A stretch of 64,000 bases of DNA from an uncultured Gemmatimonadales bacterium. GTDB taxonomy: Bacteria; Gemmatimonadota; Gemmatimonadetes; Gemmatimonadales; GWC2-71-9. How positions within the stretch are numbered: position 1 is the first letter of the stretch; each line of letters opens with the position of its first letter. The notes under the pieces are model-generated. The model ran no database searches, was not told the DNA's origin, and worked only from the letters and a program-made list of their open reading frames with translations. The stretch is taken from NCBI GenBank assembly GCA_963796335.1, contig CAWCLG010000006.1, positions 132,540-196,539 on the forward strand, written 5' to 3'. The translations under genes were made by a program, and so were the position numbers. This document shows, piece after piece, positions 1-64,000 of this stretch.

Positions 1-65
1 ATGAGAGGGGTCCATCCGATGGTGTCGAGGACCGAGTCGTACGGGGTGAGATGGGGGTGGGTCAT
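1..65 (-). CDS. PLP-dependent cysteine synthase-like protein, first ~21 codons only (gene continues beyond window start)
   Basis: Minus-strand ATG at 65-63 overlaps the upstream stop (ATGA) and reads MTHPHLTPYDSVLDTIGWTPLI, a typical CysK/CysM-family N-terminus. Too short for certainty. Confidence 0.4.
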   Translation of the reverse strand, partial: MTHPHLTPYDSVLDTIGWTPL

Positions 66-472
66 GGATCGCTCCGCGACCGGGGGTGCCGGAAGTGCAC
101 CGGCTGGAGGAACGGGGCGGCGATCGGCCGTCCATTCCGGAGCGCCGGAGAAAAGCGCAGCTCCTTGGCGCCGCTCAACGCGGCGGAGTCGAGCGCCGGG
201 TAGCCGCTCGATTCGGCCAGCCGCGTCGAGTCGGGCACCAGGCCGCCCTGGGCATCCACGAAGAGCCGGAGGAGGACCCGGCCTTCGATGCGCTGCTCCA
301 GGAGCGCCGGCGGATAGATCATCGGCGTGACCGGGTTGATGGCGACCGGCGGCTGATCGGCGGTGCTCTCCGCGGCGGGCTGGTGGTCCCCCAGGGCGAC
401 GGTGCCGACGCTGCGGTCGCCGCAGGCTGCGAGCGCCAGGGAGAGCGTGGTGACGGACGCGAGACGGATCAT
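62..472 (-). CDS. TonB C-terminal domain lipoprotein
   Basis: MIRLASVTTLSLALAAC lipobox, followed by a TonB_C-like region (PPALLEQRIEGRVLLRLFVDAQG...SGYPALDSAAL...RFSPA). The ATG at 472 overlaps the mutS stop (ATGA). Confidence 0.6.
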   Translation of the reverse strand: MIRLASVTTLSLALAACGDRSVGTVALGDHQPAAESTADQPPVAINPVTPMIYPPALLEQRIEGRVLLRLFVDAQGGLVPDSTRLAESSGYPALDSAALSGAKELRFSPALRNGRPIAAPFLQPVHFRHPRSRSDP

Positions 473-3105
473 CTGCCCCCCTGTGCCCGCCGCTGGAGCT
501 CGGCGAGCCGGTTGAGCGCCTCCAGCGGCGTGAGCGAGTCGAGATCGAGGGCCTTGAGGTCGGTCATCACCGGATCCGGCGGCGCGTCGCCGAAGAGCGG
601 GAGCTGGCCCGCGTCGAGGCTCAGCGGCGGCGGGGGGCCCGGCACCATGCGATGCTCTCCCTCGAGGGTGCCGAGGATCTCCCGCGCGCGGCCCACCACG
701 GTGTCCGGGAGCCCGGCGAGCTGGGCGACATGGATGCCGTAGGACCGGTCGGTCCCGCCCGGCTCCAGCCGGTGGAGAAACACTACGGTGTCGCCGGTCT
801 CCCGCACCGCCACGTTGAGATTGCGCGCGTGCTGGAGCCGCTCGGGCAGCTGCATCAGCTCGTGGTAGTGGGTGGCGAACATCGTCTTGCATCCCACCCT
901 GTCGTGCAGGTGCTCGGTGACCGCCCAGGCGATGGCGACGCCGTCGTAGGTGGAGGTGCCGCGCCCGATCTCGTCCAGCAGCACCAGGCTCCTCGCCGTG
1001 GCATTGTGGAGGATCGCACTGGTCTCGCTCATCTCCACCATGAAGGTCGACTGGCCCCGCGCGAGGTTGTCGCTGGCGCCGACCCGGGTAAAGAGCCGGT
1101 CGGCCGCGCCGACCGAGGCCTCCGCCGCGGGGACGAACGCCCCCATCTGGGCCAGCACGACGCAGAGCCCGATCTGCCGCAGGATGGTCGACTTGCCGGC
1201 CATGTTGGGACCGGTCACCAGCAGCACCCGCTCCGCCTCGGTGAACCGGGCATCGTTGGGGATGAAGGCTTCCCGGGCCATCATCCGCTCGATCACCGGG
1301 TGCCGGCTCTCCCGCAGCGAGAGATCGAAGCCGCCGTGGACCTGGGGACGTACGTAGCGATTGCTCACCGCGCGCTCGGCCAGCGCGCCCCACACGTCGA
1401 GCCGGGCCAGCACCCGTGCGGTCTGTTGTATCCGGCCGATCGCCCGCCCCACCGCCGCCCGCAGCGCGCCGAACAGCTCGGCCTCGCGCGCCGCCATCCG
1501 CTCCTCGGCGCCGAGCACCCGGGACTCGTAGTCCTTGAGCTCCGGCGTCACGTAGCGCTCGGCGGAGGCGAGGGTCTGCCGCCGCTCGTAGTCGGGCGGG
1601 ACCTTCGCGGCGTGGGCGTTGGTGATCTCCAGATAGTAGCCGAAGACCTTGTTGAATCCGACCTTGAGCGACGGAATCCCGGTGCGCTCCCGCTCCCGCT
1701 GCTGGAGCGAGGCGATGTAGCGGCGGCCGCCGTCGCGGAGCGAGCGGAGCTCGTCCAGCTCGGCGTCGAACCCGTGGCGGATCACGCCGCCGTCGGCCAG
1801 GACGGGAGGTGGGCGGTCTTCCAGGGCAGCCGTCAGCTCGCCGGTCAGGTCGGCCAGGAGATCGAGCTCTTCGGCCGCCTCGGCCAGCAGCGCGGCGCGC
1901 CCGCCGTCCGGCAAGGCGTAGGCGGCGAGCGCGCTCAGCGCCTCCGCGACGTCGGGCAGCCGCTGGAACGAGTCACGCAGGGCGCCGAGCTCGCGCGGCA
2001 CCGCCCGGCCGGCGGCCGCGCGTCCGGCCAGCCGCTCGATGTCACGGACTCCGTCAAGGGCCTCCCGCAGCCGGGCGCGGCCGCGGGTGTCGCGCACCGC
2101 GACATCCACCGCATCGAGTCGAGCGCCGATCGCGTCGGGATCGCACAGCGGGGACAGCAGCCACTGGCGGAGCAACCGCCCTCCCATCGGCGTCACGGTC
2201 GCGTCGATGGTCTCCAGCAGCGTGGTGCCCCTGGCCCCGGCCTGGAGCGGCTCGACCAGCTCGAGATTTCTCCGGGTCATGTCGTCGAGCCAGAGGAAGC
2301 CCTCGCTGCGCCGCACGGTGGGCCGGGTGAGGTGGGGAAGCCCGGAGGGCTGGAGCTCGACCAGGTAGCGGAGCAGCGCCCCGCCCGCGCCGAGGGCGGA
2401 GGCATCCTCCGGACCGATGCCGAGCCCGTCGAGCGAGGCGAGCGCGAAGCGGCGGGCCAGCTCCTCGCGGGCGAGGTCGGGGTCGAATTCCCAGGGTTCC
2501 CGGTGGGTGACCAGCGGGGCGGCGGGGCAGCGGGGCAGCGGGGCGGCAGCGTCCGTCCCGATTACGATTTCGGCTGGGTGAAGACGGGACAAGGCCTCGT
2601 CCAATCCCTCCTCGTCCATCGTCTCTAGGACGAACTCGCCGGTACTCAGGTCGACTGCCGCAACCCCCGCTGCCCTGCCCCGCGGCCCCGCCGCCCCGCC
2701 GCCCCGCTGCACCGCAACGATCCAATTGTTACGCCCCCCTGGCAGCCATCCCTCCACCATCATCGCGCCGGGCGTAATGGTCTCCACCACCTCGCGGCGG
2801 ACCAGGCCCTTGGCGAGCCGGGGGTCTTCGACTTGCTCGCAGATGGCGACCCGGTGGCCCGCGGCGACGAGCTGGCGGAGGTAGTCGGCGGCGGCTTTGA
2901 CGGGCACGCCGGCGAGCGGGACGCCGTCGCCCCGCGAGGTCAGGGTGATCTCCAGCACCCGCGCGGCGAGCTCGGCGTCCTGGTAGAACATCTCGTAGAA
3001 GTCGCCGACTCTATAGAAAAGGATGGTATCGGGACGCTGCGATTTGACTTCCCGCCAGTGCTTCAGCATCGGCGGGGTCGAAGCGCTGGCGGTCTCGCGG
3101 CTCAC
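469..3105 (-). CDS. mutS: DNA mismatch repair protein MutS
   Basis: Mismatch-binding N-terminus TPPMLKHWREVK..ILFYRVGDFYEMF, Walker A GPNMAGKST, DEIGRGTSTYDG, and a full-length body. Start placed at GTG 3105 just upstream of the conserved TPxM motif; the longest-ORF ATG at 3360 would add ~85 non-conserved residues. Confidence 0.93.
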   Translation of the reverse strand: MSRETASASTPPMLKHWREVKSQRPDTILFYRVGDFYEMFYQDAELAARVLEITLTSRGDGVPLAGVPVKAAADYLRQLVAAGHRVAICEQVEDPRLAKGLVRREVVETITPGAMMVEGWLPGGRNNWIVAVQRGGGAAGPRGRAAGVAAVDLSTGEFVLETMDEEGLDEALSRLHPAEIVIGTDAAAPLPRCPAAPLVTHREPWEFDPDLAREELARRFALASLDGLGIGPEDASALGAGGALLRYLVELQPSGLPHLTRPTVRRSEGFLWLDDMTRRNLELVEPLQAGARGTTLLETIDATVTPMGGRLLRQWLLSPLCDPDAIGARLDAVDVAVRDTRGRARLREALDGVRDIERLAGRAAAGRAVPRELGALRDSFQRLPDVAEALSALAAYALPDGGRAALLAEAAEELDLLADLTGELTAALEDRPPPVLADGGVIRHGFDAELDELRSLRDGGRRYIASLQQRERERTGIPSLKVGFNKVFGYYLEITNAHAAKVPPDYERRQTLASAERYVTPELKDYESRVLGAEERMAAREAELFGALRAAVGRAIGRIQQTARVLARLDVWGALAERAVSNRYVRPQVHGGFDLSLRESRHPVIERMMAREAFIPNDARFTEAERVLLVTGPNMAGKSTILRQIGLCVVLAQMGAFVPAAEASVGAADRLFTRVGASDNLARGQSTFMVEMSETSAILHNATARSLVLLDEIGRGTSTYDGVAIAWAVTEHLHDRVGCKTMFATHYHELMQLPERLQHARNLNVAVRETGDTVVFLHRLEPGGTDRSYGIHVAQLAGLPDTVVGRAREILGTLEGEHRMVPGPPPPLSLDAGQLPLFGDAPPDPVMTDLKALDLDSLTPLEALNRLAELQRRAQGGR

Positions 3106-3205
3106 GGGCGCCAGGGAAAGATGCGGGGGGGCTGGCGGGACATACGCTGGAGAATATAACCCTTCAATCCAGACCGAACTCCACTCCACGCAACGTGAGG
3201 CGCCG

Positions 3206-3418
3206 ATGGCTGGACAGGGCTCGACGGGCAACGTGATCGCCGCGCTTGCCAGCTTCTTCATCCCGGGGTTGGGGCAGCTGATCCAGGGTCGGCTCATGAA
3301 GGCCCTGGTGATGTTCGTGCTCGCCGCCGTGCTCTGGTGGTTCCTGCTGGGATGGATCATCCATCTCTGGTCGATCCTGGACGCGGCGCTCTGGCGGTCG
3401 CGCGAAGCCTCGCTCTAA
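3206..3418 (+). CDS. small integral membrane protein (two predicted TM helices, FIPGLGQ motif)
   Basis: ATG at 3206 gives a 70 aa product, MAGQGSTGNVIAALASFFIPGLGQLIQGRLMKALVMFVLAAVLWWFLLGWIIHLW. It lies divergent from mutS. Confidence 0.5.
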   Translation: MAGQGSTGNVIAALASFFIPGLGQLIQGRLMKALVMFVLAAVLWWFLLGWIIHLWSILDAALWRSREASL

Positions 3419-3433
3419 CAATCGAGGAGATCC

Positions 3434-3850
3434 ATGGCTCAGCCGTTCCATTTCGCCTTCTTCGTGCGGGACCTCGACTCCACCCGGCGGTTCTACGGGG
3501 AGATCCTCGGGTGCCGCGAGGGGCGAAGCACCGACACCTGGGTCGATTTCGACTTCTTCGGCAACCAGATCTCGGCCCACACCACGGGGACCGTGACTCC
3601 GACCCAGAAGACCGGCAAGGTGGAGGATCTCCTGGTGCCGATGCCGCACTTCGGGGCGATCCTCGAATGGAACGCGTTCTCCGCGATCGCCGACCGGATC
3701 CGCGGAGCCGGGATGCCGTTCATCCTCGAGCCCCGGACCCGTTACGTCGGCCAGCCGGGCGAGCAGGCCACGATGTTCCTCCTCGACCCCAGCGGAAACG
3801 CGCTGGAGTTCAAGAGCTTCAAGCACCCGGAGCACGTGTTCACCGCATGA
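3434..3850 (+). CDS. VOC (glyoxalase/bleomycin-resistance/dioxygenase) family protein
   Basis: 138 aa. The N-terminus FHFAFFVRDLDSTRRFYGEILG and the C-terminal FLLDPSGNALEF are typical VOC beta-alpha-beta-beta-beta modules. Confidence 0.75.
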   Translation: MAQPFHFAFFVRDLDSTRRFYGEILGCREGRSTDTWVDFDFFGNQISAHTTGTVTPTQKTGKVEDLLVPMPHFGAILEWNAFSAIADRIRGAGMPFILEPRTRYVGQPGEQATMFLLDPSGNALEFKSFKHPEHVFTA

Positions 3851-5010
3851 GACGGGCGGCGGTCGCGGTCATCGGCGGGGGCGTGATGGGCGCCAGTGCG
3901 GCCTATCACCTGGCCACGCGCGGCTGGCGCGACGTGGTGATCCTCGACCGCAGCGTCGGGCCGGGCGAGGGCAGCACCGGCCGGGCCACCGGAGGCTACC
4001 GGGCCCAGTACGCCACCGCGGTGAACGTGCGGCTCTCGCTGCTGGCGCGGGAGAAGCTCTGCCGTTTCGAGGCGGACACCGGGGTGGATCCCGGCTATGT
4101 GACCGCGGGCTACCTCTGGCTCGCCGCCGACGGGACCGAGCTGGCGGAGCTGGAGCAGGGCCGCCAGGTGCAGCAGGCCGCGGGGCTGCACGAGGCCGTC
4201 GCGGTCGGTCCCGATGAGGTCGCCCGGATCAACCCGGCGCTCGCGCCGGACGGCATCGCGGGCGGGGTCTATTGTCCCACCGACGGATTCATCCGCCCGT
4301 TCCGGATCTTGGGGGGGTACTTGGCGGCGGCCGAACGGCTGGGCGTTCGAGTCGAATGGGGTGTGTCGGTCACCGGCCTGGCCCGCGGCCGGGACGGAAG
4401 GATCGCCGAGGTCCAGACGTCTCGCGGGCCGATCGCCGTAGAGGCGGTGGTCAACGCGGCCGGTGCCTGGGCTGGCGCGGTGGCGGAGTGGGCCGGGGCG
4501 GAGCTGCCGGTGGTTCCACTTCGACGCCAGGTAGCCGCGACCGCGCCGTGCGACCTGCTGCCCGAGACGATGCCGATGACGATCTTCGCCGGTGACGGCT
4601 TCCATCTCCGGGTGCGGGACGGGCGGGTGTTGCTGCTGTGGCCCACGCCGGGGATCCCGGGCCGGCCGTTCGACTACGCGGTAGATCCGGACTGGGTCAG
4701 GGAAGTCACCGCGAAAGCTCATCGGCGGGTGCCGGTGCTGCGCGGCGTCGCGATCGACCACTCGGCCTGCTGGGCCGGCCTCTACGAGATGTCGCCCGAC
4801 AAGCATGCGATCCTGGGCGCCGCCCCGGCGTGCGACAACCTCTATTTCATCAACGGCTCATCCGGGCACGGGGTGATGCACTCGCCGGCGCTGGGCCAGC
4901 TCCTCGCCGAGATCATGTCGGACGGCCGGGCGGCGACGCTCGATGTCACGGCGCTGCGGCCGACCCGGTTCGCTGAAGGCGAACCCAACCCAGTGTCGGG
5001 ACTGCTGTGA
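3847..5010 (+). CDS. FAD-dependent oxidoreductase (DAO / sarcosine-oxidase-beta-like)
   Basis: ATG 3847 overlaps the previous stop (ATGA). Rossmann motif VIGGGVMGASAAYHL at the N-terminus, and the C-terminal GSSGHGVMHSPALG is typical of the DAO family. Confidence 0.8.
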   Translation: MRRAAVAVIGGGVMGASAAYHLATRGWRDVVILDRSVGPGEGSTGRATGGYRAQYATAVNVRLSLLAREKLCRFEADTGVDPGYVTAGYLWLAADGTELAELEQGRQVQQAAGLHEAVAVGPDEVARINPALAPDGIAGGVYCPTDGFIRPFRILGGYLAAAERLGVRVEWGVSVTGLARGRDGRIAEVQTSRGPIAVEAVVNAAGAWAGAVAEWAGAELPVVPLRRQVAATAPCDLLPETMPMTIFAGDGFHLRVRDGRVLLLWPTPGIPGRPFDYAVDPDWVREVTAKAHRRVPVLRGVAIDHSACWAGLYEMSPDKHAILGAAPACDNLYFINGSSGHGVMHSPALGQLLAEIMSDGRAATLDVTALRPTRFAEGEPNPVSGLL

Positions 5011-5438
5011 GGCTGGCCGTTTTCCTCGGAGCGCTGGGTCTCGTCGCCGGATGCGGCGGAGGGATGCGGTCGAGCATGGTGCTGGAGCGCCGGACCCGGC
5101 CGCTCGGCATGGACGGCCCCGATGCCGTCGCGCTGCCGATGAACCAGCGCTACCGCTACGGCGTGGTGCTCGGCTCGGTGGTCACCTCCGGCGGCGATCG
5201 CGGATGCCATGGCGAGGTCTGGCTCCAGCCGGCCGGCGCGCCGGTGCGCGACGTCCGGACGATCGCTGCCGCACGGTTGCAGAACATGTTCCGCTTTCCG
5301 CAGCTGCTGCCGGGCAAGTACGAGCTAGGGGTGAGGTGCATGGGCTTCGAGCCGGTGCGGAAGAAGGTGGAGGTGCGTGTCGGGCAGATACTGCGGGCGG
5401 TGGTGACGATGGCGCGAAGGAGAGAAATGTCATCCTGA
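5007..5438 (+). CDS. lipoprotein with carboxypeptidase-regulatory-like domain
   Basis: GTG 5007 overlaps the previous stop (GTGA). Lipobox LGLVAGC, and LPGKYELGVRCMGFEPVRKKVEVRVGQ resembles the CarboxypepD_reg fold. Confidence 0.5.
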   Translation: MRLAVFLGALGLVAGCGGGMRSSMVLERRTRPLGMDGPDAVALPMNQRYRYGVVLGSVVTSGGDRGCHGEVWLQPAGAPVRDVRTIAAARLQNMFRFPQLLPGKYELGVRCMGFEPVRKKVEVRVGQILRAVVTMARRREMSS

Positions 5439-5471
5439 GCGAAGCGAAGGAGGCTTCGCTCAGGGTGACAC
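5429..5471. terminator. 17 bp-stem hairpin of the GTCAYCCYGAGCG family, between convergent genes (likely bidirectional terminator)
   Basis: GTCATCCTGAGCGAAGC-gaaggag-GCTTCGCTCAGGGTGAC, with one mismatch in the stem. It overlaps the stop of the 5007..5438 CDS. Confidence 0.55.
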
Positions 5472-5483
5472 TATTTCACGCTG

Positions 5484-6452
5484 TTACTGGACCGAATCTT
5501 GGGTCTCGGCCACGGTCGAATCCTCGACGACCGCCGAATCCGCGGTGGCGACTGGGGTATCCCTCCAGCGCTGGACTTCGGACTGGAACTCCTGGGACAG
5601 GGTCGCGAGATCCACCGTCGTGGTGTCGGCCTCGACGTGCGGCGTGACGCGCGCCAGGCTAGCGGCCGCCTTGCCGTAGGTGCTGTCGGCGGCCAGCGCG
5701 GCTTGGTACGCCTGCTTGGCGGCCACGAAATGGCCGGTCCGCTCGAGCGCGGTGCCGAGGTTGTTCTGGAACACCGGAGAGTTGCTCCGCAGCTCCACGA
5801 CACGGGCCAGGATCGGAAGCGCGGTGTCGCTCCGGTCCTGCTGGATGTGGATCAGGCCCAGGTTGTTCATCGCCCAGGAGTCGCGCTCGTCCAAGGCGAT
5901 GGCGCGCTGGTAGGCGTCGATCGCCTCGGGGATCTGCTTCAACTCATACCGCGCCCGGCCCAGCAGACGCAGCCCCTCGCCTGAGAGCGGCTCCAGCGCC
6001 ATCGCGCGCTCCACCCGTTCGAGCGCCTCGCGGGGCCGGCTGGTCTCCAGGAGCACCCGGGCGGAGTTGAGCATGCTCTTCCGATGCTGCGGGTCGAGCC
6101 GCAGCGCCTCGTCGAAGCCCGCCAGCGCCTGCTCCGGATCGCCCGCCTTCCAGGCCGACAGGCCGAGCATGTAGTGGCCCCAGGCGTTCTCGGGGTTGGC
6201 ACGGGTATAGACCCCGAACAGATCGACCGCCTCGTCGTAGTTCCGGCCGGTGTACGCGGCCTCGGCGTCGGCGTAGGAGACCGCGGTGACCGGTACGGTG
6301 GCGGCCGCCGAGCTCGTGTCGGTCGCCGCCACGGTGGCGGGCGAGCTGGTCACGGTGGTGGCGGTGACCGGGCGCTTGTCCTTGCCGCAGCCCGCCATGA
6401 AGGGGACGAGGGCCGCGGCGAAGACGGCGAGATGGGACGGACGGACTGGCAT
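5484..6452 (-). CDS. TPR-repeat lipoprotein
   Basis: Start taken at MPVRPSHLAVFAAALVPFMAGC (lipobox). Contains multiple TPR-like repeats (AWGHYMLGLSAWKAGDPEQALAGFDEALRLDP...). Confidence 0.75.
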   Translation of the reverse strand: MPVRPSHLAVFAAALVPFMAGCGKDKRPVTATTVTSSPATVAATDTSSAAATVPVTAVSYADAEAAYTGRNYDEAVDLFGVYTRANPENAWGHYMLGLSAWKAGDPEQALAGFDEALRLDPQHRKSMLNSARVLLETSRPREALERVERAMALEPLSGEGLRLLGRARYELKQIPEAIDAYQRAIALDERDSWAMNNLGLIHIQQDRSDTALPILARVVELRSNSPVFQNNLGTALERTGHFVAAKQAYQAALAADSTYGKAAASLARVTPHVEADTTTVDLATLSQEFQSEVQRWRDTPVATADSAVVEDSTVAETQDSVQ

Positions 6453-6684
6453 GAACTCCTCCTGGCTTGGCGTCGCGAGGACGCGGGATTTGGGTGATCG
6501 CAGCCAGGGGAAAGGCAAGCGGTCGGCCATTGGGACACAGGCCGGGTTAAAGATTAGAAGTCGTTGGGGAAGTGTGAGTTGCTGATTTCAAGCGGAGGTC
6601 ATGTCGCGGCGACGTGTACGCCGAGACACGTCGGTCGATAGGCGCTCGTGTCCGTCGGGACACCTCGTCACTTCCCTACCTCGC

Positions 6685-6716
6685 CTGCCCGACTGCCCGA
6701 CTGCCCGACTGCCAGC
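6685..6716. repeat. short octamer tandem repeat (CTGCCCGA x3 plus one degenerate copy)
   Basis: Read directly: ctgcccga ctgcccga ctgcccga ctgccagc, immediately downstream of the response-regulator stop. Confidence 0.8.
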
Positions 6717-6720
6717 CCGT

Positions 6721-8082
6721 CTACTTCTCCCTCTTAATCCCGTGCCTCCGCATGATCTTCAACAGGCTCGCATGGTCGGCCAAGCCGAGGGCCTGGGCCG
6801 TCCGGGTGACGTGCCACTCGTGCCGCTCGAGGGCGGCGACGATGATCTTCCGCTCCGCCTCGGTCTTCAGCTCCTGGAATCCCTGCCCTCCGGACGGTGG
6901 GGGGAGGGCCGCGCCCTGCGGTCGCAGCTCGGCGGGGACGTGCTCCGGCGCGATCACGTCGCCATCGGACGCGATGATCATCCGCTCGACGATGTTCCGC
7001 AGCTCCCGCACGTTGTTCCGGCGCCACTCGTACGCCATCAACAGATCCAACGCGTCGGCGGCGATCTTCTTCCGGCGGATCCCGAAGCGCGCGCAGATCC
7101 CGGTGAGGAATTGGTCCACCAGCTCCGGGACGTCCGAGAGCCGGTCGCGGAGCGGCGGCACCCGGACGATGTGGACCGCCAGCCGGAAGTAGAGATCCTC
7201 CCGGAATCGGCCTTCGCGGACCTCGGCCTCGAGGTCGCGGTTGGTGGCGGCGACGACCCGGGCTTCGATGGCGAGCGGCTTGGTCCCGCCCAGGCGGGTG
7301 ACCTGCCGCTCCTCCAGCACCCGGAGCAGCTTCGCCTGGGGGGCGAGCGGCAGCTCCCCCACCTCGTCGAGAAACAGGGTGCCGCGCTCCGCGGCCTCGA
7401 AGGCCCCCTTCCGGGTACTGACGGCGCCGGTGAAGGCCCCGCGATCGTGGCCGAACAGCTCGCTCTCCACCAGGCTCTCCGGCAGTGCGGCGCAGTTGAT
7501 CGCGACGAAGGGACCGGCGGGGTTCGGCCCGAAGCGGTGGAGGTCGCGGGCCACCAGTTCCTTGCCGGTGCCGCTCTCGCCGGTGATCAGCACCTGGCTC
7601 GGCACCGGCGCCACCCGGGCGATGGCTGCGCGCAGCTCGGACATCGCCGCGCTCCCGCCGAGGAGCGAGGTCTCCCGGCCCAGCTGGCGCCGGAGCGCCG
7701 CGACTTCGCCACGGAGCCGCCGGCGTTCCAGCGCGGTCTCGATCTCGTGGACCACCCGCTCCATCGGCTCCGCTTTGTCGATGAACCCGTACGCGCCGAG
7801 CCGCAGGGCCTGGACGCAGCGGTCGAAGCTGCCGGTGCCGGTATAGACGATGACCGGGATCTGGGAGCCTTTCCGCTCCAGCGCCCGCAGCACGTCGAAC
7901 CCGTCCATCCCCGGCATCTCCAGGTCGAGCACGACGCAGTCCACCGCCCCGGTGCCGAGCAGCTCCAGCGCCAGCTCGCCGCCACCGGCGGTGATCACCT
8001 CGTAGCCGCCGGTCCGCTTCAGGTCGTAGGCGTATTGCTCGGCCAGCGGCGCCACGTCATCCACCACCAGCACCAGCGTCAT
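6721..8082 (-). CDS. sigma54-dependent response regulator (NtrC family: REC + AAA+ + Fis-type HTH)
   Basis: Receiver domain (MTLVLVVDD...DLEMPGMDG), Walker A GESGTGKE, GAFTGA loop, and a C-terminal HTH. ATG 8082 overlaps the kinase stop (ATGA). Confidence 0.9.
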   Translation of the reverse strand: MTLVLVVDDVAPLAEQYAYDLKRTGGYEVITAGGGELALELLGTGAVDCVVLDLEMPGMDGFDVLRALERKGSQIPVIVYTGTGSFDRCVQALRLGAYGFIDKAEPMERVVHEIETALERRRLRGEVAALRRQLGRETSLLGGSAAMSELRAAIARVAPVPSQVLITGESGTGKELVARDLHRFGPNPAGPFVAINCAALPESLVESELFGHDRGAFTGAVSTRKGAFEAAERGTLFLDEVGELPLAPQAKLLRVLEERQVTRLGGTKPLAIEARVVAATNRDLEAEVREGRFREDLYFRLAVHIVRVPPLRDRLSDVPELVDQFLTGICARFGIRRKKIAADALDLLMAYEWRRNNVRELRNIVERMIIASDGDVIAPEHVPAELRPQGAALPPPSGGQGFQELKTEAERKIIVAALERHEWHVTRTAQALGLADHASLLKIMRRHGIKREK

Positions 8083-9764
8083 CGCGCGGCTCCTCCGGCA
8101 GGTCCCGCCGGTATCTCGACCGTCGCCCGGGTGCCGGCTCCCGGCTCGGTGTCGATCCGGAGGGCCCCGCCCAGGTCGAGGACCAGCCGGCGCACGATCG
8201 ACAGGCCCAGTCCGGTGCCGCCGGCCTTCGTGGTGTAGAAGTCGTCGAACGCGCGGTCCAGCTCGGCGCGGCTCATCCCGGGACCGCTGTCGGCCACGGT
8301 GATCCGGACGACGGCTGCGCCGCCGTCCTGGGCGGCCTGTTCGGTGGAGACGACCACCTCGCCCCCGCCCGCCTCCGTCACGACGTCCACCGCGTTGCCC
8401 ACCAGGTTCTCCACCACTCGCCGGAGCATCAGGCGGTCCGCCGCGGCCGGCGGCAGCCCGGTCGCGAGCCGGGTCTGCACCGCCGGGCTCGAAGCGCCGC
8501 GGGCGACGTCGGCCACGATCGCGTTCACGTCGCACGCCTCCGGCGCCGCGGCGGGCGAGAGCCTGGCATAGTTGCGGGCCAGGGTGTCGAGGTACCCCAC
8601 GCTGGAGGTGAGCGTCGCCCGGCGCTCCTCGAAGACGGCCGGGAGCGTCTCGGGCCGATCCCGGGCGACCTCCTCCAGGTGGCGCAGCACGTTCCGGATG
8701 GGTACCAGCCCGTTCTTGATGTCGTGGTTCACCTGGCGCGCCATGTCACCCATGGCCACGCGGCGCTCCGCCTCGCGAAGACGCGCGGCGCCGGTGCGGA
8801 GCCGCGAGGTCATCGCGCCGAGCAGCCGCGACAGCGAGCCGATCTCATCCCGCCGCTCGGTGGCGAAATCCACGTCCAGCCGGTCGAGGTCGATGGCCGC
8901 CGTCTTGTCCGCCAGCTCGGTGAGCGGCCGGCTGATTAGCCGGGAGAGCCAGGCGGCGAGCGCGAGCGCCAGCAGCGCGGTGACGGCGAGGGAGACGATG
9001 AACCAGGTGTTGAGCCCCCGCTGGAGCGCGGCGAGCGTGCCGGAGCTCCGGGCCACCACGAGCCGGGCGCTGTCGGCGCCCTGGGCCGGCGCGTCGAGGA
9101 AGGGCAGCGCCAGCGAGCCGATGACGCGGGTATCGGGCGGGCGTGTCCCGGCCGAGTCCGGCGTATCGAGCACCAGCGACAGCTCGGGGTCGGGATCCAG
9201 TCTCCGCAGGAACCGATCCTCCGCCGCGATACCACCGACCAGGTAGAACGGCCGCCCCGCCACCGAGAATCGCTCCGCCGCCGCCAGCGCCAGCAGCGGA
9301 GCCTCGGCGGTGCGCACCCGGACCAGCGCGGGGGACGCGCCGGCGGCCAGCAGGAAGCGCGGCAGCGTGGGCTGCACCTGGTCGTACTCGTTTCGGAAGT
9401 GGCCCGAGCTGAGGATCCGGCCGGCGCTGTCCTGGAGCTGCAGCAGGGCGAGACCGGAGAGCCGCATCGCCCCGCCGGCCCAGTCGAGCAGGTACGGCCG
9501 CGAGCGCTGCTCCCCCTGCACCGCGGCGAGCCGGAATCGGTTGTCGCCGGCCAGCTCTTCGGCCAGCGCGGCCAGCCGGTCCGCCACCCGCTCGCGCTCC
9601 TGCGCCAGCTCCGCCCCGAGGGCCCGCACCGCGGCGTCGCCCCGGCGCCGCGACTCCGCGTCCAGACGCCGCTCCAGCTCCCGCCGAACGCCGAGCGCCA
9701 GCACGGTCAGTGGCACCAGCACCCCGACCGCGGACACCAGGAAGAGCCGGGCGCGGAAGGTCAC
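8079..9764 (-). CDS. sensor histidine kinase (TM - periplasmic domain - HAMP - HisKA - HATPase)
   Basis: GTG 9764 overlaps the upstream stop (GTGA). H-box QVNHDIKNGLVPI, plus DSGPGM and GTGLGLSIV ATPase motifs. Confidence 0.88.
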   Translation of the reverse strand: MTFRARLFLVSAVGVLVPLTVLALGVRRELERRLDAESRRRGDAAVRALGAELAQERERVADRLAALAEELAGDNRFRLAAVQGEQRSRPYLLDWAGGAMRLSGLALLQLQDSAGRILSSGHFRNEYDQVQPTLPRFLLAAGASPALVRVRTAEAPLLALAAAERFSVAGRPFYLVGGIAAEDRFLRRLDPDPELSLVLDTPDSAGTRPPDTRVIGSLALPFLDAPAQGADSARLVVARSSGTLAALQRGLNTWFIVSLAVTALLALALAAWLSRLISRPLTELADKTAAIDLDRLDVDFATERRDEIGSLSRLLGAMTSRLRTGAARLREAERRVAMGDMARQVNHDIKNGLVPIRNVLRHLEEVARDRPETLPAVFEERRATLTSSVGYLDTLARNYARLSPAAAPEACDVNAIVADVARGASSPAVQTRLATGLPPAAADRLMLRRVVENLVGNAVDVVTEAGGGEVVVSTEQAAQDGGAAVVRITVADSGPGMSRAELDRAFDDFYTTKAGGTGLGLSIVRRLVLDLGGALRIDTEPGAGTRATVEIPAGPAGGAAR

Positions 9765-10972
9765 GGCGTGTCCGCGAGCCGGAGCGCTCCGTCTAAATCC
9801 ACCGCGAGGCGCGGCCCGCCCCGCCGGACGATCGCGCTGCCGCGGGTGTCGATGAGGGGATAGATCCTCGAGCCCCGGGCCCAGCGGGTGGTCTCCCGGC
9901 ACGGCACCAGCGGTGTCCGGGGCACCGCGACGACGAAGCCGCCCGCGCTGCCGGACCGAAGGCCCAGCGCCATCTGACGGCTGGTGATCCGTATCGCCCG
10001 CAGATTCGAGTCGTCCGAGATCGCGACCAGGCGCTCCGCCAGCGCCTTGGCGACCGCGTCGCCTTCGGCGTAGAGCACGGCGTTGCCGGCCAGCGGTCCC
10101 GCTTCGTACGCGGGCTCGAGGGCGGGACAGTCGCGAGGCGTATTCCACCAGGAGGCCGGCTCCGCCCCGCGAGCGTCGGCCTGCACGGCGTCGCGGGCGA
10201 GCGAAGCGCGAAACCCGGCGCTGTCGCCGAGAACCAACGGGCCGATCCGGTCGGATCGCGGCGGGATGATCAGCAGGTAGGTCTTGGTCCAGGGCAGGGG
10301 ATGCACGACGTACTCGCCCCGGGTGCGGGCGTACTCCGCGAGCTCCGGATCGCCGGTTCGGAGGACGTCCGCGCCCCCGTCCAGCGCGTCCCGCAGGTCG
10401 CCGCTCGCCGGCGCCCGGAACTGCAGCGTGGGGCCGAGGGCCGGCAGGGTGTCGGTGACCACGCTGAGCGACCCGTCGGCGAGAAAGGCGGGCACCGAGT
10501 CGCTGGCCCAGTCGAGCGTGACTATGAGGCGGCGGTCGTCCAGTGGCGCGACGCCGGAGACGCCCGCCTGCCGCAGGGTGGTCGCCGCATCCGCCCGCGA
10601 CCGCCATTCGGCGGCGATCGCACCGGCGGTGACGTGGCGGGAAGACGGCGCGAGTGCCAGCGTCCAGCTGTGCCGCGACTCATCCGGGGTCCATGACTCC
10701 GCGGCGGCAGGACGTGCCGCGCCGAGACAGTCGAACCGAATGAGCGGCTGCGGCTGCCGGCCCAGGACGACGGAGTCCTGGGGCCCTCTAGCCGCGACGA
10801 TCAGCTCGCGCGGATGGCCCGGGTCTCCGGTCGGAATGATGCACTGGTTGGGGTCGGGAGCCGCCGGCTCGGGAGGCCGCGCCGGAGCAGAGCCGCCGCC
10901 GCAGCCGGCAGCGAGAGGGAGGAAGGCCATGGAGCAGAGCCCTACGGCCGCCCTGATTGAGCGGGGGATCAT
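9761..10972 (-). CDS. periplasmic lipoprotein co-operonic with the kinase (possible solute-binding/sensor partner)
   Basis: Start at MIPRSIRAAVGLCSMAFLPLAAGC (lipobox). No recognised catalytic motifs. Translationally coupled to the kinase. Confidence 0.55.
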   Translation of the reverse strand: MIPRSIRAAVGLCSMAFLPLAAGCGGGSAPARPPEPAAPDPNQCIIPTGDPGHPRELIVAARGPQDSVVLGRQPQPLIRFDCLGAARPAAAESWTPDESRHSWTLALAPSSRHVTAGAIAAEWRSRADAATTLRQAGVSGVAPLDDRRLIVTLDWASDSVPAFLADGSLSVVTDTLPALGPTLQFRAPASGDLRDALDGGADVLRTGDPELAEYARTRGEYVVHPLPWTKTYLLIIPPRSDRIGPLVLGDSAGFRASLARDAVQADARGAEPASWWNTPRDCPALEPAYEAGPLAGNAVLYAEGDAVAKALAERLVAISDDSNLRAIRITSRQMALGLRSGSAGGFVVAVPRTPLVPCRETTRWARGSRIYPLIDTRGSAIVRRGGPRLAVDLDGALRLADTP

Positions 10973-10992
10973 ATACCCGAATCTTAGCGCTA

Positions 10993-11028
10993 CCCGCCCG
11001 CCTGCCCGTCTGCCCGTTTGCCCGCCTT
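10993..11028. repeat. degenerate octamer repeat (NNTGCCCG x4)
   Basis: cccgcccg cctgcccg tctgcccg tttgcccg, lying between the SPOR gene stop and the lipoprotein start. Confidence 0.7.
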
Positions 11029-11031
11029 CGA

Positions 11032-11964
11032 TCATTTCTCCGCGACGACGAAGGGGCTGCCGCCAACCCCGGCCTTGAGCTTCGCCACCGCCGCCTGGGC
11101 CTCCTGCCGGGTGGCGAACTCGCCGGCTCGCACCTTGTAGAAGCCACGCTCCCGGAGGATCACCGTCGAGAAGCCGAGCTTTTCCGCCTTGCTCGCGGCA
11201 TCGTCGGCCGCGCCGGGGGTGGCGACCGCGGCGATCTGGACGCGGAAGGCCACGCGGGCCGGCGGGCCGGCGGGCTGGCGGGCAGGGGACTTCGCAGAAT
11301 CGGGTGGCGGCTTGGGTGGCTGAGCGGCGGCGCGAGCCGAGTCCCCGGCGGCCGAGTCAGGCCTCGCCGCCTGGGCGCCCGCGGCCGAGTCCGCCGCCCC
11401 ACTGCCCGCCTGCCCGCCTGCCCGACATCGCTGATACATGAACGCGATCTGACGCTGAAGCTCCAGATCGACGTCGTTGCGCGTCGCGCCCTGGGCGAGC
11501 CAGCCGCAGGCTTTGACCGTGTCCTTCAGCTCGAAGTAGGTGCGGCCGCCCCAGTACGCGGCCTGAGCGACGAGTGGCGTGGCGGGGTAGTCCAGCCGCA
11601 GGCGCTCGAGGTTGCGGCCCGCCTGCTCGAAGCTCCGGGTGGCGTAGTCCATCTGGACCATGCGGAGCAGCGCGTCGTCGCTCCACGACGAGGCGGGATA
11701 CTCCACCACCACGCGCTGGAGGTGGCGGCGCATGTCGGCGGCGGTGTTGGCCACCATCGCGTGGGTGTAGAGGATCTCGGGATAGAGCGAATCGGTCGGC
11801 GGCGTCGCGGCCAGCAGGCGATCCACCGCGCTGCGCGCCGAGTCGCTCTGGCCCTCCTGGGCCGCGCGGACGGCCGCGACCAGTCTCGGATCGTTTTGCG
11901 CCGCCGCCGCCGTGGTCCAGCCGGCGAGGGCCAGTGCGAGGAGCCAGCTGGCGGGCCGGATCAC
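11032..11964 (-). CDS. SPOR-domain protein with TPR-like N-terminal region
   Basis: GTG 11964 overlaps the holA stop (GTGA). Has a signal peptide, and the C-terminal FRVQIAAVATPGAADDAASKAEKLGF...YKVRAGEFATRQEAQAAVAKLK is a SPOR fold signature. Confidence 0.75.
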   Translation of the reverse strand: MIRPASWLLALALAGWTTAAAAQNDPRLVAAVRAAQEGQSDSARSAVDRLLAATPPTDSLYPEILYTHAMVANTAADMRRHLQRVVVEYPASSWSDDALLRMVQMDYATRSFEQAGRNLERLRLDYPATPLVAQAAYWGGRTYFELKDTVKACGWLAQGATRNDVDLELQRQIAFMYQRCRAGGQAGSGAADSAAGAQAARPDSAAGDSARAAAQPPKPPPDSAKSPARQPAGPPARVAFRVQIAAVATPGAADDAASKAEKLGFSTVILRERGFYKVRAGEFATRQEAQAAVAKLKAGVGGSPFVVAEK

Positions 11965-13016
11965 GCGGCCGCCCGGTTCGAAGTCACCATGCGCAGCACC
12001 ATGTCGGTGAGGATGCCCCGTTCGTCGGAAACCGTGGTGTCCTTGAGCGCGCGGTCGGCCGCGAGGATGGACCGCAGCGCCGCGACCACTCGGGGCCCGG
12101 GCCAGGCCGGCGCCCAGCGCAGCCAACGGCCCTTCTCCTCGCCCCAACCGAGCAGCCCGAAGACCCGGGTCCGGCGAATGGTGTTGAAGACCGCTTCGTC
12201 GAGCGCGCGCCCCCGCAGGCGGCGGTCGTAGTAGGACCGGGCGATCCCGACTCCGATCATCGTCGTCCCCACCATCGTGACCAGCTTGACGCCGGAGTTG
12301 CCCGGCTGATCGAGCAGCGGGCCGAGGAGACGCAGGGCGGCGTCGACCCGATCCTCCATGACGGCGTCGCGCCAGTCGAACAGGGTCTCGCCGTGCCGCA
12401 CGCCGAGCAGCTCGCCGACCTGCTCGACGGTCAGCGGCTCGCCCGGGGCCAGGGCGGCGAGCTTGTCGAGCTCCGCCGCGAGGCAGGCGAGCTCGCCGCC
12501 CACCGCCTGCGCCAGGTGCCGCGCCGCCTCCGGCGCCAGCTCGACCCCCAAGCCCTTGGCGCGGCGGTCGAGCCACTTGAGCACCCGTTCGAGAGGCAGC
12601 GGGTCGCAGCGCACCGAGACCGCCGCCTTCGCGATCTCCTTGTCCTCGGTCTCCTCGCCCGCGCCCTGGATCAGCACCAGCACGGTCTCGGGCGCGGGCC
12701 GCTCGAGGTAGGAGACCAGCGCGGCGCGCAGCTTGGGCTTCCGCTTCATCGCCTCGACTTCGCGCAGCACCACCACCCGGCGGTCGGCCATCATCGGCAG
12801 CGTGGTGCAGAGCGCGAAGAGCATATCCGGGTCGAGTTGTCCGACGGCGGGCTGATCCAGGTTGAAGTCGCGGAGCGACGGGTCGAGCGCGCGGTCGAGG
12901 ATCGCCCGCAGCACCTCGTCCTTGAGCAGATCCTCCGGACCGTGGAGGTAGTAGGCCCGGGCGGGATCGGACTTGGGAAGCGTGCGGAGGACGGCGTCGA
13001 AGCTCTGGGCGGGCAT
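11961..13016 (-). CDS. holA: DNA polymerase III subunit delta
   Basis: 351 aa. The N-terminus (AYYLHGPEDLLKDEVLRAILDRAL) and overall length are typical of HolA. Confidence 0.8.
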   Translation of the reverse strand: MPAQSFDAVLRTLPKSDPARAYYLHGPEDLLKDEVLRAILDRALDPSLRDFNLDQPAVGQLDPDMLFALCTTLPMMADRRVVVLREVEAMKRKPKLRAALVSYLERPAPETVLVLIQGAGEETEDKEIAKAAVSVRCDPLPLERVLKWLDRRAKGLGVELAPEAARHLAQAVGGELACLAAELDKLAALAPGEPLTVEQVGELLGVRHGETLFDWRDAVMEDRVDAALRLLGPLLDQPGNSGVKLVTMVGTTMIGVGIARSYYDRRLRGRALDEAVFNTIRRTRVFGLLGWGEEKGRWLRWAPAWPGPRVVAALRSILAADRALKDTTVSDERGILTDMVLRMVTSNRAAA

Positions 13017-13025
13017 GAGAGAATT

Positions 13026-14888
13026 CTACGCCGGGCGGCGCCCCGGAGGAAACGCGGCGGGATGCTCGCCGGTGGCGCCGCCGGCCACGGCGCGCTCGTA
13101 CAGCGCCAGGATATGGGCCCGGCTCACCAGCCCCAGCAGGTGGCCGGTGGCCCGATCCACCACCGGAATGGACGGGACGCCCCGAACCCCCATCCGGCGG
13201 ATCGCGTCCAGCAGGCTGTCGCCCGGGGCCACCGACTCGGCGGCGATACACACCTGGGAGGCGACCAGGGCCGCCGTCGCATCGCTCCGCTCTCCGGCCA
13301 GCCGGCCCAGCTCGGCGAGGGGGATGATGCCGACCAGGCGGCGGTGCTCATCCACCACCGGCAGATCGGTATAGGCGCCGCGGCCGAGGTGCTCCAGGAG
13401 CTGGTGCAGGGGAGCGCTCTCGCCCACGACGTTCGGCGCCGGGTCGAAGGCGTCGGCGACTCGCAGGCCGGCGAGCACGTCCCGGTCGGCGCCGTGCTGG
13501 AGATGCTCGCCGCGGCGGCGAAGCCAGCCGCTGTAGAGCGAGTCGGGTTCCAGCCGGCGCGCCACCAGGTTCGCGATCACCGTGGTGAGCATCAGCGGGA
13601 GCACGATCTCGTAATCGTTGGTCATCTCGAAGACGAGCAGCATACCGGTGATCGGCGCGCTCGTGGCGGCGGCGACCACCGCCCCCATGCCCACCAGCGC
13701 GTAGGGCTCCGGCCGAAGCCCCAGGTCGGGGAAGAGGTTGGTCATCGCCACTCCGAACGCGCCTCCGGTGGCGGCGCCGACGTAGAGCGAAGGCGTGAAG
13801 ACGCCGCCCGAGCCCCCGAAGTTGAGGGTGATGGACGTGGCGACGATGCTGCCGACCGCGAGCAGGGCGAGCGAGTGCCACGACATCCGGCCGAAGACGT
13901 CGAGGTGAACGGCCAGATGCCCGTGGCCAACCAGCAGCCCCTTGGAGGCCAACACCAGCACCCCGACCACGAGGCCGCCCAGCACCGCCAGGGCCCAGCG
14001 GGGCCCTTCCAGCCGGCGGGCGAGCGCCTCGGTGCCGAAGAACACCCGCACGAAGAGTACGGCGACCAACCCGGCGACGACCCCGAGCACCGGGTAGAAG
14101 ACCAGCAGCTCGCGCTGGAGGACGAAGCCGTACTCCTCCGGGATGGGAAACGCGGGGTTGTTGCCGAGGAAGTAGTGCGACACCACGGCGGCGACCACGC
14201 TCGCCACCACGACCGAGGGGAAGGCCCCGACCGAGAGCGAGCCGAGGATCTCCTCCAGCGCGAAGAAGGCGCCGGCGAGCGGCGCGTTGAACGCCGCGGA
14301 GATGCCGGCGGCCGCGCCCGCGGCGACCATGACCTTGGTGCGGGCGGGGTCGAACCGGAACATGCGCCCGAGTACCGAGGCGAGCGCCGCGCCGAGCACG
14401 GCGACCGGGCCCTCGCTCCCCGCGGCCCCGCCGCTGCCGAGCGTGACCGCGCTGGCCGCGGTGCGGGCCAGCGTCGGTCGGATGGGCAGCCGGCCGCCCT
14501 CCCGCGCCACGGCGCGCTGCACGTCGGGCACGTTGAGGCCGTCGTGCCCCTGGCCGGGCCCCCGCATGATCAGATACGCCAGCGTCATCCCGAACGCGGT
14601 CAGCAGCGGACGGTAGGCCAGGATGCCCGACTGGGTCAGGAAGACGGCCGGGGTGAGGTACAGCAGCCAATAGGCGAGGTCGATCGCCCGGTAGAAGAGC
14701 ACGACCCCGAACCCGCCCGCCAGCCCGATGGCGACGGCGAACCCGAGGAGGATGCTGTTTTCGTTGAAATTGAAGCCGTTGAACCAGTCGGCGAACCGGT
14801 CCCACACACTCTCGGCTCTTCGGGCGGCGAAGCGGGCCGCGTCCCGCGCGGGGCGGGTGGGATCAGGAAGGGCGGGAAGCCGTCGCAC
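13026..14888 (-). CDS. ClC voltage-gated chloride channel with C-terminal CBS pair
   Basis: GSGGAAGSEGP selectivity motif, GGVFTPSL, about 10 TM helices, and two CBS-like repeats at the C-terminus. Confidence 0.88.
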   Translation of the reverse strand: MRRLPALPDPTRPARDAARFAARRAESVWDRFADWFNGFNFNENSILLGFAVAIGLAGGFGVVLFYRAIDLAYWLLYLTPAVFLTQSGILAYRPLLTAFGMTLAYLIMRGPGQGHDGLNVPDVQRAVAREGGRLPIRPTLARTAASAVTLGSGGAAGSEGPVAVLGAALASVLGRMFRFDPARTKVMVAAGAAAGISAAFNAPLAGAFFALEEILGSLSVGAFPSVVVASVVAAVVSHYFLGNNPAFPIPEEYGFVLQRELLVFYPVLGVVAGLVAVLFVRVFFGTEALARRLEGPRWALAVLGGLVVGVLVLASKGLLVGHGHLAVHLDVFGRMSWHSLALLAVGSIVATSITLNFGGSGGVFTPSLYVGAATGGAFGVAMTNLFPDLGLRPEPYALVGMGAVVAAATSAPITGMLLVFEMTNDYEIVLPLMLTTVIANLVARRLEPDSLYSGWLRRRGEHLQHGADRDVLAGLRVADAFDPAPNVVGESAPLHQLLEHLGRGAYTDLPVVDEHRRLVGIIPLAELGRLAGERSDATAALVASQVCIAAESVAPGDSLLDAIRRMGVRGVPSIPVVDRATGHLLGLVSRAHILALYERAVAGGATGEHPAAFPPGRRPA

Positions 14889-14921
14889 GGAGACAAGATA
14901 CCCGCGAAGTGGCCGCCGACG

Positions 14922-15458
14922 TCATCTCTGGAAACTGTTCACGTACAGCAGGCTCACCAGGGTCTTGCCGTCGATCACCTCGCCCCGCTCCACCATGGCG
15001 ACCACCTGGGACCAGCGCAGCGTGTGCAGCTCCATGAACTCGTCCGCCTCCCGGTGCTCGGCGCCGGGCTCCAGCCCCTCGGCGAGGAACAGGTGGATTC
15101 GCTCGTCCGTGAAGCCCGGCGTGGTGACGATGGTGATGAGCGGCTCCAGCCGGGCGGCGCGCATCCCGGTCTCTTCCTCCAGCTCCCGCGCGGCGCAGTG
15201 CTCCGGGCTCTCGCCCGGGTCGAGCCGTCCGGCCGGAACCTCCCAGATGAAGCCGTCCGCCGCGTGGCGGAACTGCCGGATGAGCACGACTCGGGGATCG
15301 GCCGCGCTCGGCGGGTCGAGGAAGGGAACCACGGCCGAGGCGCCGGGATGGCGAAGGATCTCGAGCTGGCCGACGGAGTCGTCGGGGAAGCGGACGGAGT
15401 CCAGGTCGAGGTTGATGATGCGGCCGGAGTAGAGACGGGTAGTCGAGACGAGAGCCAT
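14922..15458 (-). CDS. NUDIX hydrolase (ADP-ribose pyrophosphatase-like)
   Basis: Nudix box GRLDPGESPEHCAARELEEETG. Confidence 0.85.
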   Translation of the reverse strand: MALVSTTRLYSGRIINLDLDSVRFPDDSVGQLEILRHPGASAVVPFLDPPSAADPRVVLIRQFRHAADGFIWEVPAGRLDPGESPEHCAARELEEETGMRAARLEPLITIVTTPGFTDERIHLFLAEGLEPGAEHREADEFMELHTLRWSQVVAMVERGEVIDGKTLVSLLYVNSFQR

Positions 15459-15482
15459 GGGCGGGAAGGGGGTTAGGGCTGT

Positions 15483-16094
15483 TCAAGTCCGAAGATCAAA
15501 TATCGATTTCACCCACGCTATAGGCGCCTTCGCCCCTTCCGCGAACAGGTAGCGCAGCTCCAGGACCGGGTTGTCGGAGATGGGGCTGCTCTCGGTGGGG
15601 GAGGTGTAGGCCTCCAGCGCGTTGCGCCGGGCCTCGAGGCGGAGGCGGAACATGTGGAACGGGTCGCTCACCAGGAGCACGCGGCGCAGCCCGCGGTCGT
15701 GGAGCCAGGCGCCGACGGCGGTCATCGAGGCGGTGGTGTTGCGGCCGACCGGCTGGGCGACGACGGCCTCCTCCGGCAGGTTGCGCGCGACGAGGTAGCG
15801 GCGGCCGACGGTGGCCTCGCTGGTCGTGTCGCCCCGCCCTACGCCGCCGGTCACGACGACCAGCGGCGCGTAGCCATCGTGGTAGAGATTGAATGCGTGG
15901 TCCAGCCGGGCCCGCAGCACCGGCGAAGGCCGCCCGTTGTACTGCGCGGCGCCGAGGACGATGATGGCATCGACCTGGCGCCGCTGGTCATTCTGGCTGG
16001 TCACCAGCACGCAGGCCAGGGAGACGGTATAGCCGATCGCGCCCAGCAGCAGCACGATGCCCAGCGCCGAGCGCAGCGTGAGGCGGCGCGACAC
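15483..16094 (-). CDS. YdcF/DUF218 family protein
   Basis: N-terminal TM helix, then IIVLGAAQYNGRPSPVLRARLDHA...VVTGG...LVSDPFHM, typical of DUF218. Confidence 0.75.
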   Translation of the reverse strand: MSRRLTLRSALGIVLLLGAIGYTVSLACVLVTSQNDQRRQVDAIIVLGAAQYNGRPSPVLRARLDHAFNLYHDGYAPLVVVTGGVGRGDTTSEATVGRRYLVARNLPEEAVVAQPVGRNTTASMTAVGAWLHDRGLRRVLLVSDPFHMFRLRLEARRNALEAYTSPTESSPISDNPVLELRYLFAEGAKAPIAWVKSIFDLRT

Positions 16095-17479
16095 TAGAGC
16101 TCGAAGGTTTCGCCGTGCTGGGGTACCCGGACATCGCGCACCCCGGCCTCCCGGAGAATCCTGGCCATCGCCTCGAGCGGGCCCGGCTCGCCGTGGACCA
16201 CGAAGGCCCGGCGGATCGGACCGCCGAGCCGGCGGACCCAGGCGGCCAGCTCGCTCCGGTCCGCGTGGGCGGAGTACCCGCCGATGGTCTCGACCTCGGC
16301 CGCGACCTGGTACTCCTCGCCGTGGATCCGCACCGGGCTGGCGCCTTCCTGGAGCCGGCGGCCGAGGGTGTGCTCCGCCTGGTAGCCGACGATGAGCACC
16401 AGGTTCCGGTGGTCGGGCAGGCCATGGGCGAGGTGGTGCAGGATCCGGCCCGACTCCGCCATCCCGGAGGCCGCGATCACGACCGCCGGTCCGGTGGAGG
16501 AGTCGATCGCCTTGCTGTCCTCCACCTCGCGGACGTACCGCACCAGCGGGAAGTCGAACACCTTGCTCTCGGCGCCGATCAGCTTCTCCCGCTGGTCGAA
16601 CACCTCGGGGTGCATCCGGAATACGGTGGTGATGTCGACCGCGAGCGGGCTATCGACGTAGATCGGGATCTGGGGAATCTTCCCGGCGCGCCAGAGCTGG
16701 TGGAGGCTATAGACCAGCTCCTGGCACCGGCCCAGGGCGAACGACGGCACCAGCACCTTGCCGCCGCGCGCCGCCACCCGTCGCACCGCCTCGCCCAGCC
16801 TCGCCTCCGCCTCCGCGACCGACTCGTGGCTCCGGTCGGCGTAGGTCGCCTCGACGATGAGGGTGTCGATCGGGCCGGAGGGCGGCTCGGGGTCGCGGAT
16901 GATCTGGAGACCGCTCCGGCCGATGTCGCCCGAGAACACCAGCCGGTGGTTGCCGGCCTCGGTGATCCGGATATCGACGGTGGCCGAGCCGAGGATGTGG
17001 CCGGCATCGACGAATTCGAGGGCGAGGTGCTTCCGGAGGTGGGTGATCCGGTGGTAAGGGGTCCCCACCATCAGCTCCTGGGTCGCCACCGCGTCGGCCA
17101 TGGAGTACAGCGGCTCGCTCTGCTGCCCCGCCTTGCCCCGCCGCTGGAGGAACTCGAAGTCCTTCTCCTGGATGTGGGCCGAGTCGGGGAGCATCACCGA
17201 GCAGAGATCGCGGGTGGCGGGCGTGGCGTGGATGGGCCCGTGGAAACCGTGGCGCACCAGGAGCGGCAGCCGCCCCGAGTGGTCGATGTGGGCGTGGCTC
17301 AGGACGATCCCGTCCAACCGCCGGGGGTCGAAGGGGAGGCGCAGGTTGAGGTCGTGGGTCTCCGAGCGCTGGCCCTGGAACAGCCCGGCGTCGAGCAGGA
17401 ACCGCCCGCCGGCGGCCTCCAGCAGGTGCATCGAGCCGGTGACCTGCCCGGCCGCGCCGTAGAAGGACAGTCGGATCAC
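16094..17479 (-). CDS. MBL-fold beta-CASP ribonuclease-like hydrolase
   Basis: HxHxDH motif (LSHAHIDHSG), a beta-CASP region, and a C-terminal RNA-specificity-type domain (GGYSAHADRSEL). Confidence 0.85.
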   Translation of the reverse strand: MIRLSFYGAAGQVTGSMHLLEAAGGRFLLDAGLFQGQRSETHDLNLRLPFDPRRLDGIVLSHAHIDHSGRLPLLVRHGFHGPIHATPATRDLCSVMLPDSAHIQEKDFEFLQRRGKAGQQSEPLYSMADAVATQELMVGTPYHRITHLRKHLALEFVDAGHILGSATVDIRITEAGNHRLVFSGDIGRSGLQIIRDPEPPSGPIDTLIVEATYADRSHESVAEAEARLGEAVRRVAARGGKVLVPSFALGRCQELVYSLHQLWRAGKIPQIPIYVDSPLAVDITTVFRMHPEVFDQREKLIGAESKVFDFPLVRYVREVEDSKAIDSSTGPAVVIAASGMAESGRILHHLAHGLPDHRNLVLIVGYQAEHTLGRRLQEGASPVRIHGEEYQVAAEVETIGGYSAHADRSELAAWVRRLGGPIRRAFVVHGEPGPLEAMARILREAGVRDVRVPQHGETFEL

Positions 17480-17481
17480 GG

Positions 17482-18126
17482 CTACCTCGTCCCGAACAGG
17501 CGATCGCCCGCGTCGCCGAGGCCGGGGAGGATGTAGCCCTGCGCGTTGAGCTGCCGGTCGAGGGCGGCGGCATAGACCTGGACGTCGGGATGGTTCTCCA
17601 GCATCCGGGCCACGCCCTCGGGCGCGGCCACCAGGCAGAGGAACCGGACCTTCCGGGCGCCCGCCTCGCGCAGCGCCGAGACCGCGGCGACGCCCGAGCC
17701 GCCGGTGGCGAGCATCGGGTCGAGCACGAAGAAGTCGCGCTCCACCTCGGACGCGGGAATCTTGAAGTAGTAGTCCACCGGCTTCAGCGTGTCGTGGTCG
17801 CGGTAAAGGCCGATGTGGCCTACCCGGGCGGAGGGGATGAGCAGCGCGATCCCCTCCACCATCCCGAGGCCGGCGCGCAGGATGGGCACCAGGGTCAGCT
17901 TCTTGCCCGAGACCTGCCGGCCGGTGGTCCGTTCCAGCGGCGTCTCGATATCGACCGGCTCGGTCGGCAGGTCCTTGGTGACCTCGTACGCCATCAGCAT
18001 CGAGATCTCACTCACCAGCTGCTTGAAGTCGCGGGTGCTGGTGTCCCGGTCCCGGAGGATCGAGAGCTTGTGAGCGATCAGCGGATGAGTGAGGACGGTA
18101 AGATTGGGAAACGATGCCTGAGGCAT
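17482..18126 (-). CDS. upp: uracil phosphoribosyltransferase
   Basis: [18 protein letters not shown]..., PRPP-binding [11 protein letters not shown], and the C-terminal [16 protein letters not shown]. Confidence 0.92.
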
Positions 18127-18269
18127 AGATCCAATATGCGGGGGGAGATGCGTAGGCAGTAGGGGAGCCGCCGCGAATCAAACCGAACGACGGTGCCGTC
18201 GGGTCTCAGGGTGGGCTTGAACTGGGCCACACTCCAGGGAATGATGCAGGTAATTCACAAGGAGAGCGG

Positions 18270-19439
18270 ATGCGAGCGATGCGGATGTCCAAGGAAGTCG
18301 CGATGCTGGTCGGGCTGGCGGTCGGCGCGCCGCTGGTGACCCAATGTCAGGCGCAGGGGACCCGGGCCGGACCGGCACCGAGCTCGCCGCAGCCGAGGCC
18401 GATCGAGGACAAGGTGGCCGCGGAGACGGTGGCCAAGGGGCTGGAGCATCCTTGGGCGCTGGCGTTCCTGCCAGACGGCCGGATCCTGGTGACCGAGCGG
18501 CCCGGCCGGCTCCGCATCGTGGCCAAGGACGGCAAGCTGTCGGCGCCGCTCCGCGGCGTGCCGGCGGTCCAGGCCAAGGGTCAGGGCGGCCTGCTCGACG
18601 TGGCGATCGATCCCAAGTTCGAGGAGAACCGGCTGGTCTATCTCTCGTACGCGGAGCCGGGCGAGGGTGGCGCGGGGACGGCGGTGGCCAGGGGGCGGCT
18701 GGGCGAGGGCGCGCTGGAGGACGTGAAGGTGATCTACCGGCAGCAGCCCAAGGTCGACGGCAACGGCCACTTCGGCTCCCGCCTCGTCTTCACCCGCGAC
18801 GGCAAGCTCTTCATCACCCAGGGCGACCGGCAGGCATACCGGGAGCAGGCGCAGAACCTGGAGTCGGGGCTCGGCAAGCTGATCCGGATCAATCCCGACG
18901 GCTCGATCCCGGAGGACAATCCGTTCGTCGGGAAGCCCGGCGCGCGGCCGGAGATCTACTCCTACGGACACCGGAGCATGCAGGCGGCGGCGCTCCACCC
19001 GGAGACCGGGCAGCTCTGGACCGTGGAGCACGGCGCCCGCGGGGGCGATGAGCTGAACCATCCCGAGTCGGGGAAGAACTACGGCTGGCCGGTCATCACC
19101 TACGGCCGCGACTACTCCGGCGCGAGCATCGGCGAGGGGACGGAAAAGACGGCGATGGAGCAGCCGGTCTATTACTGGGATCCGGTGATCGCGCCGTCGG
19201 GCGCCGTGTGGTATACCGGGGACAAGTATCCCGGGTGGAAGGGCAGCCTCTTCGTCGGCTCGATGCAGCCGGGCGCGCTGGTCCGGCTCACCCTGGACAA
19301 CGGGCGAGTCGCCAGCGAGGAGCGCTACCTCGGCTCAGTGGGCCGGGTGCGCGACGTCCAGCAGGGGCCGGACGGCTTCCTCTACATCGTGACCGACGAA
19401 GACGACGGCCGGGTGCTGCGGGTGGTGCCGAAGGGCTAG
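18270..19439 (+). CDS. PQQ-dependent sugar dehydrogenase (soluble aldose dehydrogenase family)
   Basis: Signal peptide, [25 protein letters not shown], and GLLDVAIDP; beta-propeller dehydrogenase signature. Confidence 0.85.
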
Positions 19440-20617
19440 GGATCCAGGCCCCAGGGCTGATTGCCCGGCGTCTCGTTGCTCTCCGGCGTATTCGTGAGGT
19501 TCGTCACGCCGGAGCCGTCGGGATTGACGGCGAACACCTCGGTGTCCCCGTTCCGGTTGCTGGAGAAGGCGATCCTCTCGCCATCCGGCGACCAAGCCGG
19601 ATTGAGGTCCAAGGCGGCATTGGTCGTGATGTTGACCGGATTGGAGCCGTCGGCATCCATGAGGAAGATGTCGTAGTTCCCCACGCGATCGGTCTGGAAC
19701 GCGATCCGTGTGCCGTCCGGAGACCAGCTCCCGTTCCAGTCGACGTCCGGGTCGTCGGTGAGATTGGTCTGCCCGCTCCCGTCCGCGTTCATGATGTAGA
19801 TCTCGAGATTGGCGTCCCGGTCGCTGGTGAAGACGATCTGGCTGCCGTCCGGCGACCAGTTTGGTGAACTTTCGTCGGAGTCCGGGCTGTCGCTGATATT
19901 CACCGCCCCGGAGCCGTCCGCGTTCATCACGAAGATCTCGTCGTCCCCGTTGCGCCCACTCTCGAAGGCGATCCGTGAGCCGTCCGGCGACCAGGCCGGC
20001 TCACGGTCGCCGGCTGCGTTGTTGGTCAGGTTCACCGGGTCACTGCCGTCGGCATTCCTCAGGATGATCTCCCCAAACATGGACCCGCCGAGGAGCATCC
20101 CATGGAGCACTTGGGTGCCGTCGGGTGAGATCGCCGGCGCCGTGGCGGTACCGAACATGCCATCCACGTCGCCCACGCTCAGTCGCACCGGGTCCGAGCC
20201 GTCCTGGTTGCTCGACCAGACCTGGAAAAAGTCTTCCCGGTCGCTGTAGAACGCGATCCGTCCGATCAGCGCATCCCGGCAGGTCAGCTCGAATTCCACC
20301 GCCACGGTCTCTCCGGCCGTCACGCTCACCGACCGAGGGTTCTCCCCCTCCACCGCGCAGTTAGCACGAACGGCGGTCAGGCTCACCGTGCGGGTGCCCG
20401 AAGCGACCTCGGCCAGCGTCTCGGTCGCGTTGGCGGCGATCGCGGCCGACCCGGCTCCGTCAACCGCGACCGACAGCGCGTCGTCCAGATCCCCGCCCGT
20501 GGAAACCGTGGTCACCTCCACCGACCCGGTGCCGGGGTCCGACGGACCGTCACCCCCGCAGGCGCTGAGGGCCGCGAGCGGGAGACTGAGTGCGAACAGG
20601 CGGCGGATCGGTGACAC
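19436..20617 (-). CDS. PD40/TolB-like beta-propeller lipoprotein, paralogue 1
   Basis: Lipobox LSACGGD, an N-terminal Ig-like module, then repeated SPDGxxIAFxSxRxGxxEIFxMNADGS units. Confidence 0.8.
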
Positions 20618-20626
20618 ACGGCCTCC

Positions 20627-21790
20627 TTACGGTTGGGGACCCCAGGGCTGCGGGCCGGGTGCGTCCACCGGCGCGTCGTTGTTCGAGATGTTGAGCGGGT
20701 TGGACCCGTCGGGCTCGACCAGGAAGATCTCGTAGTCGCCCGTGCGGTCGCTCGCGTAGATGACTTGCTCCCCGTCGGGCGACCAGCTCGGCAGCTGCTC
20801 GACCGCGTCGGTGTTGCTGAGATTGACCGGATCCGAGCCGTCCGCGTTCATCGCGAAGATCTCGACGTCGCCGGTGCGGTTGGTCTCGAAGACGATCTGC
20901 GCTCCGTCGGGCGACCAGCTCGACCGCAGCTCGTTCCCCGGATCGTTGGTGAGATTGGTCTGCTCGCTCCCGTCCGCGTTCATCAGGTAGATCTCGACGT
21001 CGCCGTCCCGGGTGGTGCCGAAGGTGAGCTGGCTGCCGTCGGGGGACCAGGCCGGCACCGACTCGTCGCTCTCCGGCTGGTCGGTGAGGTTCTCGACGCC
21101 GGTGCCGTCGGGATTCATCACGAAGACTTCCTGGTCGCCGTTGCGGTCGCTGGTGAACGCGACCTGGGAGCCGTCGGGGGACCAGACCGCCGTGTGGTCA
21201 TCGGCCGGATTGTTGGTGAGGTTCACCACGCCGGAGCCGTCCGCGTTCATCCGGTAGACCTCGGCGTTCCCGTCCCGGTCGCTCCGGAACAGGATCTGGG
21301 TGCCGTCGGGAGAGACGGCGGGCCAGCGGTCGTCGGCGTCGTTGTTGGTGAGCCGGACGGCGCCGCTGCCGTCGCTGTTCATGGCGTAGATCTCCATGTT
21401 GCCGTCGCGGTCGCTGAAGAACGCGAGCTGGCCGATCAGCGCCTCGGTGCAGTCGATCTCGATCGAGACCGTCGCCGTCTCGCCGTCGGCCACGGTGACC
21501 GCCTTGGGGAGCCCGCCTTCCACCGCGCAGTTGGCCTGGACGCCCGAGAGCCCGATCAGGTGGTCGCCCTCCTCCACGTCGGCGAGGGTGACCGTGGCGC
21601 TGGCGCCGATCGGGTCGCCGATCGTGCCGTCCAGCACGACGGCATAGCCGTTGGCGTCGAGATCGTCGCCTCCGGTCGCGGTGGTGATCTCGATGGAGCC
21701 GGCGCCCGGACCGGACGGGCCGTCGTCGCCGCAGGAGACGGCGAGGAGCACGATGGCGCAGAGCGCTGCCAGACGACGATACCGTGACAT
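20627..21790 (-). CDS. PD40/TolB-like beta-propeller lipoprotein, paralogue 2
   Basis: Same architecture as paralogue 1 (lipobox AVSCGDD, PD40 repeats). 9 bp spacer to the neighbouring gene. Confidence 0.8.
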   Translation of the reverse strand: MSRYRRLAALCAIVLLAVSCGDDGPSGPGAGSIEITTATGGDDLDANGYAVVLDGTIGDPIGASATVTLADVEEGDHLIGLSGVQANCAVEGGLPKAVTVADGETATVSIEIDCTEALIGQLAFFSDRDGNMEIYAMNSDGSGAVRLTNNDADDRWPAVSPDGTQILFRSDRDGNAEVYRMNADGSGVVNLTNNPADDHTAVWSPDGSQVAFTSDRNGDQEVFVMNPDGTGVENLTDQPESDESVPAWSPDGSQLTFGTTRDGDVEIYLMNADGSEQTNLTNDPGNELRSSWSPDGAQIVFETNRTGDVEIFAMNADGSDPVNLSNTDAVEQLPSWSPDGEQVIYASDRTGDYEIFLVEPDGSNPLNISNNDAPVDAPGPQPWGPQP

Positions 21791-21799
21791 GACGATCTC

Positions 21800-22969
21800 C
21801 TATGGTCCCCAGGGCTCGGGCCCGGCGGCGTCAACCGCGGCGTTGTTCGAGATGTTGACGACCGACGTGCCGTCCGGATTCATGAGAAACATTTCGGTGT
21901 CCCCGGTGCGCTCGCTGGCGAAGGAGATCCGGCTGCCGTCCGGGGACCAGCTTGGAATGTCCTCGTAGGCGGGGTTGTTGGACAAGTTCACCGGATTGGA
22001 GCCGTCGGTGTTCATCGCGAAGATCTCGTAGTTGCCGGTGCGGTCGGTGGTGAAGGCGATGCGATCGCCGCCCGGCGACCAGCTCGACCAGGACTCGTTC
22101 CCGGCGGGCTCGTTCGTCAGGTTGACCTGGTTGCTCCCGTCGGCGTCCATCAGGTAGAGCTCGGCGTCCCCGTCGCGGTCGGTGCCGAAGAGCAGGCGCT
22201 GCCCGTCGGGCGACCACTTGGGATTGGCTTCGCTGGACTCCGGGCTGTTGGACAGATTGGTCGCGCCGGAGCCGTCCGCGTTCATCACGAAGATCTCGTA
22301 GTCGCCGTTCCGGTTGCTGGTGAAGGCGATCCGGGTTCCGTCGGGCGACCAGGCGGGATGCTGCTCGTCGGCCAGGCTGTTGGTCAGGTTCACCTGCCCC
22401 GAGCCGTCGGCGTTCATGGCGTAGAGCTCGACCTGGCCGTCGCGGTCGGTGCGGAAGGCGATCCGGGTCCCGTCGGGCGACACCACCGGGCCGCGGTCGT
22501 CCGCGGTGTTGTCCGTCAGCCGGACCACGCCGCTGCCGTCGCGGTTCATGGCGTAGATCTCCATGGTGCCGTCGCGGTTGGAGAAGAAGGCGATCTGGCC
22601 GATCAGGGCGTCCTCGCAGAGCACCACGAACTGGACCGAGGCGGTGTCCCCGGCGGCCACGGTCACGGCGCGGGGGTTGTCGCCCACCACGTCGCAGTTG
22701 GTCTGGAGCCCGGTGAGGCGGACCTCATGGTCGCCGGCCGCGAGCGCGCCCAGGGTCTCGGCCGCGTTCAGCCCGACCACCGCGGCGCTGGCGCCATCCA
22801 GCTCGATGGCATAGCCGTCGGCGTCCAGGTCGTCGCCGGTGGAGACGGTCGCCACCTCGATGCCGCCGGTCTCGTCGGCCGGGCCGGGGTCGGAGGGGCC
22901 GTCGCCGCCGCAGGCGGCGAGGGCGGCCAGCAGGAGGACGGCGGCGGAGCGTGGGCGGAACGGGGCCAT
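21800..22969 (-). CDS. PD40/TolB-like beta-propeller lipoprotein, paralogue 3
   Basis: Start taken at [23 protein letters not shown]. Same architecture as the other two paralogues. Confidence 0.78.
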
Positions 22970-23083
22970 GGGGTGACTCTCTGTATGGGACGCTCCCAGT
23001 CTGCGCCGCGCCCGTCTCCCCAATGCCCCCTGTCCGTCACCTGCCAGATGACGCCGGTGAGCGAGCCGTTACATTATGTCTCG

Positions 23084-23839
23084 ATGAACGACCAGCTCCT
23101 CGAGGCCCTCCGCCGTACCCGCCATCTCGCCGTGCTGACCGGCGCGGGCGTCAGCGCGGAAAGCGGCCTTCCGACTTTCCGCGACGCGATGACCGGGCTG
23201 TGGGCCAAGCATCGACCGGAGGACCTGGCGACGCCCGAGGCGTTCGAGCGCCAGCCCGGCGTGGTGTGGGACTGGTACCGGATGCGCCGGGAGGCGGCCA
23301 AGCTGGCGGAGCCCAACGCGGCGCATCACGCGCTGGTTCGGCTCGAGGCGCTGGTGCCCAAGTTCACCCTCATCACCCAGAACGTGGATGGACTGCACCG
23401 CCGCGCGGGCACCCGCAACATGATCGAGCTGCACGGCGACCTGACCCGGGTCCGCTGCTCGATCGAAGGCTCGGTGGCGGAGAGCTGGGTGGAGCCCAAG
23501 GCGGGAGGCAACCCGCCGTCCTGCCGGAACTGCGGCGCGTTCCTCCGGCCGGACGTGGTGTGGTTCGGGGAGAGCCTGCCGGACAAGGCGTTGCACCGGT
23601 CGTGGGGCGCGGTCTACGACTGCGACGTGTTCCTGGCGGTGGGGACCTCGAACCTGGTGGAGCCGGCGGCAAGCCTGCCCTGGCTGGCGGCGGCGCAGGG
23701 GGCGATCGTCGCGGTGGTCAATATCTCGATGGACGGGCAGCGATCGGGGTTCGGAATCCACCATCTCACGGGCGCGGCGGGCGAGGTGCTGCCGGCGCTG
23801 GTGGACGCGGCCTGGCCGGCTCCGGCGGAGGCTTCCTGA
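23084..23839 (+). CDS. cobB: NAD-dependent protein deacylase (Sir2/CobB family)
   Basis: GAGVSAESGLPTFRD, QNVDGLH, and a Cys-x2-Cys zinc module (CSIEG...CRNCG). The 251 aa length is typical of housekeeping CobB. Confidence 0.88.
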   Translation: MNDQLLEALRRTRHLAVLTGAGVSAESGLPTFRDAMTGLWAKHRPEDLATPEAFERQPGVVWDWYRMRREAAKLAEPNAAHHALVRLEALVPKFTLITQNVDGLHRRAGTRNMIELHGDLTRVRCSIEGSVAESWVEPKAGGNPPSCRNCGAFLRPDVVWFGESLPDKALHRSWGAVYDCDVFLAVGTSNLVEPAASLPWLAAAQGAIVAVVNISMDGQRSGFGIHHLTGAAGEVLPALVDAAWPAPAEAS

Positions 23840-23882
23840 GGGTTGGCCGAGGGTAGGCCTTTCCTTATATTCCCCGCCCCGA

Positions 23883-23955
<73 letters not shown>

Positions 23956-24081
23956 CTCCCCTATCTTCTCTCGCTAGCACGCCTTACTAGGTATACGGCC
24001 ACCCGGCTTTGGTGGCTGTCCTGCCGAAGTACCTGAAGAATGCCCGCAGGGTTCGAGCCCACCGCGTGGAGGGCGGACACA

Positions 24082-26303
24082 ATGATCGATCAATCGATGG
24101 TAACCTCGGGATTCGATGTCGAGTTCCTGATGACCGAGGAGTTCATCCGGTACTTCCTGCTCTGCTCGCTCGACACGGGCTCGATTCCATGGTCGACCGA
24201 AGTGAGCGGTACGAGCGGGACGCCGCCCGTGCCGTACCGAACCGTGACGATCATCCATCCGCCCCACGAGCTCGAGGATCGCCGCCTCTATCCGGTCTTC
24301 CCCGAATTCGAGGGTCACGAGCACGCGCATCTCGATCTCACGCCCGCGTATTCGACGCAGGCGCAGGAGCTGCAGGTCACGATCCTCGCCGATGACCCGC
24401 GCGGCGCCGATCTCTCCGTCCGCGCGTTCCCGGCCGTCATCGACACACTGGTCACGCCGCCGAAAGTGCTGGTCGAGAATGTCCCAATCGATCTCGCCAT
24501 GGGCTTCAACGTCGTCGGCACCCCGCTCGACGACGGTTTCCTGGGCGACATCGGGATCGAGCTCGAGCTCGTCGACGTCTCCGGCCCGCTGATCGATGCC
24601 ATCGAGCAGCTGCTGAGCGCGCCCAACCCCCCGCCGCTGCCGACGAGAGCGGATATCCTCGCCCAGCTCAAGCTCACCATCGACCGGCGCGTTCCCTTCG
24701 CTGTCTCGGGTGGCGGTGCCCTTCAGCGCATCGAGACGCGCACGTTCACGGGCGACCCTGCTCGTCCGTCGGCGATCGGCGTGTACATCGACCTCGTTCT
24801 TCAGAAGGGGCCCGCCCCGGACGACTTCCTGACGACCATGCGCGGCGACACCGCTGACGCGCAGAACTTCCTCGAGCCGGGGATGAAGATGGGCTTCGCG
24901 TTCCCTCCCGGGACGTTTGCACTGCTGAGCGACGATCTCAGGTTCAAGATGGCGAAGCCGAAGCCCAACGACCCCACCCAGTACTACTACCCGCTCATGG
25001 ACGGCGACGACCAGATCGGCATCATCAAGGACATCAGCGTGCGGCCGGAGGTCGCGCAGTCGCCCAACATGCCACCGGTGTTCACGAACACCCTCGTCAT
25101 CGACATCCATGGAGAGTACGAGGTCGACAATTGGTTCGACCCCGACTTCCACCTGCGGCTCACCCTCCGTCCCGAGACGGGGCCGCGCGGAGTGTTCGAC
25201 TTCGACATCGACTTCGACCTCAGTCTGAGCGCCGCGGCGACGCTGTCGGCGCTCTTCGTCGGACTCGCGGTCTCCGTCTTCCTGCCGCAGCTCGGCATTC
25301 CGTTGACCATCCTGACGGTCATCGCCATCAAGGCCGTCGAGCACTACGGCGCCGAAGCAGCCGGCTCCGCCGTCGCGTCGGAGGGAGGCCTGACATCCTT
25401 CCTCGACACCTTGCCACACAAGCTCGTGGTGGAGCAGCGGCGCTGGGATCCGCTCTACTTCACCGACCACCGGGTCGAGACGGGAGACGTCGACGTCCTC
25501 GTCAATGCCGACGGTTTCGCGATGGCCGCCAACGAGCTCTTTCTCGGGCGACGGACGCGGCCCCTCACGAGACATGGTGATCCGCAGCGAGACCCGTGCG
25601 GCCGACGGAACGGTCGACGGGCTGGTCTATCGGGCGTCCGGTCTCCAGCCCTACCTGGCCACGGACATCAAAGCGATCGCCGCCGCCGTCGATCGCATGC
25701 CCTACACGGAACTCCTGCCCCCCGTAGCCGACATCGAGTCGCACCGGGTCGGCCTGACGCTCCAGCAAGTGCACGACCGTATCGACGCGGGCGACCGCCA
25801 CGTCGCCGATCTGGACTACCTGCCGGCGAAAGTGGATGTCATCGCACACCAGGTCTTTCAGATCCTCGCGGTGTCGCGCACCGAGGCCGACGAGGCGCCG
25901 GGCATCGCGCGCCGCCTGCTGCGCGCCGAATACCGAAGCCAGCACGCCGCCACCCTGCGCCCTCAGGCGATCGCCGAGCTGCAGGCCGAGCTCGGACGCG
26001 CTCCGACCGAGGACGAGATCCGCGCGCGCATCGACAAGATCGTCGCCGATGCCACAGAGCCGGGAGTTCCGGGCCGGGCAGGAGTCGAGCGGGACCGACG
26101 CCTGACGTTCGACTTGGAGCCCAGTGAGTTCGCCGCGCTGCAGCGCAGCCGGCATCCTGACGCTGGGTCGCGATCAGCTCGAGATCCGGACCACGCCCGA
26201 CGGCACCGTGTACTACCGTGACTACGAGCGTCCGTTCGAGCCCAACACCCCGACCCACGACAACCTGATGTCGCTGCCCCGCTACAAGCACGTGGATGTC
26301 TGA
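24082..26303 (+). pseudogene. large hypothetical protein (~740 aa if repaired) with a central hydrophobic helical hairpin; reading frame broken twice
   Basis: GC3-rich coding signal passes from frame 1 (24082-~25548) to frame 2 (~25550-~26145) to frame 3 (to TGA 26303). The junctions read ...ANELFLG|DGRGPSRDMVIRSE... and ...EFAALQR|AGILTLGRDQLEIR.... No family recognised. Confidence 0.55.
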
Positions 26304-26450
26304 GCCGGCCGCACGGGAGGCTCAAAATTGAGTCGGCTTCAATTCTGGCGGCATGATAGCATCGGGCGTAGGATAGGGGGGACTGCCACGCCCACCCCAG
26401 GGGCGCGGGGTCGCCTGGACCTCATATTTGCCACCCAGCGACTGCGAGCC

Positions 26451-28131
26451 GTGACGAAGCACCGCCGCTCTACCCGCACCTTGGCGAGCATTGCCCTGGC
26501 AGTACTCGCGGTCGCGTGCCGCGACGAATCCCCGTTGGGGCCTCCGGTGGACGTGGAGATCGATCCCGACGCTCCTCGGATCGAGACGATGATGGTCCAG
26601 GACACCGACACGATCACCGTGCCGCTGATCGACCCCGGAGCCGCCGCCGACGCCGGCGTCCTGGTGCGCTGGAGCTCGAGCGCTCCAGAGGTCCTGGAGC
26701 TGAGGTCCATCTCTGCGCCGGGCTTGCCACTGCGGGACTCGCTGCTGGCCCAGATGCGGGTCCAGACGACCGCTCACGCGCGCGGGACCGCTATCATCAC
26801 CGCGACGGTGGAGCAGGAAGGCATCGAGCCGCTGGCCTACCACGACACGGTCACGGTCCTGGAGCGCTGGATCCATGTGACCGCCGGCGGTGGATACACC
26901 TGCGGAATAACCGTGGCCCGCGACGCGTACTGCTGGGGAGGAGTCAACGGCCGGATTCTGGGGCTGGGGAACGGTGCAGCCGAAGGAAGCGATCGCCCCG
27001 TCCCGGTGCTCGGCGGCCTCAAGTTCAAGTCGCTCGACGCGGGGGGCGACATCACCTGCGGGCTGACCGATCCCGAGGGGCTTCTGTACTGCTGGGGCAG
27101 CAACACGTGGGGCGAGCTCGGCGTGGGCAACTTTCAGCCCTTGCTCCTCCCCGTGGCGCCTATCGGCGGGCGCACCTACAAGCGGGTGACCACCAGGGGA
27201 AGTGTCACCTGCGCGATCGCTAACGCAGTCCTGTCCGACTTTGAATTTGGTGAGACCAATACCTTCTGCTGGGGTCATGCCTCCTGGGGCGCACTGGGAG
27301 TCGGGGACATCGAGACGTCGGCCGCGGTGTCCTGCCCCTCGAACGCCTTCGACGACATCTGCGTGCCCATCCAGACGACTGGTGTCCTCGCCGATGCTTT
27401 CAACTCAGGACTGGTGATGCACTCGGTCTCGGTCGGTGGGAAATTCGCCTGTGGTCTGCCGGAGACTAAAAGCCTGATTCTTCCGGGTGACGTCTATTGT
27501 TGGGGACTCAACAACGCCGGCCAGATCGGGGTCCCTCCGGAGGAGACTGAAGACTGCGCGGACATCCCTTCGCTCCCGTTCGCCTGCTTTCCGACTGCGC
27601 AGTACGTTCTGGCCCCCCGGTTCCAGGCGCTCAGCGCCGGCGGAGCCTTCACCTGTGGCGTAACGATTCAGGACAAGGCGGTGTACTGCTGGGGCCAGCG
27701 GTACGGTCCGACCCCAGTGCCGGTGAACGGGCCTCCGATGGACAGCATTTCGGTCGGCGGGCGGCCTGATGATAACTTGAATGAGTTCGTCGACCAGACC
27801 CATGTCGTGCGCTCTGACTGCCCTCGGTGAGGCCTGGTGTTGGGGAAACAATCTGGCCGGGCAGCTCGGGTCCGGAGAGCCGGAGGGCTACCAGGAGCCC
27901 ACCCCATTTCATGCCGATATGCGGAAGGTGGCTCAGGATACGTTGCAGTTCGTTGCGATCAGTGCCGGTGAGACCACCGCGGAGCTGAACAGTCCCCACA
28001 CCTGCGCGCTGTCTCGCGCCGGAGCGATCTATTGCTGGGGAAATAATGCTGGGGGAGAGCTCGGAGTGCCCATTACACCTGCTACATTTCACGTCGCGGT
28101 TCCCACCCGAATCTCGGAGCCTGCACCGTAG
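26451..28131 (+). pseudogene. RCC1-repeat beta-propeller lipoprotein with N-terminal Big_2-like domain; one frame break
   Basis: GTG 26451 gives the lipobox LAVLAVAC. Repeated YCWG.N..G.LG motifs. The frame shifts at ~27803 exactly inside a repeat (..DQTH|SCALTALGEAWCWGNNLAGQLG). Confidence 0.7.
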
Positions 28132-28499
28132 GGGCGCTCGCCGATCAGCCGCTGTGGAGTCCTGATGGGCGATCGATCCTGACCCCGAACCGCGAATCAG
28201 AATGGGCGCCACCGATCGCTGGATCACAAACGCATCGATTGTGCCAGAAGTGGCGGTCAACGAGGCGAGGCGCGCGAGCGCGATGGTCGGTGTGCGGAAC
28301 GTCCCGTCGATCCAGTGGCTCATCCGGACACGACGCACGAGCGCTCGGAAGTTGGTACGCACGCGGCGCGCCGGATGCTCGTCCTGACGAGTCGGATGCG
28401 CGCTATTTCAGCCCCGCGCTACTGGTTTCCCCGTATCCGACGCCCCCCGGCACTTTATTCCGGCTTCCCCCCGATCCGCACGACCACTATCCTCTCCCG

Positions 28500-29942
28500 A
28501 TGCGTTCCTTGGAAGCTCTGCTGTCATCGGTCAATCTGCTCGCATTCCTTGCGCTGCTACTCCCCTGGCACCTCAGACCGAAGTGGATGCGCTACGCTGC
28601 GCCCGCCGCGATCTACGCCGCCTCCGCCCAGCTCCTCGTGGAAGGCCCTCGCTGGCAGATGGTTCCGGCCTACGCGCTGAGCCTGGTGTTCCTTCTCATC
28701 TGGCTGGTGGAACAGTTCCGGCCCCACCCGTCGACCAGACGTCCCACACTTTCGCTGGCCGCGTTCCGCGCGGTCGCCATGCTCGGACTCGCCGCGCTCG
28801 CCGTGTCCTTCGCGCTTCCCCTGCTCATCCCGGTATTTCGTCTCCCGCCTCCGACCGGTCCCCACCCGGTGGGCACAGTCACGTTCCACTGGGTCGATTC
28901 CACCCGTCCGGAGGTCATCACCGACGAGCCGGAGGACCGCCGCGAGCTGATGGTCCAGGTCTGGTATCCCGCCAGGCTGGTTTCGGAGGTGGAGCCCGCT
29001 CCGTACGTGGTGCATCCGGAGAAGCTTGAGGCGCTGGCGCGAATCCTTGGCCTCCCCCCGTTCACCTTCAGCCACCTGAAGTACGTCACCACCGGCGCGA
29101 GATCCTCCGCGCCCGTCGCCGGCGGCAGGCCCTATCCGGTCCTGCTCTTCGCCCACGGGCGGGGCGGCTTCCGCCAGCACAACACCGCGCAGATCCAGGA
29201 CCTCGCCTCGCACGGCTACGTCGTCGCGGCCATAGAACAGCCGTACGTCGCGAGCGGGGTGGTATTCCCCGACGGCCGCATCGCGCCGCTCGACCCCCGG
29301 ATGGTCGACTCGGCGCATCCGGGCCGGGCTCCGTTGCTCGACCGGATTCTCACCTTCCTCGCGCGGGACGCGCGCTTCACGCTCGACCGGCTGGCGGCAT
29401 TGAATCGGACGCCCGGCGGCGTGCTGACCGGCCGGCTGGACCTCGATCGCACCGGCATGTTCGGCCTCTCGCTCGGCGGCGCGGTGACCGCCGAGGCGTG
29501 CAGCCTGGAGCCTCGCATCCGGGCCTGTCTGATGATGGATGTGTTCAAGCCGCGCGAGGTCCTCGCGGAGGGGCTGCGCCAGCCCTCCATGTGGATCAAC
29601 CGCGATGAGCCTAGCATGCGGCGGCAGGGATGGAACCCGCGGGATATCGAGGAGACCCAGCGCGAGACGCGCGAGCTGTACGACGAGCTCCCGGGCGACG
29701 GATACCTCCTGCAGGTCCCCGGCGCATCCCGTGCTGACTTCTCCGATCTGCCGCTCTTCTCCCCGCTGACCCGGCCGCTGGGACTCACCGGACCGATCCA
29801 GCCGCGCCGGGTCCGCCGGATCGTCGATGACGTCTCGCGCGCGTTTTTCGACCGGCACTTGAAGAGGGACTCGACACCTCTGCTCGACAACCCGAGGACG
29901 CGCTTCCCCGAAGTGCTGTTCCGGTCCCGGCGCTCATCCTGA
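28500..29942 (+). CDS. membrane-anchored alpha/beta hydrolase (platelet-activating-factor acetylhydrolase-like)
   Basis: Four N-terminal TM helices, then a hydrolase fold with the nucleophile elbow GLSLGG and the motif YPVLLFAHGRGG. Confidence 0.7.
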   Translation: MRSLEALLSSVNLLAFLALLLPWHLRPKWMRYAAPAAIYAASAQLLVEGPRWQMVPAYALSLVFLLIWLVEQFRPHPSTRRPTLSLAAFRAVAMLGLAALAVSFALPLLIPVFRLPPPTGPHPVGTVTFHWVDSTRPEVITDEPEDRRELMVQVWYPARLVSEVEPAPYVVHPEKLEALARILGLPPFTFSHLKYVTTGARSSAPVAGGRPYPVLLFAHGRGGFRQHNTAQIQDLASHGYVVAAIEQPYVASGVVFPDGRIAPLDPRMVDSAHPGRAPLLDRILTFLARDARFTLDRLAALNRTPGGVLTGRLDLDRTGMFGLSLGGAVTAEACSLEPRIRACLMMDVFKPREVLAEGLRQPSMWINRDEPSMRRQGWNPRDIEETQRETRELYDELPGDGYLLQVPGASRADFSDLPLFSPLTRPLGLTGPIQPRRVRRIVDDVSRAFFDRHLKRDSTPLLDNPRTRFPEVLFRSRRSS

Positions 29943-29949
29943 GAAAGTC

Positions 29950-29994
29950 TTTGTCACCCTTCACTCCTCGCAGGCTTCGGGATCAGGGTGACAA
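29950..29994. repeat. degenerate member of the GTCACCC...GGGTGAC hairpin family
   Basis: TTTGTCACCCT-(23 nt)-AGGGTGACAAA, just after the hydrolase stop. Confidence 0.5.
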
Positions 29995-30088
29995 ACGCGA
30001 AACCCTCCTCCCACCGGCAGCGTCTTACTAGAAAGCGGTCCCCACGCCGCGTCTCACCGCGGGCCCCCTCCGCGCCGGAACTCGACCG

Positions 30089-32488
30089 ATGCTGCTCTAC
30101 GACCTGCGCCACGCCGTCCGCCGGCTCGCTCGTGAGCCCGGGTTCACCCTCGCCGCCGTCCTGACGCTCGCGCTCGGCGTCGGCGCGAACGTCACCGTCT
30201 TCGCCGTGGTCGAGGCGGTGCTGCTCCGGCCGCTGCCCTACGCCGACGCCGACCGCCTCGTCACCCTGAACCACCGCGACGAGCGCACCGGCATCACCAA
30301 GCCGCACAACGCGCTGGGCGACGTGGTCGATTTCGCGGCGCTGCAGAAGTCCTTCGACGCCTTCGGCCCCTACGGGGCGGGGGAGGCGACGGTCTTCGGC
30401 CAGGGCGACCCGTTCCGGGTCTCGGCCCTGGTCGTCAGCTCGGGCGCCGCGCAGGCGCTCGGCATCCGGCCCGTGCTCGGCCGCAGCATCCAGCCGGAGG
30501 ACACCCGGCCGGACGCGGGCCCGGTGATGCTGCTCGGCTACGACCTCTGGCAGTCGCGTTTCGGCGGCGACTCCGCGGTCGTCGGCCGGAGCGTGACGAT
30601 CGACGACGAGCGGCGGATGGTGGTCGGCATCGCGCCGCCCCGCTTCCGCTTTCCGCCGAGCTCCAGCACCGATGTGGTCGCGGCGATGACGGTCCCGGTC
30701 GAGCCGCCGGAACAGCGGAAGTCCGGCTGGCTCATGGCCGTCGGACGGCTGGCCCCGGGCCGCACGCTGGCCGAGGCCACGACCGAGTTCACTACGCTGT
30801 CGCGCCAGTTCGAGCGGGAATACCCGCAGAGCAACCAGGCCACGGCCTACTTCCTGATGCCGCTGCGCGACGCGCTGGTAGGCAACACCAAGGGGGCGCT
30901 GGTGCTGCTACTGGCGGCTGTGGCCGCCGTGCTGCTCATCGCCTGCGTGAACGTGGCGAATTTGCTGCTGGCCCGGTCGCTGGCGCGGCGGCGCGAGATG
31001 GCGGTGCGCATGGCCCTCGGCGCCGGCCGGCGGCGGCTGGTGGCCCAGCTCCTCACCGAGAGCCTCGTGCTCGCGCTGGTCGCCGGGGCGCTGGGTGTGG
31101 CGATCACATATTGGGGCGCGAAAGGATTGGTCTCGCTGGTCCCCGACTCCATGGAGCTCCCGACCCAGGTGCAGCTCAATCTCCCGGTGCTCGGATTCAC
31201 CCTGCTGCTCTCGGTCGGCACCGCGCTGGGGTTCGGCGTGGTCGCCGGCCTCACGCTCAGGCTGGAGAACGCGCTCAACGCGCTGGTCGTCGCCGGGCGC
31301 GCGTCGGCCGGCGCGATGGCACGGCGCACGATGGGCGGGCTGGTGATCGCGGAGATCGCCTTCGCGGTCGTGCTGCTGATCGGCGCGGGGCTCATCCTCC
31401 GCACCTTCGCCGGGCTGCTCGCGGTGGATCCCGGGTTCAGCTTCGACCGGGTGATGACGATGGACCTGGCGCTGCCGGCCGACCGGTACGCGGAGGCCGA
31501 CGCGCGGCGCGGATTCTACGACCGCGCCTTCGCCGCGCTCCACGCGCTGCCCGAGGTGCGGGAGGTCGGCGCCGCCGTGGTCATGCCGCTCACCGGCAAC
31601 AACTGGACGGTGCCGTTCGAGCGAACCGACCAGCCGGTCACACCGGGCGAGCGCCCGCCCGACGTCGGCTGGCAGCTCGCCTCCGGCGGCTTCTTCCGCG
31701 CGCTCGACATTCCGCTGCTCGACGGGCGGCTGTTCGACGAGCGCGACACGCCCACGTCCCCCGACGTGGTGATCGTGAGCGAGGCGGTGCAGCGGCGCTT
31801 CTTCCCGGGAGAGAAGGCGGTCGGGAAGACCCTCAAGCTGGGCGAGGAGACGGCGGAGATCGTGGGCGTGGTCGGCAACATCCGGCGCGCCGGCCTGAAC
31901 GACGAGCCCCGGGCCGACATGTATTTCCCGTTCGAGAAACCGGCGATCGGCCAGATCACGCTCTTCATCGGCACGGCGGGCGATCCGTCGGCGCCGCTCG
32001 GCGCGGTGCAGGCGGCGCTCCGGGCGATCGAGCCCAACGTCGTGCTGGCCAGGACGCAGACGCTCGCCGAAGTGGCGAGCGAGTCGGTGCGGATCACCCG
32101 GCTGGTGCTCTGGCTGCTGGCGACCTTCGCCGTGACCGCGCTGGCGCTCGCAGCGGTCGGGATCTACGGCGTCATGTCCTACGCCGTGCGGCAGCGCTCA
32201 CGCGAGATCGGCACCCGGATTGCGCTGGGCGCCCAGCCCTGGGACATCCTCCGGCTGGTGCTGCGGCAGGGCGCGACCATCGCGGGCATCGGGACAGCGG
32301 CAGGGCTCGCTATCGGCTTGGTAGCCGCGCGGTCGTTGCGTTCGATTCTCTACGGGGTTTCGACGGCGGATCCGCTGATCCTGCTCGGCGCCGCGGCACT
32401 GCTGGCGGGGACGGCGATGGCGGCCTGCTTCCTCCCGGCGCGCCGCGCGGTCGCTGTCGACCCCGCGCGGACGCTTACCGAGGAGTGA
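30089..32488 (+). CDS. ADOP-type duplicated FtsX/MacB-like ABC permease
   Basis: N-terminus MLLYDLRHAVRRLAREPGFTLAAVLTLALGVGANV, two MacB_PCD/FtsX halves, 799 aa. Confidence 0.85.
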   Translation: MLLYDLRHAVRRLAREPGFTLAAVLTLALGVGANVTVFAVVEAVLLRPLPYADADRLVTLNHRDERTGITKPHNALGDVVDFAALQKSFDAFGPYGAGEATVFGQGDPFRVSALVVSSGAAQALGIRPVLGRSIQPEDTRPDAGPVMLLGYDLWQSRFGGDSAVVGRSVTIDDERRMVVGIAPPRFRFPPSSSTDVVAAMTVPVEPPEQRKSGWLMAVGRLAPGRTLAEATTEFTTLSRQFEREYPQSNQATAYFLMPLRDALVGNTKGALVLLLAAVAAVLLIACVNVANLLLARSLARRREMAVRMALGAGRRRLVAQLLTESLVLALVAGALGVAITYWGAKGLVSLVPDSMELPTQVQLNLPVLGFTLLLSVGTALGFGVVAGLTLRLENALNALVVAGRASAGAMARRTMGGLVIAEIAFAVVLLIGAGLILRTFAGLLAVDPGFSFDRVMTMDLALPADRYAEADARRGFYDRAFAALHALPEVREVGAAVVMPLTGNNWTVPFERTDQPVTPGERPPDVGWQLASGGFFRALDIPLLDGRLFDERDTPTSPDVVIVSEAVQRRFFPGEKAVGKTLKLGEETAEIVGVVGNIRRAGLNDEPRADMYFPFEKPAIGQITLFIGTAGDPSAPLGAVQAALRAIEPNVVLARTQTLAEVASESVRITRLVLWLLATFAVTALALAAVGIYGVMSYAVRQRSREIGTRIALGAQPWDILRLVLRQGATIAGIGTAAGLAIGLVAARSLRSILYGVSTADPLILLGAAALLAGTAMAACFLPARRAVAVDPARTLTEE

Positions 32489-33196
32489 TCAGCTGGTGCT
32501 CTTGCCCCCGCGATACAGCGCGGGGTAGTCGCGCTTCAGGTGCTCCAGCTTGGGCAGATCGTTATAGACGATGTACGGCTGGGTCGGGTGCCGCACCAGG
32601 TAGTCCTGGTGGTAGTCCTCCGCCGGGTGGAAGGCGTCCAGCGCCGCCACCTGGGTCACGACCGGACCGCGGTACAGCTTGGCCTTCGTGATCTTCGCGA
32701 TGTAGCGCTCGGTCGCCTGCTTCTGGGCGTCGCTCCGGTAGAACACCGCGGAGCGGTACTGGGTGCCGACGTCCGGACCTTGGCGGTCGAGCTGGGTGGG
32801 ATCGTGCGCGACCGTGAAGAAGATCTGGAGCAGCTGGTCGTAGGAGATCTCTGCCGGGTCATAGACCACCAGCACGGCCTCGGCGTGTCCGGTCCGCCCC
32901 GAGCTGACCTGCTCGTAGCTGGGCGACGGAGTCTTTCCTCCCGCGTATCCCGAGGTGGCGAACGAGACACCCTTGAGGTGCTCGAACACCGCCTCGACTC
33001 CCCAGAAGCAGCCTCCGGCGAAGATCGCCGTATCGGCCGCCGCCGTGGCCACGCCGACCGGCGCCGGCTCGGGCGCCATGGCGGCCGCGGGGGCGGCCGG
33101 CGGCGTGTCGAAACGAGGTAAAGCCAGTCGTGTCGCGGGGATAACCGCGGCGGCCACCAGGGTGGGGATGGCCCAACGAGCGAGTGCGCTTGTCAT
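32489..33196 (-). CDS. msrA: peptide-methionine (S)-S-oxide reductase with signal peptide
   Basis: GGCFWGVEAVFEHLKGV active-site motif, with an N-terminal export signal. Confidence 0.9.
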   Translation of the reverse strand: MTSALARWAIPTLVAAAVIPATRLALPRFDTPPAAPAAAMAPEPAPVGVATAAADTAIFAGGCFWGVEAVFEHLKGVSFATSGYAGGKTPSPSYEQVSSGRTGHAEAVLVVYDPAEISYDQLLQIFFTVAHDPTQLDRQGPDVGTQYRSAVFYRSDAQKQATERYIAKITKAKLYRGPVVTQVAALDAFHPAEDYHQDYLVRHPTQPYIVYNDLPKLEHLKRDYPALYRGGKSTS

Positions 33197-33247
33197 GGTG
33201 TCTCCGATCGGGTCACCCCAATAACGCCCCAGGGCCGCCGGCGGTTC

Positions 33248-34463
33248 TCAGAACGTGGTCAGAGCGCCCAACTCCTGCTCGATATTGGCGATCGGGCTGA
33301 AGGCAAAGGTCCCGGACGCCGCCGCCCCAGAGGATCCCGATCAGGGTCGCGTTGCTGCCCGACCGGAGGAAGACCGGCGAGCCGCTGTCGCCTCCCGCTA
33401 CCCCGGCTGCCACGATCGACTGGCAGAGCTGGGTGATGTTGGTCCCGGAGACGTTCACCGTGACGCAGGTATTCGTGATGGTGCCGCGGGTCCAGCCGGT
33501 GGTGCGGCCGATCTTGTTGGCCTGCTGTCCCACGACCGGATTCCCCTCCGCCACGATGGTGAAATTGCCCTGGATCGTGAGCGAGCCGTTGTTCGCACCG
33601 GTGGTCTTCGCGATCCGGCCCAGGGTCGACTGGGTGCCGCTGGCGTAGGCGGCGCGCGAGGCGTCGCTCCGGCGGCAGCGCCGTCCGGCGGGACAGCCAC
33701 CGCCCGTGGTGTAGTTGGGATCGGCCACCTCGGTCGCGATCTGGCCCGGAGCCACCGACTGGGTGGGCTGCCAGTAGGGCGTGTTCTGCACTCCGCCCTG
33801 GACGTTGGTGCAGTGCGAGTTGGTGATGAACGAGCGCTGCCCGCTGCGGGTGGCGTTGAAGCCGAGGGTGCAGAGGAAGCCGGGGAAGTTGATCTGCACT
33901 CCGCCCTTAACCGGGCGGATCCGGTCCTGCAGAGTCGCCATGTTGCGGAAGGGCTCGACCACTTCCACCGTGACGGCCTTGGCCGGAACGCCGAGCCGCT
34001 CCACGGCGGCCCGCACCTGGGCCGCGGAGGTGCCGCGCTCGACGCCGATCTTGACCCGGTTCCGTGACTCGTCGGCATCCACATAGACCGTGCCGCGCTG
34101 CGCCAGCACCTCGCTCGACGCCTGACCCTGCCAGCGCTCCAGCGATGCCCAATCGAAATCCGCCTGTCGCACGACCAGCGCCGAAGCGCTCATCCCCTCC
34201 GCGCTGAGCGCCGCGCCCAGCGCGCGCTCGGCACTGGCGCGCTGCCTGGTGTCCTTGAGGTAGATGGTGGGCCGGCCGTTCTCGTCATAGAAAAAGCCGC
34301 CGAACCCCGGTACCTGGCGGGCGGCGGCAACGGGATCGGCGAACTGGCGAAAGGTGGGCTCGGAGACGGACGGCGAGGTGGGCTGATTCTCGTCGGTACA
34401 GGCGCCGGCGAAGAGTGCGGCTCCGGCGATCAGGCCCGCGAGCGAGAGAGTGCGCTGGTGCAT
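33248..34463 (-). pseudogene. secreted S1 (alpha-lytic/chymotrypsin-fold) serine protease; frame break near the C-terminus
   Basis: Lipoprotein-type signal, pro-region, and catalytic GDSGSPVF. After ..LIGILWGGG the conserved tail SGTFAFSPIANIEQELGALTTF* lies in the next frame (break ~33314-33326) and ends at TGA 33250-33248. Confidence 0.7.
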
Positions 34464-34575
34464 GAGGACCTCGGACAACGGGGAAACACGAAATGCGGAA
34501 CGTGGCCCGACGCGATTTGGGCGCCGGGCCACGTTGACAATGTTGCGAGGGGGAACGGGGAGCGCCAGTGCGGCG

Positions 34576-35178
34576 TTACGAACCGCGGACGCAGCGCACC
34601 GATATCCGGTAGGTCACGTTCACCACCGACCGCCAGATGGTGTTGCGGTTGGCGGCCACGTCGCGGTGCCAGGCGGTCGCGGAGACTTCGTCCGGCTCGC
34701 CCGCGGTGGAGGCCCAGTAGGCCGCGTTCCGGCCCATGGCCCGGGAGCTGTCGGCGCGATGGGGATCGATCCAGCCGGAGTAGCGCACGTTGAACCCGGT
34801 GTCGCCGCCGAACTTGAGCCGGCGGCCGAGCGGGTCGCCGCGGCTGTCCTCCTTCTCGATGTCGGCGTCCGACATGCCGAGCCAGCGCTCCAGATCCTGC
34901 CAGTCCTCTTCGCTGGGAACACGCCATCCCGCCGGGCAGGCCTTCAGCGCGTCGGCCAGGCGGTAGAGCCGGCCGTGGTCGGCGCAGTTGGCCTCGTCGC
35001 CCTCATAGCAGCGGCTGTCGGCGGTCTTGAAGCGGAGGTTCTCGGCGAACCACTGCAGCTTGCCGAGCGTGACGAAGGCGTAGCGGTAGCCGTCGCGGGG
35101 ATCGGTGAACCGATCGGGAGGACGGCCGGCGACGCCGAGCAGTGCGACGGAAGCGACGACCGCGAGGAGGGCCTGCAT
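34576..35178 (-). CDS. FISUMP (Fibrobacter succinogenes major paralogous) domain protein
   Basis: Signal peptide MQALLAVVASVALLG. WFAENL, GRLY, CPAGWRVPSEEDWQDLERWLG and GFNVRYSGW match the TIGR02145-type domain. Confidence 0.75.
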   Translation of the reverse strand: MQALLAVVASVALLGVAGRPPDRFTDPRDGYRYAFVTLGKLQWFAENLRFKTADSRCYEGDEANCADHGRLYRLADALKACPAGWRVPSEEDWQDLERWLGMSDADIEKEDSRGDPLGRRLKFGGDTGFNVRYSGWIDPHRADSSRAMGRNAAYWASTAGEPDEVSATAWHRDVAANRNTIWRSVVNVTYRISVRCVRGS

Positions 35179-35244
35179 GAATCGCTCTACGCCCCGCCGG
35201 CGGAAGGGGTTTCGCCGCGCGCGGGGCGGAGCGAGGTTCATTCC

Positions 35245-36784
35245 GTGGAAGTCTTCGAGATCGTCATCGCCTTGCTGCTGATCGGCGCCGCGCTGGCCGC
35301 CGGCGCCCGTCGCATAGGCGCGCCCTATCCCGCGCTGCTCGCCCTCGCCGGCGTCGGGCTCGCGCTGATGCCGGGCACGCCGGCCGTGAGTCTCGATCCC
35401 GAGCTGGCGCTCGCGCTGTTCGTGGCGCCGGTGCTGCTCGACGCGGCATTCGACGCGTCGCCCCGCGACCTGCGGGAGCACTGGCGCGCCGGTCGCGAGT
35501 CTCGCGCTGGCCACCGTCGTCCTCACGGTCGCCGCGGTCGCGTTGACGGTCCGCTGGCTGGTGCCCGACATGCCGTGGGCCGCCGCGATCGCCCTCGGTG
35601 CGATCGTGGCGCCGCCCGACGCGGCGGCCGCCACCGCCGTGCTCCGCCAGCTGCGCCCCCCGCACCGCCTGATGGTGATCCTCGAAGGCGAAAGCCTGTT
35701 CAACGACGCCAGCGCGCTGCTGATCTACCGGCTCGCCGTCGGCGCGGCGGCCGCGGGCGCGCTCTCCGCCGGCGAGATCGTCCCGCTGCTGCTGCTGGTC
35801 ACCGCGGGCAGTATCGTCCTCGGCATTGTGCTCGCCCGGCTCACCGGATTGATCATCCCGCGCATCCAGGACGTCGCCACCTCGGTCATCGTGCAGTTCG
35901 TCGGGACCTTCGCGGTGTGGATCGGCGCGGAGGCGTTGCACCTCTCCGGCATCATCACGATGGTGGTCTATGCGATGTCCGTCGCGCGGCGGGCGGGCGA
36001 GAGCATCCCGGCCCGAATCCGGATCCCGTCGTACGCCGTGTGGGAGGTCGCGGTCTTCCTGCTCAACTCGCTGGCGTTCATCCTGGTCGGCCTCCAGCTC
36101 AAGCCGATCGTGGGCACGCTGGACCGCAGCGAGCTGGTGAACTACGCGGTCATCGCGATGGCGGTGTGCGCCGCCGTCATCCTGGCGCGCATCGCCTGGG
36201 CCGCGGGCGCGCACCTGCTCCGCGGCCCGCATACCTCCGAGGGGCGCCGCCACGCGGTCGTCGTGGCCTGGTGCGGGATGCGGGGGACCGTCACACTCGC
36301 CGCCGCGCTGGCCCTGCCCGCGCGCTTTCCTCATCGCGACCTGATTCTGTTCACCGCGTTCCTCGTGGTGCTCGGCACGCTGGTGGTGCAGGGCCTGACT
36401 CTGAAGCCGTTGTTGAGCCTGCTCCGGCTCGAGCCGGACGACGAAGTCGAGCGCGAAGTGCGGCTGGCGCGGCTGGAGACCCTTCGGGCCGGCGCCGCGG
36501 CGCTGGAGGGCGCGGACTCGACCGGCGAGGCGGCCGATCTGGTGCGGCAGAAGTACCGGGTCCGGCTGCGGCGGGCCGAAGCCAGGGTGGACAGCGGGGC
36601 CTCGGGACACGCGGGCCAGGAGGAGCGGGGTTACGCGGACGCCGCGCGGGCGGCGATGGCGGCGGAGCGCCGGCGGCTCTCGGCGCTCCGCAGCGAGGGG
36701 ACGATCGGAGACGACGCCTATCACCGGGTGGAGGAGGAGCTGGACCGGGCGGAGCTGAGCGCGGAAGCGATGGATCCGGAGTGA
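35245..36784 (+). pseudogene. Na+/H+ antiporter (CPA1/NhaP family); one frame break
   Basis: TM1-2 (VEVFEIVIALLLIGAA...FDASPRDLREHWR) are in frame 1. The rest (PVASLALATVVL...APPDAAAATAVL...ESLFNDASAL...) is in frame 2, with the break at ~35484-35492. Confidence 0.75.
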
Positions 36785-36900
36785 TCGAGGAAGCGGATTT
36801 GATGATGAATTGATGGTCCTTTGTACACTTCCCTAACGCGCAGGCGCGCGTATATTCTCGCGAAATCCCCCTAGCATAGCACAGTTCCAGCACGGGACTC

Positions 36901-37824
36901 ATGCCTCAGCAGCCAAGGCTGTTGGTCGGTTCCTCTCCGTCGATGGGCAGGGCGCTGGAACAGTGCGCCCGATTCGCACGGGGCCGGAATCCGGTCGTCC
37001 TCATCGGCGCCCCCGGCACCGGCAAGACGCTGCTCGCCGAGCACATCCACCTGCTCTCCGGGCGGACCGGGGAGTTCGTGAAGCTGTCGGCGTCGCACAT
37101 CCCGCCCAACCTGGAGCTGGCCCAACTCGGCGGGCACACGAGGGGTGCCTACACCGGGGCGGACCGCGATCAGCCCGGATTGCTGGAGACGTCCCATCGC
37201 GGAACGTTCTTTCTCGACGAGCTGGGCAACGCGTCGCCGATGGTGCAGGAGATCCTCCTCCAGGTGATCGAGGAGGGCACCATCCGACGGGTTCGGGAGA
37301 TCCGACCCCGGCCCCTCGACGTCCGCTTCGTCTTCGCCACCAATGCTCCGTTGCAGGCGCTGGTGGAGAAGGGCCAGTTCCGGCGGGATCTCTACGACCG
37401 TCTGGGTTTCTGCAAGATCGCGGTGCCGTCGCTGGCGGATCGGCGCGAGGACATCGAAGCCCTGCTGCGGTCGATGCTCCAACGCGAGGCCGAGGTCGCG
37501 GGGCTGGCCGAGCCGCCACGACTCGAATCCCGGCTGGTGGACTGCCTCATCGCGGCGCCCTGGAAGGGGAACGTCCGGGAGCTGGAGAACCTGTGCAAGT
37601 ACCTGGTCATTTTCGGGGATCTCGGTCGCCCGCTCGACATCGGGGACCTCCCCTACGACTTCGCCGCCTCGCTGGGCGCCATCCTGCGCCACCAGCACGA
37701 AACCCCCACGCTGGCCCACCGCGCTCGGGAAGCACTCGCCGCGACGGGCGGTGACAAGTCGGCCGCGGCGAGAATCCTCGGCATCAGCCGCACGCACATT
37801 TATCGGCTGCTCAAGCCGGCGTGA
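36901..37824 (+). CDS. receiver-less sigma54 enhancer-binding protein (AAA+ plus Fis-type HTH), bEBP-1
   Basis: Walker A GAPGTGKT, GAYTGA variant of the GAFTGA loop, Walker B FFLDELG, RELEN, and the C-terminal HTH AARILGISRTHIYRLL. No N-terminal sensory domain; 307 aa. Confidence 0.8.
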   Translation: MPQQPRLLVGSSPSMGRALEQCARFARGRNPVVLIGAPGTGKTLLAEHIHLLSGRTGEFVKLSASHIPPNLELAQLGGHTRGAYTGADRDQPGLLETSHRGTFFLDELGNASPMVQEILLQVIEEGTIRRVREIRPRPLDVRFVFATNAPLQALVEKGQFRRDLYDRLGFCKIAVPSLADRREDIEALLRSMLQREAEVAGLAEPPRLESRLVDCLIAAPWKGNVRELENLCKYLVIFGDLGRPLDIGDLPYDFAASLGAILRHQHETPTLAHRAREALAATGGDKSAAARILGISRTHIYRLLKPA

Positions 37825-37826
37825 TA

Positions 37827-37898
37827 GGCAGGCGGGCAGGCGGACAGGCGGGCGGGCGGTCAGGCGGACAGGCGGGCGGGCGGGCGGTCAGGCGGGCA
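37827..37898. repeat. degenerate octamer array (GNCNGGCG x ~9), complementary to the downstream CTGTCCGC array
   Basis: ggcaggcg ggcaggcg gacaggcg ggcgggcg gtcaggcg gacaggcg ggcgggcg ..., starting 3 nt after the bEBP-1 stop. Confidence 0.8.
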
Positions 37899-37912
37899 GA
37901 CGCGAGGCATAC

Positions 37913-37999
37913 GTGTCATCCCGAGCGCAGCGAGGGATCTTGCCGGGCGGAGTTCGAAGTCAGCCAGACAAGATCCCTCGCTGGCGCTCGGGATGACAC
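37913..37999. repeat. long hairpin (about 30 bp arms) of the GTCAYCCYGAGCG family
   Basis: GTGTCATCCCGAGCGCAGCGAGGGATCTTG...CAAGATCCCTCGCTGGCGCTCGGGATGACAC, with a one-base bulge. Confidence 0.8.
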
Positions 38000-38005
38000 T
38001 CGTTA

Positions 38006-38160
38006 CTGTCCGCCTGTCCGCCTGTCCGCCTGTCCGCCTGTCCGCCTGTCCGCCTGTCCGCCTGTCCGCCTGTCCGCCTGTCCGCCTGTCCGCCTGTCCG
38101 CCTGTCCGCCTGTCCGCCTGTCCGCCTGTCCGCCTGCCCGCCTGCCCGCCCGCCCGTCTG
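38006..38160. repeat. octamer tandem repeat: CTGTCCGC x16 perfect, then about 4 degenerate copies
   Basis: Counted unit by unit: 38006-38133 is 16 identical copies. 38134-38149 is two CTGCCCGC copies, followed by decayed copies. Confidence 0.95.
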
Positions 38161-38162
38161 CC

Positions 38163-38208
38163 GTAACCTGTCCGCCGTGACGTTACACCGACCGCTGTAA
38201 CATGTTAC
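38163..38208. promoter_or_regulatory. candidate upstream activator sequence: four GTAAC/GTTAC half-sites including the perfect palindrome GTAACATGTTAC
   Basis: GTAAC at 38163, GTTAC at 38182, GTAACATGTTAC at 38197-38208. Centred about 70-110 bp upstream of the -24/-12 candidate. Confidence 0.4.
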
Positions 38209-38274
38209 GCGGCCGCTCTCCGCGGTCCCTCGCCCAAACTCCATCCATTCATTCACTTGCCTCCAGCGACACAA

Positions 38275-38291
38275 CCGGCACGTCGTCTGCC
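38275..38291 (+). promoter_or_regulatory. candidate sigma54 (-24/-12) promoter for the gsp operon
   Basis: ccGGCACGtcgtCTGCc has GG-N10-GC spacing and matches 9 of 11 consensus positions of TGGCACG-N4-TTGC. The GC lies 36 nt upstream of the gspE ATG. Confidence 0.5.
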
Positions 38292-38325
38292 TTGCGAAGA
38301 GCCGACCTCACCAGCCGGTGCCTCC

Positions 38326-39816
38326 ATGACTGCTGCGCTCGCAACCAAGCTTCCGATCCCCGAGTCCTTCGCGGCGGAGTACCTCGAGTACTACCGCATG
38401 CTTCCCCTCGAGCTGGCGGACGATCGCATCCGGGTCGCCATCTCCGGCGACCCTAACGCGGAGGCGATCGACGACCTGCGCGACTCCTACGGGGTGTCCG
38501 TGGAGCTGGTGCAGGTGCCGGAGGAAGAGCTGCTCGACGCGATCAGGCGAACGTTCGCGGCGTCGGAGTCGGTGGTCGAGCTGGTGCGCGACCTCAGCGG
38601 CGACACCGCACTGGCAGGCCAGGGTGGCGACGACTCCCTCGCCGACGTGCGGGATCTCGCGAGCCAGCCTCCGGTGATCCGTTTCGTCAACCTGCTCATT
38701 CGCGAGGCCCACGACGCCGGCGCGAGCGACATCCACCTGGAGGCGACCAGAGACGGCCTCCGGATCCGGCTTCGGATCGACGGCGTGCTCACCGAGCTGC
38801 CCAGTCCGCCGAAAGGCCTTCAGGCCGCGGTCGTCTCGCGGATCAAGCTGCTGGCCGAGCTGGACATCTCGGAGCGGCGCCAGCCGCAGGACGGGCGGAT
38901 CCGGGTGCGGCTCGAGTCGCGCGAGCTCGATCTCCGGGTCTCCACCGTGCCGACGCTGCACGGGGAATCGGTGGTGCTTCGGCTCCTCGACCGCGGCGGC
39001 CGGCCGGTGTGCCTGGAGGAGCTCGGCCTGCCTCCGGAGATCCTGGGGTCGTTCGAGCGGCTGGCGCGCAAGCCGCACGGCATTCTGCTCTCCACCGGCC
39101 CGACCGGCTCCGGCAAGACGACGACGCTGTACGCGGCGCTGGGCCTCCGCCACCCGACCGAAGAGAAGGTCATCACGGTCGAGGACCCGGTGGAGTATCA
39201 CCTGCCCGATGTCACCCAGGTCCCGGTGCACCAGAAGGCCGGCGTGACCTTCGCCGCCGCTCTCCGAAGCATCCTGCGCCAGGACCCCGACGTGCTGATG
39301 GTCGGGGAGATGCGCGACCGGGAGACCGCCGGCATCGCGGTTCAGGCCGCCATGACCGGCCATCTGGTCTTCTCCACCCTGCACACCAACGACGCCGCCG
39401 GAGCCCTCACCCGCCTCGCCGATCTCGGCATCGAGCCCTACATGGTGGCGGCGACGCTCGAAGGCGTGCTGGCCCAGCGGCTGGTGCGCCGGACATGTCC
39501 CGACTGCCGGGAGACCTACCGTCCCGATCCCGGCGTGGTGGCGCTCCTGGCGCAGCGGCCGGTCGGCTCCATCCCGCTGGAACGGGGGAAGGGATGTGCG
39601 GCCTGCCGGCACACCGGTTTCCGGGGCCGCATCGGAATCTTCGAGCTGTTGATCATGACCGACGAGCTGCGGCGCGATCTGGCGACCGGGATGGACATCA
39701 CCTCGGTGCGGCGGCACGTGCGCGACGCGGGCGTGGCGAGTCTCCGGGACGACGCCTGGGCCAAGGTCCAGGCCGGGGTCACTACCGTGGAGGAGGTGCT
39801 TCGTGTGGTCGAATGA
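38326..39816 (+). CDS. gspE: type II secretion ATPase GspE
   Basis: T2SSE N-terminal domain, Walker A GPTGSGKTTT, Asp/His boxes, and the tetracysteine CPDC...CAAC motif. Confidence 0.9.
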   Translation: MTAALATKLPIPESFAAEYLEYYRMLPLELADDRIRVAISGDPNAEAIDDLRDSYGVSVELVQVPEEELLDAIRRTFAASESVVELVRDLSGDTALAGQGGDDSLADVRDLASQPPVIRFVNLLIREAHDAGASDIHLEATRDGLRIRLRIDGVLTELPSPPKGLQAAVVSRIKLLAELDISERRQPQDGRIRVRLESRELDLRVSTVPTLHGESVVLRLLDRGGRPVCLEELGLPPEILGSFERLARKPHGILLSTGPTGSGKTTTLYAALGLRHPTEEKVITVEDPVEYHLPDVTQVPVHQKAGVTFAAALRSILRQDPDVLMVGEMRDRETAGIAVQAAMTGHLVFSTLHTNDAAGALTRLADLGIEPYMVAATLEGVLAQRLVRRTCPDCRETYRPDPGVVALLAQRPVGSIPLERGKGCAACRHTGFRGRIGIFELLIMTDELRRDLATGMDITSVRRHVRDAGVASLRDDAWAKVQAGVTTVEEVLRVVE

Positions 39817-40255
39817 GGCGGGGCAGCGGGGCGGATTTACCTTGATCGAAATCCTGGTCGTCATCACGGTGATCGCGATCCTGGCCTCCCTGGTGACGCC
39901 CATGATCTTCCGGAACGTGGGCGACGCCAAGGTCTCGGCTGCACGCGCCCAGGTGGAGATCTTCGGGCTGGCGCTCGACGCCTACCGGCTCGACAACGAC
40001 TACTACCCCTCGACCGCGCAGGGACTCGACGCGCTGCGGACGCTCCCGGGCGGCCTGCCCGCCGCGCGCAACTGGCGCGGTCCCTACCTCAGGAAGGCGG
40101 TTCCGCTCGATCCATTCGGGCGACCCTACCTCTATAGGAGTCCGGGCGAGCGCAACCCGGGGTCCTACGATCTGCTGAGCCTGGGGCGGGATGGGACGCC
40201 GGGCGGCAGCGGTGAAGACGCCGACATCACGTCCTGGGGTGAGGACCGCAAGTGA
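39803..40255 (+). CDS. gspG: major pseudopilin GspG
   Basis: Prepilin leader MWSNEAGQRG|GFTLIEILVVITVIAILASL with Glu+5, and GspG-type body (WRGPYL...DPFGRPYLYRSPG...DLLSLGRDG). Confidence 0.9.
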   Translation: MWSNEAGQRGGFTLIEILVVITVIAILASLVTPMIFRNVGDAKVSAARAQVEIFGLALDAYRLDNDYYPSTAQGLDALRTLPGGLPAARNWRGPYLRKAVPLDPFGRPYLYRSPGERNPGSYDLLSLGRDGTPGGSGEDADITSWGEDRK

Positions 40256-41446
40256 CCGGCCTCTATCGGTATCGCGCCGCCCGGGCGGACGGCGGCCTGG
40301 TGCGCGGCGAAGTGGAGGCCGCGACCAGTGCCCAGGCCGGCTCGCTGCTGGAGGAGCGGGGACTGTTTCCGCTCGCCGTCCAGCCGGTCTCGCGAGCGGA
40401 CCCCGCTCGGCGGAGCGCGCCCCGAGCCGAGCTCGCCGTGGTGTTCCGGAGCCTGGCCATGCTGACAGGGGCCGGCGTGCCTCTCGAGCGGGCGCTGAGC
40501 AGCAGCGAGTCGTTGGCCAAGGGTCCGCTGCGGTCCTGCCTCGCCGCCGGCCGCGTCGAGCTGCGAGCCGGGAAGAGTCTGGCTGACGCCCTCGACGGCG
40601 CGGGCGGAGTGATTCCGCGTGTCGCGCTCGGCGTGCTGCGGGCCGGTGAGCGCGCCGGACGGCTGGTGCCGGCACTGGAGCAGGTCGCCGTTCAGCTCGA
40701 GCGGGAAGCGGATCTGGCCGGCACCATCCGGCAGTCGATGGCCTATCCCGCGCTGCTGGCGACGACGGGAGTTGGCGTCGATGCTGGTCATCGGCGGTGT
40801 CGTGGTCCCCCGCTTCGCCGCGCTGCTCGCCGATCTGGGCCAGGATCTGCCTCCCGCCACCCGGCTGCTGCTCGCCGTCTCCGCCTTCGTCGGCCGCTAC
40901 TGGAGCGCGATCCTCGCCGCGGTCTGCCTGGTCCTATGGCTGGTGCTGACCTGGGCGCGGACGCCGGCGGGCCGGCTGAGTCTGCACGAATGGCTCCTCC
41001 GCTTGCCCGTGCTCGGTCCGATGCGCCACGGCCTCGCCACCGCGCGAGCCACCAGCGCGCTGGGCGGCGCGCTCGCGGCCGGGATGCCCATGCTGCCGGC
41101 GCTCGACGTCTCCGCCGGCGCCACCGGGGACGACGCGGTGACGCTGCGGCTGGCCGCGGCGCGGGAGCGGGTGACGAGAGGCGAGAGCCTGAGCCACGCC
41201 CTGAGTCGCGAGCGCGCCCTGACTCCCGCCGGACTCCAGTTGATCGAAGTCGGAGAGCAGAGCGCGCAGCTCGCCCTGATGGCGGGCCGTGCCTCGGACC
41301 TGTCGGGCCGGGACGCTGAGCGCCGGCTGCGGGCCCTCGCGAGCCTGTTGGAGCCGGCGCTGGTGGTCGCGCTCGGCGGGATGGTGGCCTTCACGGCCCT
41401 GGCGCTGCTCCAGGCGCTCTACGGCATCCGCCCAGGTGGCATGTGA
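40252..41446 (+). pseudogene. gspF: inner-membrane platform protein GspF; one frame break
   Basis: The first GspF repeat is in frame 1 up to ..MAYPALLATTGV. The continuation ASMLVIGGVVVPRFAALLADLGQDLPPAT... and the second repeat are in frame 2 (break ~40770-40782). GTG 40252 overlaps the gspG stop. Confidence 0.8.
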
Positions 41447-41715
41447 GCGGCACGACGCTGGTCGAGCTGATGGTGTCGCTGGCCATCCTGGGACTGCTGG
41501 CCGGATTGGCCGCGGCCTCGCTGGCGGGTGCGCCGGGGAGACCGCGGGGCGGGGAGGTCGCATTGGAAGCGGCGAGAGCCTCCGCCATCCGCTCGGCCCG
41601 GCGGGTCGCCTTCGTGGCGCCGGACGGCGGGAGGTTCCTGCTGCTGCCCGACGGCAGGGTCATCGGTCCCGGAATCGACCCGCTCACCGGCGAGGTGACG
41701 CATGTCCGGCAGTAG
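41443..41715 (+). CDS. minor pseudopilin (short, GspH position)
   Basis: GTG 41443 overlaps the gspF stop. Prepilin motif SG|TTLVELMVSLAILGLLAG with Glu+5. Confidence 0.65.
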   Translation: MSGTTLVELMVSLAILGLLAGLAAASLAGAPGRPRGGEVALEAARASAIRSARRVAFVAPDGGRFLLLPDGRVIGPGIDPLTGEVTHVRQ

Positions 41716-42052
41716 ACGCGGGGTCGCGCTGCTGGAGGCGATTCTGGCCGTCGCCATCCTCGCTGCCGCGGGCGCCGCCGCCGCGGAGCTCGCCGCGGCG
41801 GGACTTCGGGCCGAGGTCGAGTCCGGCGTCCGGGAGCGACAGCTGGCCGAGGCGAACAGGCTGCTCGCCGCGATGACCTTGCTGGGAAAGGCGGACTTGG
41901 ACCGGCGGCTGGGATGGCATCGGACCGGAAGGCTGGTCGTCGGGGTGCAGCGGCCGGCGAAGGGCCTGTATCGCATCGCGATCGCGTCCGCCGACATGCC
42001 AGAGCTGGAGACCCTGGTGACGGTGGTGCACAAGCCGGAGCCGATCCGATGA
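41702..42052 (+). CDS. minor pseudopilin (GspI position)
   Basis: RRG|VALLEAILAVAILAAAG prepilin-type N-terminus with Glu+5; 116 aa. Confidence 0.65.
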   Translation: MSGSRRGVALLEAILAVAILAAAGAAAAELAAAGLRAEVESGVRERQLAEANRLLAAMTLLGKADLDRRLGWHRTGRLVVGVQRPAKGLYRIAIASADMPELETLVTVVHKPEPIR

Positions 42053-42585
42053 GACCGCGGGTTCCCCGTGGCTTCACCCTGGTTGAAGTGTTGGTGGCGC
42101 TCGCCATCACCGCGCTGGTGACGCTGCTGGCCCATCAGCTCTTCGCCACGGTGGTCGACTCCGGCCACCGCGCCGTCGTGACCCGGCGGGCCCTCGATCG
42201 CGAGGCCAACGCGCGCCGTCTGCTCGGCGCGGCGTTTCTCTCCCTCGATGTCGGCAGCGACTCCACCGGCGGGTTCGTCGGGCGGCCGGACCGCGCGAGC
42301 TTCACCGCCTGGCTTCCGACGCCCGAGGGCTGGTCCGAGCTCCGGAAGGTCACCGTGGGATTCGAGGCCTCGGCGTGGGTGGCCCGGTGGGACGGCGAGC
42401 GAGTCCTGCTTGCGGACAGCGTCGAGGCGGTCGGGCTGGACTACCTGCTGGAGCCGGGCGTGCAGGCCGCCTGGGTGCAGGAGTGGATCTCGGCGGTCAG
42501 CGCCCCGCTGGCGGTTCGTGCCCGGGTGCGGCGGGCCGGCGGGCGGACCGACACGACGCTGTACCTGATCAAGGCCCGCGGATGA
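42049..42585 (+). CDS. minor pseudopilin (GspJ position)
   Basis: ATG 42049 overlaps the upstream stop (ATGA). PRG|FTLVEVLVALAITALV prepilin motif. Confidence 0.65.
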   Translation: MRPRVPRGFTLVEVLVALAITALVTLLAHQLFATVVDSGHRAVVTRRALDREANARRLLGAAFLSLDVGSDSTGGFVGRPDRASFTAWLPTPEGWSELRKVTVGFEASAWVARWDGERVLLADSVEAVGLDYLLEPGVQAAWVQEWISAVSAPLAVRARVRRAGGRTDTTLYLIKARG

Positions 42586-43430
42586 GACGGGGCGCCGCGC
42601 TGCTCACGGTCCTCTGGCTGGTGGTCGCATTGGCGGGAGCCGCCGGCGCGGCGCTCGCCGCCGTTCGCCTGGGAGCGAGCACCAGCCGGAACCGGGTGCT
42701 CCTCACCCGCGCCGACTGGGCGCGCGAAGCCTGCGCCGAGATCCTGCTGGGGCGGTACGCGGAGCAGAGGAAGGTGGGCGCCGTCTCCCGAACGGATCTC
42801 GGACGCGGTACCTGGTGCCGCCTCGAGATCGAAGACGCCGGCAACCGGCTCAATCTGGCGCATGCCACTCCGGAGATGATCAGGCTGCTGCTCCGCGACG
42901 ACAGCCTGTCCGATGCGCTGCTCGACTGGACCGATCTGGACGACGAGCCGCGGCCGTCGGGCGCCGAGGCGGAGTGGTATCGGAGCCGCTCGCGCCGGCC
43001 GCCCGGCAATCGGCCGCTGGCGGCGACGGCGGAGCTGGGCTACGTGCGCGGGTTCGACAGCTCGCGGGTGCGCGCGCTCGAGCGGCTGGTGACCACGCGC
43101 GGAGGGCCGACAGTCGACATCAACGTGGCGCCGCCCGAGGTGCTGGCGGTGCTGCCGGGCATGTCGCGGGAAGCCCTCGCCGACATCCTGGTCCAGCGAA
43201 GGCGCCGGATCGCATCGGCCGACGAGCTGCTCGCGCGGCTGGGACGCTCCGGCCGCGAGGGGCTCGTCGCCCGATATCAGGAGTTCACCGCGGTCGCGGG
43301 CTTCGGCGCCACTCGCTACGTGGTCCTGGCTGAGGGGGGCGTCGAGGGGACGCCGGTCACCAGCCGCGGCTGGCTCACGTTGGTTCCCGCCGACGGCCGG
43401 CTCGCGGTAGTCAGGCGCGAAGTCGAATGA
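42582..43430 (+). CDS. gspK: minor pseudopilin GspK
   Basis: ATGA overlap with the upstream stop. N-terminus MRRGAALLTVLWLVVAL lacks Glu+5, as is typical for GspK. NLNxA and helix-hairpin-helix-like region (INVAPPEVLAVLPGMS). Confidence 0.75.
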   Translation: MRRGAALLTVLWLVVALAGAAGAALAAVRLGASTSRNRVLLTRADWAREACAEILLGRYAEQRKVGAVSRTDLGRGTWCRLEIEDAGNRLNLAHATPEMIRLLLRDDSLSDALLDWTDLDDEPRPSGAEAEWYRSRSRRPPGNRPLAATAELGYVRGFDSSRVRALERLVTTRGGPTVDINVAPPEVLAVLPGMSREALADILVQRRRRIASADELLARLGRSGREGLVARYQEFTAVAGFGATRYVVLAEGGVEGTPVTSRGWLTLVPADGRLAVVRREVE

Positions 43431-44420
43431 GTCCGACGCTGCGGTTGACCGTGGGCGGCGGGCTCGCCCGGGCGGAGCTGCTGGGGCGGAAGGGCTGCCT
43501 CTGGGAAGCGGCGACGCCGTGCGAGACCCCGGCGGAGCTGCGCGAGGCCATCGGACACCTGGCCGGGGAGCCCGGCCTGCCGCGGCGGGGCGGACGCATG
43601 CGGGTGGTCGTGACGATGGGATCGCCCGTGGTTCAGGTGCGCTCGCTGCGAGGCCTTCCGCCGGTGCGGTCCTGCCGAGCTTCGAGCCCTGGTCGCGGCG
43701 CAGGCGGGCCGCTACTTCAGGCGCAACGGCAAACCGCTGGTGACCGATGCCGCCTGGCTCGGCAAAGGCGCCCGGCGCGAAGGTCACGCCACGGCCGTCG
43801 CGGTCGAGGAGCCGTGGATCGACGCCGTCCTCGACGGCGCGGCGGAAGCCGGACTCGAAGTCGGCGCCATCCATCCCGCGCTCGAGTCTGCGGGAAGCTC
43901 ACTGTCGCTGATCAGCGAGTCGGAGCGGGTGCGCCGGGATCGGCGGGGACGGCTGCTCGACCGGCGGCTGGCCGTGGCGGCTGCCGCCGTGTGGATCCTC
44001 TGCATCGGTGGCCTCTCGGCGCGGTTCGAACAACGGAGGAACACGGTCGAGGCGGAGATCGAGAAGCTGGCGGCCCCCTCGCAGGCCGTGGCCCGGGCTC
44101 GGCGGTCGCTGCACGATGCGTCCGCGACCGTCGCCGCGTTGGAGGAGGCGAGCCTCCAGCGCGGCGCGCTGCTGGATCGGATCGGGCGCATCGCGGCCGC
44201 GCTGCCCGACTCGGCCTACCTCGCGTCACTCACGGTGGACCTGGGGGGCAGCGGGTCGATGACGGGTGAGGCCCGCCATTCGTCCCAGGCGCTCGCTCGG
44301 CTGGAAGCGGAGGGCGCTGTCCTCGCACCCCGTCCCCTGGGTCCGGTCACCAGCGAGTCGGACGGCGGCCGGGTGTGGGAGCACTTCTCTATCGGCTTCG
44401 GCGCGGAGCCGGCGCGGTGA
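43427..44420 (+). pseudogene. GspL-like assembly protein (cytoplasmic PilM/GspL-like half, TM helix, PilN-like half); one frame break
   Basis: Frame 3 reads ..VVQVRSLRGLPPV. The continuation PAELRALVAAQAGRYFRRNGKPLVTDAAW... is in the next frame (break ~43660-43676). There is a single TM helix (LAVAAAAVWILCIGGL). Confidence 0.65.
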
Positions 44421-44983
44421 CGTCGCGCGACCGGCGTGCCGTCGTCTGGGGACTCGCGGTCGTGGCGCTCGCGGTGGTCTCGCTCCGGGTCGTGCCCTGG
44501 CTCGCCGGCCAGATCGAACGGAATCGTGAAGAGGCGATCTCCGACGTCGGCCGGCTGGCGAGAATGCGGGAGGAGATTGCCGGCGCGAAGGCGCTGGAGG
44601 ATTCCGCGGTCGCGGTGCGCGCCCGGATGGAGCTGCTCGCCGGAAGACTGCTCGTCGGGGACCGCGAGGCGGAGGCTCAGGCCGACCTGCGGTCGCGGGT
44701 CGAGGCCGCGATCTCCCGGAATCGGGTCCGGCTCCTGCGCATGGAGAGTCTGCCCGACTCGGCGGCCGCCGGATCGCTTCGAAGGGCCTCGGTCGGCGTC
44801 TCGATTCAGAGTGACAACAGCGGACTGCTGCGCTTCCTGGCGGCGCTGGCCGGCGATTCGGCGGCGGTCGTCGCCCGGCAGGCCAGCGTCATCGCGGCGA
44901 GCCCGCGGGCCGCGGCCGGACCGGAAGTCCTCGACGCCGAGGTGGTGGTGGGCGGCTGGTTCGCCGGGGGGAACGCGCCGTGA
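44417..44983 (+). CDS. GspM/PilO-like bitopic assembly protein
   Basis: GTG 44417 overlaps the upstream stop (GTGA). One N-terminal TM helix followed by a coiled-coil and ferredoxin-like periplasmic part. Confidence 0.55.
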   Translation: MTSRDRRAVVWGLAVVALAVVSLRVVPWLAGQIERNREEAISDVGRLARMREEIAGAKALEDSAVAVRARMELLAGRLLVGDREAEAQADLRSRVEAAISRNRVRLLRMESLPDSAAAGSLRRASVGVSIQSDNSGLLRFLAALAGDSAAVVARQASVIAASPRAAAGPEVLDAEVVVGGWFAGGNAP

Positions 44984-45441
44984 GGGCCGTCCTGCTGGTC
45001 GCGATCGCGGCGCCGCTGGCTGTGTCGGCCGTACTCCTGGCGGCACCCGTGATTCCCGATCCGGTGCTGCCGCCGCGTCGCGCCCTGCCTGCTCCTTCGA
45101 GACTTCCGGCCGAACCGACCGCCACGTCGCTGGAGCGCGGGCTCGCCCGGCCGCTGTTCCGTCGGACCCGCAAGCCGGCTCGACTCGCGTTCGATCCCGA
45201 CCGGGCGGCTGGGGAGGTCGCGATGGAGCCTTCGGCCCCGCGGCCCCAGCTCTCGCTGTCGGGAATCGTCTGGAGTCCCCGGCCGATCGCCGTGCTGGAG
45301 GGGCTGCCCAATATCACGGGCTCGACCGTGATGCGGACCGGGGATCGCACCGCGGGCGTGTGGGTGAAGCGGATCGGACGGGAGAGCGTCACGCTGGAAG
45401 GGTTCGACACCACCTGGGTGCTGAAGCTGAGGAATCCATGA
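44980..45441 (+). CDS. T2SS-associated bitopic protein (GspC/GspN/PilP position)
   Basis: GTGA overlap with the upstream stop. N-terminal TM helix, Pro-rich linker, and a small C-terminal beta domain (GVWVKRIGRESVTLEGFDTTWVLKL). Confidence 0.5.
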   Translation: MRAVLLVAIAAPLAVSAVLLAAPVIPDPVLPPRRALPAPSRLPAEPTATSLERGLARPLFRRTRKPARLAFDPDRAAGEVAMEPSAPRPQLSLSGIVWSPRPIAVLEGLPNITGSTVMRTGDRTAGVWVKRIGRESVTLEGFDTTWVLKLRNP

Positions 45442-46889
45442 ACCAGTACGGGAAGCTCGCGCTCGCGACCTGGCTGCTGGCCGGTCTGGCCCAGACCCCG
45501 GCGCGGGCCCAGGCGCCGGTGACGACCAATGGGGACAGCGTCCGGGTCCGATTCCTCGATACCGACCTCCGGGCGGTGATCCAGGCCGTCGGGAGTCACC
45601 TGCCCAAGCCGGTGATCGCGGGCGGGGTGCCCGAGGTCAAGGTCTCGCTGGAGACGCCGGAGCCGGTCAACCGCGAGACGCTCGCGACCCTGCTGGCGGG
45701 GCTGGTGAGGACCCACGGCCTCGAGTTCACCGAGGACTCCAGCTTCTTCCGCATCGGTCCCCCGAGTCCCGCCGCTGCTCCGGCGGCCGCGCAGCCGGCG
45801 GGCGGCGCCCAGGCGGCGAACGTGCGGCTCTTCGTGATCCGGCTCCGCCACGCACGCGCGTCGGACGTGGCCGCGACGGTGAACCTGCTGTTCGGCCGGG
45901 GAGGGGAGTTCACCGGGGCGACGGGGCTCTCGGGCGGTACGCTGGGGGACGAGCTGGCCCGGCCGGACATGCTGCCAGGCGGAGCGGTGCCGCAGCCGCC
46001 CGACTCGGGGAAGCCGCCCGGCGCCAACCTCACCGGCCCGGTCGCGATCGTGCCCGACCAGCTCACCAACTCGCTCCTGGTCCGCGCGGCCGAGGCCGAC
46101 TTCGCGGTGCTGCGCGAGGCGGTGACCCAGCTCGACATCCGTCCGCTCCAGGTGCTGATCGAGGTGCTGATCGTCGAGGCGAGGCACGACCGCCGGTTCT
46201 CCCTCGGCGCCGACCTGCTGGTGCCGCCGCAGGACATCGGCGACGGCACGATCGGGGGAACGATCACCGGCGGCGGGCTGGGCGACCTGGTGATCCGGCT
46301 GATGAACCTGGGCAAGGGCGACATTGACGCGGTGCTGCGGACGGCGCAATCGAAGGGCGACGTGGAGATCGTCTCGCGGCCGGTGCTGCTGGCGTCGAAC
46401 AACACCGAGGCCCGGTTCCTAGTGGGCTCGCAGCGGCCGTTCATCTCGGTGAGCCGCTCCCTCCCGACCGACAGTCCCTCGCGGGACCAGGTGGTGCAGT
46501 ATCTCGACGTGGGGACCAAGCTCAGGGTGCTGCCGACGATCAACCAGGACGGCTACGTCTCGCTGGTGGTGCAGCAGGAGATCAATGCCGCGACGGGAGA
46601 GACCCAGTTCGACGCGCCGGTGATCTCCACCCGGGAGGCATCGACCCAGGTGCTGGTGCGCGACGGACAGACGATCGTGATCGGCGGCTTGCGCGACCTG
46701 CAGCGGGACCGGAGCCAGTCGGGGGTGCCGGTGCTGTCGGGCATTCCGATCGTCGGCGGGCTGTTCGGGACCACCCGGCGGAGCAGCACGGCGACTGAGC
46801 TCTATCTGTTTCTGACGCCGCGGATCCTTCGCACCGACGAGGACGCCGCGAATGTGACCTCACCCCGGCTTCCGGATATCAAGCAATGA
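45438..46889 (+). CDS. gspD: secretin GspD
   Basis: ATGA overlap with the upstream stop. Signal peptide, N0/N1-like domains, and a secretin core (VLIEVLIVEA...VPVLSGIPIVGGLFG...ELYLFLTPRIL). Confidence 0.88.
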   Translation: MNQYGKLALATWLLAGLAQTPARAQAPVTTNGDSVRVRFLDTDLRAVIQAVGSHLPKPVIAGGVPEVKVSLETPEPVNRETLATLLAGLVRTHGLEFTEDSSFFRIGPPSPAAAPAAAQPAGGAQAANVRLFVIRLRHARASDVAATVNLLFGRGGEFTGATGLSGGTLGDELARPDMLPGGAVPQPPDSGKPPGANLTGPVAIVPDQLTNSLLVRAAEADFAVLREAVTQLDIRPLQVLIEVLIVEARHDRRFSLGADLLVPPQDIGDGTIGGTITGGGLGDLVIRLMNLGKGDIDAVLRTAQSKGDVEIVSRPVLLASNNTEARFLVGSQRPFISVSRSLPTDSPSRDQVVQYLDVGTKLRVLPTINQDGYVSLVVQQEINAATGETQFDAPVISTREASTQVLVRDGQTIVIGGLRDLQRDRSQSGVPVLSGIPIVGGLFGTTRRSSTATELYLFLTPRILRTDEDAANVTSPRLPDIKQ

Positions 46890-47845
46890 GCGCCGTCACC
46901 GAGGTACGCGCCACGGAAGTGATCGCGATTCCCCTGCTCATCGGATGCTCTCCCTCGATGCAGCTGGCCCGCAGCCGGGTGGAGCGGTTCGCCCGCAGCC
47001 GCCTTCCGATCCTGCTGGTGGGGCCGACCGGCACCGGGAAGGATCTGGTCGCCCGGCACCTGCACTGGGCCAGCGGCAGGGCGGGTGCGATGGTGGACGT
47101 GAACTGCGGCGCCCTCCCGCGCGACATGGTCGAGAGCCTGCTGTTTGGCCACCGGCGGGGAGCTTTCACCGGGGCCATCGAGAGCACCTTGGGGATGATC
47201 GCTCGGGCGGACCGGGGCACGCTTTTCCTGGACGAGTTGTCGAGCCTCCCGGTCGAAGGCCAGGCCAAGCTGCTGCGCGTGTTGGAGACGGGTGAGGTCT
47301 TGCCGCTGGGCGCGTCGACCAAGCAGGTGATCGACTTCCGGCTGGTCGCCGCCGCGCACGAGGACATCGCGGATCGCGTGGGCTCGGGGCTGTTCCGCCG
47401 GGATCTCTTTCACCGGGTGGCAGCGCTGCGGATCGACCTGCCGCCACTGGCCTCACGGCGAGAGGACATTGCCCTGCTCGCCCAGCACTTCGCATCGGCC
47501 CACGGGCGGATGATCGGGGAGGAGGGCATGGTGGTGCTGCGACAGGCGCACTGGCCCGGAAACGTACGCGAGCTGCGGGCGGTGGTGGATCGGGCGGTGC
47601 TGCTCTCCGACGCGCCCGTCCTCGACGCGCAGGTCCTGCTCGACGGCAGGGACCTCGGCCTCGCCGACGCGCTGCAGCGGGAGCCCGCGCGCGAGCTGCT
47701 GGAGCTGTGCCGGGTGCACGGGGGCCGCGCCGACACCATCGCCCAGGCACTGGGCGTCAGCCGGGCGACGCTATTCCGCCGACTCCGTGCGCTGGGGATC
47801 TCGCTGATGAGTCTCAGGGTCTCACGGAGTCTTGAGACTCGGTAA
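46886..47845 (+). CDS. receiver-less sigma54 enhancer-binding protein (AAA+ plus HTH), bEBP-2
   Basis: ATG 46886 overlaps the gspD stop (ATGA). Walker A GPTGTGKD, GAFTGA, LFLDEL, NVRELR, and the HTH IAQALGVSRATLFRRL; 319 aa with no sensory domain. Confidence 0.82.
   Translation: MSAVTEVRATEVIAIPLLIGCSPSMQLARSRVERFARSRLPILLVGPTGTGKDLVARHLHWASGRAGAMVDVNCGALPRDMVESLLFGHRRGAFTGAIESTLGMIARADRGTLFLDELSSLPVEGQAKLLRVLETGEVLPLGASTKQVIDFRLVAAAHEDIADRVGSGLFRRDLFHRVAALRIDLPPLASRREDIALLAQHFASAHGRMIGEEGMVVLRQAHWPGNVRELRAVVDRAVLLSDAPVLDAQVLLDGRDLGLADALQREPARELLELCRVHGGRADTIAQALGVSRATLFRRLRALGISLMSLRVSRSLETR
47809..47840. repeat. R1: 32 bp triple-GTCTCA element (copy 1), inside the 3' end of bEBP-2
   Basis: gagtctcagggtctcacggagtcttgagactc. 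27 of 32 positions are identical to R2, with identical 8 and 10 nt spacing of the three GTCT motifs. Confidence 0.85.
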
Positions 47846-47997
47846 GACCGTGGAGTTGCCGCGTTCAAGGATGGAGCCGTGGCAAACATCCGGGTGGAAA
47901 CCCATGCGCCTCGTGGCCTGCACGGTAACGTGCAGATCAAGAGGAAGGGTGGGGAGATCGTTAACAAGCATATCGATCCCTGAGCGTGGAGCCAGTT

Positions 47998-48363
47998 ATG
48001 CCTGAGTATACGATCAGCTTCGAGGTGAAAGAGGCTAACACCATCGAGCTGCCCAACCAACGGTACGCCGCGGGGCGATACCGCGTTGAGGCAGATGAGA
48101 AGGGTGGCGTGGATGTCTTCGGCAACCGAGAAGGCCTGCTTTATCTTGCCGAGGTCTTGGTGCGATGCGCACTAGGTGATCACAAGGCCGGATTCCACGT
48201 CCACATTCCCAGGAAGGGAGTGGTAAGCCTGGTGTATCTGGAGAACCCGAACTCACCGTCTACTCAGCCTCAACTGGTGTGGATGGCTAGCCTATCACAG
48301 AAGGCTTCGCTTGGGCGACCCAGGGGCGCTGCCTTCGGAACCGTGAGAGGGCGGCACTGGTGA
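47998..48363 (+). CDS. small cytoplasmic protein resembling polymorphic-toxin immunity proteins (Imm32-like by recollection, unverified)
   Basis: GGAG lies 6 nt before ATG 47998. The motif FGNREGLLYLAEVLVRCALGDHKAGFHVH fits this call. Sits in a low-GC context. Confidence 0.45.
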   Translation: MPEYTISFEVKEANTIELPNQRYAAGRYRVEADEKGGVDVFGNREGLLYLAEVLVRCALGDHKAGFHVHIPRKGVVSLVYLENPNSPSTQPQLVWMASLSQKASLGRPRGAAFGTVRGRHW

Positions 48364-48890
48364 GGAACGATCTGCGACAGCCAGAGCTTTCCTTGCGCCA
48401 AGGAGCTCTGCACCGCGTGAAGTACAAAAGTAGACTCTTCCGATTGCCAACAAGGGAGCCCGGCTAGCCGTGGCTGGGCTTTCTCACGCCCCGTTTGGTG
48501 TCCCCTGTGTGCGGAACAATCAGGGGCTGGAGTTGAGCCGACAGAAGGATGTGAGCGACCGATACGGAGAGACGCTGATCGCCCTTCTTGATCGCGAGTC
48601 GGTCTCCCTCTACGAGGGAACAAGCTTCACAGGAGAGGAGTCCCTGATCCACGCGAACGCGCTCTTCGCTTGGCTGACCAGCCCTCGATCTGGGAGCCTG
48701 CCGGACCTGCTGAACGTCACATCAGGGCAGCAGCAACCGGTTCAGGTGACCAAGAGTACAAGCGCAGCAAGGCCCCTTAAGTGAGGTGCTCGGTGGAGGG
48801 ACCGGCGAGACCAAGTCCCCCGTTCGACGTCGCGCGTGGAGGAGAGTGGTATTGACTTCTGGCTCCTGGTTCGACCCCTGAGGCGAAGGC

Positions 48891-49391
48891 ATGGGCAATG
48901 AGCCTGGACGGCCCATGGCAGACCGCTCGCCGCAGTCATTCGGCGGGCTCATTCGGGCCATTGGGATACTCGAAATCGTTGGCGGGGTTGCGGGGTGCGC
49001 CGCGGTCGCTTGGTTCTACGTGGGTGGCCATCAAGAGGCCATGCCAGGCGGCGATGTACAACTTGCGCTTCTGCCCTTTGGAACACTTACAACCGTCGGC
49101 TTCGCACTCCTGCGCGCACGCCAAGCGGGGCTTTGGGGTTCCCTTGTGCTGCAGCTCTCTCAAGCCCTGGCCTGGACGGCGGGAGAGACGATGTGGAGGT
49201 TCTCGGCTGGACCATTTCTATCTCTTACGCTTCTCAATGACACAACCTCGATCTTCGCTGGGTGGGACACGAGCTTCGGTTTTGGGCGCGTTCCCGAAAA
49301 CGCTCCTGGATCTGTTTCGTTGAATCTGATCCCGGTCTTTATTGCGTTAGCGCTGTGGCGACACCTGAGACGAGGCTTGCCGTCCTCGTAG
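48891..49391 (+). CDS. hypothetical four-TM membrane protein (possible orphan immunity protein)
   Basis: 166 aa ORF with four hydrophobic helices (LIRAIGILEIVGGVAGCAAVAWFYV, LALLPFGTLTTVGFALL, LWGSLVLQLSQALAW, LNLIPVFIALALW). Start uncertain (48891 or 48915). Confidence 0.4.
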   Translation: MGNEPGRPMADRSPQSFGGLIRAIGILEIVGGVAGCAAVAWFYVGGHQEAMPGGDVQLALLPFGTLTTVGFALLRARQAGLWGSLVLQLSQALAWTAGETMWRFSAGPFLSLTLLNDTTSIFAGWDTSFGFGRVPENAPGSVSLNLIPVFIALALWRHLRRGLPSS

Positions 49392-50007
49392 GCAAGACAC
49401 GTGTCACAGTGTAAGTAACTGAGTAGTCATAGGCCGGCCGACTATTTGGTGCGGTTATGAGGCCGAGATTGTAGGATAAACTTCTCCCCAAGAGACCGCC
49501 TCAAGGCTCGCATTCGCGGCACAATGCGATTTCTGGGGGCGAGCTTCTTCCGGAACGGCCATGTTTATTCGATGTGTTGTCTCGGAACGGGATAGTCGTT
49601 CTAACCAGCCTATGGGCATCTTCACGGCGCTCATAGGCTGGGGCGCGAAGGCAGGCTCGCACCCCATGAACTCGAATGGTTCCACAACACCGAACAGTGG
49701 TTCAACGAGCGATTGGAACGCCCGGATCAACTATCATGGTCGGGGCGGCCAGATGCACTGCCCCTCGCAATTACATGGCTAAGAATGTCGGCTGGCTAAC
49801 CTTCGATGTCGCTGAGGTCCGTAGGGCGTTGGCGGATGCCAAGATGCTCTCGTGGGGAGAGGTTATCCCGACATTCGGATCTAGGTCGCTGAGTTCGGGT
49901 GTGGATCGTTCCAATGGCCGTATGCCTTCGGAGTCGCCTTCATACCAGAGCATTGTATGGACGTGAGAACGTGGTCTTTCTGGATGTGGGGCGCAATAGC
50001 ACTGGTC

Positions 50008-50112
50008 TTTACTTCATCGTCTTGTGAGCAGTGAGCCGCCAGGGATCAATAGCCGTAGGCAGCTCGCCTCGGATGTCTTTGCGTTTCATCCTCGTCCCCC
50101 AATTCAGGGATC
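50008..50112. repeat. X1: about 100 bp direct repeat, copy upstream of the HExxH gene
   Basis: Aligns by eye with 50872-50967 at roughly three quarters identity (cttgtga.cagtg...taggc.gctcgc.tcggat...ttcatc.tcgtccc...ttcag.g.tctc). Confidence 0.6.
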
Positions 50113-50168
50113 TCCTTCTCGAATGAGCACGCGAGCCCTTAGAGCCGCCGCCTGCAAGAGGCCATAGA

Positions 50169-50807
50169 GTGGTTGTCAACCTATCCAAGGTGTCGTATTC
50201 GGTCGTGTCTTGGGTTCGGGTACCGCTGCGATGGGCACTGCTGAATACCCTATTCCTCTTGTCGTCCAAGACGGTGATTGGGGGCATCGAAGTCATCGAT
50301 GTGGCCGAAGTGGATGTCGATCAAACTCTGCGTCGGCTTCGCGAAGCGCTAGACGTCATAAGGCGGACCGACGTCCGTCGTTATGAGCGCATGAGACGAG
50401 ACCTGCGGCGCATTGTCCTCATGAAGGCGGGTGTGCCTCAATTTGCATCCGAGGTAGGCGCATGCCTCATCAGGAGTGCTTATGTACGGGAGAAATCTGC
50501 CGAGGCAGTAGCCACAACGTTGGTACACGAGGCTGTGCACGCCCGTATTCATCGCCGTGGCGTAGGATATGGGCCTGGCCTGCGCATTCGCGTGGAGGAA
50601 GTCTGTGTCAAGCAGCAGATCGACTTCGCAAGGGCCCTGGGGAACCCTGAGATACTCAGTCATCTGACACAGGTGCTGAAGGCGCCGCTATGGGTGCTAG
50701 CACTGCAACACGAGGACACCATCGCAGCCCTGCGGAGTTTAGGAGTGCCGGAATGGATGCTTCGCCTGTATGACAAAGTCGCCTTCGCCATGCGACGCCA
50801 TACCTAG
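50169..50807 (+). CDS. hypothetical HExxH-motif protein (putative zinc metallopeptidase fold)
   Basis: 212 aa ORF (GTG start) with TLVHEAVHARIHRRG. No signal peptide and no recognised family. Low GC. Confidence 0.45.
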   Translation: MVVNLSKVSYSVVSWVRVPLRWALLNTLFLLSSKTVIGGIEVIDVAEVDVDQTLRRLREALDVIRRTDVRRYERMRRDLRRIVLMKAGVPQFASEVGACLIRSAYVREKSAEAVATTLVHEAVHARIHRRGVGYGPGLRIRVEEVCVKQQIDFARALGNPEILSHLTQVLKAPLWVLALQHEDTIAALRSLGVPEWMLRLYDKVAFAMRRHT

Positions 50808-50871
50808 GCAGCGCTGACGGCCTTGGCGTCCTCACACAGGAGGGCCCCGGCGCGCAACATGCCCGTTCGTA

Positions 50872-50967
50872 GTTGCTTCGTATCTTGTGAACAGTGGCAG
50901 GATCCGCAGTCCTAGGCGGCTCGCTCGGATCCCTTTCTCTTCATCTTCGTCCCTGCTTCAGAGTCTC
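50872..50967. repeat. X2: about 100 bp direct repeat, copy downstream of the HExxH gene, abutting R2
   Basis: See X1. Its 3' end runs into the triple-GTCTCA element. Confidence 0.6.
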
Positions 50968-50992
50968 AAAGTCTCACGTAGTCTCAAGACTC
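50961..50992. promoter_or_regulatory. R2: 32 bp triple-GTCTCA element (copy 2), candidate UAS for the rhs promoter
   Basis: gagtctcaaagtctcacgtagtctcaagactc ends in the palindrome AGTCTcaAGACT. Centred about 97 bp upstream of the -24 GG. Confidence 0.45.
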
Positions 50993-51071
50993 CATGAGAC
51001 GGTCGCACGATCCGGTCATCCTCCCCGCCTCCAAAAACTGTTGAAACCAATGACTTAGGTGCCCAGCCCTG

Positions 51072-51088
51072 GCGGCATGGTCACTGCT
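51072..51088 (+). promoter_or_regulatory. candidate sigma54 (-24/-12) promoter for rhs
   Basis: gcGGCATGgtcaCTGCt has GG-N10-GC spacing and the same CGGCAYG-N4-CTGC form as the gspE candidate. The GC lies 35 nt upstream of the GTG 51122 start proposed here. Confidence 0.45.
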
Positions 51089-51121
51089 CTCCCCTTCAGC
51101 ATCCCCGCTCCGGAGAGCCAT

Positions 51122-54100
51122 GTGTTCCGCACCGCCCACCGCTGCGCTGCCGCGCGGCTTCTGTTCGTCGCCCTCGCCACGCTCCTGCTCACGTCCGGTC
51201 CCGCTGCTGCGCAGTTCAGCACTCAGGCCCTAGGCGGCCTCGAGATTACTCCGGACTCGTCCACAATGATCGTGGCCCCGAATACGAACGGTCACCAGAT
51301 CGAGTTCCTCGCGCGCAATGAGCTGCTGACCACAGGAACCTGGTCATTCAGCTGCGTCGCGACGGGCAACGTGAGCTGTGTCTCCTTCCCCTCCGGGGCT
51401 ACCTACCCTTCGGGTGGAGGCGGTGAGCTGCTCGTCACCTTCAACGCGACGGCTGGTGGCACCGGCCGCATCACGTTGACGGCCTCCCCGGGAGGAGAAA
51501 CCGGCTCGGTCATCGTCGACATCGCCGAGCCGGGTGCGCCGGCCGTCACGCTGCAGAACCACAACCGGGACAACGTCGACCGTTCGATGTGCCTGACCGC
51601 GGGGGCCGGTGACGGTGCCGCGTGGAGCTGTGGCGACCTGGTGATCACTCACGCGATGCCGACCTACACCACGATGAACAAGGGACGGAACCTCACGCTG
51701 ATCCACAATTCGGCGACGACGCATCCGATGCCGCCGATCGCCGCGGTCATCAATCAGACCGGGCGCACGATCATGCAGGGCATCAGGGCGCAGGTATGGG
51801 TGGGCGCCACGCCGGTCCTACTTCGCTCAGTGGTGTATGACCCGTGGTCCACCGGGGTCGGCAGCTCCAGGCAAGTGGTGGTCGACTTCAATGCGGACAC
51901 GTTCTCGACCGGCGCCTATCCCATGGAGTTTCGAGTCGAGAACGTGTACCCAACGCTGCCGCCCTTTATCACGACGGTGAAGGACACCTTGCTGATCGTC
52001 AATCGAACCCGCAGCGAACTGGGGGCGGGTTTCGGAATCGCCGGCGTGGAGCAACTCTTCCTCAATCAGCCGGTGGGCACCGCACTGGGCCATCTGATGT
52101 GGGTCGGCGGGGACGGGTCGGCCAAGCTCTACCGGAAACTCAACGCCACGACATGGGTCGGGCCACTGGGCGGGTTCCAGGATACCATCTCGTTTGCATC
52201 CTCGAAGTACACCCGCACCATGAAGGGTGGTACCAAGGTCGAGTTCGATGCTACCGGCCGCCACACCGCGACCATCAACCGTGCTGGACAGACCACCACC
52301 TTCACCTGGACATCGACCCCGTCGGGTCCGCGCCTGACCGGCATAGCCGTGCCGCCGACGACGCAGGGCGGATCGTACACACTGGTCTATGAGACCACAG
52401 GCAGCCGCCTGCTCGATCTGATCCGCGACCCCGCGAACCGCACCCTGAACCTCACGATGGCGGATGGTCGCCCTACGATACTGATCGATCCTGACAATCT
52501 TCAAACCGAGTTCGGGTGGGACGTCACCAACCGGCGGATCACCTCACGCAAGAATCGGAAGGGTTGGACTACTCGCTACGAGTACTCCAAGGGCCTCGCC
52601 TGGGGCAGCAGAGTGACGAAGGTGACTGCCCCGATCGGCCGTACCGTCGATACAGAAACGGCTGCCACCGTGTTCGAGCCCTGGAACGACAAGGGGCTGG
52701 GTATTGCACCAACCAACCAGGATGCCGTCGTCGTTGCTCAGGTGGAGACTCGCATCCTCGGCCCGCGAGCGGGCGTCAACGACAATGCGGATTTCCTGGT
52801 CAACAAATGGGGTGCGCCCACCAGGGCAGAGAATGCGATCGGGGCGGTGACCACGTACGCCCGTTCCAGCGCCTCATTCCCGGCCTTGATCACGAGGATC
52901 ACCCATCCGAACGGCAGGATCACCGATCAGACCTACAACAACCGGGGCAACCTCACCAAGGTCAGGGACGATGTGAACCCGATCACGGGTGATCCCCAGA
53001 CTCGGGTGACGGTGTACGAATATCCTAGCTCCGGTCTCAACCGCGACTACCCCACCGCCGTCTGGGACTCACTCGCCTCGCCGACCAGGACCGAGTACGT
53101 CTACAACTCCATGGGCTTGCCCGACACCGTGCGCTCACCCGGCGGGCACCGCACCGGGTTCACCTACAAGACCAGCGGCGCGCTGAAGGGGCTGATGATC
53201 CGCAGCACGGAGGTCAGCGTCGAAACCTGGGAGGAAACCGCCACGGCGCAGGATACCGACTTCCAGTGGCGGAACCACGAGCGGCGCTTCGACTACGATG
53301 CCAAGGGCAACCTGCAGGCCGACACGTCAGCCGTCGGTGCCGTGACGTCGTTCAGTCGCGACGCCATGGGGCGGGTGACCAACGTTTACGACCCGCTCAA
53401 GACCAGGATCGAGCGGGTCTACGACCCGATGGATCGCGTGACCCAGACGAAGCACTATACCACGACGACGGCACATCCGATCGTCACCAACCCCCTGGCG
53501 GGCTGTATCGCCAATCAGGCGGTCTGCTCCGACAATACGGTGGCATGGGATCCACTGCCGAACCCGGTGAACACGACCTACAATCATGGAGCCATGAATC
53601 TCGAGTCGGTTCTGGATCCCCGATCGGTGCCCCGCACCTACGTGTACGACACGCGGGGACTCGTGATCGAGGAGAAGGACGATTACAACAAGTCCCGCCT
53701 GGCCTTCTATAACGAGGCCGGTCTGATCACGTCCTCCCGGTCCCGCACCAACCGTGAGGTCCGCTTCTACTACGACGCCGCAGGCCGGCGGACCGCCATG
53801 GCCTATGGCGCGGTGCCGAGTCCGGTGCCGGGTTCGGGGGCAAGCGTTCCGGGCGACAGCATCCGGTACACGTACGACAACATGGACAATCTGCTGACTG
53901 TCACGAACCGAGAGGGAACTATAACTCGCACGTACATGCGAAACGGGCTGGTCAAGCAGAAGACCATGAATTTTGTCGGCACGATTCCAAATGACGTCGT
54001 CACCTATGTGTACGATCGTGACGGCGTACTTCGGACTGCGACCCGCGGCTCGGACGTCGTGACATACAACTATCAGGCGGCGACCAGGAACCTCAGCACC

Positions 54101-55774
54101 ATGGTTGTCCAGCTAGGTGCCCCGGCCAGCATCACTCGGACCTTTACGTTCGACTGGGACTCGCTCGGCCGGACCCGCCGGATCACTTATCCCACCAACG
54201 CGTCCCACCCTCTGACCGTGGACTACCGGTACGACAGGGCGGGAATTCTCCGGCGCCTGGTGTCCAAGCAGACCGGTGCCGCCAGTACCATTCTGAACTT
54301 CACCTATCGCAACGTCGCGGTAGATCCCATCGGACGCATCATCCGCGACAGCCTGACCTGCTCGCCGAGCTCGGCTCCCGGTCCGTGCGAGGGCACGACC
54401 CCGATCCGGGTGGCGAACTCATACAGCCGGATGGGAGCCCTGCTGAGACAGGAGTATCGGCGCGGAGGGAGCCGGCAGGTCGATTCGATGAGCTATGACG
54501 CGTCGGGAAACATGAAGTTTCGGGTCCAGGAGGATCTTGGGCACATCCACACGTTCACGCTGGATGCCGGCGCGCACAACCGGCTGGCCAGCTTCGTACG
54601 CTCGGAGCTCGGCAATACCTCCCGTGCAATCACGTACAACCTTGATGGCGCTCGTCTGCGCGAAGTACGGGACCCTTGGAACGAAAACGTCCCCGAGGAG
54701 CGATACTACCACTATGATGGCCTCGGGCGCATGAGCGGCACGGGTGAATACCTCTTGGTCGGTAGCTCGTGGCAGTTCTCGGATCGGGAGACCGCATGCC
54801 AGTACGATGGCGACGGGCAAATGATCGGGCCGTGTGATAACGGGTCCCATTTCCTGCTGTTTGACGGGGACAATACGACTGGCACCACTGATGCCAATTC
54901 GCATGGCTGGCGGTTCTTCCACGCCCCAGGAATCGATTCACCGCTGCTGGGATACCTCCGCGGACCCAGCAACCGCCTCTACCTGTGGGTGACCGACGGC
55001 AGGGGCCGAGAGTTTGCTGTGGCGGACACGCTAGGGCGGCGGAATTCGTCGGAGGACGGGATTAGCCAGCTAGGTGACTGGCGATATGCTGGTGGCACAA
55101 AGGCCTCGAACAGCTTTGATGCTGACCGCTTCGGTTCGCCTCAGGCGCCGAAGCTGTCGTTCTTCCGGAACCGAGCGTATGATCAGGAGACCGGGCGGTG
55201 GACCCAGGAAGACCCGATAGGATTGGCTGGTGGGGTCAATCTCTATCAGTTCAATGGGAACGATCCAGCCTCTTATACCGATCCTTTCGGGCTATGTGTT
55301 CCTTGGTGCACGGCGTTGATCGGTGCAGCGGTCGGTGGGGGTGGCGCAGCAATCGCAACGCTGGCCTACAACGCGATGAACGACCGTCCGTTGGGCGAGA
55401 ACGTGGGACGCAATGCTCTCGTCGGCGGGGCTGCCGGTGGAGCCATCGGGCTCGGAGTTGGACTCTTCAGCGGAGCGGGAGCCGCTGTGGCGACTGGTGC
55501 GGCTCCGGTGGTAGGCAAGGGTACTGAACGTCTGATAGGCATGCTCGAGCAAGCCGGTCCCTCGATGGATGCAAGAATCAGGGCGGTTAGTGAGTATCTA
55601 CCGGCCGGCCAGAAAGCGGTGATGACCGCTCTTGAAGGTGGCTCCCGAATGCTGTCGGGGGGAGCAGGCTCCCGAGCTACTCAGGTAATCCTTAACGGCG
55701 ATGGAAGTACAATCGTGAAGAAGTTCAATACGGCAAAGGAAGCCTTTGAGGTGGTTAAGGAGATTAGGCCGTGA
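51122..55774 (+). CDS. Rhs/YD-repeat polymorphic toxin with Sec-type signal peptide and unrecognised C-terminal domain
   Basis: Many YD repeats (YxYDxxGxL) and a core ending in DPIGLAGGVNLYQFNGNDPASYTDPFGL. Start set at GTG 51122 (SD GGAGAG 5 nt upstream), giving the signal peptide FRTAHRCAAARLLFVALATLLLTSGPAAA|Q. The longest ORF starts at 51059. Confidence 0.88.
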   Translation: MFRTAHRCAAARLLFVALATLLLTSGPAAAQFSTQALGGLEITPDSSTMIVAPNTNGHQIEFLARNELLTTGTWSFSCVATGNVSCVSFPSGATYPSGGGGELLVTFNATAGGTGRITLTASPGGETGSVIVDIAEPGAPAVTLQNHNRDNVDRSMCLTAGAGDGAAWSCGDLVITHAMPTYTTMNKGRNLTLIHNSATTHPMPPIAAVINQTGRTIMQGIRAQVWVGATPVLLRSVVYDPWSTGVGSSRQVVVDFNADTFSTGAYPMEFRVENVYPTLPPFITTVKDTLLIVNRTRSELGAGFGIAGVEQLFLNQPVGTALGHLMWVGGDGSAKLYRKLNATTWVGPLGGFQDTISFASSKYTRTMKGGTKVEFDATGRHTATINRAGQTTTFTWTSTPSGPRLTGIAVPPTTQGGSYTLVYETTGSRLLDLIRDPANRTLNLTMADGRPTILIDPDNLQTEFGWDVTNRRITSRKNRKGWTTRYEYSKGLAWGSRVTKVTAPIGRTVDTETAATVFEPWNDKGLGIAPTNQDAVVVAQVETRILGPRAGVNDNADFLVNKWGAPTRAENAIGAVTTYARSSASFPALITRITHPNGRITDQTYNNRGNLTKVRDDVNPITGDPQTRVTVYEYPSSGLNRDYPTAVWDSLASPTRTEYVYNSMGLPDTVRSPGGHRTGFTYKTSGALKGLMIRSTEVSVETWEETATAQDTDFQWRNHERRFDYDAKGNLQADTSAVGAVTSFSRDAMGRVTNVYDPLKTRIERVYDPMDRVTQTKHYTTTTAHPIVTNPLAGCIANQAVCSDNTVAWDPLPNPVNTTYNHGAMNLESVLDPRSVPRTYVYDTRGLVIEEKDDYNKSRLAFYNEAGLITSSRSRTNREVRFYYDAAGRRTAMAYGAVPSPVPGSGASVPGDSIRYTYDNMDNLLTVTNREGTITRTYMRNGLVKQKTMNFVGTIPNDVVTYVYDRDGVLRTATRGSDVVTYNYQAATRNLSTMVVQLGAPASITRTFTFDWDSLGRTRRITYPTNASHPLTVDYRYDRAGILRRLVSKQTGAASTILNFTYRNVAVDPIGRIIRDSLTCSPSSAPGPCEGTTPIRVANSYSRMGALLRQEYRRGGSRQVDSMSYDASGNMKFRVQEDLGHIHTFTLDAGAHNRLASFVRSELGNTSRAITYNLDGARLREVRDPWNENVPEERYYHYDGLGRMSGTGEYLLVGSSWQFSDRETACQYDGDGQMIGPCDNGSHFLLFDGDNTTGTTDANSHGWRFFHAPGIDSPLLGYLRGPSNRLYLWVTDGRGREFAVADTLGRRNSSEDGISQLGDWRYAGGTKASNSFDADRFGSPQAPKLSFFRNRAYDQETGRWTQEDPIGLAGGVNLYQFNGNDPASYTDPFGLCVPWCTALIGAAVGGGGAAIATLAYNAMNDRPLGENVGRNALVGGAAGGAIGLGVGLFSGAGAAVATGAAPVVGKGTERLIGMLEQAGPSMDARIRAVSEYLPAGQKAVMTALEGGSRMLSGGAGSRATQVILNGDGSTIVKKFNTAKEAFEVVKEIRP

Positions 55775-56127
55775 CCAAGCATGCAGGGCACTCGCACGAG
55801 CGTGCCAGAGCCATCTGGAGATTCGCGGAGTCGGAAGAGGATGGCGAGACGTGGCTTCGTAATCCAGCCTTGTTACAAGGCTACGTTGATTACGAATCTC
55901 GTAGTGATGATGGTAATAGAATCTGGCGAAGAATTATGGTGGTGACCAAAGGCTGGCTGGAAAGCCAAGTTCAAAGCGTGCGCAAGGGAACTACTTCCCC
56001 TCTTTGGATTGCACTGCCGGCCTTGGTTGTCCTACCGGACGCGACTGGAGAAGAACTAAAAGCTGCGGTAGACGCGGTAATCGGACAGGGCGGCCTGGAC
56101 CCCTACTCGACGGCCCTATCCACTTAA
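55771..56127 (+). CDS. candidate cognate immunity protein
   Basis: GTG 55771 overlaps the rhs stop (GTGA), with AAGGAG 7 nt upstream. 118 aa. This is the lowest-GC stretch of the locus. Call is based on position only. Confidence 0.5.
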   Translation: MTKHAGHSHERARAIWRFAESEEDGETWLRNPALLQGYVDYESRSDDGNRIWRRIMVVTKGWLESQVQSVRKGTTSPLWIALPALVVLPDATGEELKAAVDAVIGQGGLDPYSTALST

Positions 56128-56241
56128 AGCAGTCGCTGAAGACCTTTGGCTAGCATCACATGGGCAGAAGCAGGGTTGAAGTCCCAGGTCCGCAACCCTC
56201 TCTGCCCTGGAGCCTCCGGCCCCCCGCGGTATTTTACTCGC

Positions 56242-59157
56242 ATGACCGCCACATCCGGATTCGACGCGCCCCCGCTCCCGGCGGGGGTAGCGCCGACTCC
56301 AACCCCCGCCCAGCTCCGTGCCATCGAGGCCCCCAACGGCCCAGTCCTCGTCGTCGCAGGCCCCGGCGCCGGTAAGACCTTCTGCCTGATCGGGCGGATC
56401 GCCTATCTCATCCAGGTCCTGAAGGTCGAGCCCCAGCGGATCTGCGCCCTCACCTTCACCAACAAGGCCGCCGACGAGATCGCCGCCCGGCTCCGCCGCG
56501 AGATTGGCCCGTCCGCCGACGAAGTCCACCGCGGCACGCTCCACGCCCTCTGCCTCTCGCTGCTCCGCGAGCACGCCACCCTGATGAAGCTGCGCCGCGG
56601 CTTCGGCCTCGCCGACGAGGACTACCAGAAGCGGGTCCTCCGCCGGCTCGGCGTCCGCCCCGAGCGCCAGCCGCAGCTCCTCCGGCTCTTCGGCCGGCAC
56701 CAGCTGGAGCACTACCCGCTGACCGACGGCGACCGGGAACACTTCGAGCACTACCGCGCGGCGCTCCGCCTGCGCCACCTGCTCGACTACAACGACCTCA
56801 TCGCGCTGTCCGGCGAGCTGCTGCGCACCCACGCCGACGCCGCGGCCCAGATCCGCGGCCGGTGGGACGCGCTGCTGGTGGACGAGTTCCAGGACCTGAG
56901 CCTGGCGCAGTACGAGGTGATCACCGGAATCTGCGCCACCCACCGGCACTGCTTCGCGGTCGGCGACGACGAGCAGTCCATCTACTCCTGGGCCGGCGCC
57001 GACCCCCGGATCCTCGAGCGCTTCCGCGACGACTTCGCGGTCAGCGAAGTCGTGCTCGACAAGAACCGGCGCTGCTCCCGGCAGATCTTCGAGGCCGCGC
57101 GCAAAGTCATCGCGCGGAATCCGCGGCTGTTCGACAAGCAGATCGAGGCCGACAAGGAGTCGGAGCACTGCGTCGCCGCCTACGCCTTCCCCGACGAAGC
57201 GCGGGAGGCGGTCTGGCTGCTGGAGGACCTCTGGCGCGACCGGGAGATCTCCGGCCTCGAGTGGGGAGAGTACGCGCTGCTCTACCGGGCGCACGTCATC
57301 GGGCAGTACCTGGAGACCCGGTGCATCGAGGCCGGGATCCCCTGCCGGCTGGCCCAGGGCCAGTCGGTGCGGGACGACGAGCTGATCGGCTTCGTGGTCG
57401 CCTCGCTCCGGGTGATCCACCGCCCCGACGATCCGGTGGCGATCGAGGGCTTCGCCGACCAGGTACTCCCCAAGGCGCTCATCGAGCAGGTGCGGGCCTG
57501 CTACCGCGATCTCGACCTCGTCGCCGCGATGCGCACCTTCGGCCGGGCCAACAAGGGCGACGTCGATGCCCGGAAGGCCTGGCGGTTCGTCTTCCACGTC
57601 GAAAACCTCTCCGCCCTCGGCCGCACCCACAGTACGCTGCCGGCCCTGGTGGAAGAGCTGCTCTCCCAGAAGATCGGGAAGTATCGCAATCCGCTGGAGG
57701 AGCGGGCGGCCGAGCTGACCGATCCGGCCGTCTTTCCCGGAGCCGAGGGACTGGCGCGCCGTATCGGCGAGACGATGGCGATCCGGGGCGCCATCTGGGT
57801 GGAGCCCGACCGCGGCCTCGACATCCCCATCATCCGGCTGCTCCAGGTCGCGCTCGGCGCCGACGTCCGGCGGTTCTACCCGGGCGACACGCCGTTCCCC
57901 GGCGACCTGGTGCTGCCGGCCGGCGCGTACCGTCCGCTGGCCATCTTCAAGGCGCTGCAGCTCCACCATTGCCGCGACATGGTCGATCCGCTCCAGAACT
58001 ACGTGGCCTTCGACCTGGAGACCACGGACAAGGACATCGTCGACTGCGACGCGGTGGAGATCGCCGCGGCCAGGGTCCGGGGCGGCGTGATCGTGGCCAA
58101 GTTCGAGCGGCTGGTACAGCCCACCCGCCAGATCAGCCCCGCGGCGAGCAAGGTCCACGGATGGTACGCCGAGGACCTGTGCGACCAGCCGGCGTTCGAG
58201 CAGGTGTGGCCCGAGTTCCGCGAGTTCGTGGGCGACGACATCCTGGTCGCGCACAACGGGCAGCACTTCGACATGCCGGTGCTGCGACGGCTCGCCGCCG
58301 GTCTGCCAGGGGTGGAAGACCTGGTGTTCTACGACACCCTGCCGCTCGCCCGCTCGCTCCAGGACGAGAGCGCGAAGCTGGAGCACCTGGCGCAGCGCTT
58401 CGGCATCGATGCCGGCCGATCGCATCACGCCTCCGACGATGCGGCGACGCTAGCGGGCGTCATGCGCCACCTCGGCGCCCTGCGGCTGGCCCGCGCGCGG
58501 CGCGCGGCGCTGGTGCAGCTGCTCGGCTGGCTCGGCCTCGCCCTCGCGCTCGATGACAGCGCCGAGCCGACCGCGGAGGAGCAGGCGCTCCGGGAGCTCT
58601 CGCTGCCGGCCACGGTGGGCCGCTACGGCGACTGCCTCCAGGTCTATGCCGAGGAGCGGGAAGCCGGCGCTCCGAGCGTCGAGGACCTGGTCGACCGGCT
58701 CGGCGGCCCCAAGGTGATCGAACGGATCAGGATGCAGAGGCCGGCCGCGGAGCGGTATCCCAACTCGGTCGCCCGGCTCAACGCGCTGGTCGCCGGATGC
58801 GGCGCCGCGACGCTGGACGAGAGCATCGATCTGCTGCTCGGCAAGATCGCGCTCTCACGGAGCGACGGCTCGGAGACCGACGAGCACCGGATCAACTTGT
58901 TGACCCTGCACTCGACCAAAGGACTGGAGTTCTCCAGGGTGTATATCGTGGGCGCGGAGGACTCGTCGCTGCCCGGGATCCCGGCCTTGGAAGACAATCG
59001 GGAGCAGGAGATCCAGGAGGCGCGGCGGTTGCTCTACGTGGGGATGACTCGCGCGAAAGATCGGCTGGTGCTGACGCGGGTGATGAGTCGTAGTGGTCGG
59101 CCGACCGGTGGGGAGCTGCTGTTGAGGGAGGCGGGGTTGGGGAGTGTCGAGCCGTGA
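56242..59157 (+). CDS. UvrD/PcrA-type SF1 helicase with an embedded DEDDh (DnaQ-like) 3'-5' exonuclease domain
   Basis: Helicase motifs AGPGAGKT, DEFQD and TLHSTKGLEF..YVGMTRAK. Between them lies FDLETTD...VAHNGQHFDMPVL...HHASDDA (Exo I/II/III, DEDDh type). Confidence 0.85.
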   Translation: MTATSGFDAPPLPAGVAPTPTPAQLRAIEAPNGPVLVVAGPGAGKTFCLIGRIAYLIQVLKVEPQRICALTFTNKAADEIAARLRREIGPSADEVHRGTLHALCLSLLREHATLMKLRRGFGLADEDYQKRVLRRLGVRPERQPQLLRLFGRHQLEHYPLTDGDREHFEHYRAALRLRHLLDYNDLIALSGELLRTHADAAAQIRGRWDALLVDEFQDLSLAQYEVITGICATHRHCFAVGDDEQSIYSWAGADPRILERFRDDFAVSEVVLDKNRRCSRQIFEAARKVIARNPRLFDKQIEADKESEHCVAAYAFPDEAREAVWLLEDLWRDREISGLEWGEYALLYRAHVIGQYLETRCIEAGIPCRLAQGQSVRDDELIGFVVASLRVIHRPDDPVAIEGFADQVLPKALIEQVRACYRDLDLVAAMRTFGRANKGDVDARKAWRFVFHVENLSALGRTHSTLPALVEELLSQKIGKYRNPLEERAAELTDPAVFPGAEGLARRIGETMAIRGAIWVEPDRGLDIPIIRLLQVALGADVRRFYPGDTPFPGDLVLPAGAYRPLAIFKALQLHHCRDMVDPLQNYVAFDLETTDKDIVDCDAVEIAAARVRGGVIVAKFERLVQPTRQISPAASKVHGWYAEDLCDQPAFEQVWPEFREFVGDDILVAHNGQHFDMPVLRRLAAGLPGVEDLVFYDTLPLARSLQDESAKLEHLAQRFGIDAGRSHHASDDAATLAGVMRHLGALRLARARRAALVQLLGWLGLALALDDSAEPTAEEQALRELSLPATVGRYGDCLQVYAEEREAGAPSVEDLVDRLGGPKVIERIRMQRPAAERYPNSVARLNALVAGCGAATLDESIDLLLGKIALSRSDGSETDEHRINLLTLHSTKGLEFSRVYIVGAEDSSLPGIPALEDNREQEIQEARRLLYVGMTRAKDRLVLTRVMSRSGRPTGGELLLREAGLGSVEP

Positions 59158-59182
59158 TCGTTGATTCTGCGATAGGGTTATG

Positions 59183-59302
59183 CAAACAGCGAACCACGGA
59201 GCCACGGAGGACACGGAGTCCGCACGGAGAAAAACAAAAAGTTCTGTTGTTGTTCTCCGTGTCGATCTCCGTGTCCTCCGTGGCTCCGTGGTTCGCAGTT
59301 TG
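59183..59302. repeat. P1: 120 bp near-perfect palindromic element (CGAACCACGGAGCCACGGAGGACACGGAG arms)
   Basis: caaacagcgaaccacggagccacggaggacacggag...ctccgtgtcctccgtggctccgtggttcgcagtttg, lying between convergent genes. Confidence 0.9.
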
Positions 59303-59324
59303 ACAGCCCGCATGCGAAGCAATC

Positions 59325-60533
59325 TCAGGATTTGCCCCGCTCCGGCGGTATGGGTATCTCCCCCGTGATATCCGCCGCCGCCACCGTAAGCGCCTCCACC
59401 GACTCCGGTTCGGCCCCCGCACCGATCGACCGCGTCAGCGGCAGCGTCGCCAGCACGAGCACCCCCGCCAGCCAGAACGGCACACCCACCCCGGAATGGT
59501 CGATCAGCAGCCCCGCCGCGATCGGGAAGGCCACCCGCGACACGCCGCCGAAGGTGTGCTGCACCCCCATGTAGAGTCCGCGCTGGCGTCCCGGCACCGC
59601 CCGCGACAATAGGCCGGTGATGCAGGGAAAGAGAAACGCGGTCCCCAGCGGCATCAGCGTGAACCCCACGGCGATCCAGACGCTGCTCTGCCCGATGCCC
59701 GTCACCATCAGCCCGGCCGCCAGGACCACGATGCCGATCCGCGCCAGCCGCGCCTCGCCCAGCCGATCGACCGCATGCCCCAGCACCAGCGCCCGGATGA
59801 TGACACCCATGCCGCCGAGGTACATCACGAAGTAACCGACCGTGCTCTCGGTGATGCCGAGCCGGTCGGCCAGCAGGAGTGGGGCGATCTGGATCGTTCC
59901 ATAGAAGGCGCCGATGCCGACGGCGTAGATCCAGATGAGTCGCGAGGCGGGTTGGTACCATTGGCGCACTACGGTCCCGATCGCGGCACGGACCGCCTGC
60001 GATGGGGGGCCGCCCAGGCTCGAGAGCCGGCGCGACTCGCGGAGGAACCGCCAGGCGAACAGCGCTACCAGGAGCGCCAGGCCCGCGGCGCCGAACCCGA
60101 CGAATTCCAGTCCGCCGAGCCCCACCAGCAGCGAGCCGAACGCCGGACCTGCGACGGCGCCGAGGCTGGTGATCGCGGAGAGCCAGCCCAGGCTCTTGGT
60201 GCGGCCCTCGGGCGGCGAGACGTCGGCGACGTAGGCCTGCACCACACCGATCGTGCCTCCGCCCACGCCCTGGATCAGCCGCGCCAGCAGGAGCAACGGC
60301 ACCGAGCGGGCATAGGCGAACAACACATACGCGCCGGCGGTGATCAGCAGGCCGGCGAGAATCGCGGGCCGCCGCCCGTAGCCGTCGGACATCCGGCCCC
60401 ACAGCGGCGCCACCGCGAGCTGGGCGATGGAAAAAGCGGAGATCAGGACGCCGACGACCGCGGCGTCGGCGCCGAAATCGGTCGCGTAGTAGGGCAGGAG
60501 GGGCACGATCATCGTGAGCCCCACCATGTCCAC
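59325..60533 (-). CDS. MFS transporter (start codon uncertain)
   Basis: 12-TM MFS pattern (GRMSDGYGRRP loop). The GTG 60533 start truncates TM1. The in-frame upstream codons up to the pepP TAG stop encode the missing half of TM1. Confidence 0.75.
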   Translation of the reverse strand: MDMVGLTMIVPLLPYYATDFGADAAVVGVLISAFSIAQLAVAPLWGRMSDGYGRRPAILAGLLITAGAYVLFAYARSVPLLLLARLIQGVGGGTIGVVQAYVADVSPPEGRTKSLGWLSAITSLGAVAGPAFGSLLVGLGGLEFVGFGAAGLALLVALFAWRFLRESRRLSSLGGPPSQAVRAAIGTVVRQWYQPASRLIWIYAVGIGAFYGTIQIAPLLLADRLGITESTVGYFVMYLGGMGVIIRALVLGHAVDRLGEARLARIGIVVLAAGLMVTGIGQSSVWIAVGFTLMPLGTAFLFPCITGLLSRAVPGRQRGLYMGVQHTFGGVSRVAFPIAAGLLIDHSGVGVPFWLAGVLVLATLPLTRSIGAGAEPESVEALTVAAADITGEIPIPPERGKS

Positions 60534-60569
60534 GAACGCGGTGACGAAAAGGACTAGCAGTCCGGTCAG

Positions 60570-62036
60570 CTATCGGCTCGCTGCGTTCTGCGACCGTCGC
60601 GCCATCTCGGCCTCGACCTCGACGATCTCCCGGGGCGTCCGGGAGAGCCATTCGACCCCCCGGTCGGTGATCAGGTAGTCGTCTTCGATCCGGATCCCCG
60701 TGCCGTGGTAGCGCTCGACCGCGGAACGAACCTTGGTGATCATGGCCCGGTTCTTCGGGGTATCGGGGAGGATCTCGAGCAGCTTCCGATTGACGTAGAT
60801 GCCCGGCTCGATGGTATAGACGTCGCCCGGCTGGAAGGTGCCGGTGGCGCGCCAGGGGTGCGGGATGTCGTGCACCTCGAGCCCGATGCCGTGGCCGAGT
60901 CCGTGCGCCATATAAAGGAAGGACTGCGTACAGGCGACCGGATTGGTCCTGCACTGCTCGGCCCAGGGCGGATCGAACGTCGCATCGACGCCCTCGGTAA
61001 GGCCGAGCTTGGCGACCCCGCGTGCCACGACTTCGCGGGCCGCGTCGCGCCAGGCCTCGAAGGGCGCGCCTGGCTTCGACGCCTTCTCCGCGGCCGCCTG
61101 CGCGTCGCGCACGATCTGATAGACCGCCCGCTGCTCCGGGCTGAACTTCCCGTTCGCCGGCAGCGTGCGGGTGACGTCCGCCGCGTAGCCGCCGTAGGCC
61201 GCGCCGACGTCCATCACGACCACTTCGCCCTTCCCGATCCGGCGGCTGTTGGCGTTGTAGTGGTATTGGGTCGAGTTGGGACCGGAGCCGATGATGGCGA
61301 CGAACGCCGAGCCGTCGCCGCCGTTCCGCCGGAACGCCGACTGGAACATCGCCTCCACTTCGTACTCCCACATGCCGGGCTGGAGCGACCGCATGACCTC
61401 GCGCAGCGCCTCGCCCGTGATGTCGATCGCCCGGCGGAGCATGGCGACCTCCGCCGCGCTCTTCCGGGTGCGAAGGCTGTCGAGAATCGGGTGTCCGTCG
61501 CGCACCGTGATGTCCGGGTGCCCGTCGGCGAAGAGCCGCATGAAGTGGCGGCCTCGGATGAGCGAGTCGGTGTCCGCGGCGTCGGCGGTGGCGAAGTCGT
61601 TCAGGGTGTAGAACGGCAGGCCGGTGTCGGCGAGGGAGTCGAGCTGGGCCGGCAGCGCGCCGATCGACCGCGCCGGGATCCCCACGCGCCGGGCGATCTC
61701 CGCGGAATCGGGCGGGAAGCCGTCGTACAGCGCGCGCCGGGGGTCGCGTGCTTCGGTGTACAAGGTTGCCCGGGTGTCCCCGGGCCGGACCACCATCACC
61801 AAGGCGGCGTCAGGCTCCAGGAAGCCGGTCAGGTAACGGAACGCCGGGAGCTGAACGAAGCGCTCCGAGGTGACCGGGTTGCGCCCGCCGAAGGCGACGA
61901 CGATGCCGCTGTCGATCCGGGCGGCGAGGGAGTCGCGCCGGGTGCCGTATTCCGCCGTCGGGATCGATTGGGCGGCCAGCGCGGCGGGGAAAAGCGTGAA
62001 AAGTGAAAGGTGAAAGGTGAAAAGGAGAAGACGCAT
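60570..62036 (-). CDS. pepP: Xaa-Pro aminopeptidase (M24B, PepP family) with signal peptide
   Basis: Signal MRLLLFTFHLSLFTLFPAALAAQ, an AMP_N-like domain, and metal ligands in HGLGHGIGLEVHD and GIRIEDD. Confidence 0.85.
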   Translation of the reverse strand: MRLLLFTFHLSLFTLFPAALAAQSIPTAEYGTRRDSLAARIDSGIVVAFGGRNPVTSERFVQLPAFRYLTGFLEPDAALVMVVRPGDTRATLYTEARDPRRALYDGFPPDSAEIARRVGIPARSIGALPAQLDSLADTGLPFYTLNDFATADAADTDSLIRGRHFMRLFADGHPDITVRDGHPILDSLRTRKSAAEVAMLRRAIDITGEALREVMRSLQPGMWEYEVEAMFQSAFRRNGGDGSAFVAIIGSGPNSTQYHYNANSRRIGKGEVVVMDVGAAYGGYAADVTRTLPANGKFSPEQRAVYQIVRDAQAAAEKASKPGAPFEAWRDAAREVVARGVAKLGLTEGVDATFDPPWAEQCRTNPVACTQSFLYMAHGLGHGIGLEVHDIPHPWRATGTFQPGDVYTIEPGIYVNRKLLEILPDTPKNRAMITKVRSAVERYHGTGIRIEDDYLITDRGVEWLSRTPREIVEVEAEMARRSQNAASR

Positions 62037-62108
62037 GCGGAGACCTCGATGGAGGGGAGATTCCTGGTGCCTCGACTACGGGGTCGAAGTCCCGCGGGTT
62101 ACAGCCAT

Positions 62109-62173
62109 GTCACCCTGAGCGCAGCGAAGGGGCCAACGGCCGGCTCCGGCTCCTTCGCTTCGCTCAGGATGAC
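62109..62173. terminator. hairpin of the GTCAYCCYGAGCG family downstream of the NmrA-like gene
   Basis: GTCACCCTGAGCGCAGCGAAGG...CCTTCGCTTCGCTCAGGATGAC. Confidence 0.5.
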
Positions 62174-62180
62174 ACCGACA

Positions 62181-63140
62181 CTACGCCGGTGTTTCGATCG
62201 GAATCTTCTCCCCGTTCTGCTTGAGCCACTGGTCGAAGGTCTGCAACTCGGGGTTGAGCGAGCGGGTAAACTCCACGCTCCGCGACTTGGTGAAGTAGTC
62301 GTTGAAGTCCCGCTTGAACTGGAACATGTTGCCCATGTCGTCCGCGCCCGGAAAGCCGAAGCCGCGATAGACCTCCGGCGGCACGTCCTGATAGACCACC
62401 GTCTCCCCGATCGCCTTCGACATCTTCGCCGCCATCTCGGCGCCGGTGAGCTGCTCCCCGGAGATGCCCACGGTCTTGCCGATGAATTCCTTCCCCCGCT
62501 TGAAGATCGCGAGCGCGCACTTGCCGATGTCCTCCGACGCGATGGCGGGGAGCTTCTTGTCGCCCATCGGCATCACCAGCGCGAGCTTCCCGTCCGCGCC
62601 GCGCTTGGGGCCGGCGCCGAAGTAGATGAAGTTCTCCCAGTAGAACACGGTCTGGAGGAACGTGGTGGGCACTCCAGCTTTGGTGAACAGCGCGTCGGCC
62701 TCGCCCTTGGCGTCGAAGTGGGGAACTTTGTACTTGCCGCCGAGCGTGGGCATGCGGTCATCGCTGAGCGGGACGTGCTTGCGGGTATCGTCGAGGGTGG
62801 ACCAGATGACGTGCTCGAGCCCCGCCTGTTTCGCGGCCTCCGCCATGGCCCCCGCCTCGGCGTACTCCTTCTCCGCCGAGAAGTGGTCCCAGAAGAAGGT
62901 CACGCAGAAGGCGCCGTGGGCGCCCTCGAACGCCCGGCGCAGGGTCCCGGCGTCATCGACGTCCGCCGCCACCACTTCGACGCCCGCCGCGGCCAGCGCT
63001 TTGGCCTTGTCTGAGTTCACGTTGCGGGTCAGTGCCCGAGCCTTGAAGGGACCGTTCCTGTCCGCCAATATCGCCCGCACCAACCCCCCGCCCTGAGCGC
63101 CGGTCGCGCCCAGGACGGCGATGGTCTGCTTGTCGCTCAT
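62181..63140 (-). CDS. NmrA-family NAD(P)-binding protein
   Basis: IAVLGATGAQGGGLVRAIL Rossmann motif, with NmrA-like length and C-terminus. Confidence 0.82.
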   Translation of the reverse strand: MSDKQTIAVLGATGAQGGGLVRAILADRNGPFKARALTRNVNSDKAKALAAAGVEVVAADVDDAGTLRRAFEGAHGAFCVTFFWDHFSAEKEYAEAGAMAEAAKQAGLEHVIWSTLDDTRKHVPLSDDRMPTLGGKYKVPHFDAKGEADALFTKAGVPTTFLQTVFYWENFIYFGAGPKRGADGKLALVMPMGDKKLPAIASEDIGKCALAIFKRGKEFIGKTVGISGEQLTGAEMAAKMSKAIGETVVYQDVPPEVYRGFGFPGADDMGNMFQFKRDFNDYFTKSRSVEFTRSLNPELQTFDQWLKQNGEKIPIETPA

Positions 63141-63259
63141 GATGCTCCTCCTGAAATCGAGTCTCCTTCAATAGTAGTACGGGGACAGGATGACGGCAGG
63201 TAGTTGACAAAAGCAAGTATCTGGCGTGAATTGTCATGGTGAATTTGAGCCGTCTGTCT

Positions 63260-63375
63260 AACTGCGAACCACGGAGCCACGGAGGATACGGAGGTTCGCA
63301 CGGAGAAAAACAAAAAAGTTGTTGTTGTTTCTCCGCGCCGTCTCCGTGTCCTCCGTGGCTCCGTGGTTCGCAGTT
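63260..63375. repeat. P2: second copy of the about 120 bp palindromic element, here in a divergent promoter region
   Basis: aactgcgaaccacggagccacggaggatacggag...ctccgtgtcctccgtggctccgtggttcgcagtt. Same internal orientation as P1. Confidence 0.9.
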
Positions 63376-63398
63376 GGATACCCTGCCAAGGAGACCCC

Positions 63399-64000
63399 AT
63401 GTCCTCCACCGCCGCCGTTCGCCGATTCTCCCGGTTCTACACCCGCCAGCTCGGCCTGCTCGACGAAGGCCTCCTCGACAGCCCATTCTCCCTCAGCGAG
63501 GCCCGGATCCTCTTCGAGCTGGCCCACCATCCCGGCACCACCGCCACCGATCTGCGGGAGACGCTGACCTTGGACGCCGGGTATCTGAGCCGCATACTCC
63601 GGGGCCTGCGCAGGCAGGGGCTGATTGCGGCCCGGGCCCCGGCCGAGGATCGGCGGCAGCGGCAGCTGTCGCTCACCGAGCGGGGGAAGCGGGCATTCGA
63701 GCAGCTCGACGCGCGGTCGGGGGAGCAGGTCGGGGCCATGCTGGCACGACTTAGCGGCGCCGAGCGTAGTGGATTGATCGAGGCGATGGGCGAGATCGAG
63801 TCGCTCATGGGGAAGGCCGCCGAAAACCAGGCGGAGGCCCGTGAGCAGGTCCTCCTGCGCGACCCGATGCCCGGCGAGCTGGGTTGGGTCGTGATGCGGC
63901 ACGGGGCGATCTATTCGGCGGAGTACGGCTGGGACGCCGAGTTCGAGGGGCTGGTGGCGGCGATCGTCGGCAGGTTCGTGAAGGACCTCGACCCCCGGGT
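63399..64000 (+). CDS. MarR-family HTH fused to GNAT acetyltransferase (partial, runs off window end)
   Basis: AAGGAG lies 5 nt before ATG 63399. MarR wHTH (LSEARILFELAHHPGTTATDLRETLTLDAGYLSRILRGL), then the start of a GNAT fold (GELGWVVMRHGAIYSAEYGWD). Confidence 0.75.
   Translation, partial: MSSTAAVRRFSRFYTRQLGLLDEGLLDSPFSLSEARILFELAHHPGTTATDLRETLTLDAGYLSRILRGLRRQGLIAARAPAEDRRQRQLSLTERGKRAFEQLDARSGEQVGAMLARLSGAERSGLIEAMGEIESLMGKAAENQAEAREQVLLRDPMPGELGWVVMRHGAIYSAEYGWDAEFEGLVAAIVGRFVKDLDPR

Follow-up and report, generated by a model that had tools for sequence, protein, structure and literature searches.

The window, a 64,000-nucleotide stretch of DNA from an uncultured Gemmatimonadales bacterium, carries between 25.5 and 43.7 kb six genes with seven frame breaks, all of which are restored by skipping one base (+1). 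The frame plot of third-position GC (GC3) together with a codon-LOD Viterbi path places same-strand frame switches at 25540, 26146, 27808, ~33307 (minus strand), 35482, 40765, and 43672, and alignment against intact relatives gives the exact placement listed in Table 1. The count and the direction of correction proposed in an earlier note on this DNA are borne out by the frame plot, the Viterbi path, and the intact orthologues. Its positions were mostly close: ~35488 is exact and ~40776 falls inside the aligned interval, while ~25548 lies 24 nt away from the extra base at 25572.

Table 1. The six interrupted genes, with window coordinates and the placement of each frame break (extra base in brackets)
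Gene or product	Coordinates	Strand	Frame break	Sequence context
Gene A, conserved hypothetical protein of ~740 aa, no Pfam domain	24040..26303	+	extra A at 25572; extra C at 26149	GAG[A]CAT; CAG[C]CGG
RCC1-repeat lipoprotein	26328..28131	+	~27804	CAT[G]TCG, giving ...DQTH followed by SCALTALGEAWCWGNN...
Secreted S1 serine protease (streptogrisin / alpha-lytic type)	33251..34532	-	~33317, 22 codons before the stop	GGC GGC GGC [G] TCC
NhaP-type Na+/H+ exchanger	35110..36784	+	extra base at 35488	CGC[G]CCG
gspF (T2SS platform protein)	40252..41446	+	within 40771-40777	
gspL-like T2SS gene	43427..44420	+	~43670	CGG[T]CCT

Each break is a 1-nt indel within otherwise conserved, codon-biased coding sequence, and all orthologues examined keep a single frame across the site. 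The old frame meets no stop at any of the seven switch points and can be read on past the break sites over as much as 1.4 kb. The new frame is open to the orthologous stop, with a GC3 of 0.85-0.95 downstream of each break, and neither codon bias nor conserved residues are diminished on the 3' side. We looked for stops, larger deletions, and IS elements beside the breaks in the 25.5-43.7 kb region and found none. None of the seven sites lies in a homopolymer of three or more bases, in line with what had been noted from the sequence before.

Both junctions in gene A are crossed by over 100 full-length homologues of 736-745 aa, with identities of up to 89%. In the nucleotide alignment with three orthologues of 90% identity (L078, L079, and L080), the orthologues show exactly two 1-nt gaps, and these two sites are the only ones for which the exact inserted base is known. 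The contigs with this 90%-identical gene A were considered as a close relative for wider indel counting and rejected, gene A being the only part that matches.

The RCC1 lipoprotein shows RCC1, RCC1_2, and WD40_RLD repeats on both pieces in the Pfam search. Paralogues from relatives span the junction without a change of frame, with the match of the present assembly (G000) split into 1-264 and 261-368. No close orthologue was found in the relatives, the paralogues reaching 38-43% identity only, and this break is therefore the least tightly placed of the seven. The secreted protease matches SGPA, alpha-lytic protease, and glutamyl endopeptidase in the PDB. Four orthologues with 76-80% identity (G014, G032, G009, and G033) cover residues 1-229 in one open frame, G000 only residues 1-215, and the C-termini of the four match the next frame of the window, which reads SGTFAFSPIANIEQELGALTTF up to the stop. 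The four read GILWGG..SG.TF.FSP...ELGALTTF followed by a stop in one frame. The earlier note had described family motifs continuing seamlessly in the next frame, and this holds for TH followed by SCAL in the RCC1 lipoprotein and for the LWGG stretch in the four protease orthologues.

For the NhaP-type exchanger, whose true start is probably near 35150-35250, the Pfam Na_H_Exchanger domain is divided into positions 4-70 on the first piece and 74-373 on the second. The matching segments of ten orthologues stop at 35487 and resume at 35489, passing from residue n to n+1, and the orthologues are uninterrupted proteins of 520-530 aa. Placement in the T2SS region is by protein-level bracketing only, the best relative DNA being ~70% identical and the best GspE 75%. 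In GspF, the first piece ends inside the first T2SSF domain, at position 109 of 125, and the second piece carries the second T2SSF domain. Over 30 orthologues, taken from contigs of short-read origin and from MAGs, pass from frame 1 into frame 2 at 40770-40778, their query residues running on without a gap. The gspL-like gene is matched by about 15 orthologues in frame 2 up to 43669-43672 and in frame 3 from 43671-43680, again with consecutive residues, and the orthologues of G040 and G027 cross this junction in one open frame.

The flanks of the window (0-24 kb and 44-64 kb) are clean, as had been claimed: all gene junctions are stop-bounded and the Pfam architectures are full-length, including MutS I-V, ClC, GspD, Rhs, and UvrD. 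In-frame stops had been suspected between same-frame open reading frames at 13026-16649 and 19436-23068, which turned out to be separate genes. The contig average predicts 1.1 breaks in the 18 kb, against 5 called by the detector and 7 true ones (Poisson P = 0.005).

The whole assembly (4.29 Mb in 7 contigs of up to 1.82 Mb, 82.85% completeness), from whose long contigs and low completeness we infer a sequencing platform of the long-read type, was searched with a calibrated codon-usage frame tracker. At 70% GC, a criterion based on how far away the next old-frame stop lies is biased towards +1 calls, and the tracker was therefore calibrated on insertions and deletions simulated in clean sequence, with sensitivities of 0.78-0.86 for the former and 0.56-0.76 for the latter. 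The census yields 485 strong breaks, 388 with an extra base (+1) and 97 with a missing base (-1), and the assembly as a whole is estimated to contain about 500-700. Corrected for sensitivity, these become ~500 and 170-220, a ratio of insertions to deletions of ~2.2-2.9 to 1, with ~74% of breaks carrying an extra base. The earlier note had given the uniform direction of its seven breaks a chance of 1/64 under equal probabilities of +1 and -1. That assumption fails at the genome-wide proportion, under which seven of seven has P ≈ 0.12, so the uniform direction follows from a genome-wide insertion bias and calls for no special local process.

The breaks are strongly patchy, at a scale of 10-250 kb. 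The densest tenth of 10-kb bins holds 69% of the calls, while 297 bins (70%) are empty compared with 142 expected under a Poisson distribution; the median spacing is 1.1 kb against an expected 6.1 kb, break-free stretches reach 192 kb, and contigs range from 0.4 to 5.6 breaks per 10 kb. Within patches, +1 and -1 directions are randomly mixed. GC content was considered as a driver of the patches and discarded, the correlation being weak (Spearman rho 0.15). We found no homopolymer enrichment at the breaks of the assembly and no dominant k-mer over 370 sites, the best candidates being 1.3-2.5x enriched and present at <30% of sites.

The breaks also reach indispensable genes: fusA and rpoC carry two each. 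In the str operon, fusA falls into three pieces, at model positions 1-169, 167-517, and 518-690 in frames 2, 0, and 2, and rpoC runs through frames 1, 0, and 1; gyrA, ileS, alaS, and secA are intact.

Among relatives, the density of breaks is a property of the assembly and not of the lineage. Two of the other long-contig, lower-completeness relatives, G004 and G027, have 25 '+1' calls per Mb each and a third, G015, has 350 per Mb, compared with about 90 per Mb in G000. The calls in G004 and G027 were first suspected to be false positives of the tracker, and inspection showed real breaks in ClpX (G004), AcrB, TolC, FtsX, and HisKA, so that short-read-type and ~100%-complete genomes were added as controls. 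In 590 kb of these short-read-type MAGs and ~100%-complete genomes from the same genus and order, no '+1' call was made. Set against CheckM completeness, the density per Mb is 0 at 100%, 25 at 99% and 92%, 90-113 at 83%, and 350 at 63%.

The genome-wide patches, the breaks in fusA and rpoC, the lack of a motif, and the absence of breaks in short-read-type and ~100%-complete relatives, set beside their presence in other long-contig assemblies of the clade, lead us strongly to favour assembly or consensus error. The seven breaks are very probably spurious insertions introduced in building the consensus of a MAG of the long-read type, and the genes themselves intact. Single bases would have been inserted into the consensus during a metagenome assembly of the long-read type, so that frames are broken by some 500 spurious extra bases and by 170-220 missing ones. 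Such errors would gather in patches, presumably where coverage is low, polishing poor, or strains heterogeneous, and the stretch from 25.5 to 43.7 kb is one moderate patch among many. The earlier note had already considered localised consensus insertion errors as one of two explanations, correctly in our view, although the errors extend well beyond these 18 kb. Mira, Ochman, and Moran (2001) are said to have found real bacterial mutation to be deletion-biased, and the excess of insertions, being opposite to that bias, counts for error. The extra bases are called artefacts from sequence comparison.

Genuine, recent, and clustered pseudogenisation, in which seven real 1-bp insertions would have knocked out gene A, the RCC1 lipoprotein, the protease, NhaP, GspF, and GspL in the living population, is very unlikely. 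The breaks are undeniably present in the deposited sequence, and in principle a cell could do without any of the six genes; since these are not essential, the argument from fusA and rpoC leaves room for lesions at these seven sites. However, like breaks occur by the hundreds across the genome, essential genes included, and their density follows assembly type and completeness across relatives. The region shows none of the accompanying damage expected of decay, the coding signal downstream is undiminished, and insertions outside homopolymers are, from general knowledge, the reverse of the usual bacterial indel spectrum. There is a slim chance that at least part of the population really carries the insertions in its DNA, for example through localised error-prone repair or mutagenesis adding single bases in patches, in which case the T2SS, NhaP, and the protease would really have been inactivated recently.

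Slimmer still is the chance that the extra bases are real minority or strain variants or collapsed polymorphic sites, for instance both alleles written side by side. The scale of the patches, which would then mark microdiverse regions, the position of the insertions outside homopolymers, and the several candidate extra bases that directly follow a third codon position (CGC[G], CGG[T], and GGC[G]) are consistent with such an origin, but the two sites with a known base (AG[A]C and AG[C]C) offer no obvious synonymous allele pair. Even then, the extra bases would count as an artefact of how the consensus was built. Programmed +1 recoding, whereby ribosomal frameshifting, quadruplet decoding, or base removal at the RNA level would restore the proteins, is extremely improbable, and the earlier note had also judged it the less likely explanation: the shared direction of the seven breaks and the predominance of +1 genome-wide would suit it, but the sites share no motif, their contexts differ (Table 1), they hold neither a stop nor a rare codon in an old frame that simply stays open, about a quarter of the breaks genome-wide are -1, randomly mixed with +1, and short-read relatives of the same genus have none. 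The comparison with orthologues that the earlier note had asked for shows them unshifted at the matching positions, reading straight through every site.

The result is mainly about data quality, and the frame breaks are in all likelihood not a real biological feature. The six genes, including GspF and the GspL-like gene, should be annotated as intact, and the breaks do not weaken the case for a functional sigma-54 / T2SS / Rhs island in the window. The completeness of 83% is an underestimate due to broken marker genes. Pseudogene counts, gene-length statistics, and claims of split genes from G000, G004, G015, and G027 need frameshift-aware handling, and builders and curators of MAG collections should be made aware of this patchy error profile, with its bias towards insertions outside homopolymers.

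Programmed +1 ribosomal frameshifting is known from prfB (RF2) and is widespread in Euplotes. There, as here, a +1 correction is needed for the full protein. Those systems shift at a defined site that orthologues conserve, made up of a slippery codon with a stop or a rare codon, or marked by an internal Shine-Dalgarno sequence, whereas the present assembly has no common shift site and unshifted orthologues. Pseudogene-rich genomes, such as those of Mycobacterium leprae and of recently host-restricted symbionts or pathogens, also have many genes interrupted by frameshifts. There, essential genes are spared, the lesions comprise stops, deletions, and IS insertions, the indels are deletion-biased and repeat-associated, and the damage is spread genome-wide. 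The present assembly differs in its broken fusA and rpoC, in having almost only 1-nt indels with insertions dominant, and in the 70% of 10-kb bins that are untouched.

Gene-fragmenting indel errors in long-read assemblies were reportedly described by Watson and Warr in 2019, and the likeness to errors in Nanopore and PacBio CLR assemblies is close. There too, single-base indels split conserved genes by the hundreds per genome, essential genes included, marker completeness comes out low although the contigs are very long, relatives that were well polished or assembled from short reads are free of such breaks, and the density varies with local data quality. Fragmentation of genes by indels is documented in long-read assemblies as coverage-dependent (PMC9262707, PMC12007338), and IDEEL, proovframe, Homopolish, and Kastor were made to deal with it (Sereika et al. 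2022, PMC9262707; Kastor 2025, PMC12007338). The published Nanopore error profile consists mainly of homopolymer deletions (PMC12007338, PMC9262707), whereas here extra bases make up about three quarters of the breaks, with no link to homopolymers. Such an insertion-rich profile would fit a raw-read insertion bias of the PacBio CLR-like kind, or a mixed-strain consensus, better than Nanopore.

The seven frame breaks that an earlier note had described in six genes at 25545-43676 are present, each of them inside one gene, and, given the genome-wide evidence, they are very probably consensus insertion errors of the assembly, one of the two explanations offered in the note and supported by the spread of such breaks over the genome, the essential genes hit, and the clean relatives.

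The coding frames of the window (GC content of about 70%) were defined via GC3 periodicity and followed with a 7-state Viterbi tracker, whose codon log-odds came from 642 long ORFs of this genome. In the 24-45 kb region, it switches frame on the same strand at 25540, 26146, 27808, ~33307 (minus strand), 35482, 40765, and 43672, every time into the frame reached by skipping one base, as the note had claimed for the direction. The old frame has no closing stop at these switches and remains open for 50 to 1424 nt. The remaining junctions in the 64 kb are normal gene boundaries bounded by stops, and the regions at 0-24 kb and 44-64 kb, already described as free of breaks, contain intact genes, including MutS with all five domains, ClC, a beta-CASP RNase, three PD40 paralogues, GspD, Rhs, and a UvrD-exonuclease fusion.

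Pfam matches on the unmodified pieces and orthologue alignments agree with the tracker. The Na_H_Exchanger positions 4-70 and 74-373 of NhaP lie on separate pieces, the first T2SSF domain of GspF is cut at 109/125, and both pieces of the RCC1 lipoprotein, for which the orthologue search returned paralogues only, carry RCC1 repeats. For the large unknown protein (gene A), both junctions are spanned by over 100 full-length homologues of 736-745 aa, with identities of up to 89%; three orthologue genes, aligned to the window at the nucleotide level with 90% identity, share the only two 1-nt gaps, all other gaps being multiples of three. Four orthologues of the S1 protease (76-80% identity) read ...GILWGG..SG.TF.FSP...ELGALTTF* in a single frame, and relatives likewise read in one frame through the sites in gene A, NhaP, GspF, and the GspL-like gene. 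The coordinates of the note are within 0-24 nt of the placements listed below, and the observation that no break sits in a homopolymer holds for all seven sites (runs of 3 or more bases).

Placement of the seven frame breaks (window coordinates; the base to be skipped is in square brackets)
Gene	Position	Local sequence or junction	Basis
Gene A, break 1	25572	extra A, GAG[A]CAT	1-nt gap in all three orthologues
Gene A, break 2	26149	extra C, CAG[C]CGG	1-nt gap in all three orthologues
RCC1 lipoprotein	~27804	TH|SCALTALGEAWCWGNN	repeat continuity
S1 protease (minus strand)	~33317	shift needed within GGC GGC GGC [G] TCC	
NhaP	35488		ten orthologues: residue n to 35487, residue n+1 from 35489
GspF	40771-40777		>30 orthologues, short-read metagenome contigs and MAGs
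GspL-like	~43670		about 15 orthologues, short-read metagenome contigs and MAGs

Gene A itself (24040-26303, ~740 aa, no domain) has counterparts on three metagenome contigs (L078:9965-12237, L079, and L080) with 89-90% nucleotide identity. The similarity stops at the gene borders, the neighbouring genes being unrelated or at most 70% identical to this genome, and some of the homologues are labelled Acidimicrobiia or Actinomycetota, which suggests that this single gene is strongly conserved and moves horizontally. Compared to the three orthologues, 12 nt are missing in frame after 25657.

The ORF at 34576-35703 (minus strand, 375 aa) has a Fib_succ_major domain in its C-terminal half only (34576 to ~35070), and its N-terminal half and the NhaP N-terminus overlap on opposite strands. 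The true start is probably near 35110, which would leave almost zero intergenic space to the divergent NhaP gene. NhaP and the S1 protease are divergent here with the Fib_succ_major gene in between, whereas they adjoin convergently in the closest relative found (G032:C3:51648-53918, 76-80% protein identity). The three tandem PD40 (WD40-like beta-propeller) paralogues at 19436-23068 (minus strand, ~390 aa) share one reading frame, with a single stop codon between neighbours. The UvrD-type helicase at 56146-59157 (plus strand, 1003 aa) carries an RNase_T/DEDD exonuclease domain between its N- and C-terminal helicase domains. Upstream of the T2SS operon, a sigma-54 activator (36901-37824, plus strand) begins at the AAA+ domain, without a receiver or sensor domain; a second one (6724-8113, minus strand) is complete and of the response-regulator type.

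The source assembly comprises 4.29 Mb in seven contigs, the longest being 1.82 Mb, with a completeness of only 82.85%; the window corresponds to 132540-196539 of contig C6, and GspE relatives place the organism in the Gemmatimonadales. The same tracker, with strong coding contrast demanded on both sides, results in 485 calls, 388 with an extra base (+1) and 97 with a missing base (-1). Since a +1 slip in a GC-rich genome leaves the old frame open for longer, which could bias the detector, it was calibrated with single bases inserted into or deleted from clean sequence; it detected the insertions with a sensitivity of 0.78-0.86 and the deletions with one of 0.56-0.76. The corrected numbers are ~500 extra-base and 170-220 missing-base breaks, an extra-base share of ~74%. 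With this share, seven of seven breaks in one direction have P ≈ 0.12, so that the uniform direction stands but the chance of 1/64 attached to it does not.

The calls are patchy. The densest tenth of the 10-kb bins holds 69% of them, no call falls in 297 of the 425 bins, where a Poisson distribution would leave 142 empty, the median spacing is 1.1 kb versus 6.1 kb under uniform placement, and break-free stretches reach up to 192 kb. Within patches, +1 and -1 calls are randomly mixed, and the density ranges from 0.4 per 10 kb on contig C5 to 5.6 on contig C2. The 18-kb stretch, with 5 calls detected versus 1.1 expected from the contig average (P = 0.005), is one moderate patch of this genome-wide phenomenon.

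Essential genes are also hit. In the str-operon fusA, the model match falls into three pieces (positions 1-169, 167-517, and 518-690), and rpoC has two frame changes within its last ~550 nt; according to the inspected translations, each of the two genes has one break from an extra base and one from a missing base, falling at conserved motifs, e.g., PIQLPVGLG|EMFTGHIDVL and RQSGGKGQYGHV...|GFIFEDKIVGGVIPREFIK. The genes gyrA, ileS, alaS, and secA are intact. As rpoB is missing from the entire assembly and rpoC is truncated by the beginning of contig C2 (C2:1-2316, model match from position 701), the assembly breaks within the rpoBC operon.

The first controls, 200 kb each from the 3-contig assemblies of the relatives G004 and G027, show about 25 +1 calls per Mb, which on inspection proved to be true frame breaks, located in ClpX, TolC, AcrB, a histidine kinase, and FtsX/MacB (L017:5997 (G004), L021:10266 and 12306, L020:5895, and L028:18801 (G027)). 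The long-contig relative G015 (63% completeness; L047-L048) reaches 350 calls per Mb. The clean controls, which yield zero +1 calls and one -1 call, comprise 350 kb from fragmented MAGs of short-read type belonging to the same genus and order, plus 240 kb from ~100%-complete genomes. The break density therefore tracks assembly type, dropping as completeness rises, and is not a lineage trait; the same +1 breaks are a data-quality problem common to the GTDB representatives G004, G015, and G027. The collections searched held no same-species assembly.

Since the six affected genes are non-essential, a genuine lesion at any single one of the seven sites is conceivable, but improbable. The genes fusA and rpoC are broken too, lesions that cannot be compatible with a living organism, and real bacterial mutation has an indel spectrum biased towards deletions and tied to repeats, the reverse of the insertion excess outside repeats seen here. 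Programmed +1 frameshifting was rightly judged unlikely, as break calls show no homopolymer enrichment, no k-mer stands out among 370 sites (best 1.3-2.5-fold, in a minority of sites), and the local contexts of the seven breaks all differ, which speaks against slippery or quadruplet signals. The frame breaks are not a biological feature, and all six genes, gspF and the gspL-like gene among them, should be regarded as intact. Candidate sources of the consensus errors would be an insertion bias of the raw reads or a consensus built over mixed strains.

Indel-driven gene fragmentation is well documented for long-read assemblies and is coverage dependent (PMC9262707, PMC12007338). Sereika et al. 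(2022) described frameshift errors, the IDEEL test, and a threshold near 40x (PMC9262707), and Kastor (2025) a draft with up to 23% of genes pseudogenised (PMC12007338). The published Nanopore profile consists mostly of homopolymer deletions, whereas non-homopolymer insertions predominate in the assembly studied here.

Follow-up and report, generated by a model that had tools for sequence, protein, structure and literature searches.

Two published lines of work connect Rhs proteins with type II secretion systems (T2SS). The supernatant carries the activity of Bcn-A, an Rhs bacteriocin of Xanthomonas, and mutation of xpsD (gspD) abolishes it (PMC7259588); Rhs families linked to gspG have been reported as well (bioRxiv 10.1101/2025.05.08.652813). 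Given these reports, the architecture analyzed here, which the original prediction did not recognise as described, is not wholly without precedent. It lies in a 64-kb stretch of DNA (the window) from an uncultured, soil-type Gemmatimonadales bacterium; the contig names are of long-read-assembler style.

In the window, the activator gene bEBP-1 is followed by a 12-cistron gsp operon (38326-47845), an rhs gene (51122-55774) and a small gene overlapping the latter. We assign a probability of about 60% to the reading that the whole is a conserved Gemmatimonadales module, in which a dedicated T2SS and a polymorphic Rhs toxin with its immunity gene are linked by two receiver-less sigma-54 activators. 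The module status of the block is well supported; the observation behind the original prediction has been confirmed and its interpretation is supported. Gene content, overlaps and motifs are seen directly, as are the conservation of synteny, promoters and repeats, the co-variation of activator HTH and repeat, and the polymorphism of the Rhs C-terminal domain. This arrangement suggests that the machine is reserved for a toxin against other bacteria.

Gene content and conserved synteny

36901-37824, +, bEBP-1: receiver-less sigma-54 activator, AAA+ with GAYTGA, C-terminal HTH ILGISRTHIYRLLK
38326-39816, +, gspE: secretion ATPase (Pfam T2SSE 5e-130; best NCBIfam type_II_gspE, 580 bits)
39803-40255, +, gspG: major pseudopilin, prepilin motif QRG/FTLIE (NCBIfam typeII_sec_gspG)
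40252-41446, +, gspF: inner-membrane platform, frame broken by an extra T at 40772
41443-41715, +, minor pseudopilin: GspH-like N-terminus, G/TTLVE
41702-42052, +, minor pseudopilin-like protein: RRG/VALLE, weak profile support
42049-42585, +, minor pseudopilin, GspJ-like: PRG/FTLVE (Pfam N_methyl; NCBIfam gspJ 9e-8)
42582-43430, +, gspK: minor pseudopilin without Glu5 (Pfam T2SSK_1st 8.5e-13; NCBIfam T2SS_GspK 1.5e-24)
43427-44420, +, gspL-like gene: assigned by position, frame broken by an extra G at 43668
44417-44983, +, gspM (Pfam T2SSM_b 8e-6)
44980-45441, +, short GspC-like protein, 153 aa (NCBIfam GspC_delta 3.9e-5, below cut-off)
45438-46889, +, gspD: secretin, 483 aa, own signal peptide (Pfam Secretin 1.8e-42, Secretin_N, N0; best NCBIfam type_II_gspD)
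46886-47845, +, bEBP-2: receiver-less sigma-54 activator, GAFTGA, HTH ALGVSRATLFRRLR, last cistron of the operon

The prediction of two receiver-less activators, the second overlapping gspD by ATGA, was borne out by Pfam domains, the GAYTGA and GAFTGA motifs and a check of the junction. bEBP-1 matches Sigma54_activat (3.8e-44, domain from residue 8), AAA_lid_14 and HTH_8, and the Pfam search found no receiver domain in it; bEBP-2 matches Sigma54_activat (2.9e-54), with the AAA+ domain starting at residue 18, and its PDB matches are NtrC1, FleQ and PspF.

The proposed tight coupling of the T2SS-like operon also stands, every junction from gspE to bEBP-2 being an overlap of 4 or 14 nt; the gene order had to be corrected to E-G-F, followed by three minor pseudopilins, gspK-L-M, the GspC-like gene and gspD, which makes 11 gsp cistrons, or 12 with bEBP-2. 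The best Pfam and NCBIfam matches of the secretion genes are to GspE, GspG (157.6 bits against a curated NCBIfam cut-off of 88.85), GspF, GspJ-like, GspK, GspM, GspC_delta (weakly) and GspD. The gspL-like gene had no family match in the NCBIfam search; relatives carry an unbroken gene of 322-340 aa at its position, and likewise keep a 130-163-aa gene before gspD and, in all cases, a gene at the position of the ORF at 41702-42052.

The comparison covered nine independent relatives, with bEBP-2 51-68% identical. A large Rhs gene directly follows bEBP-2 in eight of them, and the contig of the ninth ends within the downstream gene. T2SS genes are present in eight, intact in seven and on one error-prone contig with truncated gspF and gspL, and the 4-nt gspD/bEBP-2 overlap is kept in all eight T2SS-bearing relatives. 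bEBP-1 has an ortholog upstream of gspE in five of the nine; it is missing in L103 and has no clear call in L099 and the P0006 contig, a point against the module reading. Rhs, GspG and GspK occur at none of 94 control loci carrying paralogous activators. The bEBP-gsp-bEBP-rhs order for which the original prediction sought a comparative check does recur, in divergent Gemmatimonadales contigs.

The GC content of 57-64% across 47.9-56.1 kb, against ~70% in the flanks, and the difference in the bEBP-2/rhs interval between near-identical strains would fit a recent insertion of the rhs region beside an unrelated operon. Such chance adjacency has virtually no likelihood: it is contradicted by the 94 control loci and by synteny shared between lineages with Rhs proteins of no more than 23-46% identity, and rhs tips and cassettes normally show reduced GC and local rearrangement.

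The gspF and gspL frame breaks, which had been named as a sign of a non-functional machine should they prove real, do exist in the window: 40772 and 43668 are each one surplus base beside an identical base, and neither occurs in the 96.5%-identical L102. L102 and L105 have 1-nt indels of their own in other genes (gspE, the gspK/L junction, gspD, bEBP-2, rhs), a third break lies in the window's Na+/H+ antiporter gene, and GC3 stays high on either side of each gspF and gspL break. Without the extra base, gspF encodes a 397-aa protein matching NCBIfam GspF over 1-394 of 401, and the gene is unbroken in L102, L016, L017, L099, L103, L104 and L106. The breaks are probably long-read assembly errors, so they do not refute a working machine; were they real, the window copy would be dead, which counts against the module reading. 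It is improbable, in our judgement, that this copy is decaying and non-functional, with real frameshifts and with the rhs gene beside bEBP-2 replaced by unrelated DNA. The two breaks would agree with decay, as would the truncation of an upstream repeat (copy A, below) at 47851, beyond which lie 2.9 kb of low-GC DNA; against it stand the pattern of indels and the high GC3 just described, the style of the contig names and the presence of a complete rhs gene with its own intact repeat and promoter.

Promoters, upstream repeats and proposed activator pairing

37827-38162, unstranded, lineage-specific palindromic element of ~335 bp between bEBP-1 and the upstream repeat, outside the conserved module
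38163-38208, +, putative upstream activator site of the gspE promoter: GTAAC-N14-GTTAC plus palindrome GTAACATGTTAC
38277-38290, +, candidate gsp operon promoter of -24/-12 (sigma-54) type: GGCACGtcgtCTGC, 49 nt upstream of the gspE ATG
47811-47851, +, rhs upstream repeat, copy A, truncated: AGTCTCAggGTCTCAcggAGTCTTGAGACT, in the ancestral place on the end of bEBP-2
50961-51000, +, rhs upstream repeat, copy B, putative activator site of the rhs promoter: three AGTCTCA and an inverted TGAGAC
51074-51087, +, candidate rhs promoter of -24/-12 (sigma-54) type: GGCATGgtcaCTGC, 48 nt upstream of GTG 51122

The original prediction had noted a promoter of shared form at a shared distance from both start codons. 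Within the window alone the matches do not exceed chance, a point against the module reading: the 64 kb contain exactly two copies of GGCAYG-N4-YTGC (38277 and 51074, both on the + strand), 1.3 occurrences of the predicted pattern are expected by chance, and the textbook consensus with three mismatches is found 62 times against 82 expected. The sites are significant because they are conserved across relatives. Nearly all loci have a GG-N10-GC element 44-59 nt upstream of gspE and of rhs; the distance is 44-52 nt to gspE in L016, L017, L102, L103, L104 and L106, and 47-59 nt to the start of the rhs transcription unit in L016, L017, L099, L101 (twice), L103 and L104, with variants GGTACG in L105 and GGCACA in L106. 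Furthermore, across 209 kb of related loci, 14 of 17 GGCAYG-N5-TGC matches are on the coding strand, 44-59 nt upstream of gspE or of the rhs transcription unit, against a background of 0.018 per kb per strand. In the alignments, the columns without variation are GG, GC, the ribosome-binding site and the repeats. Both promoters would depend on sigma-54; rpoN is absent from the 64-kb window, which counts against the module reading.

Each promoter has, as predicted, a different upstream repeat, and both repeats are kept in the relatives' alignments. At the gspE site, GTAACATGTTAC reads TGTAACATGTTAC when the preceding T is included, the blocks TGTAAC and TGTAACATGT.AC are invariant among the window, L016 and L017, and GTAACATGT occurs once in the window. 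GTCTCA/TGAGAC clusters occur in the 64 kb only at copy B and at 47811-47838. The palindromic element at 37827-38162, with octamer repeats of GGCAGGCG, 18 copies of CTGTCCGC and an inner hairpin, occurs in L102; the spacers between bEBP-1 and gspE in L016 and L017 are short and lack it.

The repeats shift with the HTH of the matching activator. For bEBP-2, SRATLFRRL pairs with GTCTCA, HRATL(F/H)RRL with GTCGCG and ARSTLYDRL with GGAATTCC; for bEBP-1, SRxxIYRLL pairs with TGTAACATGTKAC and HPNTIDNHRR with TTGTGACGG, and the locus lacking bEBP-1 carries an unrelated one. This co-variation supports an action of bEBP-1 on the gspE promoter and of bEBP-2 on the rhs promoter. A mixed oligomer in the HrpR/HrpS style, or swapped targets (bEBP-2 autoregulating the operon and bEBP-1 driving rhs, for example), would suit two activators without a sensory domain, and sequence alone does not prove which protein binds which site. 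We regard such arrangements as highly improbable, since the activators are 36% identical and encoded 9 kb apart, the two repeats are unrelated and each tracks its own activator, and bEBP-2 and rhs persist without bEBP-1 in L101 and L103.

The Rhs protein and its predicted export

47852-50770, unstranded, strain-variable low-GC (57-60%) cassette between bEBP-2 and rhs
51122-55774, +, rhs, 1550 aa (Pfam RHS_repeat 6.6e-22; PDB Rhs cores)
55771-56127, +, putative immunity gene, 118 aa, GTGA (4-nt) overlap with rhs

The Rhs protein consists of a Sec signal peptide (aa 1-30, AAA/Q), an all-beta region to ~aa 350, a YD-repeat shell, the motif DPIGL-X18-DPFGL (aa 1364-1391, nt 55211-55294) and a variable, Gly-rich and hydrophobic C-terminal domain (aa 1392-1550, nt 55295-55771). 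The first GTG, at 51059, was rejected as the start; the conserved start is GTG 51122, preceded by CCGGAG. In agreement with the prediction of a Sec-exported Rhs protein outside any PAAR/VgrG context, every ortholog has a Sec-type signal peptide, and the domain searches brought up neither PAAR nor VgrG nor any other trafficking domain. The C-terminal domains that come after DPxG-X18-DPxG in the orthologs are unrelated to one another; one is a Peptidase_M23 peptidoglycan hydrolase and several are Gly-rich and hydrophobic, which suggests that their targets can be reached from outside the cytoplasm. For the putative immunity protein there is no family match and no clear membrane segment, although the toxin domain has a membrane-active look, and this counts against the module reading. 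In every relative a different gene takes its place (266 aa, TPR, ankyrin, 132 aa, 292 aa).

The ~3.3-kb gap between bEBP-2 and rhs holds the cassette, with an Imm32-like ORF (47986-48363), a membrane protein ORF (48891-49391) and the greater part of an HExxH ORF (50169-50807). In L105, a close relative, another rhs gene stands where the window has the cassette: there the copy A repeat runs on into a promoter and that other rhs gene, and homology to the window stops at 47851.

On the module reading, bEBP-1 would bind the TGTAAC/GTTAC repeats ~75 nt upstream of the first promoter and, with sigma-54 RNA polymerase, drive one translationally coupled 12-cistron message from gspE to gspD and bEBP-2. 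bEBP-2, produced in step with the last structural gene, the secretin, would then bind the GTCTCA/TGAGAC repeats ~95 nt upstream of the second promoter and switch on rhs and the immunity gene, so that toxin would be made only once the machine is being built. This amounts to a linear two-step cascade with no feed-forward loop, rather than the feed-forward cascade originally proposed. The Rhs precursor would cross the inner membrane by Sec, fold in the periplasm and be pushed through the outer membrane by the adjoining T2SS, to act on competitors through its variable C-terminal domain.

A ~165 kDa shell protein is at the large end of known T2SS cargo, which counts against the module reading. So does L101, where bEBP-2 and two rhs genes with predicted sigma-54 promoters are accompanied by only a secretin fragment and no nearby gsp operon: either Rhs export does not strictly need the operon, or a second copy lies elsewhere, or the locus is decaying. 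L101 also favours a tentative alternative that we consider unlikely, namely that the T2SS exports proteins encoded elsewhere and Rhs shares only its regulatory circuit, leaving the periplasm through vesicles, lysis, surface anchoring or another route. A T2SS cargo signal is not readable from sequence, and the AlphaFold model of the Rhs N-terminal region is too poor for judging docking, both of which leave room for this alternative. Export by the adjoining machine is favoured by the close adjacency in eight of nine relatives, the signal peptide in all Rhs orthologs, the conservation of no other exported cargo gene in the block and the T2SS-dependent precedent of Bcn-A (PMC7259588).

Comparison with known systems

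Like HrpR, HrpS and PspF, both activators are without a sensory domain. The likeness to HrpR/HrpS proposed for the pair is nevertheless weak, since bEBP-1 and bEBP-2 are non-adjacent, share only 36% identity and have unrelated DNA sites, and bEBP-2 occurs without bEBP-1 at some loci. VasH, in a T6SS cluster, provides one precedent. For the cargo, the precedent is Bcn-A of Xanthomonas, a T2SS-dependent Rhs protein; the Rhs protein described here is encoded next to T2SS genes, and its sequence context suggests export by the same kind of machine.

A type II secretion operon framed by two minimal activators

The GC content around the region is ~70% (chromosomal DNA), and the MutS encoded in the window shares 79–89% identity with proteins of Gemmatimonadales bacteria. 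Genes on the + strand were called from GC3 frame analysis together with Pfam and NCBIfam searches, and the module comprises the following features.

Genes of the module (window positions, strand, description)
36901-37824, +, bEBP-1, receiver-less sigma-54 activator (AAA+ from residue 8, GAYTGA, HTH_8)
38326-39816, +, gspE (best NCBIfam match type_II_gspE, 580 bits)
39803-40255, +, gspG (TIGR01710, 157.6 bits against a curated cut-off of 88.85; prepilin motif G/FTLIE)
40252-41446, +, gspF, with a frame break (NCBIfam GspF, 285 bits once one base is removed)
41443-41715, 41702-42052 and 42049-42585, +, three minor pseudopilin genes (GspJ-like and GspH-like N-termini)
42582-43430, +, gspK (T2SS_GspK, 1.5e-24; lacks Glu5)
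43427-44420, +, gspL-like gene, with a frame break (named by position only, no family match)
44417-44983, +, gspM (T2SSM_b, 8e-6)
44980-45441, +, GspC-like gene, 153 aa (match at 3.9e-5, below cut-off)
45438-46889, +, gspD (Pfam Secretin 1.8e-42, Secretin_N, N0; type_II_gspD, 239 bits against a curated cut-off of 351)
46886-47845, +, bEBP-2, receiver-less sigma-54 activator (GAFTGA)
51122-55774, +, rhs, 1550 aa
55771-56127, +, 118-aa ORF, putative immunity gene

[quoted passage not shown] A gene for the prepilin peptidase GspO/PilD is absent from this locus and from the related loci examined, and may be encoded at another place in the genome, as it is for many T2SS. Since every junction from gspE to bEBP-2 is an overlap, of 4 or 14 nt, the predicted tightly coupled operon with an activator as its end cistron is confirmed, and consists of 11 gsp cistrons plus bEBP-2. 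The sole Rfam match in the window is a tRNA outside the module, and a scan of the region for sigma-70 promoters and terminators gave matches at chance level.

The gspF and gspL genes contain one frame change each. Relative to L102, a near-identical contig (96.5% identity over 8.4 kb), the window has an extra T at 40772 (gagTtgg vs gag-tgg) and an extra G at 43668; in L102 gspF is intact and the gspL frame uninterrupted, and that contig in turn has separate 1-nt indels, located in gspE, at the gspK/gspL junction and in gspD. In L105, a second near-identical contig, which shares its sample with L102, both bEBP-2 and an rhs gene are split in two. Because single-base indels scatter in this manner at differing places among near-identical long-read contigs, these comparisons point to assembly error as the source of the gspF and gspL breaks. 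Programmed frameshifting was rejected, as relatives lack the breaks and the break sites differ between assemblies; the products measure 393–397 aa (gspF) and 316–340 aa (gspL) in the seven more distant relatives where both genes are called at full length. A third frameshift within 12 kb affects the Na+/H+ antiporter gene (34450-36813), where the Na_H_Exchanger domain is divided over two frames (profile positions 5–72 in one and 93–373 in the other, with the break at ~35280-35545), and is likewise consistent with assembly indel errors.

Both activators combine an AAA+ domain bearing the GAFTGA loop, which varies among orthologs (GAFTGA, GSFTGA, GAFSGA), with a C-terminal HTH. The Sigma54_activat E-values are 3.8e-44 for bEBP-1 and 2.9e-54 for bEBP-2, and HTH_8 passes in bEBP-1 and is weak in bEBP-2. 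The two proteins share 36% identity, are encoded 9 kb apart and neither has a sensory domain. No rpoN gene was found within the 64-kb window. A third sigma-54 activator, of the NtrC type with a classic receiver domain, is encoded at 6721-8535 (-) and shows that sigma-54 regulation is wider in this organism.

Conservation of the gene order

The neighborhood was compared across nine independent contigs, retrieved through an exact-protein index, that encode bEBP-2 homologs with 51–68% identity.

Gene order in the nine relatives
L016, L017, L104, L106 and the P0003 contig: bEBP-1, gspE to gspD, bEBP-2, Rhs
L099: operon, bEBP-2, Rhs; a scaffold gap at the expected place of bEBP-1
L103: operon, bEBP-2, Rhs; bEBP-1 absent
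P0006 contig (error-prone): operon with truncated calls for gspF and gspL, bEBP-2, large gene interrupted by the end of the contig
L101: Rhs, secretin fragment, bEBP-2, Rhs; gsp operon missing from the vicinity

The predicted synteny recurs, with the full order in five of the nine, and the 4-nt overlap between gspD and bEBP-2 is found in all eight relatives that have the operon. The controls were 94 loci with paralogous activators (32–47% identical), these being the matches listed by two bEBP-2 scans that gave paralogs only; none has a homolog of Rhs, GspG or GspK (E < 1e-10). One scan covered a genome collection (paralogs at 32–47% identity; its exact 8-residue patterns reach near-identical sequences only) and the other, which used generic AAA+ motifs from a bEBP-2 alignment, covered metagenomes (80 loci among the matches listed, all paralogs, 34–44%). 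When the last 80 aa of bEBP-2 were searched against the full library, the 54 matches obtained were weak and give no usable family count. If rhs had recently been inserted beside an unrelated operon, no synteny would be expected elsewhere; as the gene order recurs in the relatives and not in the controls, this reading is excluded, and the module genes almost certainly form one conserved functional unit.

Promoters and their probable activators

The original prediction placed candidate -24/-12 promoters before gspE and rhs. Its pattern occurs in the window only at 38277 and 51074, with ~1.3 matches expected by chance, and the textbook consensus with three mismatches allowed shows no enrichment in the window; significance at the scale of the window was therefore discarded as evidence and conservation used instead, by which the two sites stand. 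In 209 kb of related loci, GGCAYG-N5-TGC has 17 matches on both strands, 14 of which are on the coding strand, 44–59 nt upstream of gspE or of the transcription unit that contains rhs; the background is 0.018 per kb per strand. One-base variants occupy the rhs site in L105 (GGTACG) and L106 (GGCACA). A GG-N10-GC element at a fixed distance, with repeats 75–95 nt upstream, is present in eight related loci. In spacers that could otherwise not be aligned, the columns free of variation are the GG, the TGC, a GGAG ribosome-binding site and the upstream repeats; the alignment places the start codon of rhs at GTG 51122. The two sites in the window (38277 and 51074) thus combine what defines a sigma-54 promoter, GG-N10-GC at -24/-12 and a candidate activator site 70–150 nt upstream (repeats at 38163-38208 and 50961-51000, respectively). 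On the basis of this conservation, both promoters are very probably sigma-54 dependent.

The repeats differ between relatives, as do the recognition helices of the activators.

Activator HTH and upstream repeat
bEBP-1, window, L016, L017: LGISRxxIYRLL; TGTAAC...GTTAC...TGTAACATGT(T/G)AC
bEBP-1, L104, L106: LGxHPNTIDNHRR; TTGTGACGG x3
bEBP-1 absent, L103: GGTGGTCA/TGACCA
bEBP-2, window, L016, L017, L099, L101, L105: SRATL(F/Y)RRL; GTCTCA/TGAGAC
bEBP-2, L104, L106: HRATL(F/H)RRL; GTCGCG/CGCGAC
bEBP-2, L103: ARSTLYDRL; GGAATTCC x3

Because HTH and repeat change together, in few independent changes that all agree, bEBP-1 would probably serve the gspE promoter and bEBP-2 the rhs promoter. The arrangement in L101, which keeps bEBP-2 and its repeats with two rhs genes and lacks the operon, fits this assignment. 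The two activators had also been likened to HrpR and HrpS, adjacent paralogs that form one hetero-oligomer on a single promoter. This pairing was rejected: the genes are distant, the proteins diverged, the promoters are separate and have different repeats, and bEBP-2 is found without bEBP-1 in L101 and L103.

Two further observations concern these spacers. In L103 (11142-11560), a small extra ORF (~110 aa) lies between the sigma-54-type promoter and rhs, where the repeat is not GTCTCA. In the window, a ~335-bp palindromic element (37827-38162) separates bEBP-1 from the repeat upstream of gspE; it contains GGCAGGCG octamers x7, an inner 90-nt hairpin (37908-37998, 'gtcatcccgagcgcagcgagggatc...') and CTGTCCGC x18 at 99% identity. 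The element is present in the close relative L102 and missing from the short spacers of L016 and L017, and may represent either a miniature mobile element or an insulator of transcription.

The Rhs protein and the variable stretch upstream

The rhs product matches RHS_repeat in Pfam (6.6e-22) and Rhs cores in the PDB (E-values down to 8.5e-12), and its orthologs match TEN_YD-shell. Translated from GTG 51122, it starts with a Sec signal peptide of typical form, MFRTAHRCAAARLLFVALATLLLTSGPAAA/Q, and near its end has the aspartyl autoprotease motif DPIGL-X18-DPFGL (aa 1364-1391; DPIGL at aa 1364, DPFGL at aa 1387), preceded by RNRAYDQETGRW. The C-terminal domain that follows comprises 159 aa with many hydrophobic stretches rich in Gly and Ala. 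All orthologs have a signal peptide and the same DPxG motif, after which come nine differing, unrelated C-terminal domains, several of them Gly-rich and hydrophobic and that of L106 a Peptidase_M23; the gene 3' of rhs is also different in every relative. A variable C-terminal domain with a variable 3' gene is characteristic of polymorphic toxins encoded together with their cognate immunity, and the repeats, the DPxG motif and the polymorphism place the protein among Rhs polymorphic toxins. The toxin domain, the 118-aa ORF and the ORFs of the variable stretch gave nothing in Pfam (E up to 5) beyond one sub-threshold Imm32 match. In L106, a second, shorter gene for a T2SSE-family ATPase (16961-18118, -, 385 aa) lies just downstream of rhs and its putative immunity gene.

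Homology among these Rhs proteins includes an all-β N-terminal region (~aa 137–350) with conserved cysteines, which are compatible with disulfide bonding. A search with the N-terminal 360 aa returned five matches, and the AlphaFold model built from them is poor (pLDDT 56, all-β). As predicted, the first 359 aa contain neither PAAR nor VgrG nor another trafficking domain (Pfam, E up to 5), and there are no vgrG, chaperone or type VI secretion system (T6SS) genes nearby in the window or the relatives. A T6SS-type Rhs effector was rejected, since the PAAR/VgrG region and T6SS neighbors are absent and a signal peptide is present instead.

GC content is low over 47.9–56.1 kb, and a 3.3-kb gap precedes rhs. 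The near-identical contig L105 matches the window at 97% identity as far as 47851 and at 95.6% from 50771 on, and between those points has another rhs gene with its own -24/-12 element. The low GC and the gap are explained by this different rhs gene in L105 at the place of 47852-50770, and a repeat at the end of bEBP-2 (47811-47851) is a truncated relic of the L105-type arrangement. The window cassette at 47852-50770, which is low in GC and variable between strains, has the following ORFs, which may be orphan immunity genes.

47986-48363, Imm32-like ORF (25.3 bits against a cut-off of 27)
48891-49391, multi-pass membrane ORF
50169-50807, HExxH-motif ORF, mostly inside the cassette

The locus is a hot spot of rearrangement, and the linkage of gsp and rhs did not arise by insertion of foreign DNA. 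The arrangement differs in L101 (1-20897) and L105 (9578-20349): of gsp only a 3' fragment of gspD is present, ahead of bEBP-2, and there are two rhs genes, both having a repeat and a -24/-12 element of their own. The homology of L105 with the window begins exactly at the end of contig L102 (46556/46557), a junction that may reflect either joining during assembly or true structural variation.

The gene directly 3' of the rhs block (56146-59157) encodes a UvrD-type helicase of 1003 aa whose halves are separated by an inserted RNase_T-like 3'-5' exonuclease domain; a GC3 of 0.92–0.99 assigns this gene to the core genome. Far upstream, three tandem paralogs at 19436-23023 (-) encode PD40/WD40-like β-propeller proteins (393, 387 and 407 aa), followed by tRNA-Phe (23883-23956) and a stretch of lower GC (24–29 kb, 65–67%).

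A proposed relay and its relation to known systems

In the mechanism that we propose, bEBP-1 and sigma-54 polymerase would fire the gsp operon; bEBP-2, because it is translationally coupled to the secretin gene, would accumulate with the machine and then fire rhs and the immunity gene. The Rhs protein would be exported by Sec, fold in the periplasm and be secreted or exposed at the surface by the adjacent T2SS, whose cargo, on balance, it would be. As an observation, the predicted module of T2SS, sigma-54 activators and Rhs toxin is borne out, and its interpretation is supported as far as sequence allows. To the reading that this is a previously unrecognised class of interbacterial weapon in Gemmatimonadales, a T2SS with a dedicated Sec-exported polymorphic Rhs toxin timed by a two-step, sensor-less sigma-54 relay in which transcription of toxin and immunity gene awaits the secretin-coupled second activator, we give a probability of about 0.5.

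Rhs toxins of Gram-negative bacteria have been studied almost wholly as T6SS cargo, and to our knowledge the exit routes of those with signal peptides are poorly documented, by one activity-based result (Bcn-A) and one genomic prediction. A complete T2SS tied physically and, as we propose, regulatorily to an Rhs toxin across a lineage makes T2SS toxin delivery directly testable, and the module offers defined parts, namely a pair each of promoters, DNA sites and minimal activators. As a secretion or competition system it would be the first described for Gemmatimonadota, an abundant and barely studied soil phylum, and it would be a compact case of assembly-ordered expression using sigma-54 parts alone.

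Elements of the proposed control have precedents. VasH of Vibrio cholerae, a sigma-54 activator inside a T6SS cluster, switches on exported components and toxin genes; as in our module, an in-cluster activator acts through sigma-54 promoters, but VasH belongs to a T6SS, carries a regulatory domain at its N-terminus and is not known to be part of a two-activator relay. In flagellar assembly, a first sigma-54 activator drives a second (FlrA to FlrC in Vibrio, FleQ to FleR in Pseudomonas), so that, as proposed here, one operon class includes the activator of a later class and assembly is ordered; these relays differ in their sensory or receiver domains, in kinase control of the second activator and in their output, a flagellum and not a toxin. 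The receiver-less sigma-54 activators HrpR/HrpS of Pseudomonas syringae, which control a secretion system, and PspF of E. coli share with bEBP-1 and bEBP-2 the minimal AAA+ plus HTH architecture devoid of a sensory domain; unlike HrpR/HrpS, bEBP-1 and bEBP-2 (36% identical, 9 kb apart) are each matched to their own promoter.

The Rhs protein shares the YD-repeat shell, DPxG-X18-DPxG and a polymorphic C-terminal toxin with adjacent immunity with RhsA, Tse5 and Tse15 (T6SS), WapA (Bacillus) and TcB/TcC (Tc toxin), the shell, autoproteolysis motif and toxin–immunity architecture having been described in a review that also names the T2SS among Rhs export routes (PMC10684867). Its resemblance to solved Rhs proteins is confined to the shell end, and in contrast to T6SS Rhs effectors it has a cleavable N-terminal Sec signal peptide and lacks PAAR, VgrG, chaperone and T6SS genes.

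Bcn-A of Xanthomonas perforans, likewise a large Rhs/YD-repeat toxin, has its immunity gene downstream; since its supernatant activity is lost in a gspD (xpsD) mutant, T2SS export of an Rhs toxin has experimental support (PMC7259588). Bcn-A differs in that its host belongs to another phylum (Gammaproteobacteria), it depends on a housekeeping Xps system encoded elsewhere and on accessory ORFs, and its description includes neither a dedicated gsp operon nor a sigma-54 promoter or in-cluster activator (PMC7259588). From a genomic link to gspG, a 2025 preprint predicts T2SS export for two Rhs families, XRhs F VIII and RRhs F II, and does not mention sigma factors or regulators (bioRxiv 10.1101/2025.05.08.652813); there a gspG-like gene alone adjoins rhs, whereas here the toxin gene is linked to the whole machine and two activators. 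A non-exhaustive literature search found no description of a dedicated module of T2SS, Rhs and two activators, or of such a system in Gemmatimonadota. The module is a new combination of known kinds of system.

Follow-up and report, generated by a model that had tools for sequence, protein, structure and literature searches.

Gene content and organization of the locus

The window (i.e., the whole 64,000-nucleotide stretch of DNA that was analyzed) carries a type II secretion system (T2SS) operon flanked by the genes of two sensor-less bEBPs, bEBP-1 and bEBP-2, the loops of which are intact (GAYTGA and GAFTGA, respectively; Table 1). The predicted operon begins with gspE and continues with gspG, gspF, the pseudopilin genes, and gspK through to the gene for the secretin (D), the stop of which overlaps the start of bEBP-2. 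Downstream of this putatively sigma-54-driven T2SS lies rhs, a gene for a Rhs toxin with a signal peptide. It is preceded by a predicted sister sigma-54 promoter and, upstream of that, by GTCTCA repeats (50961 to 50999).

In bEBP-1, Sigma54_activat covers residues 8 to 173 and HTH_8 covers residues 277 to 302. The AAA+ domain begins at residue 8, with no sensory domain, and the C-terminal Fis-type helix-turn-helix (HTH) ends in …GISRTHIYRLL. Since bEBP-1 lacks a sensory domain, either its own expression or some partner must determine how active it is. Both GAYTGA and GAFTGA occur among the bEBP-1 orthologues, and the GAYTGA form, in which F3 of the loop is replaced by Y, is found in the validated activator TouR (PMC3162934).

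Table 1. Features of the gspE and rhs regions (positions in the window)
Feature	Position	Strand	Description
bEBP-1, sigma-54 activator	36901..37824	+	307 aa; Pfam Sigma54_activat (150.8 bits), AAA_lid_14, HTH_8
Inserted mega-palindrome	37827..38160	.	(GGCAGGCG)n, ~85-nt hairpin, (CTGTCCGC)16-18
Putative distal enhancer site GTAACCTGTCCG	38163..38174	+	GTAAC half-site
Middle half-sites GTGAC-GTTAC	38177..38186	+	
Putative proximal enhancer site ctGTAACATGTTAC	38195..38208	+	Perfect 12-bp palindrome, genome-unique
AT-rich spacer ccaaactccatccattcattcac	38234..38256	+	65% AT
Predicted sigma-54 promoter CGGCACGtcgtCTGCC	38276..38291	+	CGGCACG-tcgt-CTGCC; GG at -25/-24, GC at -13/-12
Predicted transcription start (38302) and 24-nt leader	38302..38325	+	From promoter geometry
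gspE, first gene of the T2SS operon	38326..39816	+	T2SSE, 434 bits; NCBIfam type_II_gspE, 579.8 bits (below the cut-off of 630)
bEBP-2, last gene of the operon	46886..47845	+	GAFTGA; HTH ending in …GVSRATLFRRL
Predicted sister sigma-54 promoter before rhs	51073..51088	+	CGGCATG-gtca-CTGCT

The mega-palindrome separates bEBP-1 from the putative enhancer and folds with -254.8 kcal/mol (z, -14.8). Its hairpin belongs to a family found at ~40 places in the genome, and an Rfam scan of positions 37700 to 38450 gave only subthreshold matches, all on this hairpin. Other copies of the hairpin in the genome are flanked by arrays of 9-mers that contain GTTAC. The mega-palindrome is missing from the orthologous spacers. 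The promoter does not include this element, which may act as a terminator or an insulator.

Promoter geometry and genome background

The preliminary description had placed a -24/-12 promoter candidate shortly before gspE, and its geometry was confirmed in every respect. The element ccGGCACGtcgtCTGCc (38275 to 38291) has the exact GG-N10-GC spacing (GG at 38277 and 38278; GC at 38289 and 38290) and agrees with TGGCACG-N4-TTGC at 9 of the 11 specified positions, and the distance from the -12 C (38290) to the A of the gspE ATG (38326) is 36 nt. Transcription is predicted to start 12 nt past the -12 C. A GGTG Shine-Dalgarno-like element lies at 38317 to 38320 and is kept 5 to 6 nt before the start codon in two related loci (L115 and L003). 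A scan of positions 36700 to 38600 found neither an intrinsic terminator nor a sigma-70-like promoter, the latter with an Escherichia coli-type consensus that may not suit Gemmatimonadota.

The promoter had also been expected to stand out by position weight matrix (PWM) score, and in this respect the expectation failed. With a generic sigma-54 matrix, the frequencies of which approximate those of Barrios et al. 1999, the element scores 8.0 bits, and 1,913 sites in the genome score 8 bits or more. With a genome-trained matrix, it scores 7.6 bits, and 2,716 sites are equal or better. The preliminary description had regarded a score not above the genome background at the given G+C content as evidence against the promoter, and this is literally what was obtained; comparison with the PWM background is a weak test at 69% G+C. 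Neither matrix separated the promoter from the background, and PWM scoring was replaced by counts of the exact core across spacings.

The GGCAYG-N5-TGC core occurs only 41 times in the 4.3-Mb genome. On the basis of gene calls that were crude and made within the analysis, 22 of these 41 occurrences are upstream of and co-oriented with genes, while ten other spacings of the core gave 2 to 10 upstream matches each (i.e., no enrichment like that at the canonical spacing), and coding sequence contains 7 matches at the canonical spacing versus 32 to 43 for spacings of the same codon phase. The core behaves as a real promoter class, strongly concentrated 5' of genes. Sites of 11 bits or more are likewise ~8 to 10 times denser upstream of genes than within coding sequence. 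The pattern YGGCAYG-N4-CTGC is found eight times in the genome, with the gspE and rhs sites among these. At the scale of the 64-kb window, the core count is uninformative (2, versus 2.1 expected in shuffles).

The genome contains 17 strong bEBP genes and an rpoN gene (Sigma54_DBD, 216 bits), the presence of which had been named as a check. The AID, CBD, and DBD of rpoN are on two overlapping frames, because the gene is split in this assembly by a one-base frame break within the linker, in a G-run of a short tandem repeat at ~730.9 to 731.0 kb of C7. The gspF gene also looks frame-broken, near 40776. Should these breaks be genuine and not assembly errors, the system would be decaying in this strain; the promoter and enhancer would then be relics that worked in an ancestor and became inactive here through the frameshifts in rpoN and several T2SS genes. 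We consider such a loss very unlikely. The position of the rpoN break is the pattern of an assembly error, which it probably is, and not that of decay; the promoter, the palindrome, and the bEBP loops are all intact; and selection on the sigma-54 core is still visible in the genome, where the core is depleted from coding sequence and enriched upstream of genes.

Conservation of the promoter in related loci

The comparison covered 67 loci with gspE orthologues, drawn from genomes of Gemmatimonadales and from soil metagenomes (GspE, 59 to 78% identical; 58 unique 24-mers). Being related, these loci lack statistical independence. The motif YGGCACG-N4-NTGCC was found upstream of gspE in 67 loci; its position was measured in 63 of these, and in 54 of the 63 its first base is 45 to 56 nt from the start codon. 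Among the unique sequences, the GG, T-14, G-13, and C-12 are invariant (58/58), and two further positions are conserved though not rewarded by the search matrix (C at -11 in 42/58; T at -10 in 31/58). The -12 element of gspE promoters is VTGCC(T), not TTGCW. The columns that flank the motif are unconserved. The gene order bEBP-gspE-gspG is also conserved, with the bEBP gene forming the left edge of the module; a search of the compared loci for a conserved partner or sensor gene upstream of the bEBP found none. We regard this cross-locus comparison as the decisive evidence for the predicted sigma-54 promoter of gspE.

It also bears on the alternative that the -24/-12 element is a chance match in GC-rich DNA and that gspE is transcribed from an unrecognized sigma-70-type promoter or by read-through from bEBP-1. 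Such a chance match would agree with the background-level PWM score and with a core count in the window equal to that in shuffles, and the consensus used in the sigma-70 scan may not be that of the phylum. We judge it extremely improbable, since the motif recurs across the loci at a near-fixed position between unconserved flanks, the enrichment of the core is confined to the canonical spacing, no sigma-70-like site was found in the scanned interval, and the strongly folding palindrome stands between bEBP-1 and gspE.

Candidate enhancer sites and the spacer

The four GTAAC/GTTAC half-sites described previously are present (38163, 38182, 38197, and 38204), as is the perfect 12-bp palindrome GTAACATGTTAC (38197 to 38208), and there is an additional GTGAC half-site at 38177. 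These putative upstream activating sites lie 73 to 114 nt 5' of the GG, with the center of the proximal palindrome ~100 nt upstream of the predicted start site. The density of GTAAC/GTTAC in the genome is 0.24 per kb, no second non-tandem group of four such sites within 50 nt exists, and GTAACATGTTAC has a single occurrence in the 4.3 Mb. The clustering of the half-sites is clearly nonrandom.

The palindrome is kept as GTAAC-NT-GTKAC in four species (the present one and those of L115, L003, and L150), with the form GTAAC-(A/C)T-GT(T/G)AC in the latter three. In the four species, a distal GTAAC half-site is kept 34 to 44 nt upstream of it, while L115 keeps the middle GTTAC and L003 does not. 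The L115 locus, from the same genus, has the same layout (GTAAC-N14-GTTACACCG-N6-cTGTAACATGTgAC) with diverged spacers. The idea that the GTAAC sites are decayed units of the inserted repeat element was rejected, as L115, L003, and L150 keep the sites without the insert.

Between the half-sites and the promoter, an AT-rich stretch with an IHF-type bend had been proposed. The stretch itself was recovered at ~38234 to 38256, where the 20-mer with the highest AT content in the spacer (65%) lies, and is a possible bend. The IHF part of the proposal is unsupported: the spacer holds no convincing site, its best match to the IHF consensus WATCAANNNNTTR having 2 mismatches, and a perfect match occurs in only 1 of 12 loci and is not conserved. 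The single HU/IHF-family gene in the genome, which is 83% complete, matches IHF models with 90.7 and 85.1 bits and HU models with 61.8 and 51.9 bits, all below the cut-offs.

Pairing of activators and enhancers

The enhancer type tracks the predicted recognition helix of the adjacent sensor-less activator across loci, a relation that rests on ~10 loci. Helices of the form SR[TQ][HT][IL][YW]R pair with GTAAC (the present locus, L115, L003, and L150), SRATL[YF]R with GTCTCA (L034, and bEBP-2 with rhs in the window), and HR[QT]DLYR with TGTCCGGACA (L032 and L122); L005 (SRKTIHK with GTAACC) is a loose fit. In three loci (L033, L040, and L044), the promoter and TGCACA repeats are present with no bEBP within 3 kb upstream; thus, bEBP adjacency is not obligatory.

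These three loci leave room for a real sigma-54 promoter whose GTAAC sites are bound by a factor other than bEBP-1, i.e., a repressor, bEBP-2 in positive feedback, or any of the remaining 15 bEBPs, with bEBP-1 acting elsewhere. Such a factor would also be in keeping with the two bEBPs that flank the operon and the 17 in the genome. We nevertheless consider it unlikely. The activator of L034, the enhancer of which is GTCTCA, has a helix matching that of bEBP-2 (SRATLFR), and in the window GTCTCA precedes rhs rather than gspE, so that bEBP-2 is likely an activator of the rhs promoter and not of gspE. Furthermore, a bEBP-1-type helix is encoded directly upstream in all four GTAAC-type loci, and on its left side the conserved module begins with the bEBP gene.

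Predicted mode of action and implications

The preliminary description had read this geometry as that of a bEBP-dependent promoter, a reading supported by rpoN, the flanking bEBPs, the motif in 67 loci, and the palindrome in four species. We consider it highly likely that an enhancer-dependent sigma-54 promoter drives the T2SS operon and is activated from the GTAAC sites by the neighboring bEBP-1. Sigma-54 RNA polymerase would form a closed complex on CGGCACG-N4-CTGCC, and bEBP-1, which comprises just an AAA+ motor and a Fis-type HTH, would bind the palindrome (38197 to 38208) and the distal GTAAC sites (38163 to 38186), which are centered roughly 100 to 135 nt upstream of the start site. It would then oligomerize and loop to the promoter, with its GAYTGA loop touching sigma-54, and ATP hydrolysis would open the promoter. 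Transcription would run from near 38302 across the operon, from gspE as far as the secretin gene and bEBP-2, and bEBP-2 would then probably activate the rhs toxin promoter via the GTCTCA repeats.

More tentatively, we suggest that Gemmatimonadales possess a whole clade of sigma-54-gated accessory T2SSs, in which the sequence and position of the promoter are fixed, with a noncanonical -12 element, while activator and enhancer have codiversified into at least six specificity classes. The proposed enhancer classes are the GTAAC, GTCTCA, TGTCCGGACA, TGCACA, AACTTGTCA, and AACTGA/CAGTTCG types. In the present genome, two activator/enhancer pairs may act in series, from bEBP-1 to the T2SS and bEBP-2 and from bEBP-2 to the Rhs toxin. 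If true, this would provide orthogonal bEBP/enhancer pairs of natural origin and a cascade of secretion and then toxin. Related loci with a constant promoter and many enhancer types are material for the study of how activator-DNA specificity evolves. The promoter, the candidate 12-bp enhancer, and the 307-aa activator are now defined by sequence and can be tested in E. coli.

The element is well supported and conventional (i.e., it is predicted to work like textbook sigma-54 promoters), and the gain is in scope rather than in principle. We know of no work on promoters in Gemmatimonadota, a widespread soil phylum, and there is little documentation of direct sigma-54 control of a T2SS operon through an activator dedicated to it.

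Comparison with known systems

At glnAp2, NtrC uses dyad-symmetric sites for a Fis-type HTH ~100 to 140 nt upstream of the -24/-12 element, with the two sites ~three helical turns apart. The gspE promoter is similar in having upstream dyad-symmetric sites, putatively for this type of HTH, at such a distance and spacing, and bEBP-1 resembles VasH of type VI secretion in being encoded within a secretion gene cluster. NtrC and VasH carry receiver or other N-terminal regulatory domains, while bEBP-1 has none. The GTAAC half-site is unrelated to the NtrC/VasH-type half-sites, and the -12 element is VTGCC(T) in place of TTGCW.

In the literature on direct sigma-54 promoters of T2SSs, we found only one report, on Plesiomonas shigelloides (PMC9743648). 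This species has an accessory second cluster, T2SS-2, which is positively controlled by sigma-54 and is linked to the killing of other bacteria; the RpoN dependence was derived from RNA-seq and qRT-PCR only, and the effect may be indirect (PMC9743648). The present locus is similar in that a putatively sigma-54-driven T2SS is followed by the Rhs toxin gene. That work did not define a promoter, an enhancer, or a dedicated bEBP for T2SS-2, whereas here the candidate cis elements and the putative activator are defined by sequence.

The closest known systems are those of the group Ic bEBPs, i.e., PspF (pspA promoter, E. coli) and HrpR/HrpS (hrpL, Pseudomonas syringae) (Francke et al. 2011; PMC3162934). 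The host phylum differs (Gemmatimonadota), and none of the genes adjoining bEBP-1 was found to be a PspA- or HrpV-like partner, those downstream being T2SS parts. Nor is bEBP-1 a PspF orthologue (TIGR02974, 191.4 bits versus a cut-off of 443.55); the likeness is architectural only. Like bEBP-1, PspF and HrpR/HrpS consist of only an AAA+ domain and a C-terminal HTH, and, as predicted for bEBP-1, they activate a sigma-54 promoter from upstream sites and are encoded beside their target. With HrpR/HrpS, bEBP-1 further shares the putative control of a secretion system, which is of type III in Hrp and a type II operon here.

Organization of the locus

The host genome (4.29 Mb, 69% GC, seven contigs; completeness, 83%) has Gemmatimonadales/Gemmatimonadaceae metagenome-assembled genomes as its nearest public relatives. 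A sigma-54 activator gene whose product lacks a sensory domain (bEBP-1) lies 5' of gspE, and a second activator gene (bEBP-2) stands at the end of the predicted type II secretion system (T2SS) operon. The gene order bEBP-gspE-gspG is conserved across orthologous gspE loci, and no conserved gene was found upstream of bEBP among the loci compared; the module therefore begins at the activator gene. A search of 401 genomes of the order recovered bEBP-1-like genes in only 11, so the module is accessory. Immediately 5' of bEBP-1, there was neither a GTAAC site nor a recognizable promoter of the sigma-70 or sigma-54 type.

Features of the gspE locus (window coordinates) and related elements elsewhere in the genome (contigs C5 to C7)
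Feature	Position	Remarks
Stretch 5' of bEBP-1	36785-36900	116 nt; relatively AT-rich
bEBP-1 (sigma-54 activator)	36901-37824	307 aa; Sigma54_activat (AAA+) from residue 8, AAA_lid, HTH_8
Spacer bEBP-1/gspE		501 nt
Inserted composite palindrome	37827-38160	334 nt
GTAAC/GTTAC half-sites	38163, 38182, 38197, 38204	
Perfect palindrome	38197-38208	GTAACATGTTAC
AT-richest stretch of spacer	about 38234-38256	between half-sites and promoter
gspE promoter motif	38276-38291	CGGCACGtcgtCTGCC
gspE	38326-39816	followed by gspG, gspF, pseudopilins, gspK
gspF	40252-41446	two overlapping frames, split near 40776 beside GGG run
Secretin gene	44436-46889	
bEBP-2 (second short activator)	46886-47845	start overlaps secretin stop
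Enhancer and promoter stretch before rhs	50961-51088	GTCTCA repeats 70-110 nt upstream of promoter
Second promoter of same kind	51073-51088	CGGCATGgtcaCTGCT; before rhs
rpoN	C7:730170-731755 (retrieved locus L001:1495-3086)	minus strand; two overlapping frames
Other hairpin-family copies	C6:1243860-1244120, C6:1303700-1303900, C5:430160-430400	

A conserved, probable -24/-12 promoter upstream of gspE

The preliminary description had placed before gspE a -24/-12 promoter that keeps the GG-N10-GC spacing, agrees with the consensus at 9 of 11 positions, and has 36 nt between its -12 C and the ATG; all of this was correct on re-reading the sequence. Neither a sigma-70-like promoter nor an intrinsic terminator nor an Rfam family accounts for the gspE upstream region.

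Orthologous gspE loci (GspE identity, 59 to 78%) were collected from related genomes, a species-representative genome collection, and soil metagenomes. At 67 loci, which gave 58 distinct 24-mers, the best -24/-12 match ahead of gspE took the form YGGCACG-N4-NTGCC. GG, T-14, G-13, and C-12 were invariant (58/58), followed by A-22 (55/58), C-23 (53/58), C-21 (50/58), and G-20 (45/58), and the motif began 45 to 56 nt ahead of the predicted gspE start codon in 54 of 63 loci. Anchoring the loci on the best match enriches the matrix-rewarded columns by construction, but the information in the flanks (0.24 bits per column versus 1.08 bits in the motif) and the columns that the matrix ignores or penalizes and that are yet conserved (C at -11, 42/58; T at -10, 31/58; T nearly absent at -15, 2/58) are independent of this anchoring. 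Because related loci share ancestry, no formal P value is given. We regard the comparative evidence as the decisive line for the gspE promoter. The motif was absent upstream in more distant T2SS paralogues (L007 to L010; 52 to 54% identity). The gspE class (58 unique promoters, from L003 to L183) has a noncanonical -12 element, with T at -15 in only 2 of the 58, unlike the other predicted sigma-54 promoters of the genome, which mostly have T at this position.

A matrix score no higher than the genome-wide background had been named beforehand as a refutation of the promoter, and read to the letter this is what was observed. The gspE site scored 8.0 bits with a generic sigma-54 matrix (its frequencies approximating those of the Barrios 1999 compilation), a level reached by 1,913 sites genome-wide, and 7.6 bits with a matrix retrained on the genome's own best upstream sites, where 2,716 sites were equal or better. 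We do not think that these ordinary scores refute the sigma-54 reading, because additive log-odds at 69% GC barely reward the G/C positions that define the motif. Counts of exact cores were more informative. The core GGCAYG-N5-TGC has only 41 matches in 4.3 Mb with both strands counted. Of these, 22 fall between genes, in the orientation of a predicted gene start and no more than 300 nt from it (such positions make up 4.6%), versus 2 to 10 such matches at each of ten other spacings. The narrower YGGCAYG-N4-CTGC occurs eight times, including the gspE site and the site before rhs (the gene downstream with a sister promoter). The upstream and coding classes rest on our own crude gene calls, covering 78% of the genome, and errors in these calls would weaken the enrichment, not produce it. 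Judged solely by these counts, about four in five of the upstream core matches are likely to be real.

Seven exact cores lie in coding sequence, versus 32 to 43 at three other spacings of the same codon phase (i.e., the canonical spacing is about 5- to 6-fold rarer there, genome-wide). This depletion suggests selection against stray sigma-54 sites, in contrast to the widespread intragenic sigma-54 binding that PMC4591121 reports for E. coli.

Candidate enhancer sites and their proposed activators

The four GTAAC/GTTAC half-sites and the perfect palindrome were located as previously described, and their clustering is more than chance. Such half-sites occur at 0.24 per kb genome-wide; apart from arrays of tandem 9- to 10-mers, no other 50-nt stretch contains four of them, and the 12-mer is unique in the genome. 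A locus of the same genus (L115; GspE 78% identical) has the layout GTAAC-N14-GTTACACCG-N6-cTGTAACATGTgAC, and the window has GTAAC-N14-GTTACACCG-N6-cTGTAACATGTTAC, with the bases between diverged. In four species (this locus, L115, L003, and L150), GTAAC-(A/C)T-GT(T/G)AC lies 77 to 107 nt upstream of the GG, with an additional GTAAC 34 to 44 nt farther upstream. If transcription starts at 38302, as inferred, the sites are centered near -100 and -134, a range in which activator sites usually lie.

The AT-richest stretch lies where it had been reported, but the IHF-type bend proposed for it is unsupported: in the spacer, the sequence closest to the E. coli IHF consensus differs from it at two positions, and IHF sites are not conserved among the loci. 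A single HU/IHF-family gene, more similar to IHF than to HU but below all cutoffs, is present in this 83%-complete genome.

The orthologous loci share the promoter but carry differing repeat or dyad words in the enhancer position (GTAAC, GTCTCA, TGTCCGGACA, TGCACA, AACTTGTCA, and AACTGA/CAGTTCG), so that the species differ by six or more unrelated word classes. Where the contig includes the neighboring activator gene, the recognition helix of its product goes with the word: SR[TQ][HT][IL][YW]R pairs with GTAAC (four loci), SRATLYR with GTCTCA (L034), and HR[QT]DLYR with TGTCCGGACA (L032 and L122), while L005 fits loosely. No bEBP was found within 3 kb upstream in L033, L040, and L044. The helix of bEBP-2, SRATLFR, corresponds to the one in the L034 activator, and the gspE enhancer of L034 is TGTCTCATGAGACA. 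From these pairings, drawn from about ten loci, and the GTCTCA repeats before rhs, we infer that GTAAC belongs to bEBP-1 and GTCTCA to bEBP-2. A side result is that many activator-enhancer pairs seem to serve one fixed promoter.

An inserted palindrome in the spacer

The spacer is longer than in relatives (121 to 251 nt), and the surplus is an inserted composite palindrome, absent from orthologous spacers, that comprises degenerate GGCAGGCG units, a hairpin of ~85 nt, and 16 to 18 CTGTCCGC units (predicted RNA fold, -254.8 kcal/mol; z, -14.8). Members of the same dispersed hairpin family occupy about 40 genomic places. Inverted tandem arrays of short units flank several of the copies, and the units differ per copy (CTGTCCGC here, GTTACGGCG elsewhere). 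Some array units of other copies contain GTTAC, and the GTAAC sites might be taken for decayed units of the insert; this was ruled out, since the sites are retained in L115, L003, and L150, which lack the insert. Because of its position upstream of the enhancer, the insert leaves the enhancer-promoter geometry unchanged. It may block read-through from bEBP-1.

Sigma-54 machinery

The genome contains rpoN, whose absence had been named as evidence against the promoter. In the assembly, one frame of the gene encodes AID and the beginning of CBD, and the other encodes the remainder of CBD and DBD. The one-base break between them falls on a G-run of the GACRCCGGG tandem repeat in the acidic linker and probably reflects an assembly error. 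The genome also has 17 strong Sigma54_activat genes, and high-scoring sigma-54 sites are about 8- to 10-fold denser upstream of genes than inside them. The bEBP-1 loop is GAYTGA and that of bEBP-2 is GAFTGA. Y and F alternate among bEBP-1 orthologues, and the legend of Fig. 3 in PMC3162934 lists F to Y for TouR, a validated activator.

Overall, apart from the IHF bend and the matrix excess, the bEBP-dependent promoter reading is supported. It is highly probable that the gspE motif represents a functional sigma-54 promoter class, and the full statement, in which bEBP-1 would act at the GTAAC sites, is probable.

Comparison with known systems

The gspE element would be, in mechanism, a textbook enhancer-dependent promoter. 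In its domain architecture, bEBP-1 resembles PspF and HrpRS (group Ic in the classification of Francke et al.; PMC3162934), but it is no orthologue of PspF (191 bits versus a cutoff of 443.55), and no PspA- or HrpV-like partner was found near it. In the literature searched, the only report of sigma-54 control of a T2SS concerned Plesiomonas shigelloides, in which T2SS-2 expression was RpoN dependent by RNA-seq and qRT-PCR and the cluster contributed to the killing of E. coli; that study defined no promoter or activator (PMC9743648). Thus, the kind of element was already known, and what is new here is the target of the sigma-54 promoter and the phylum.
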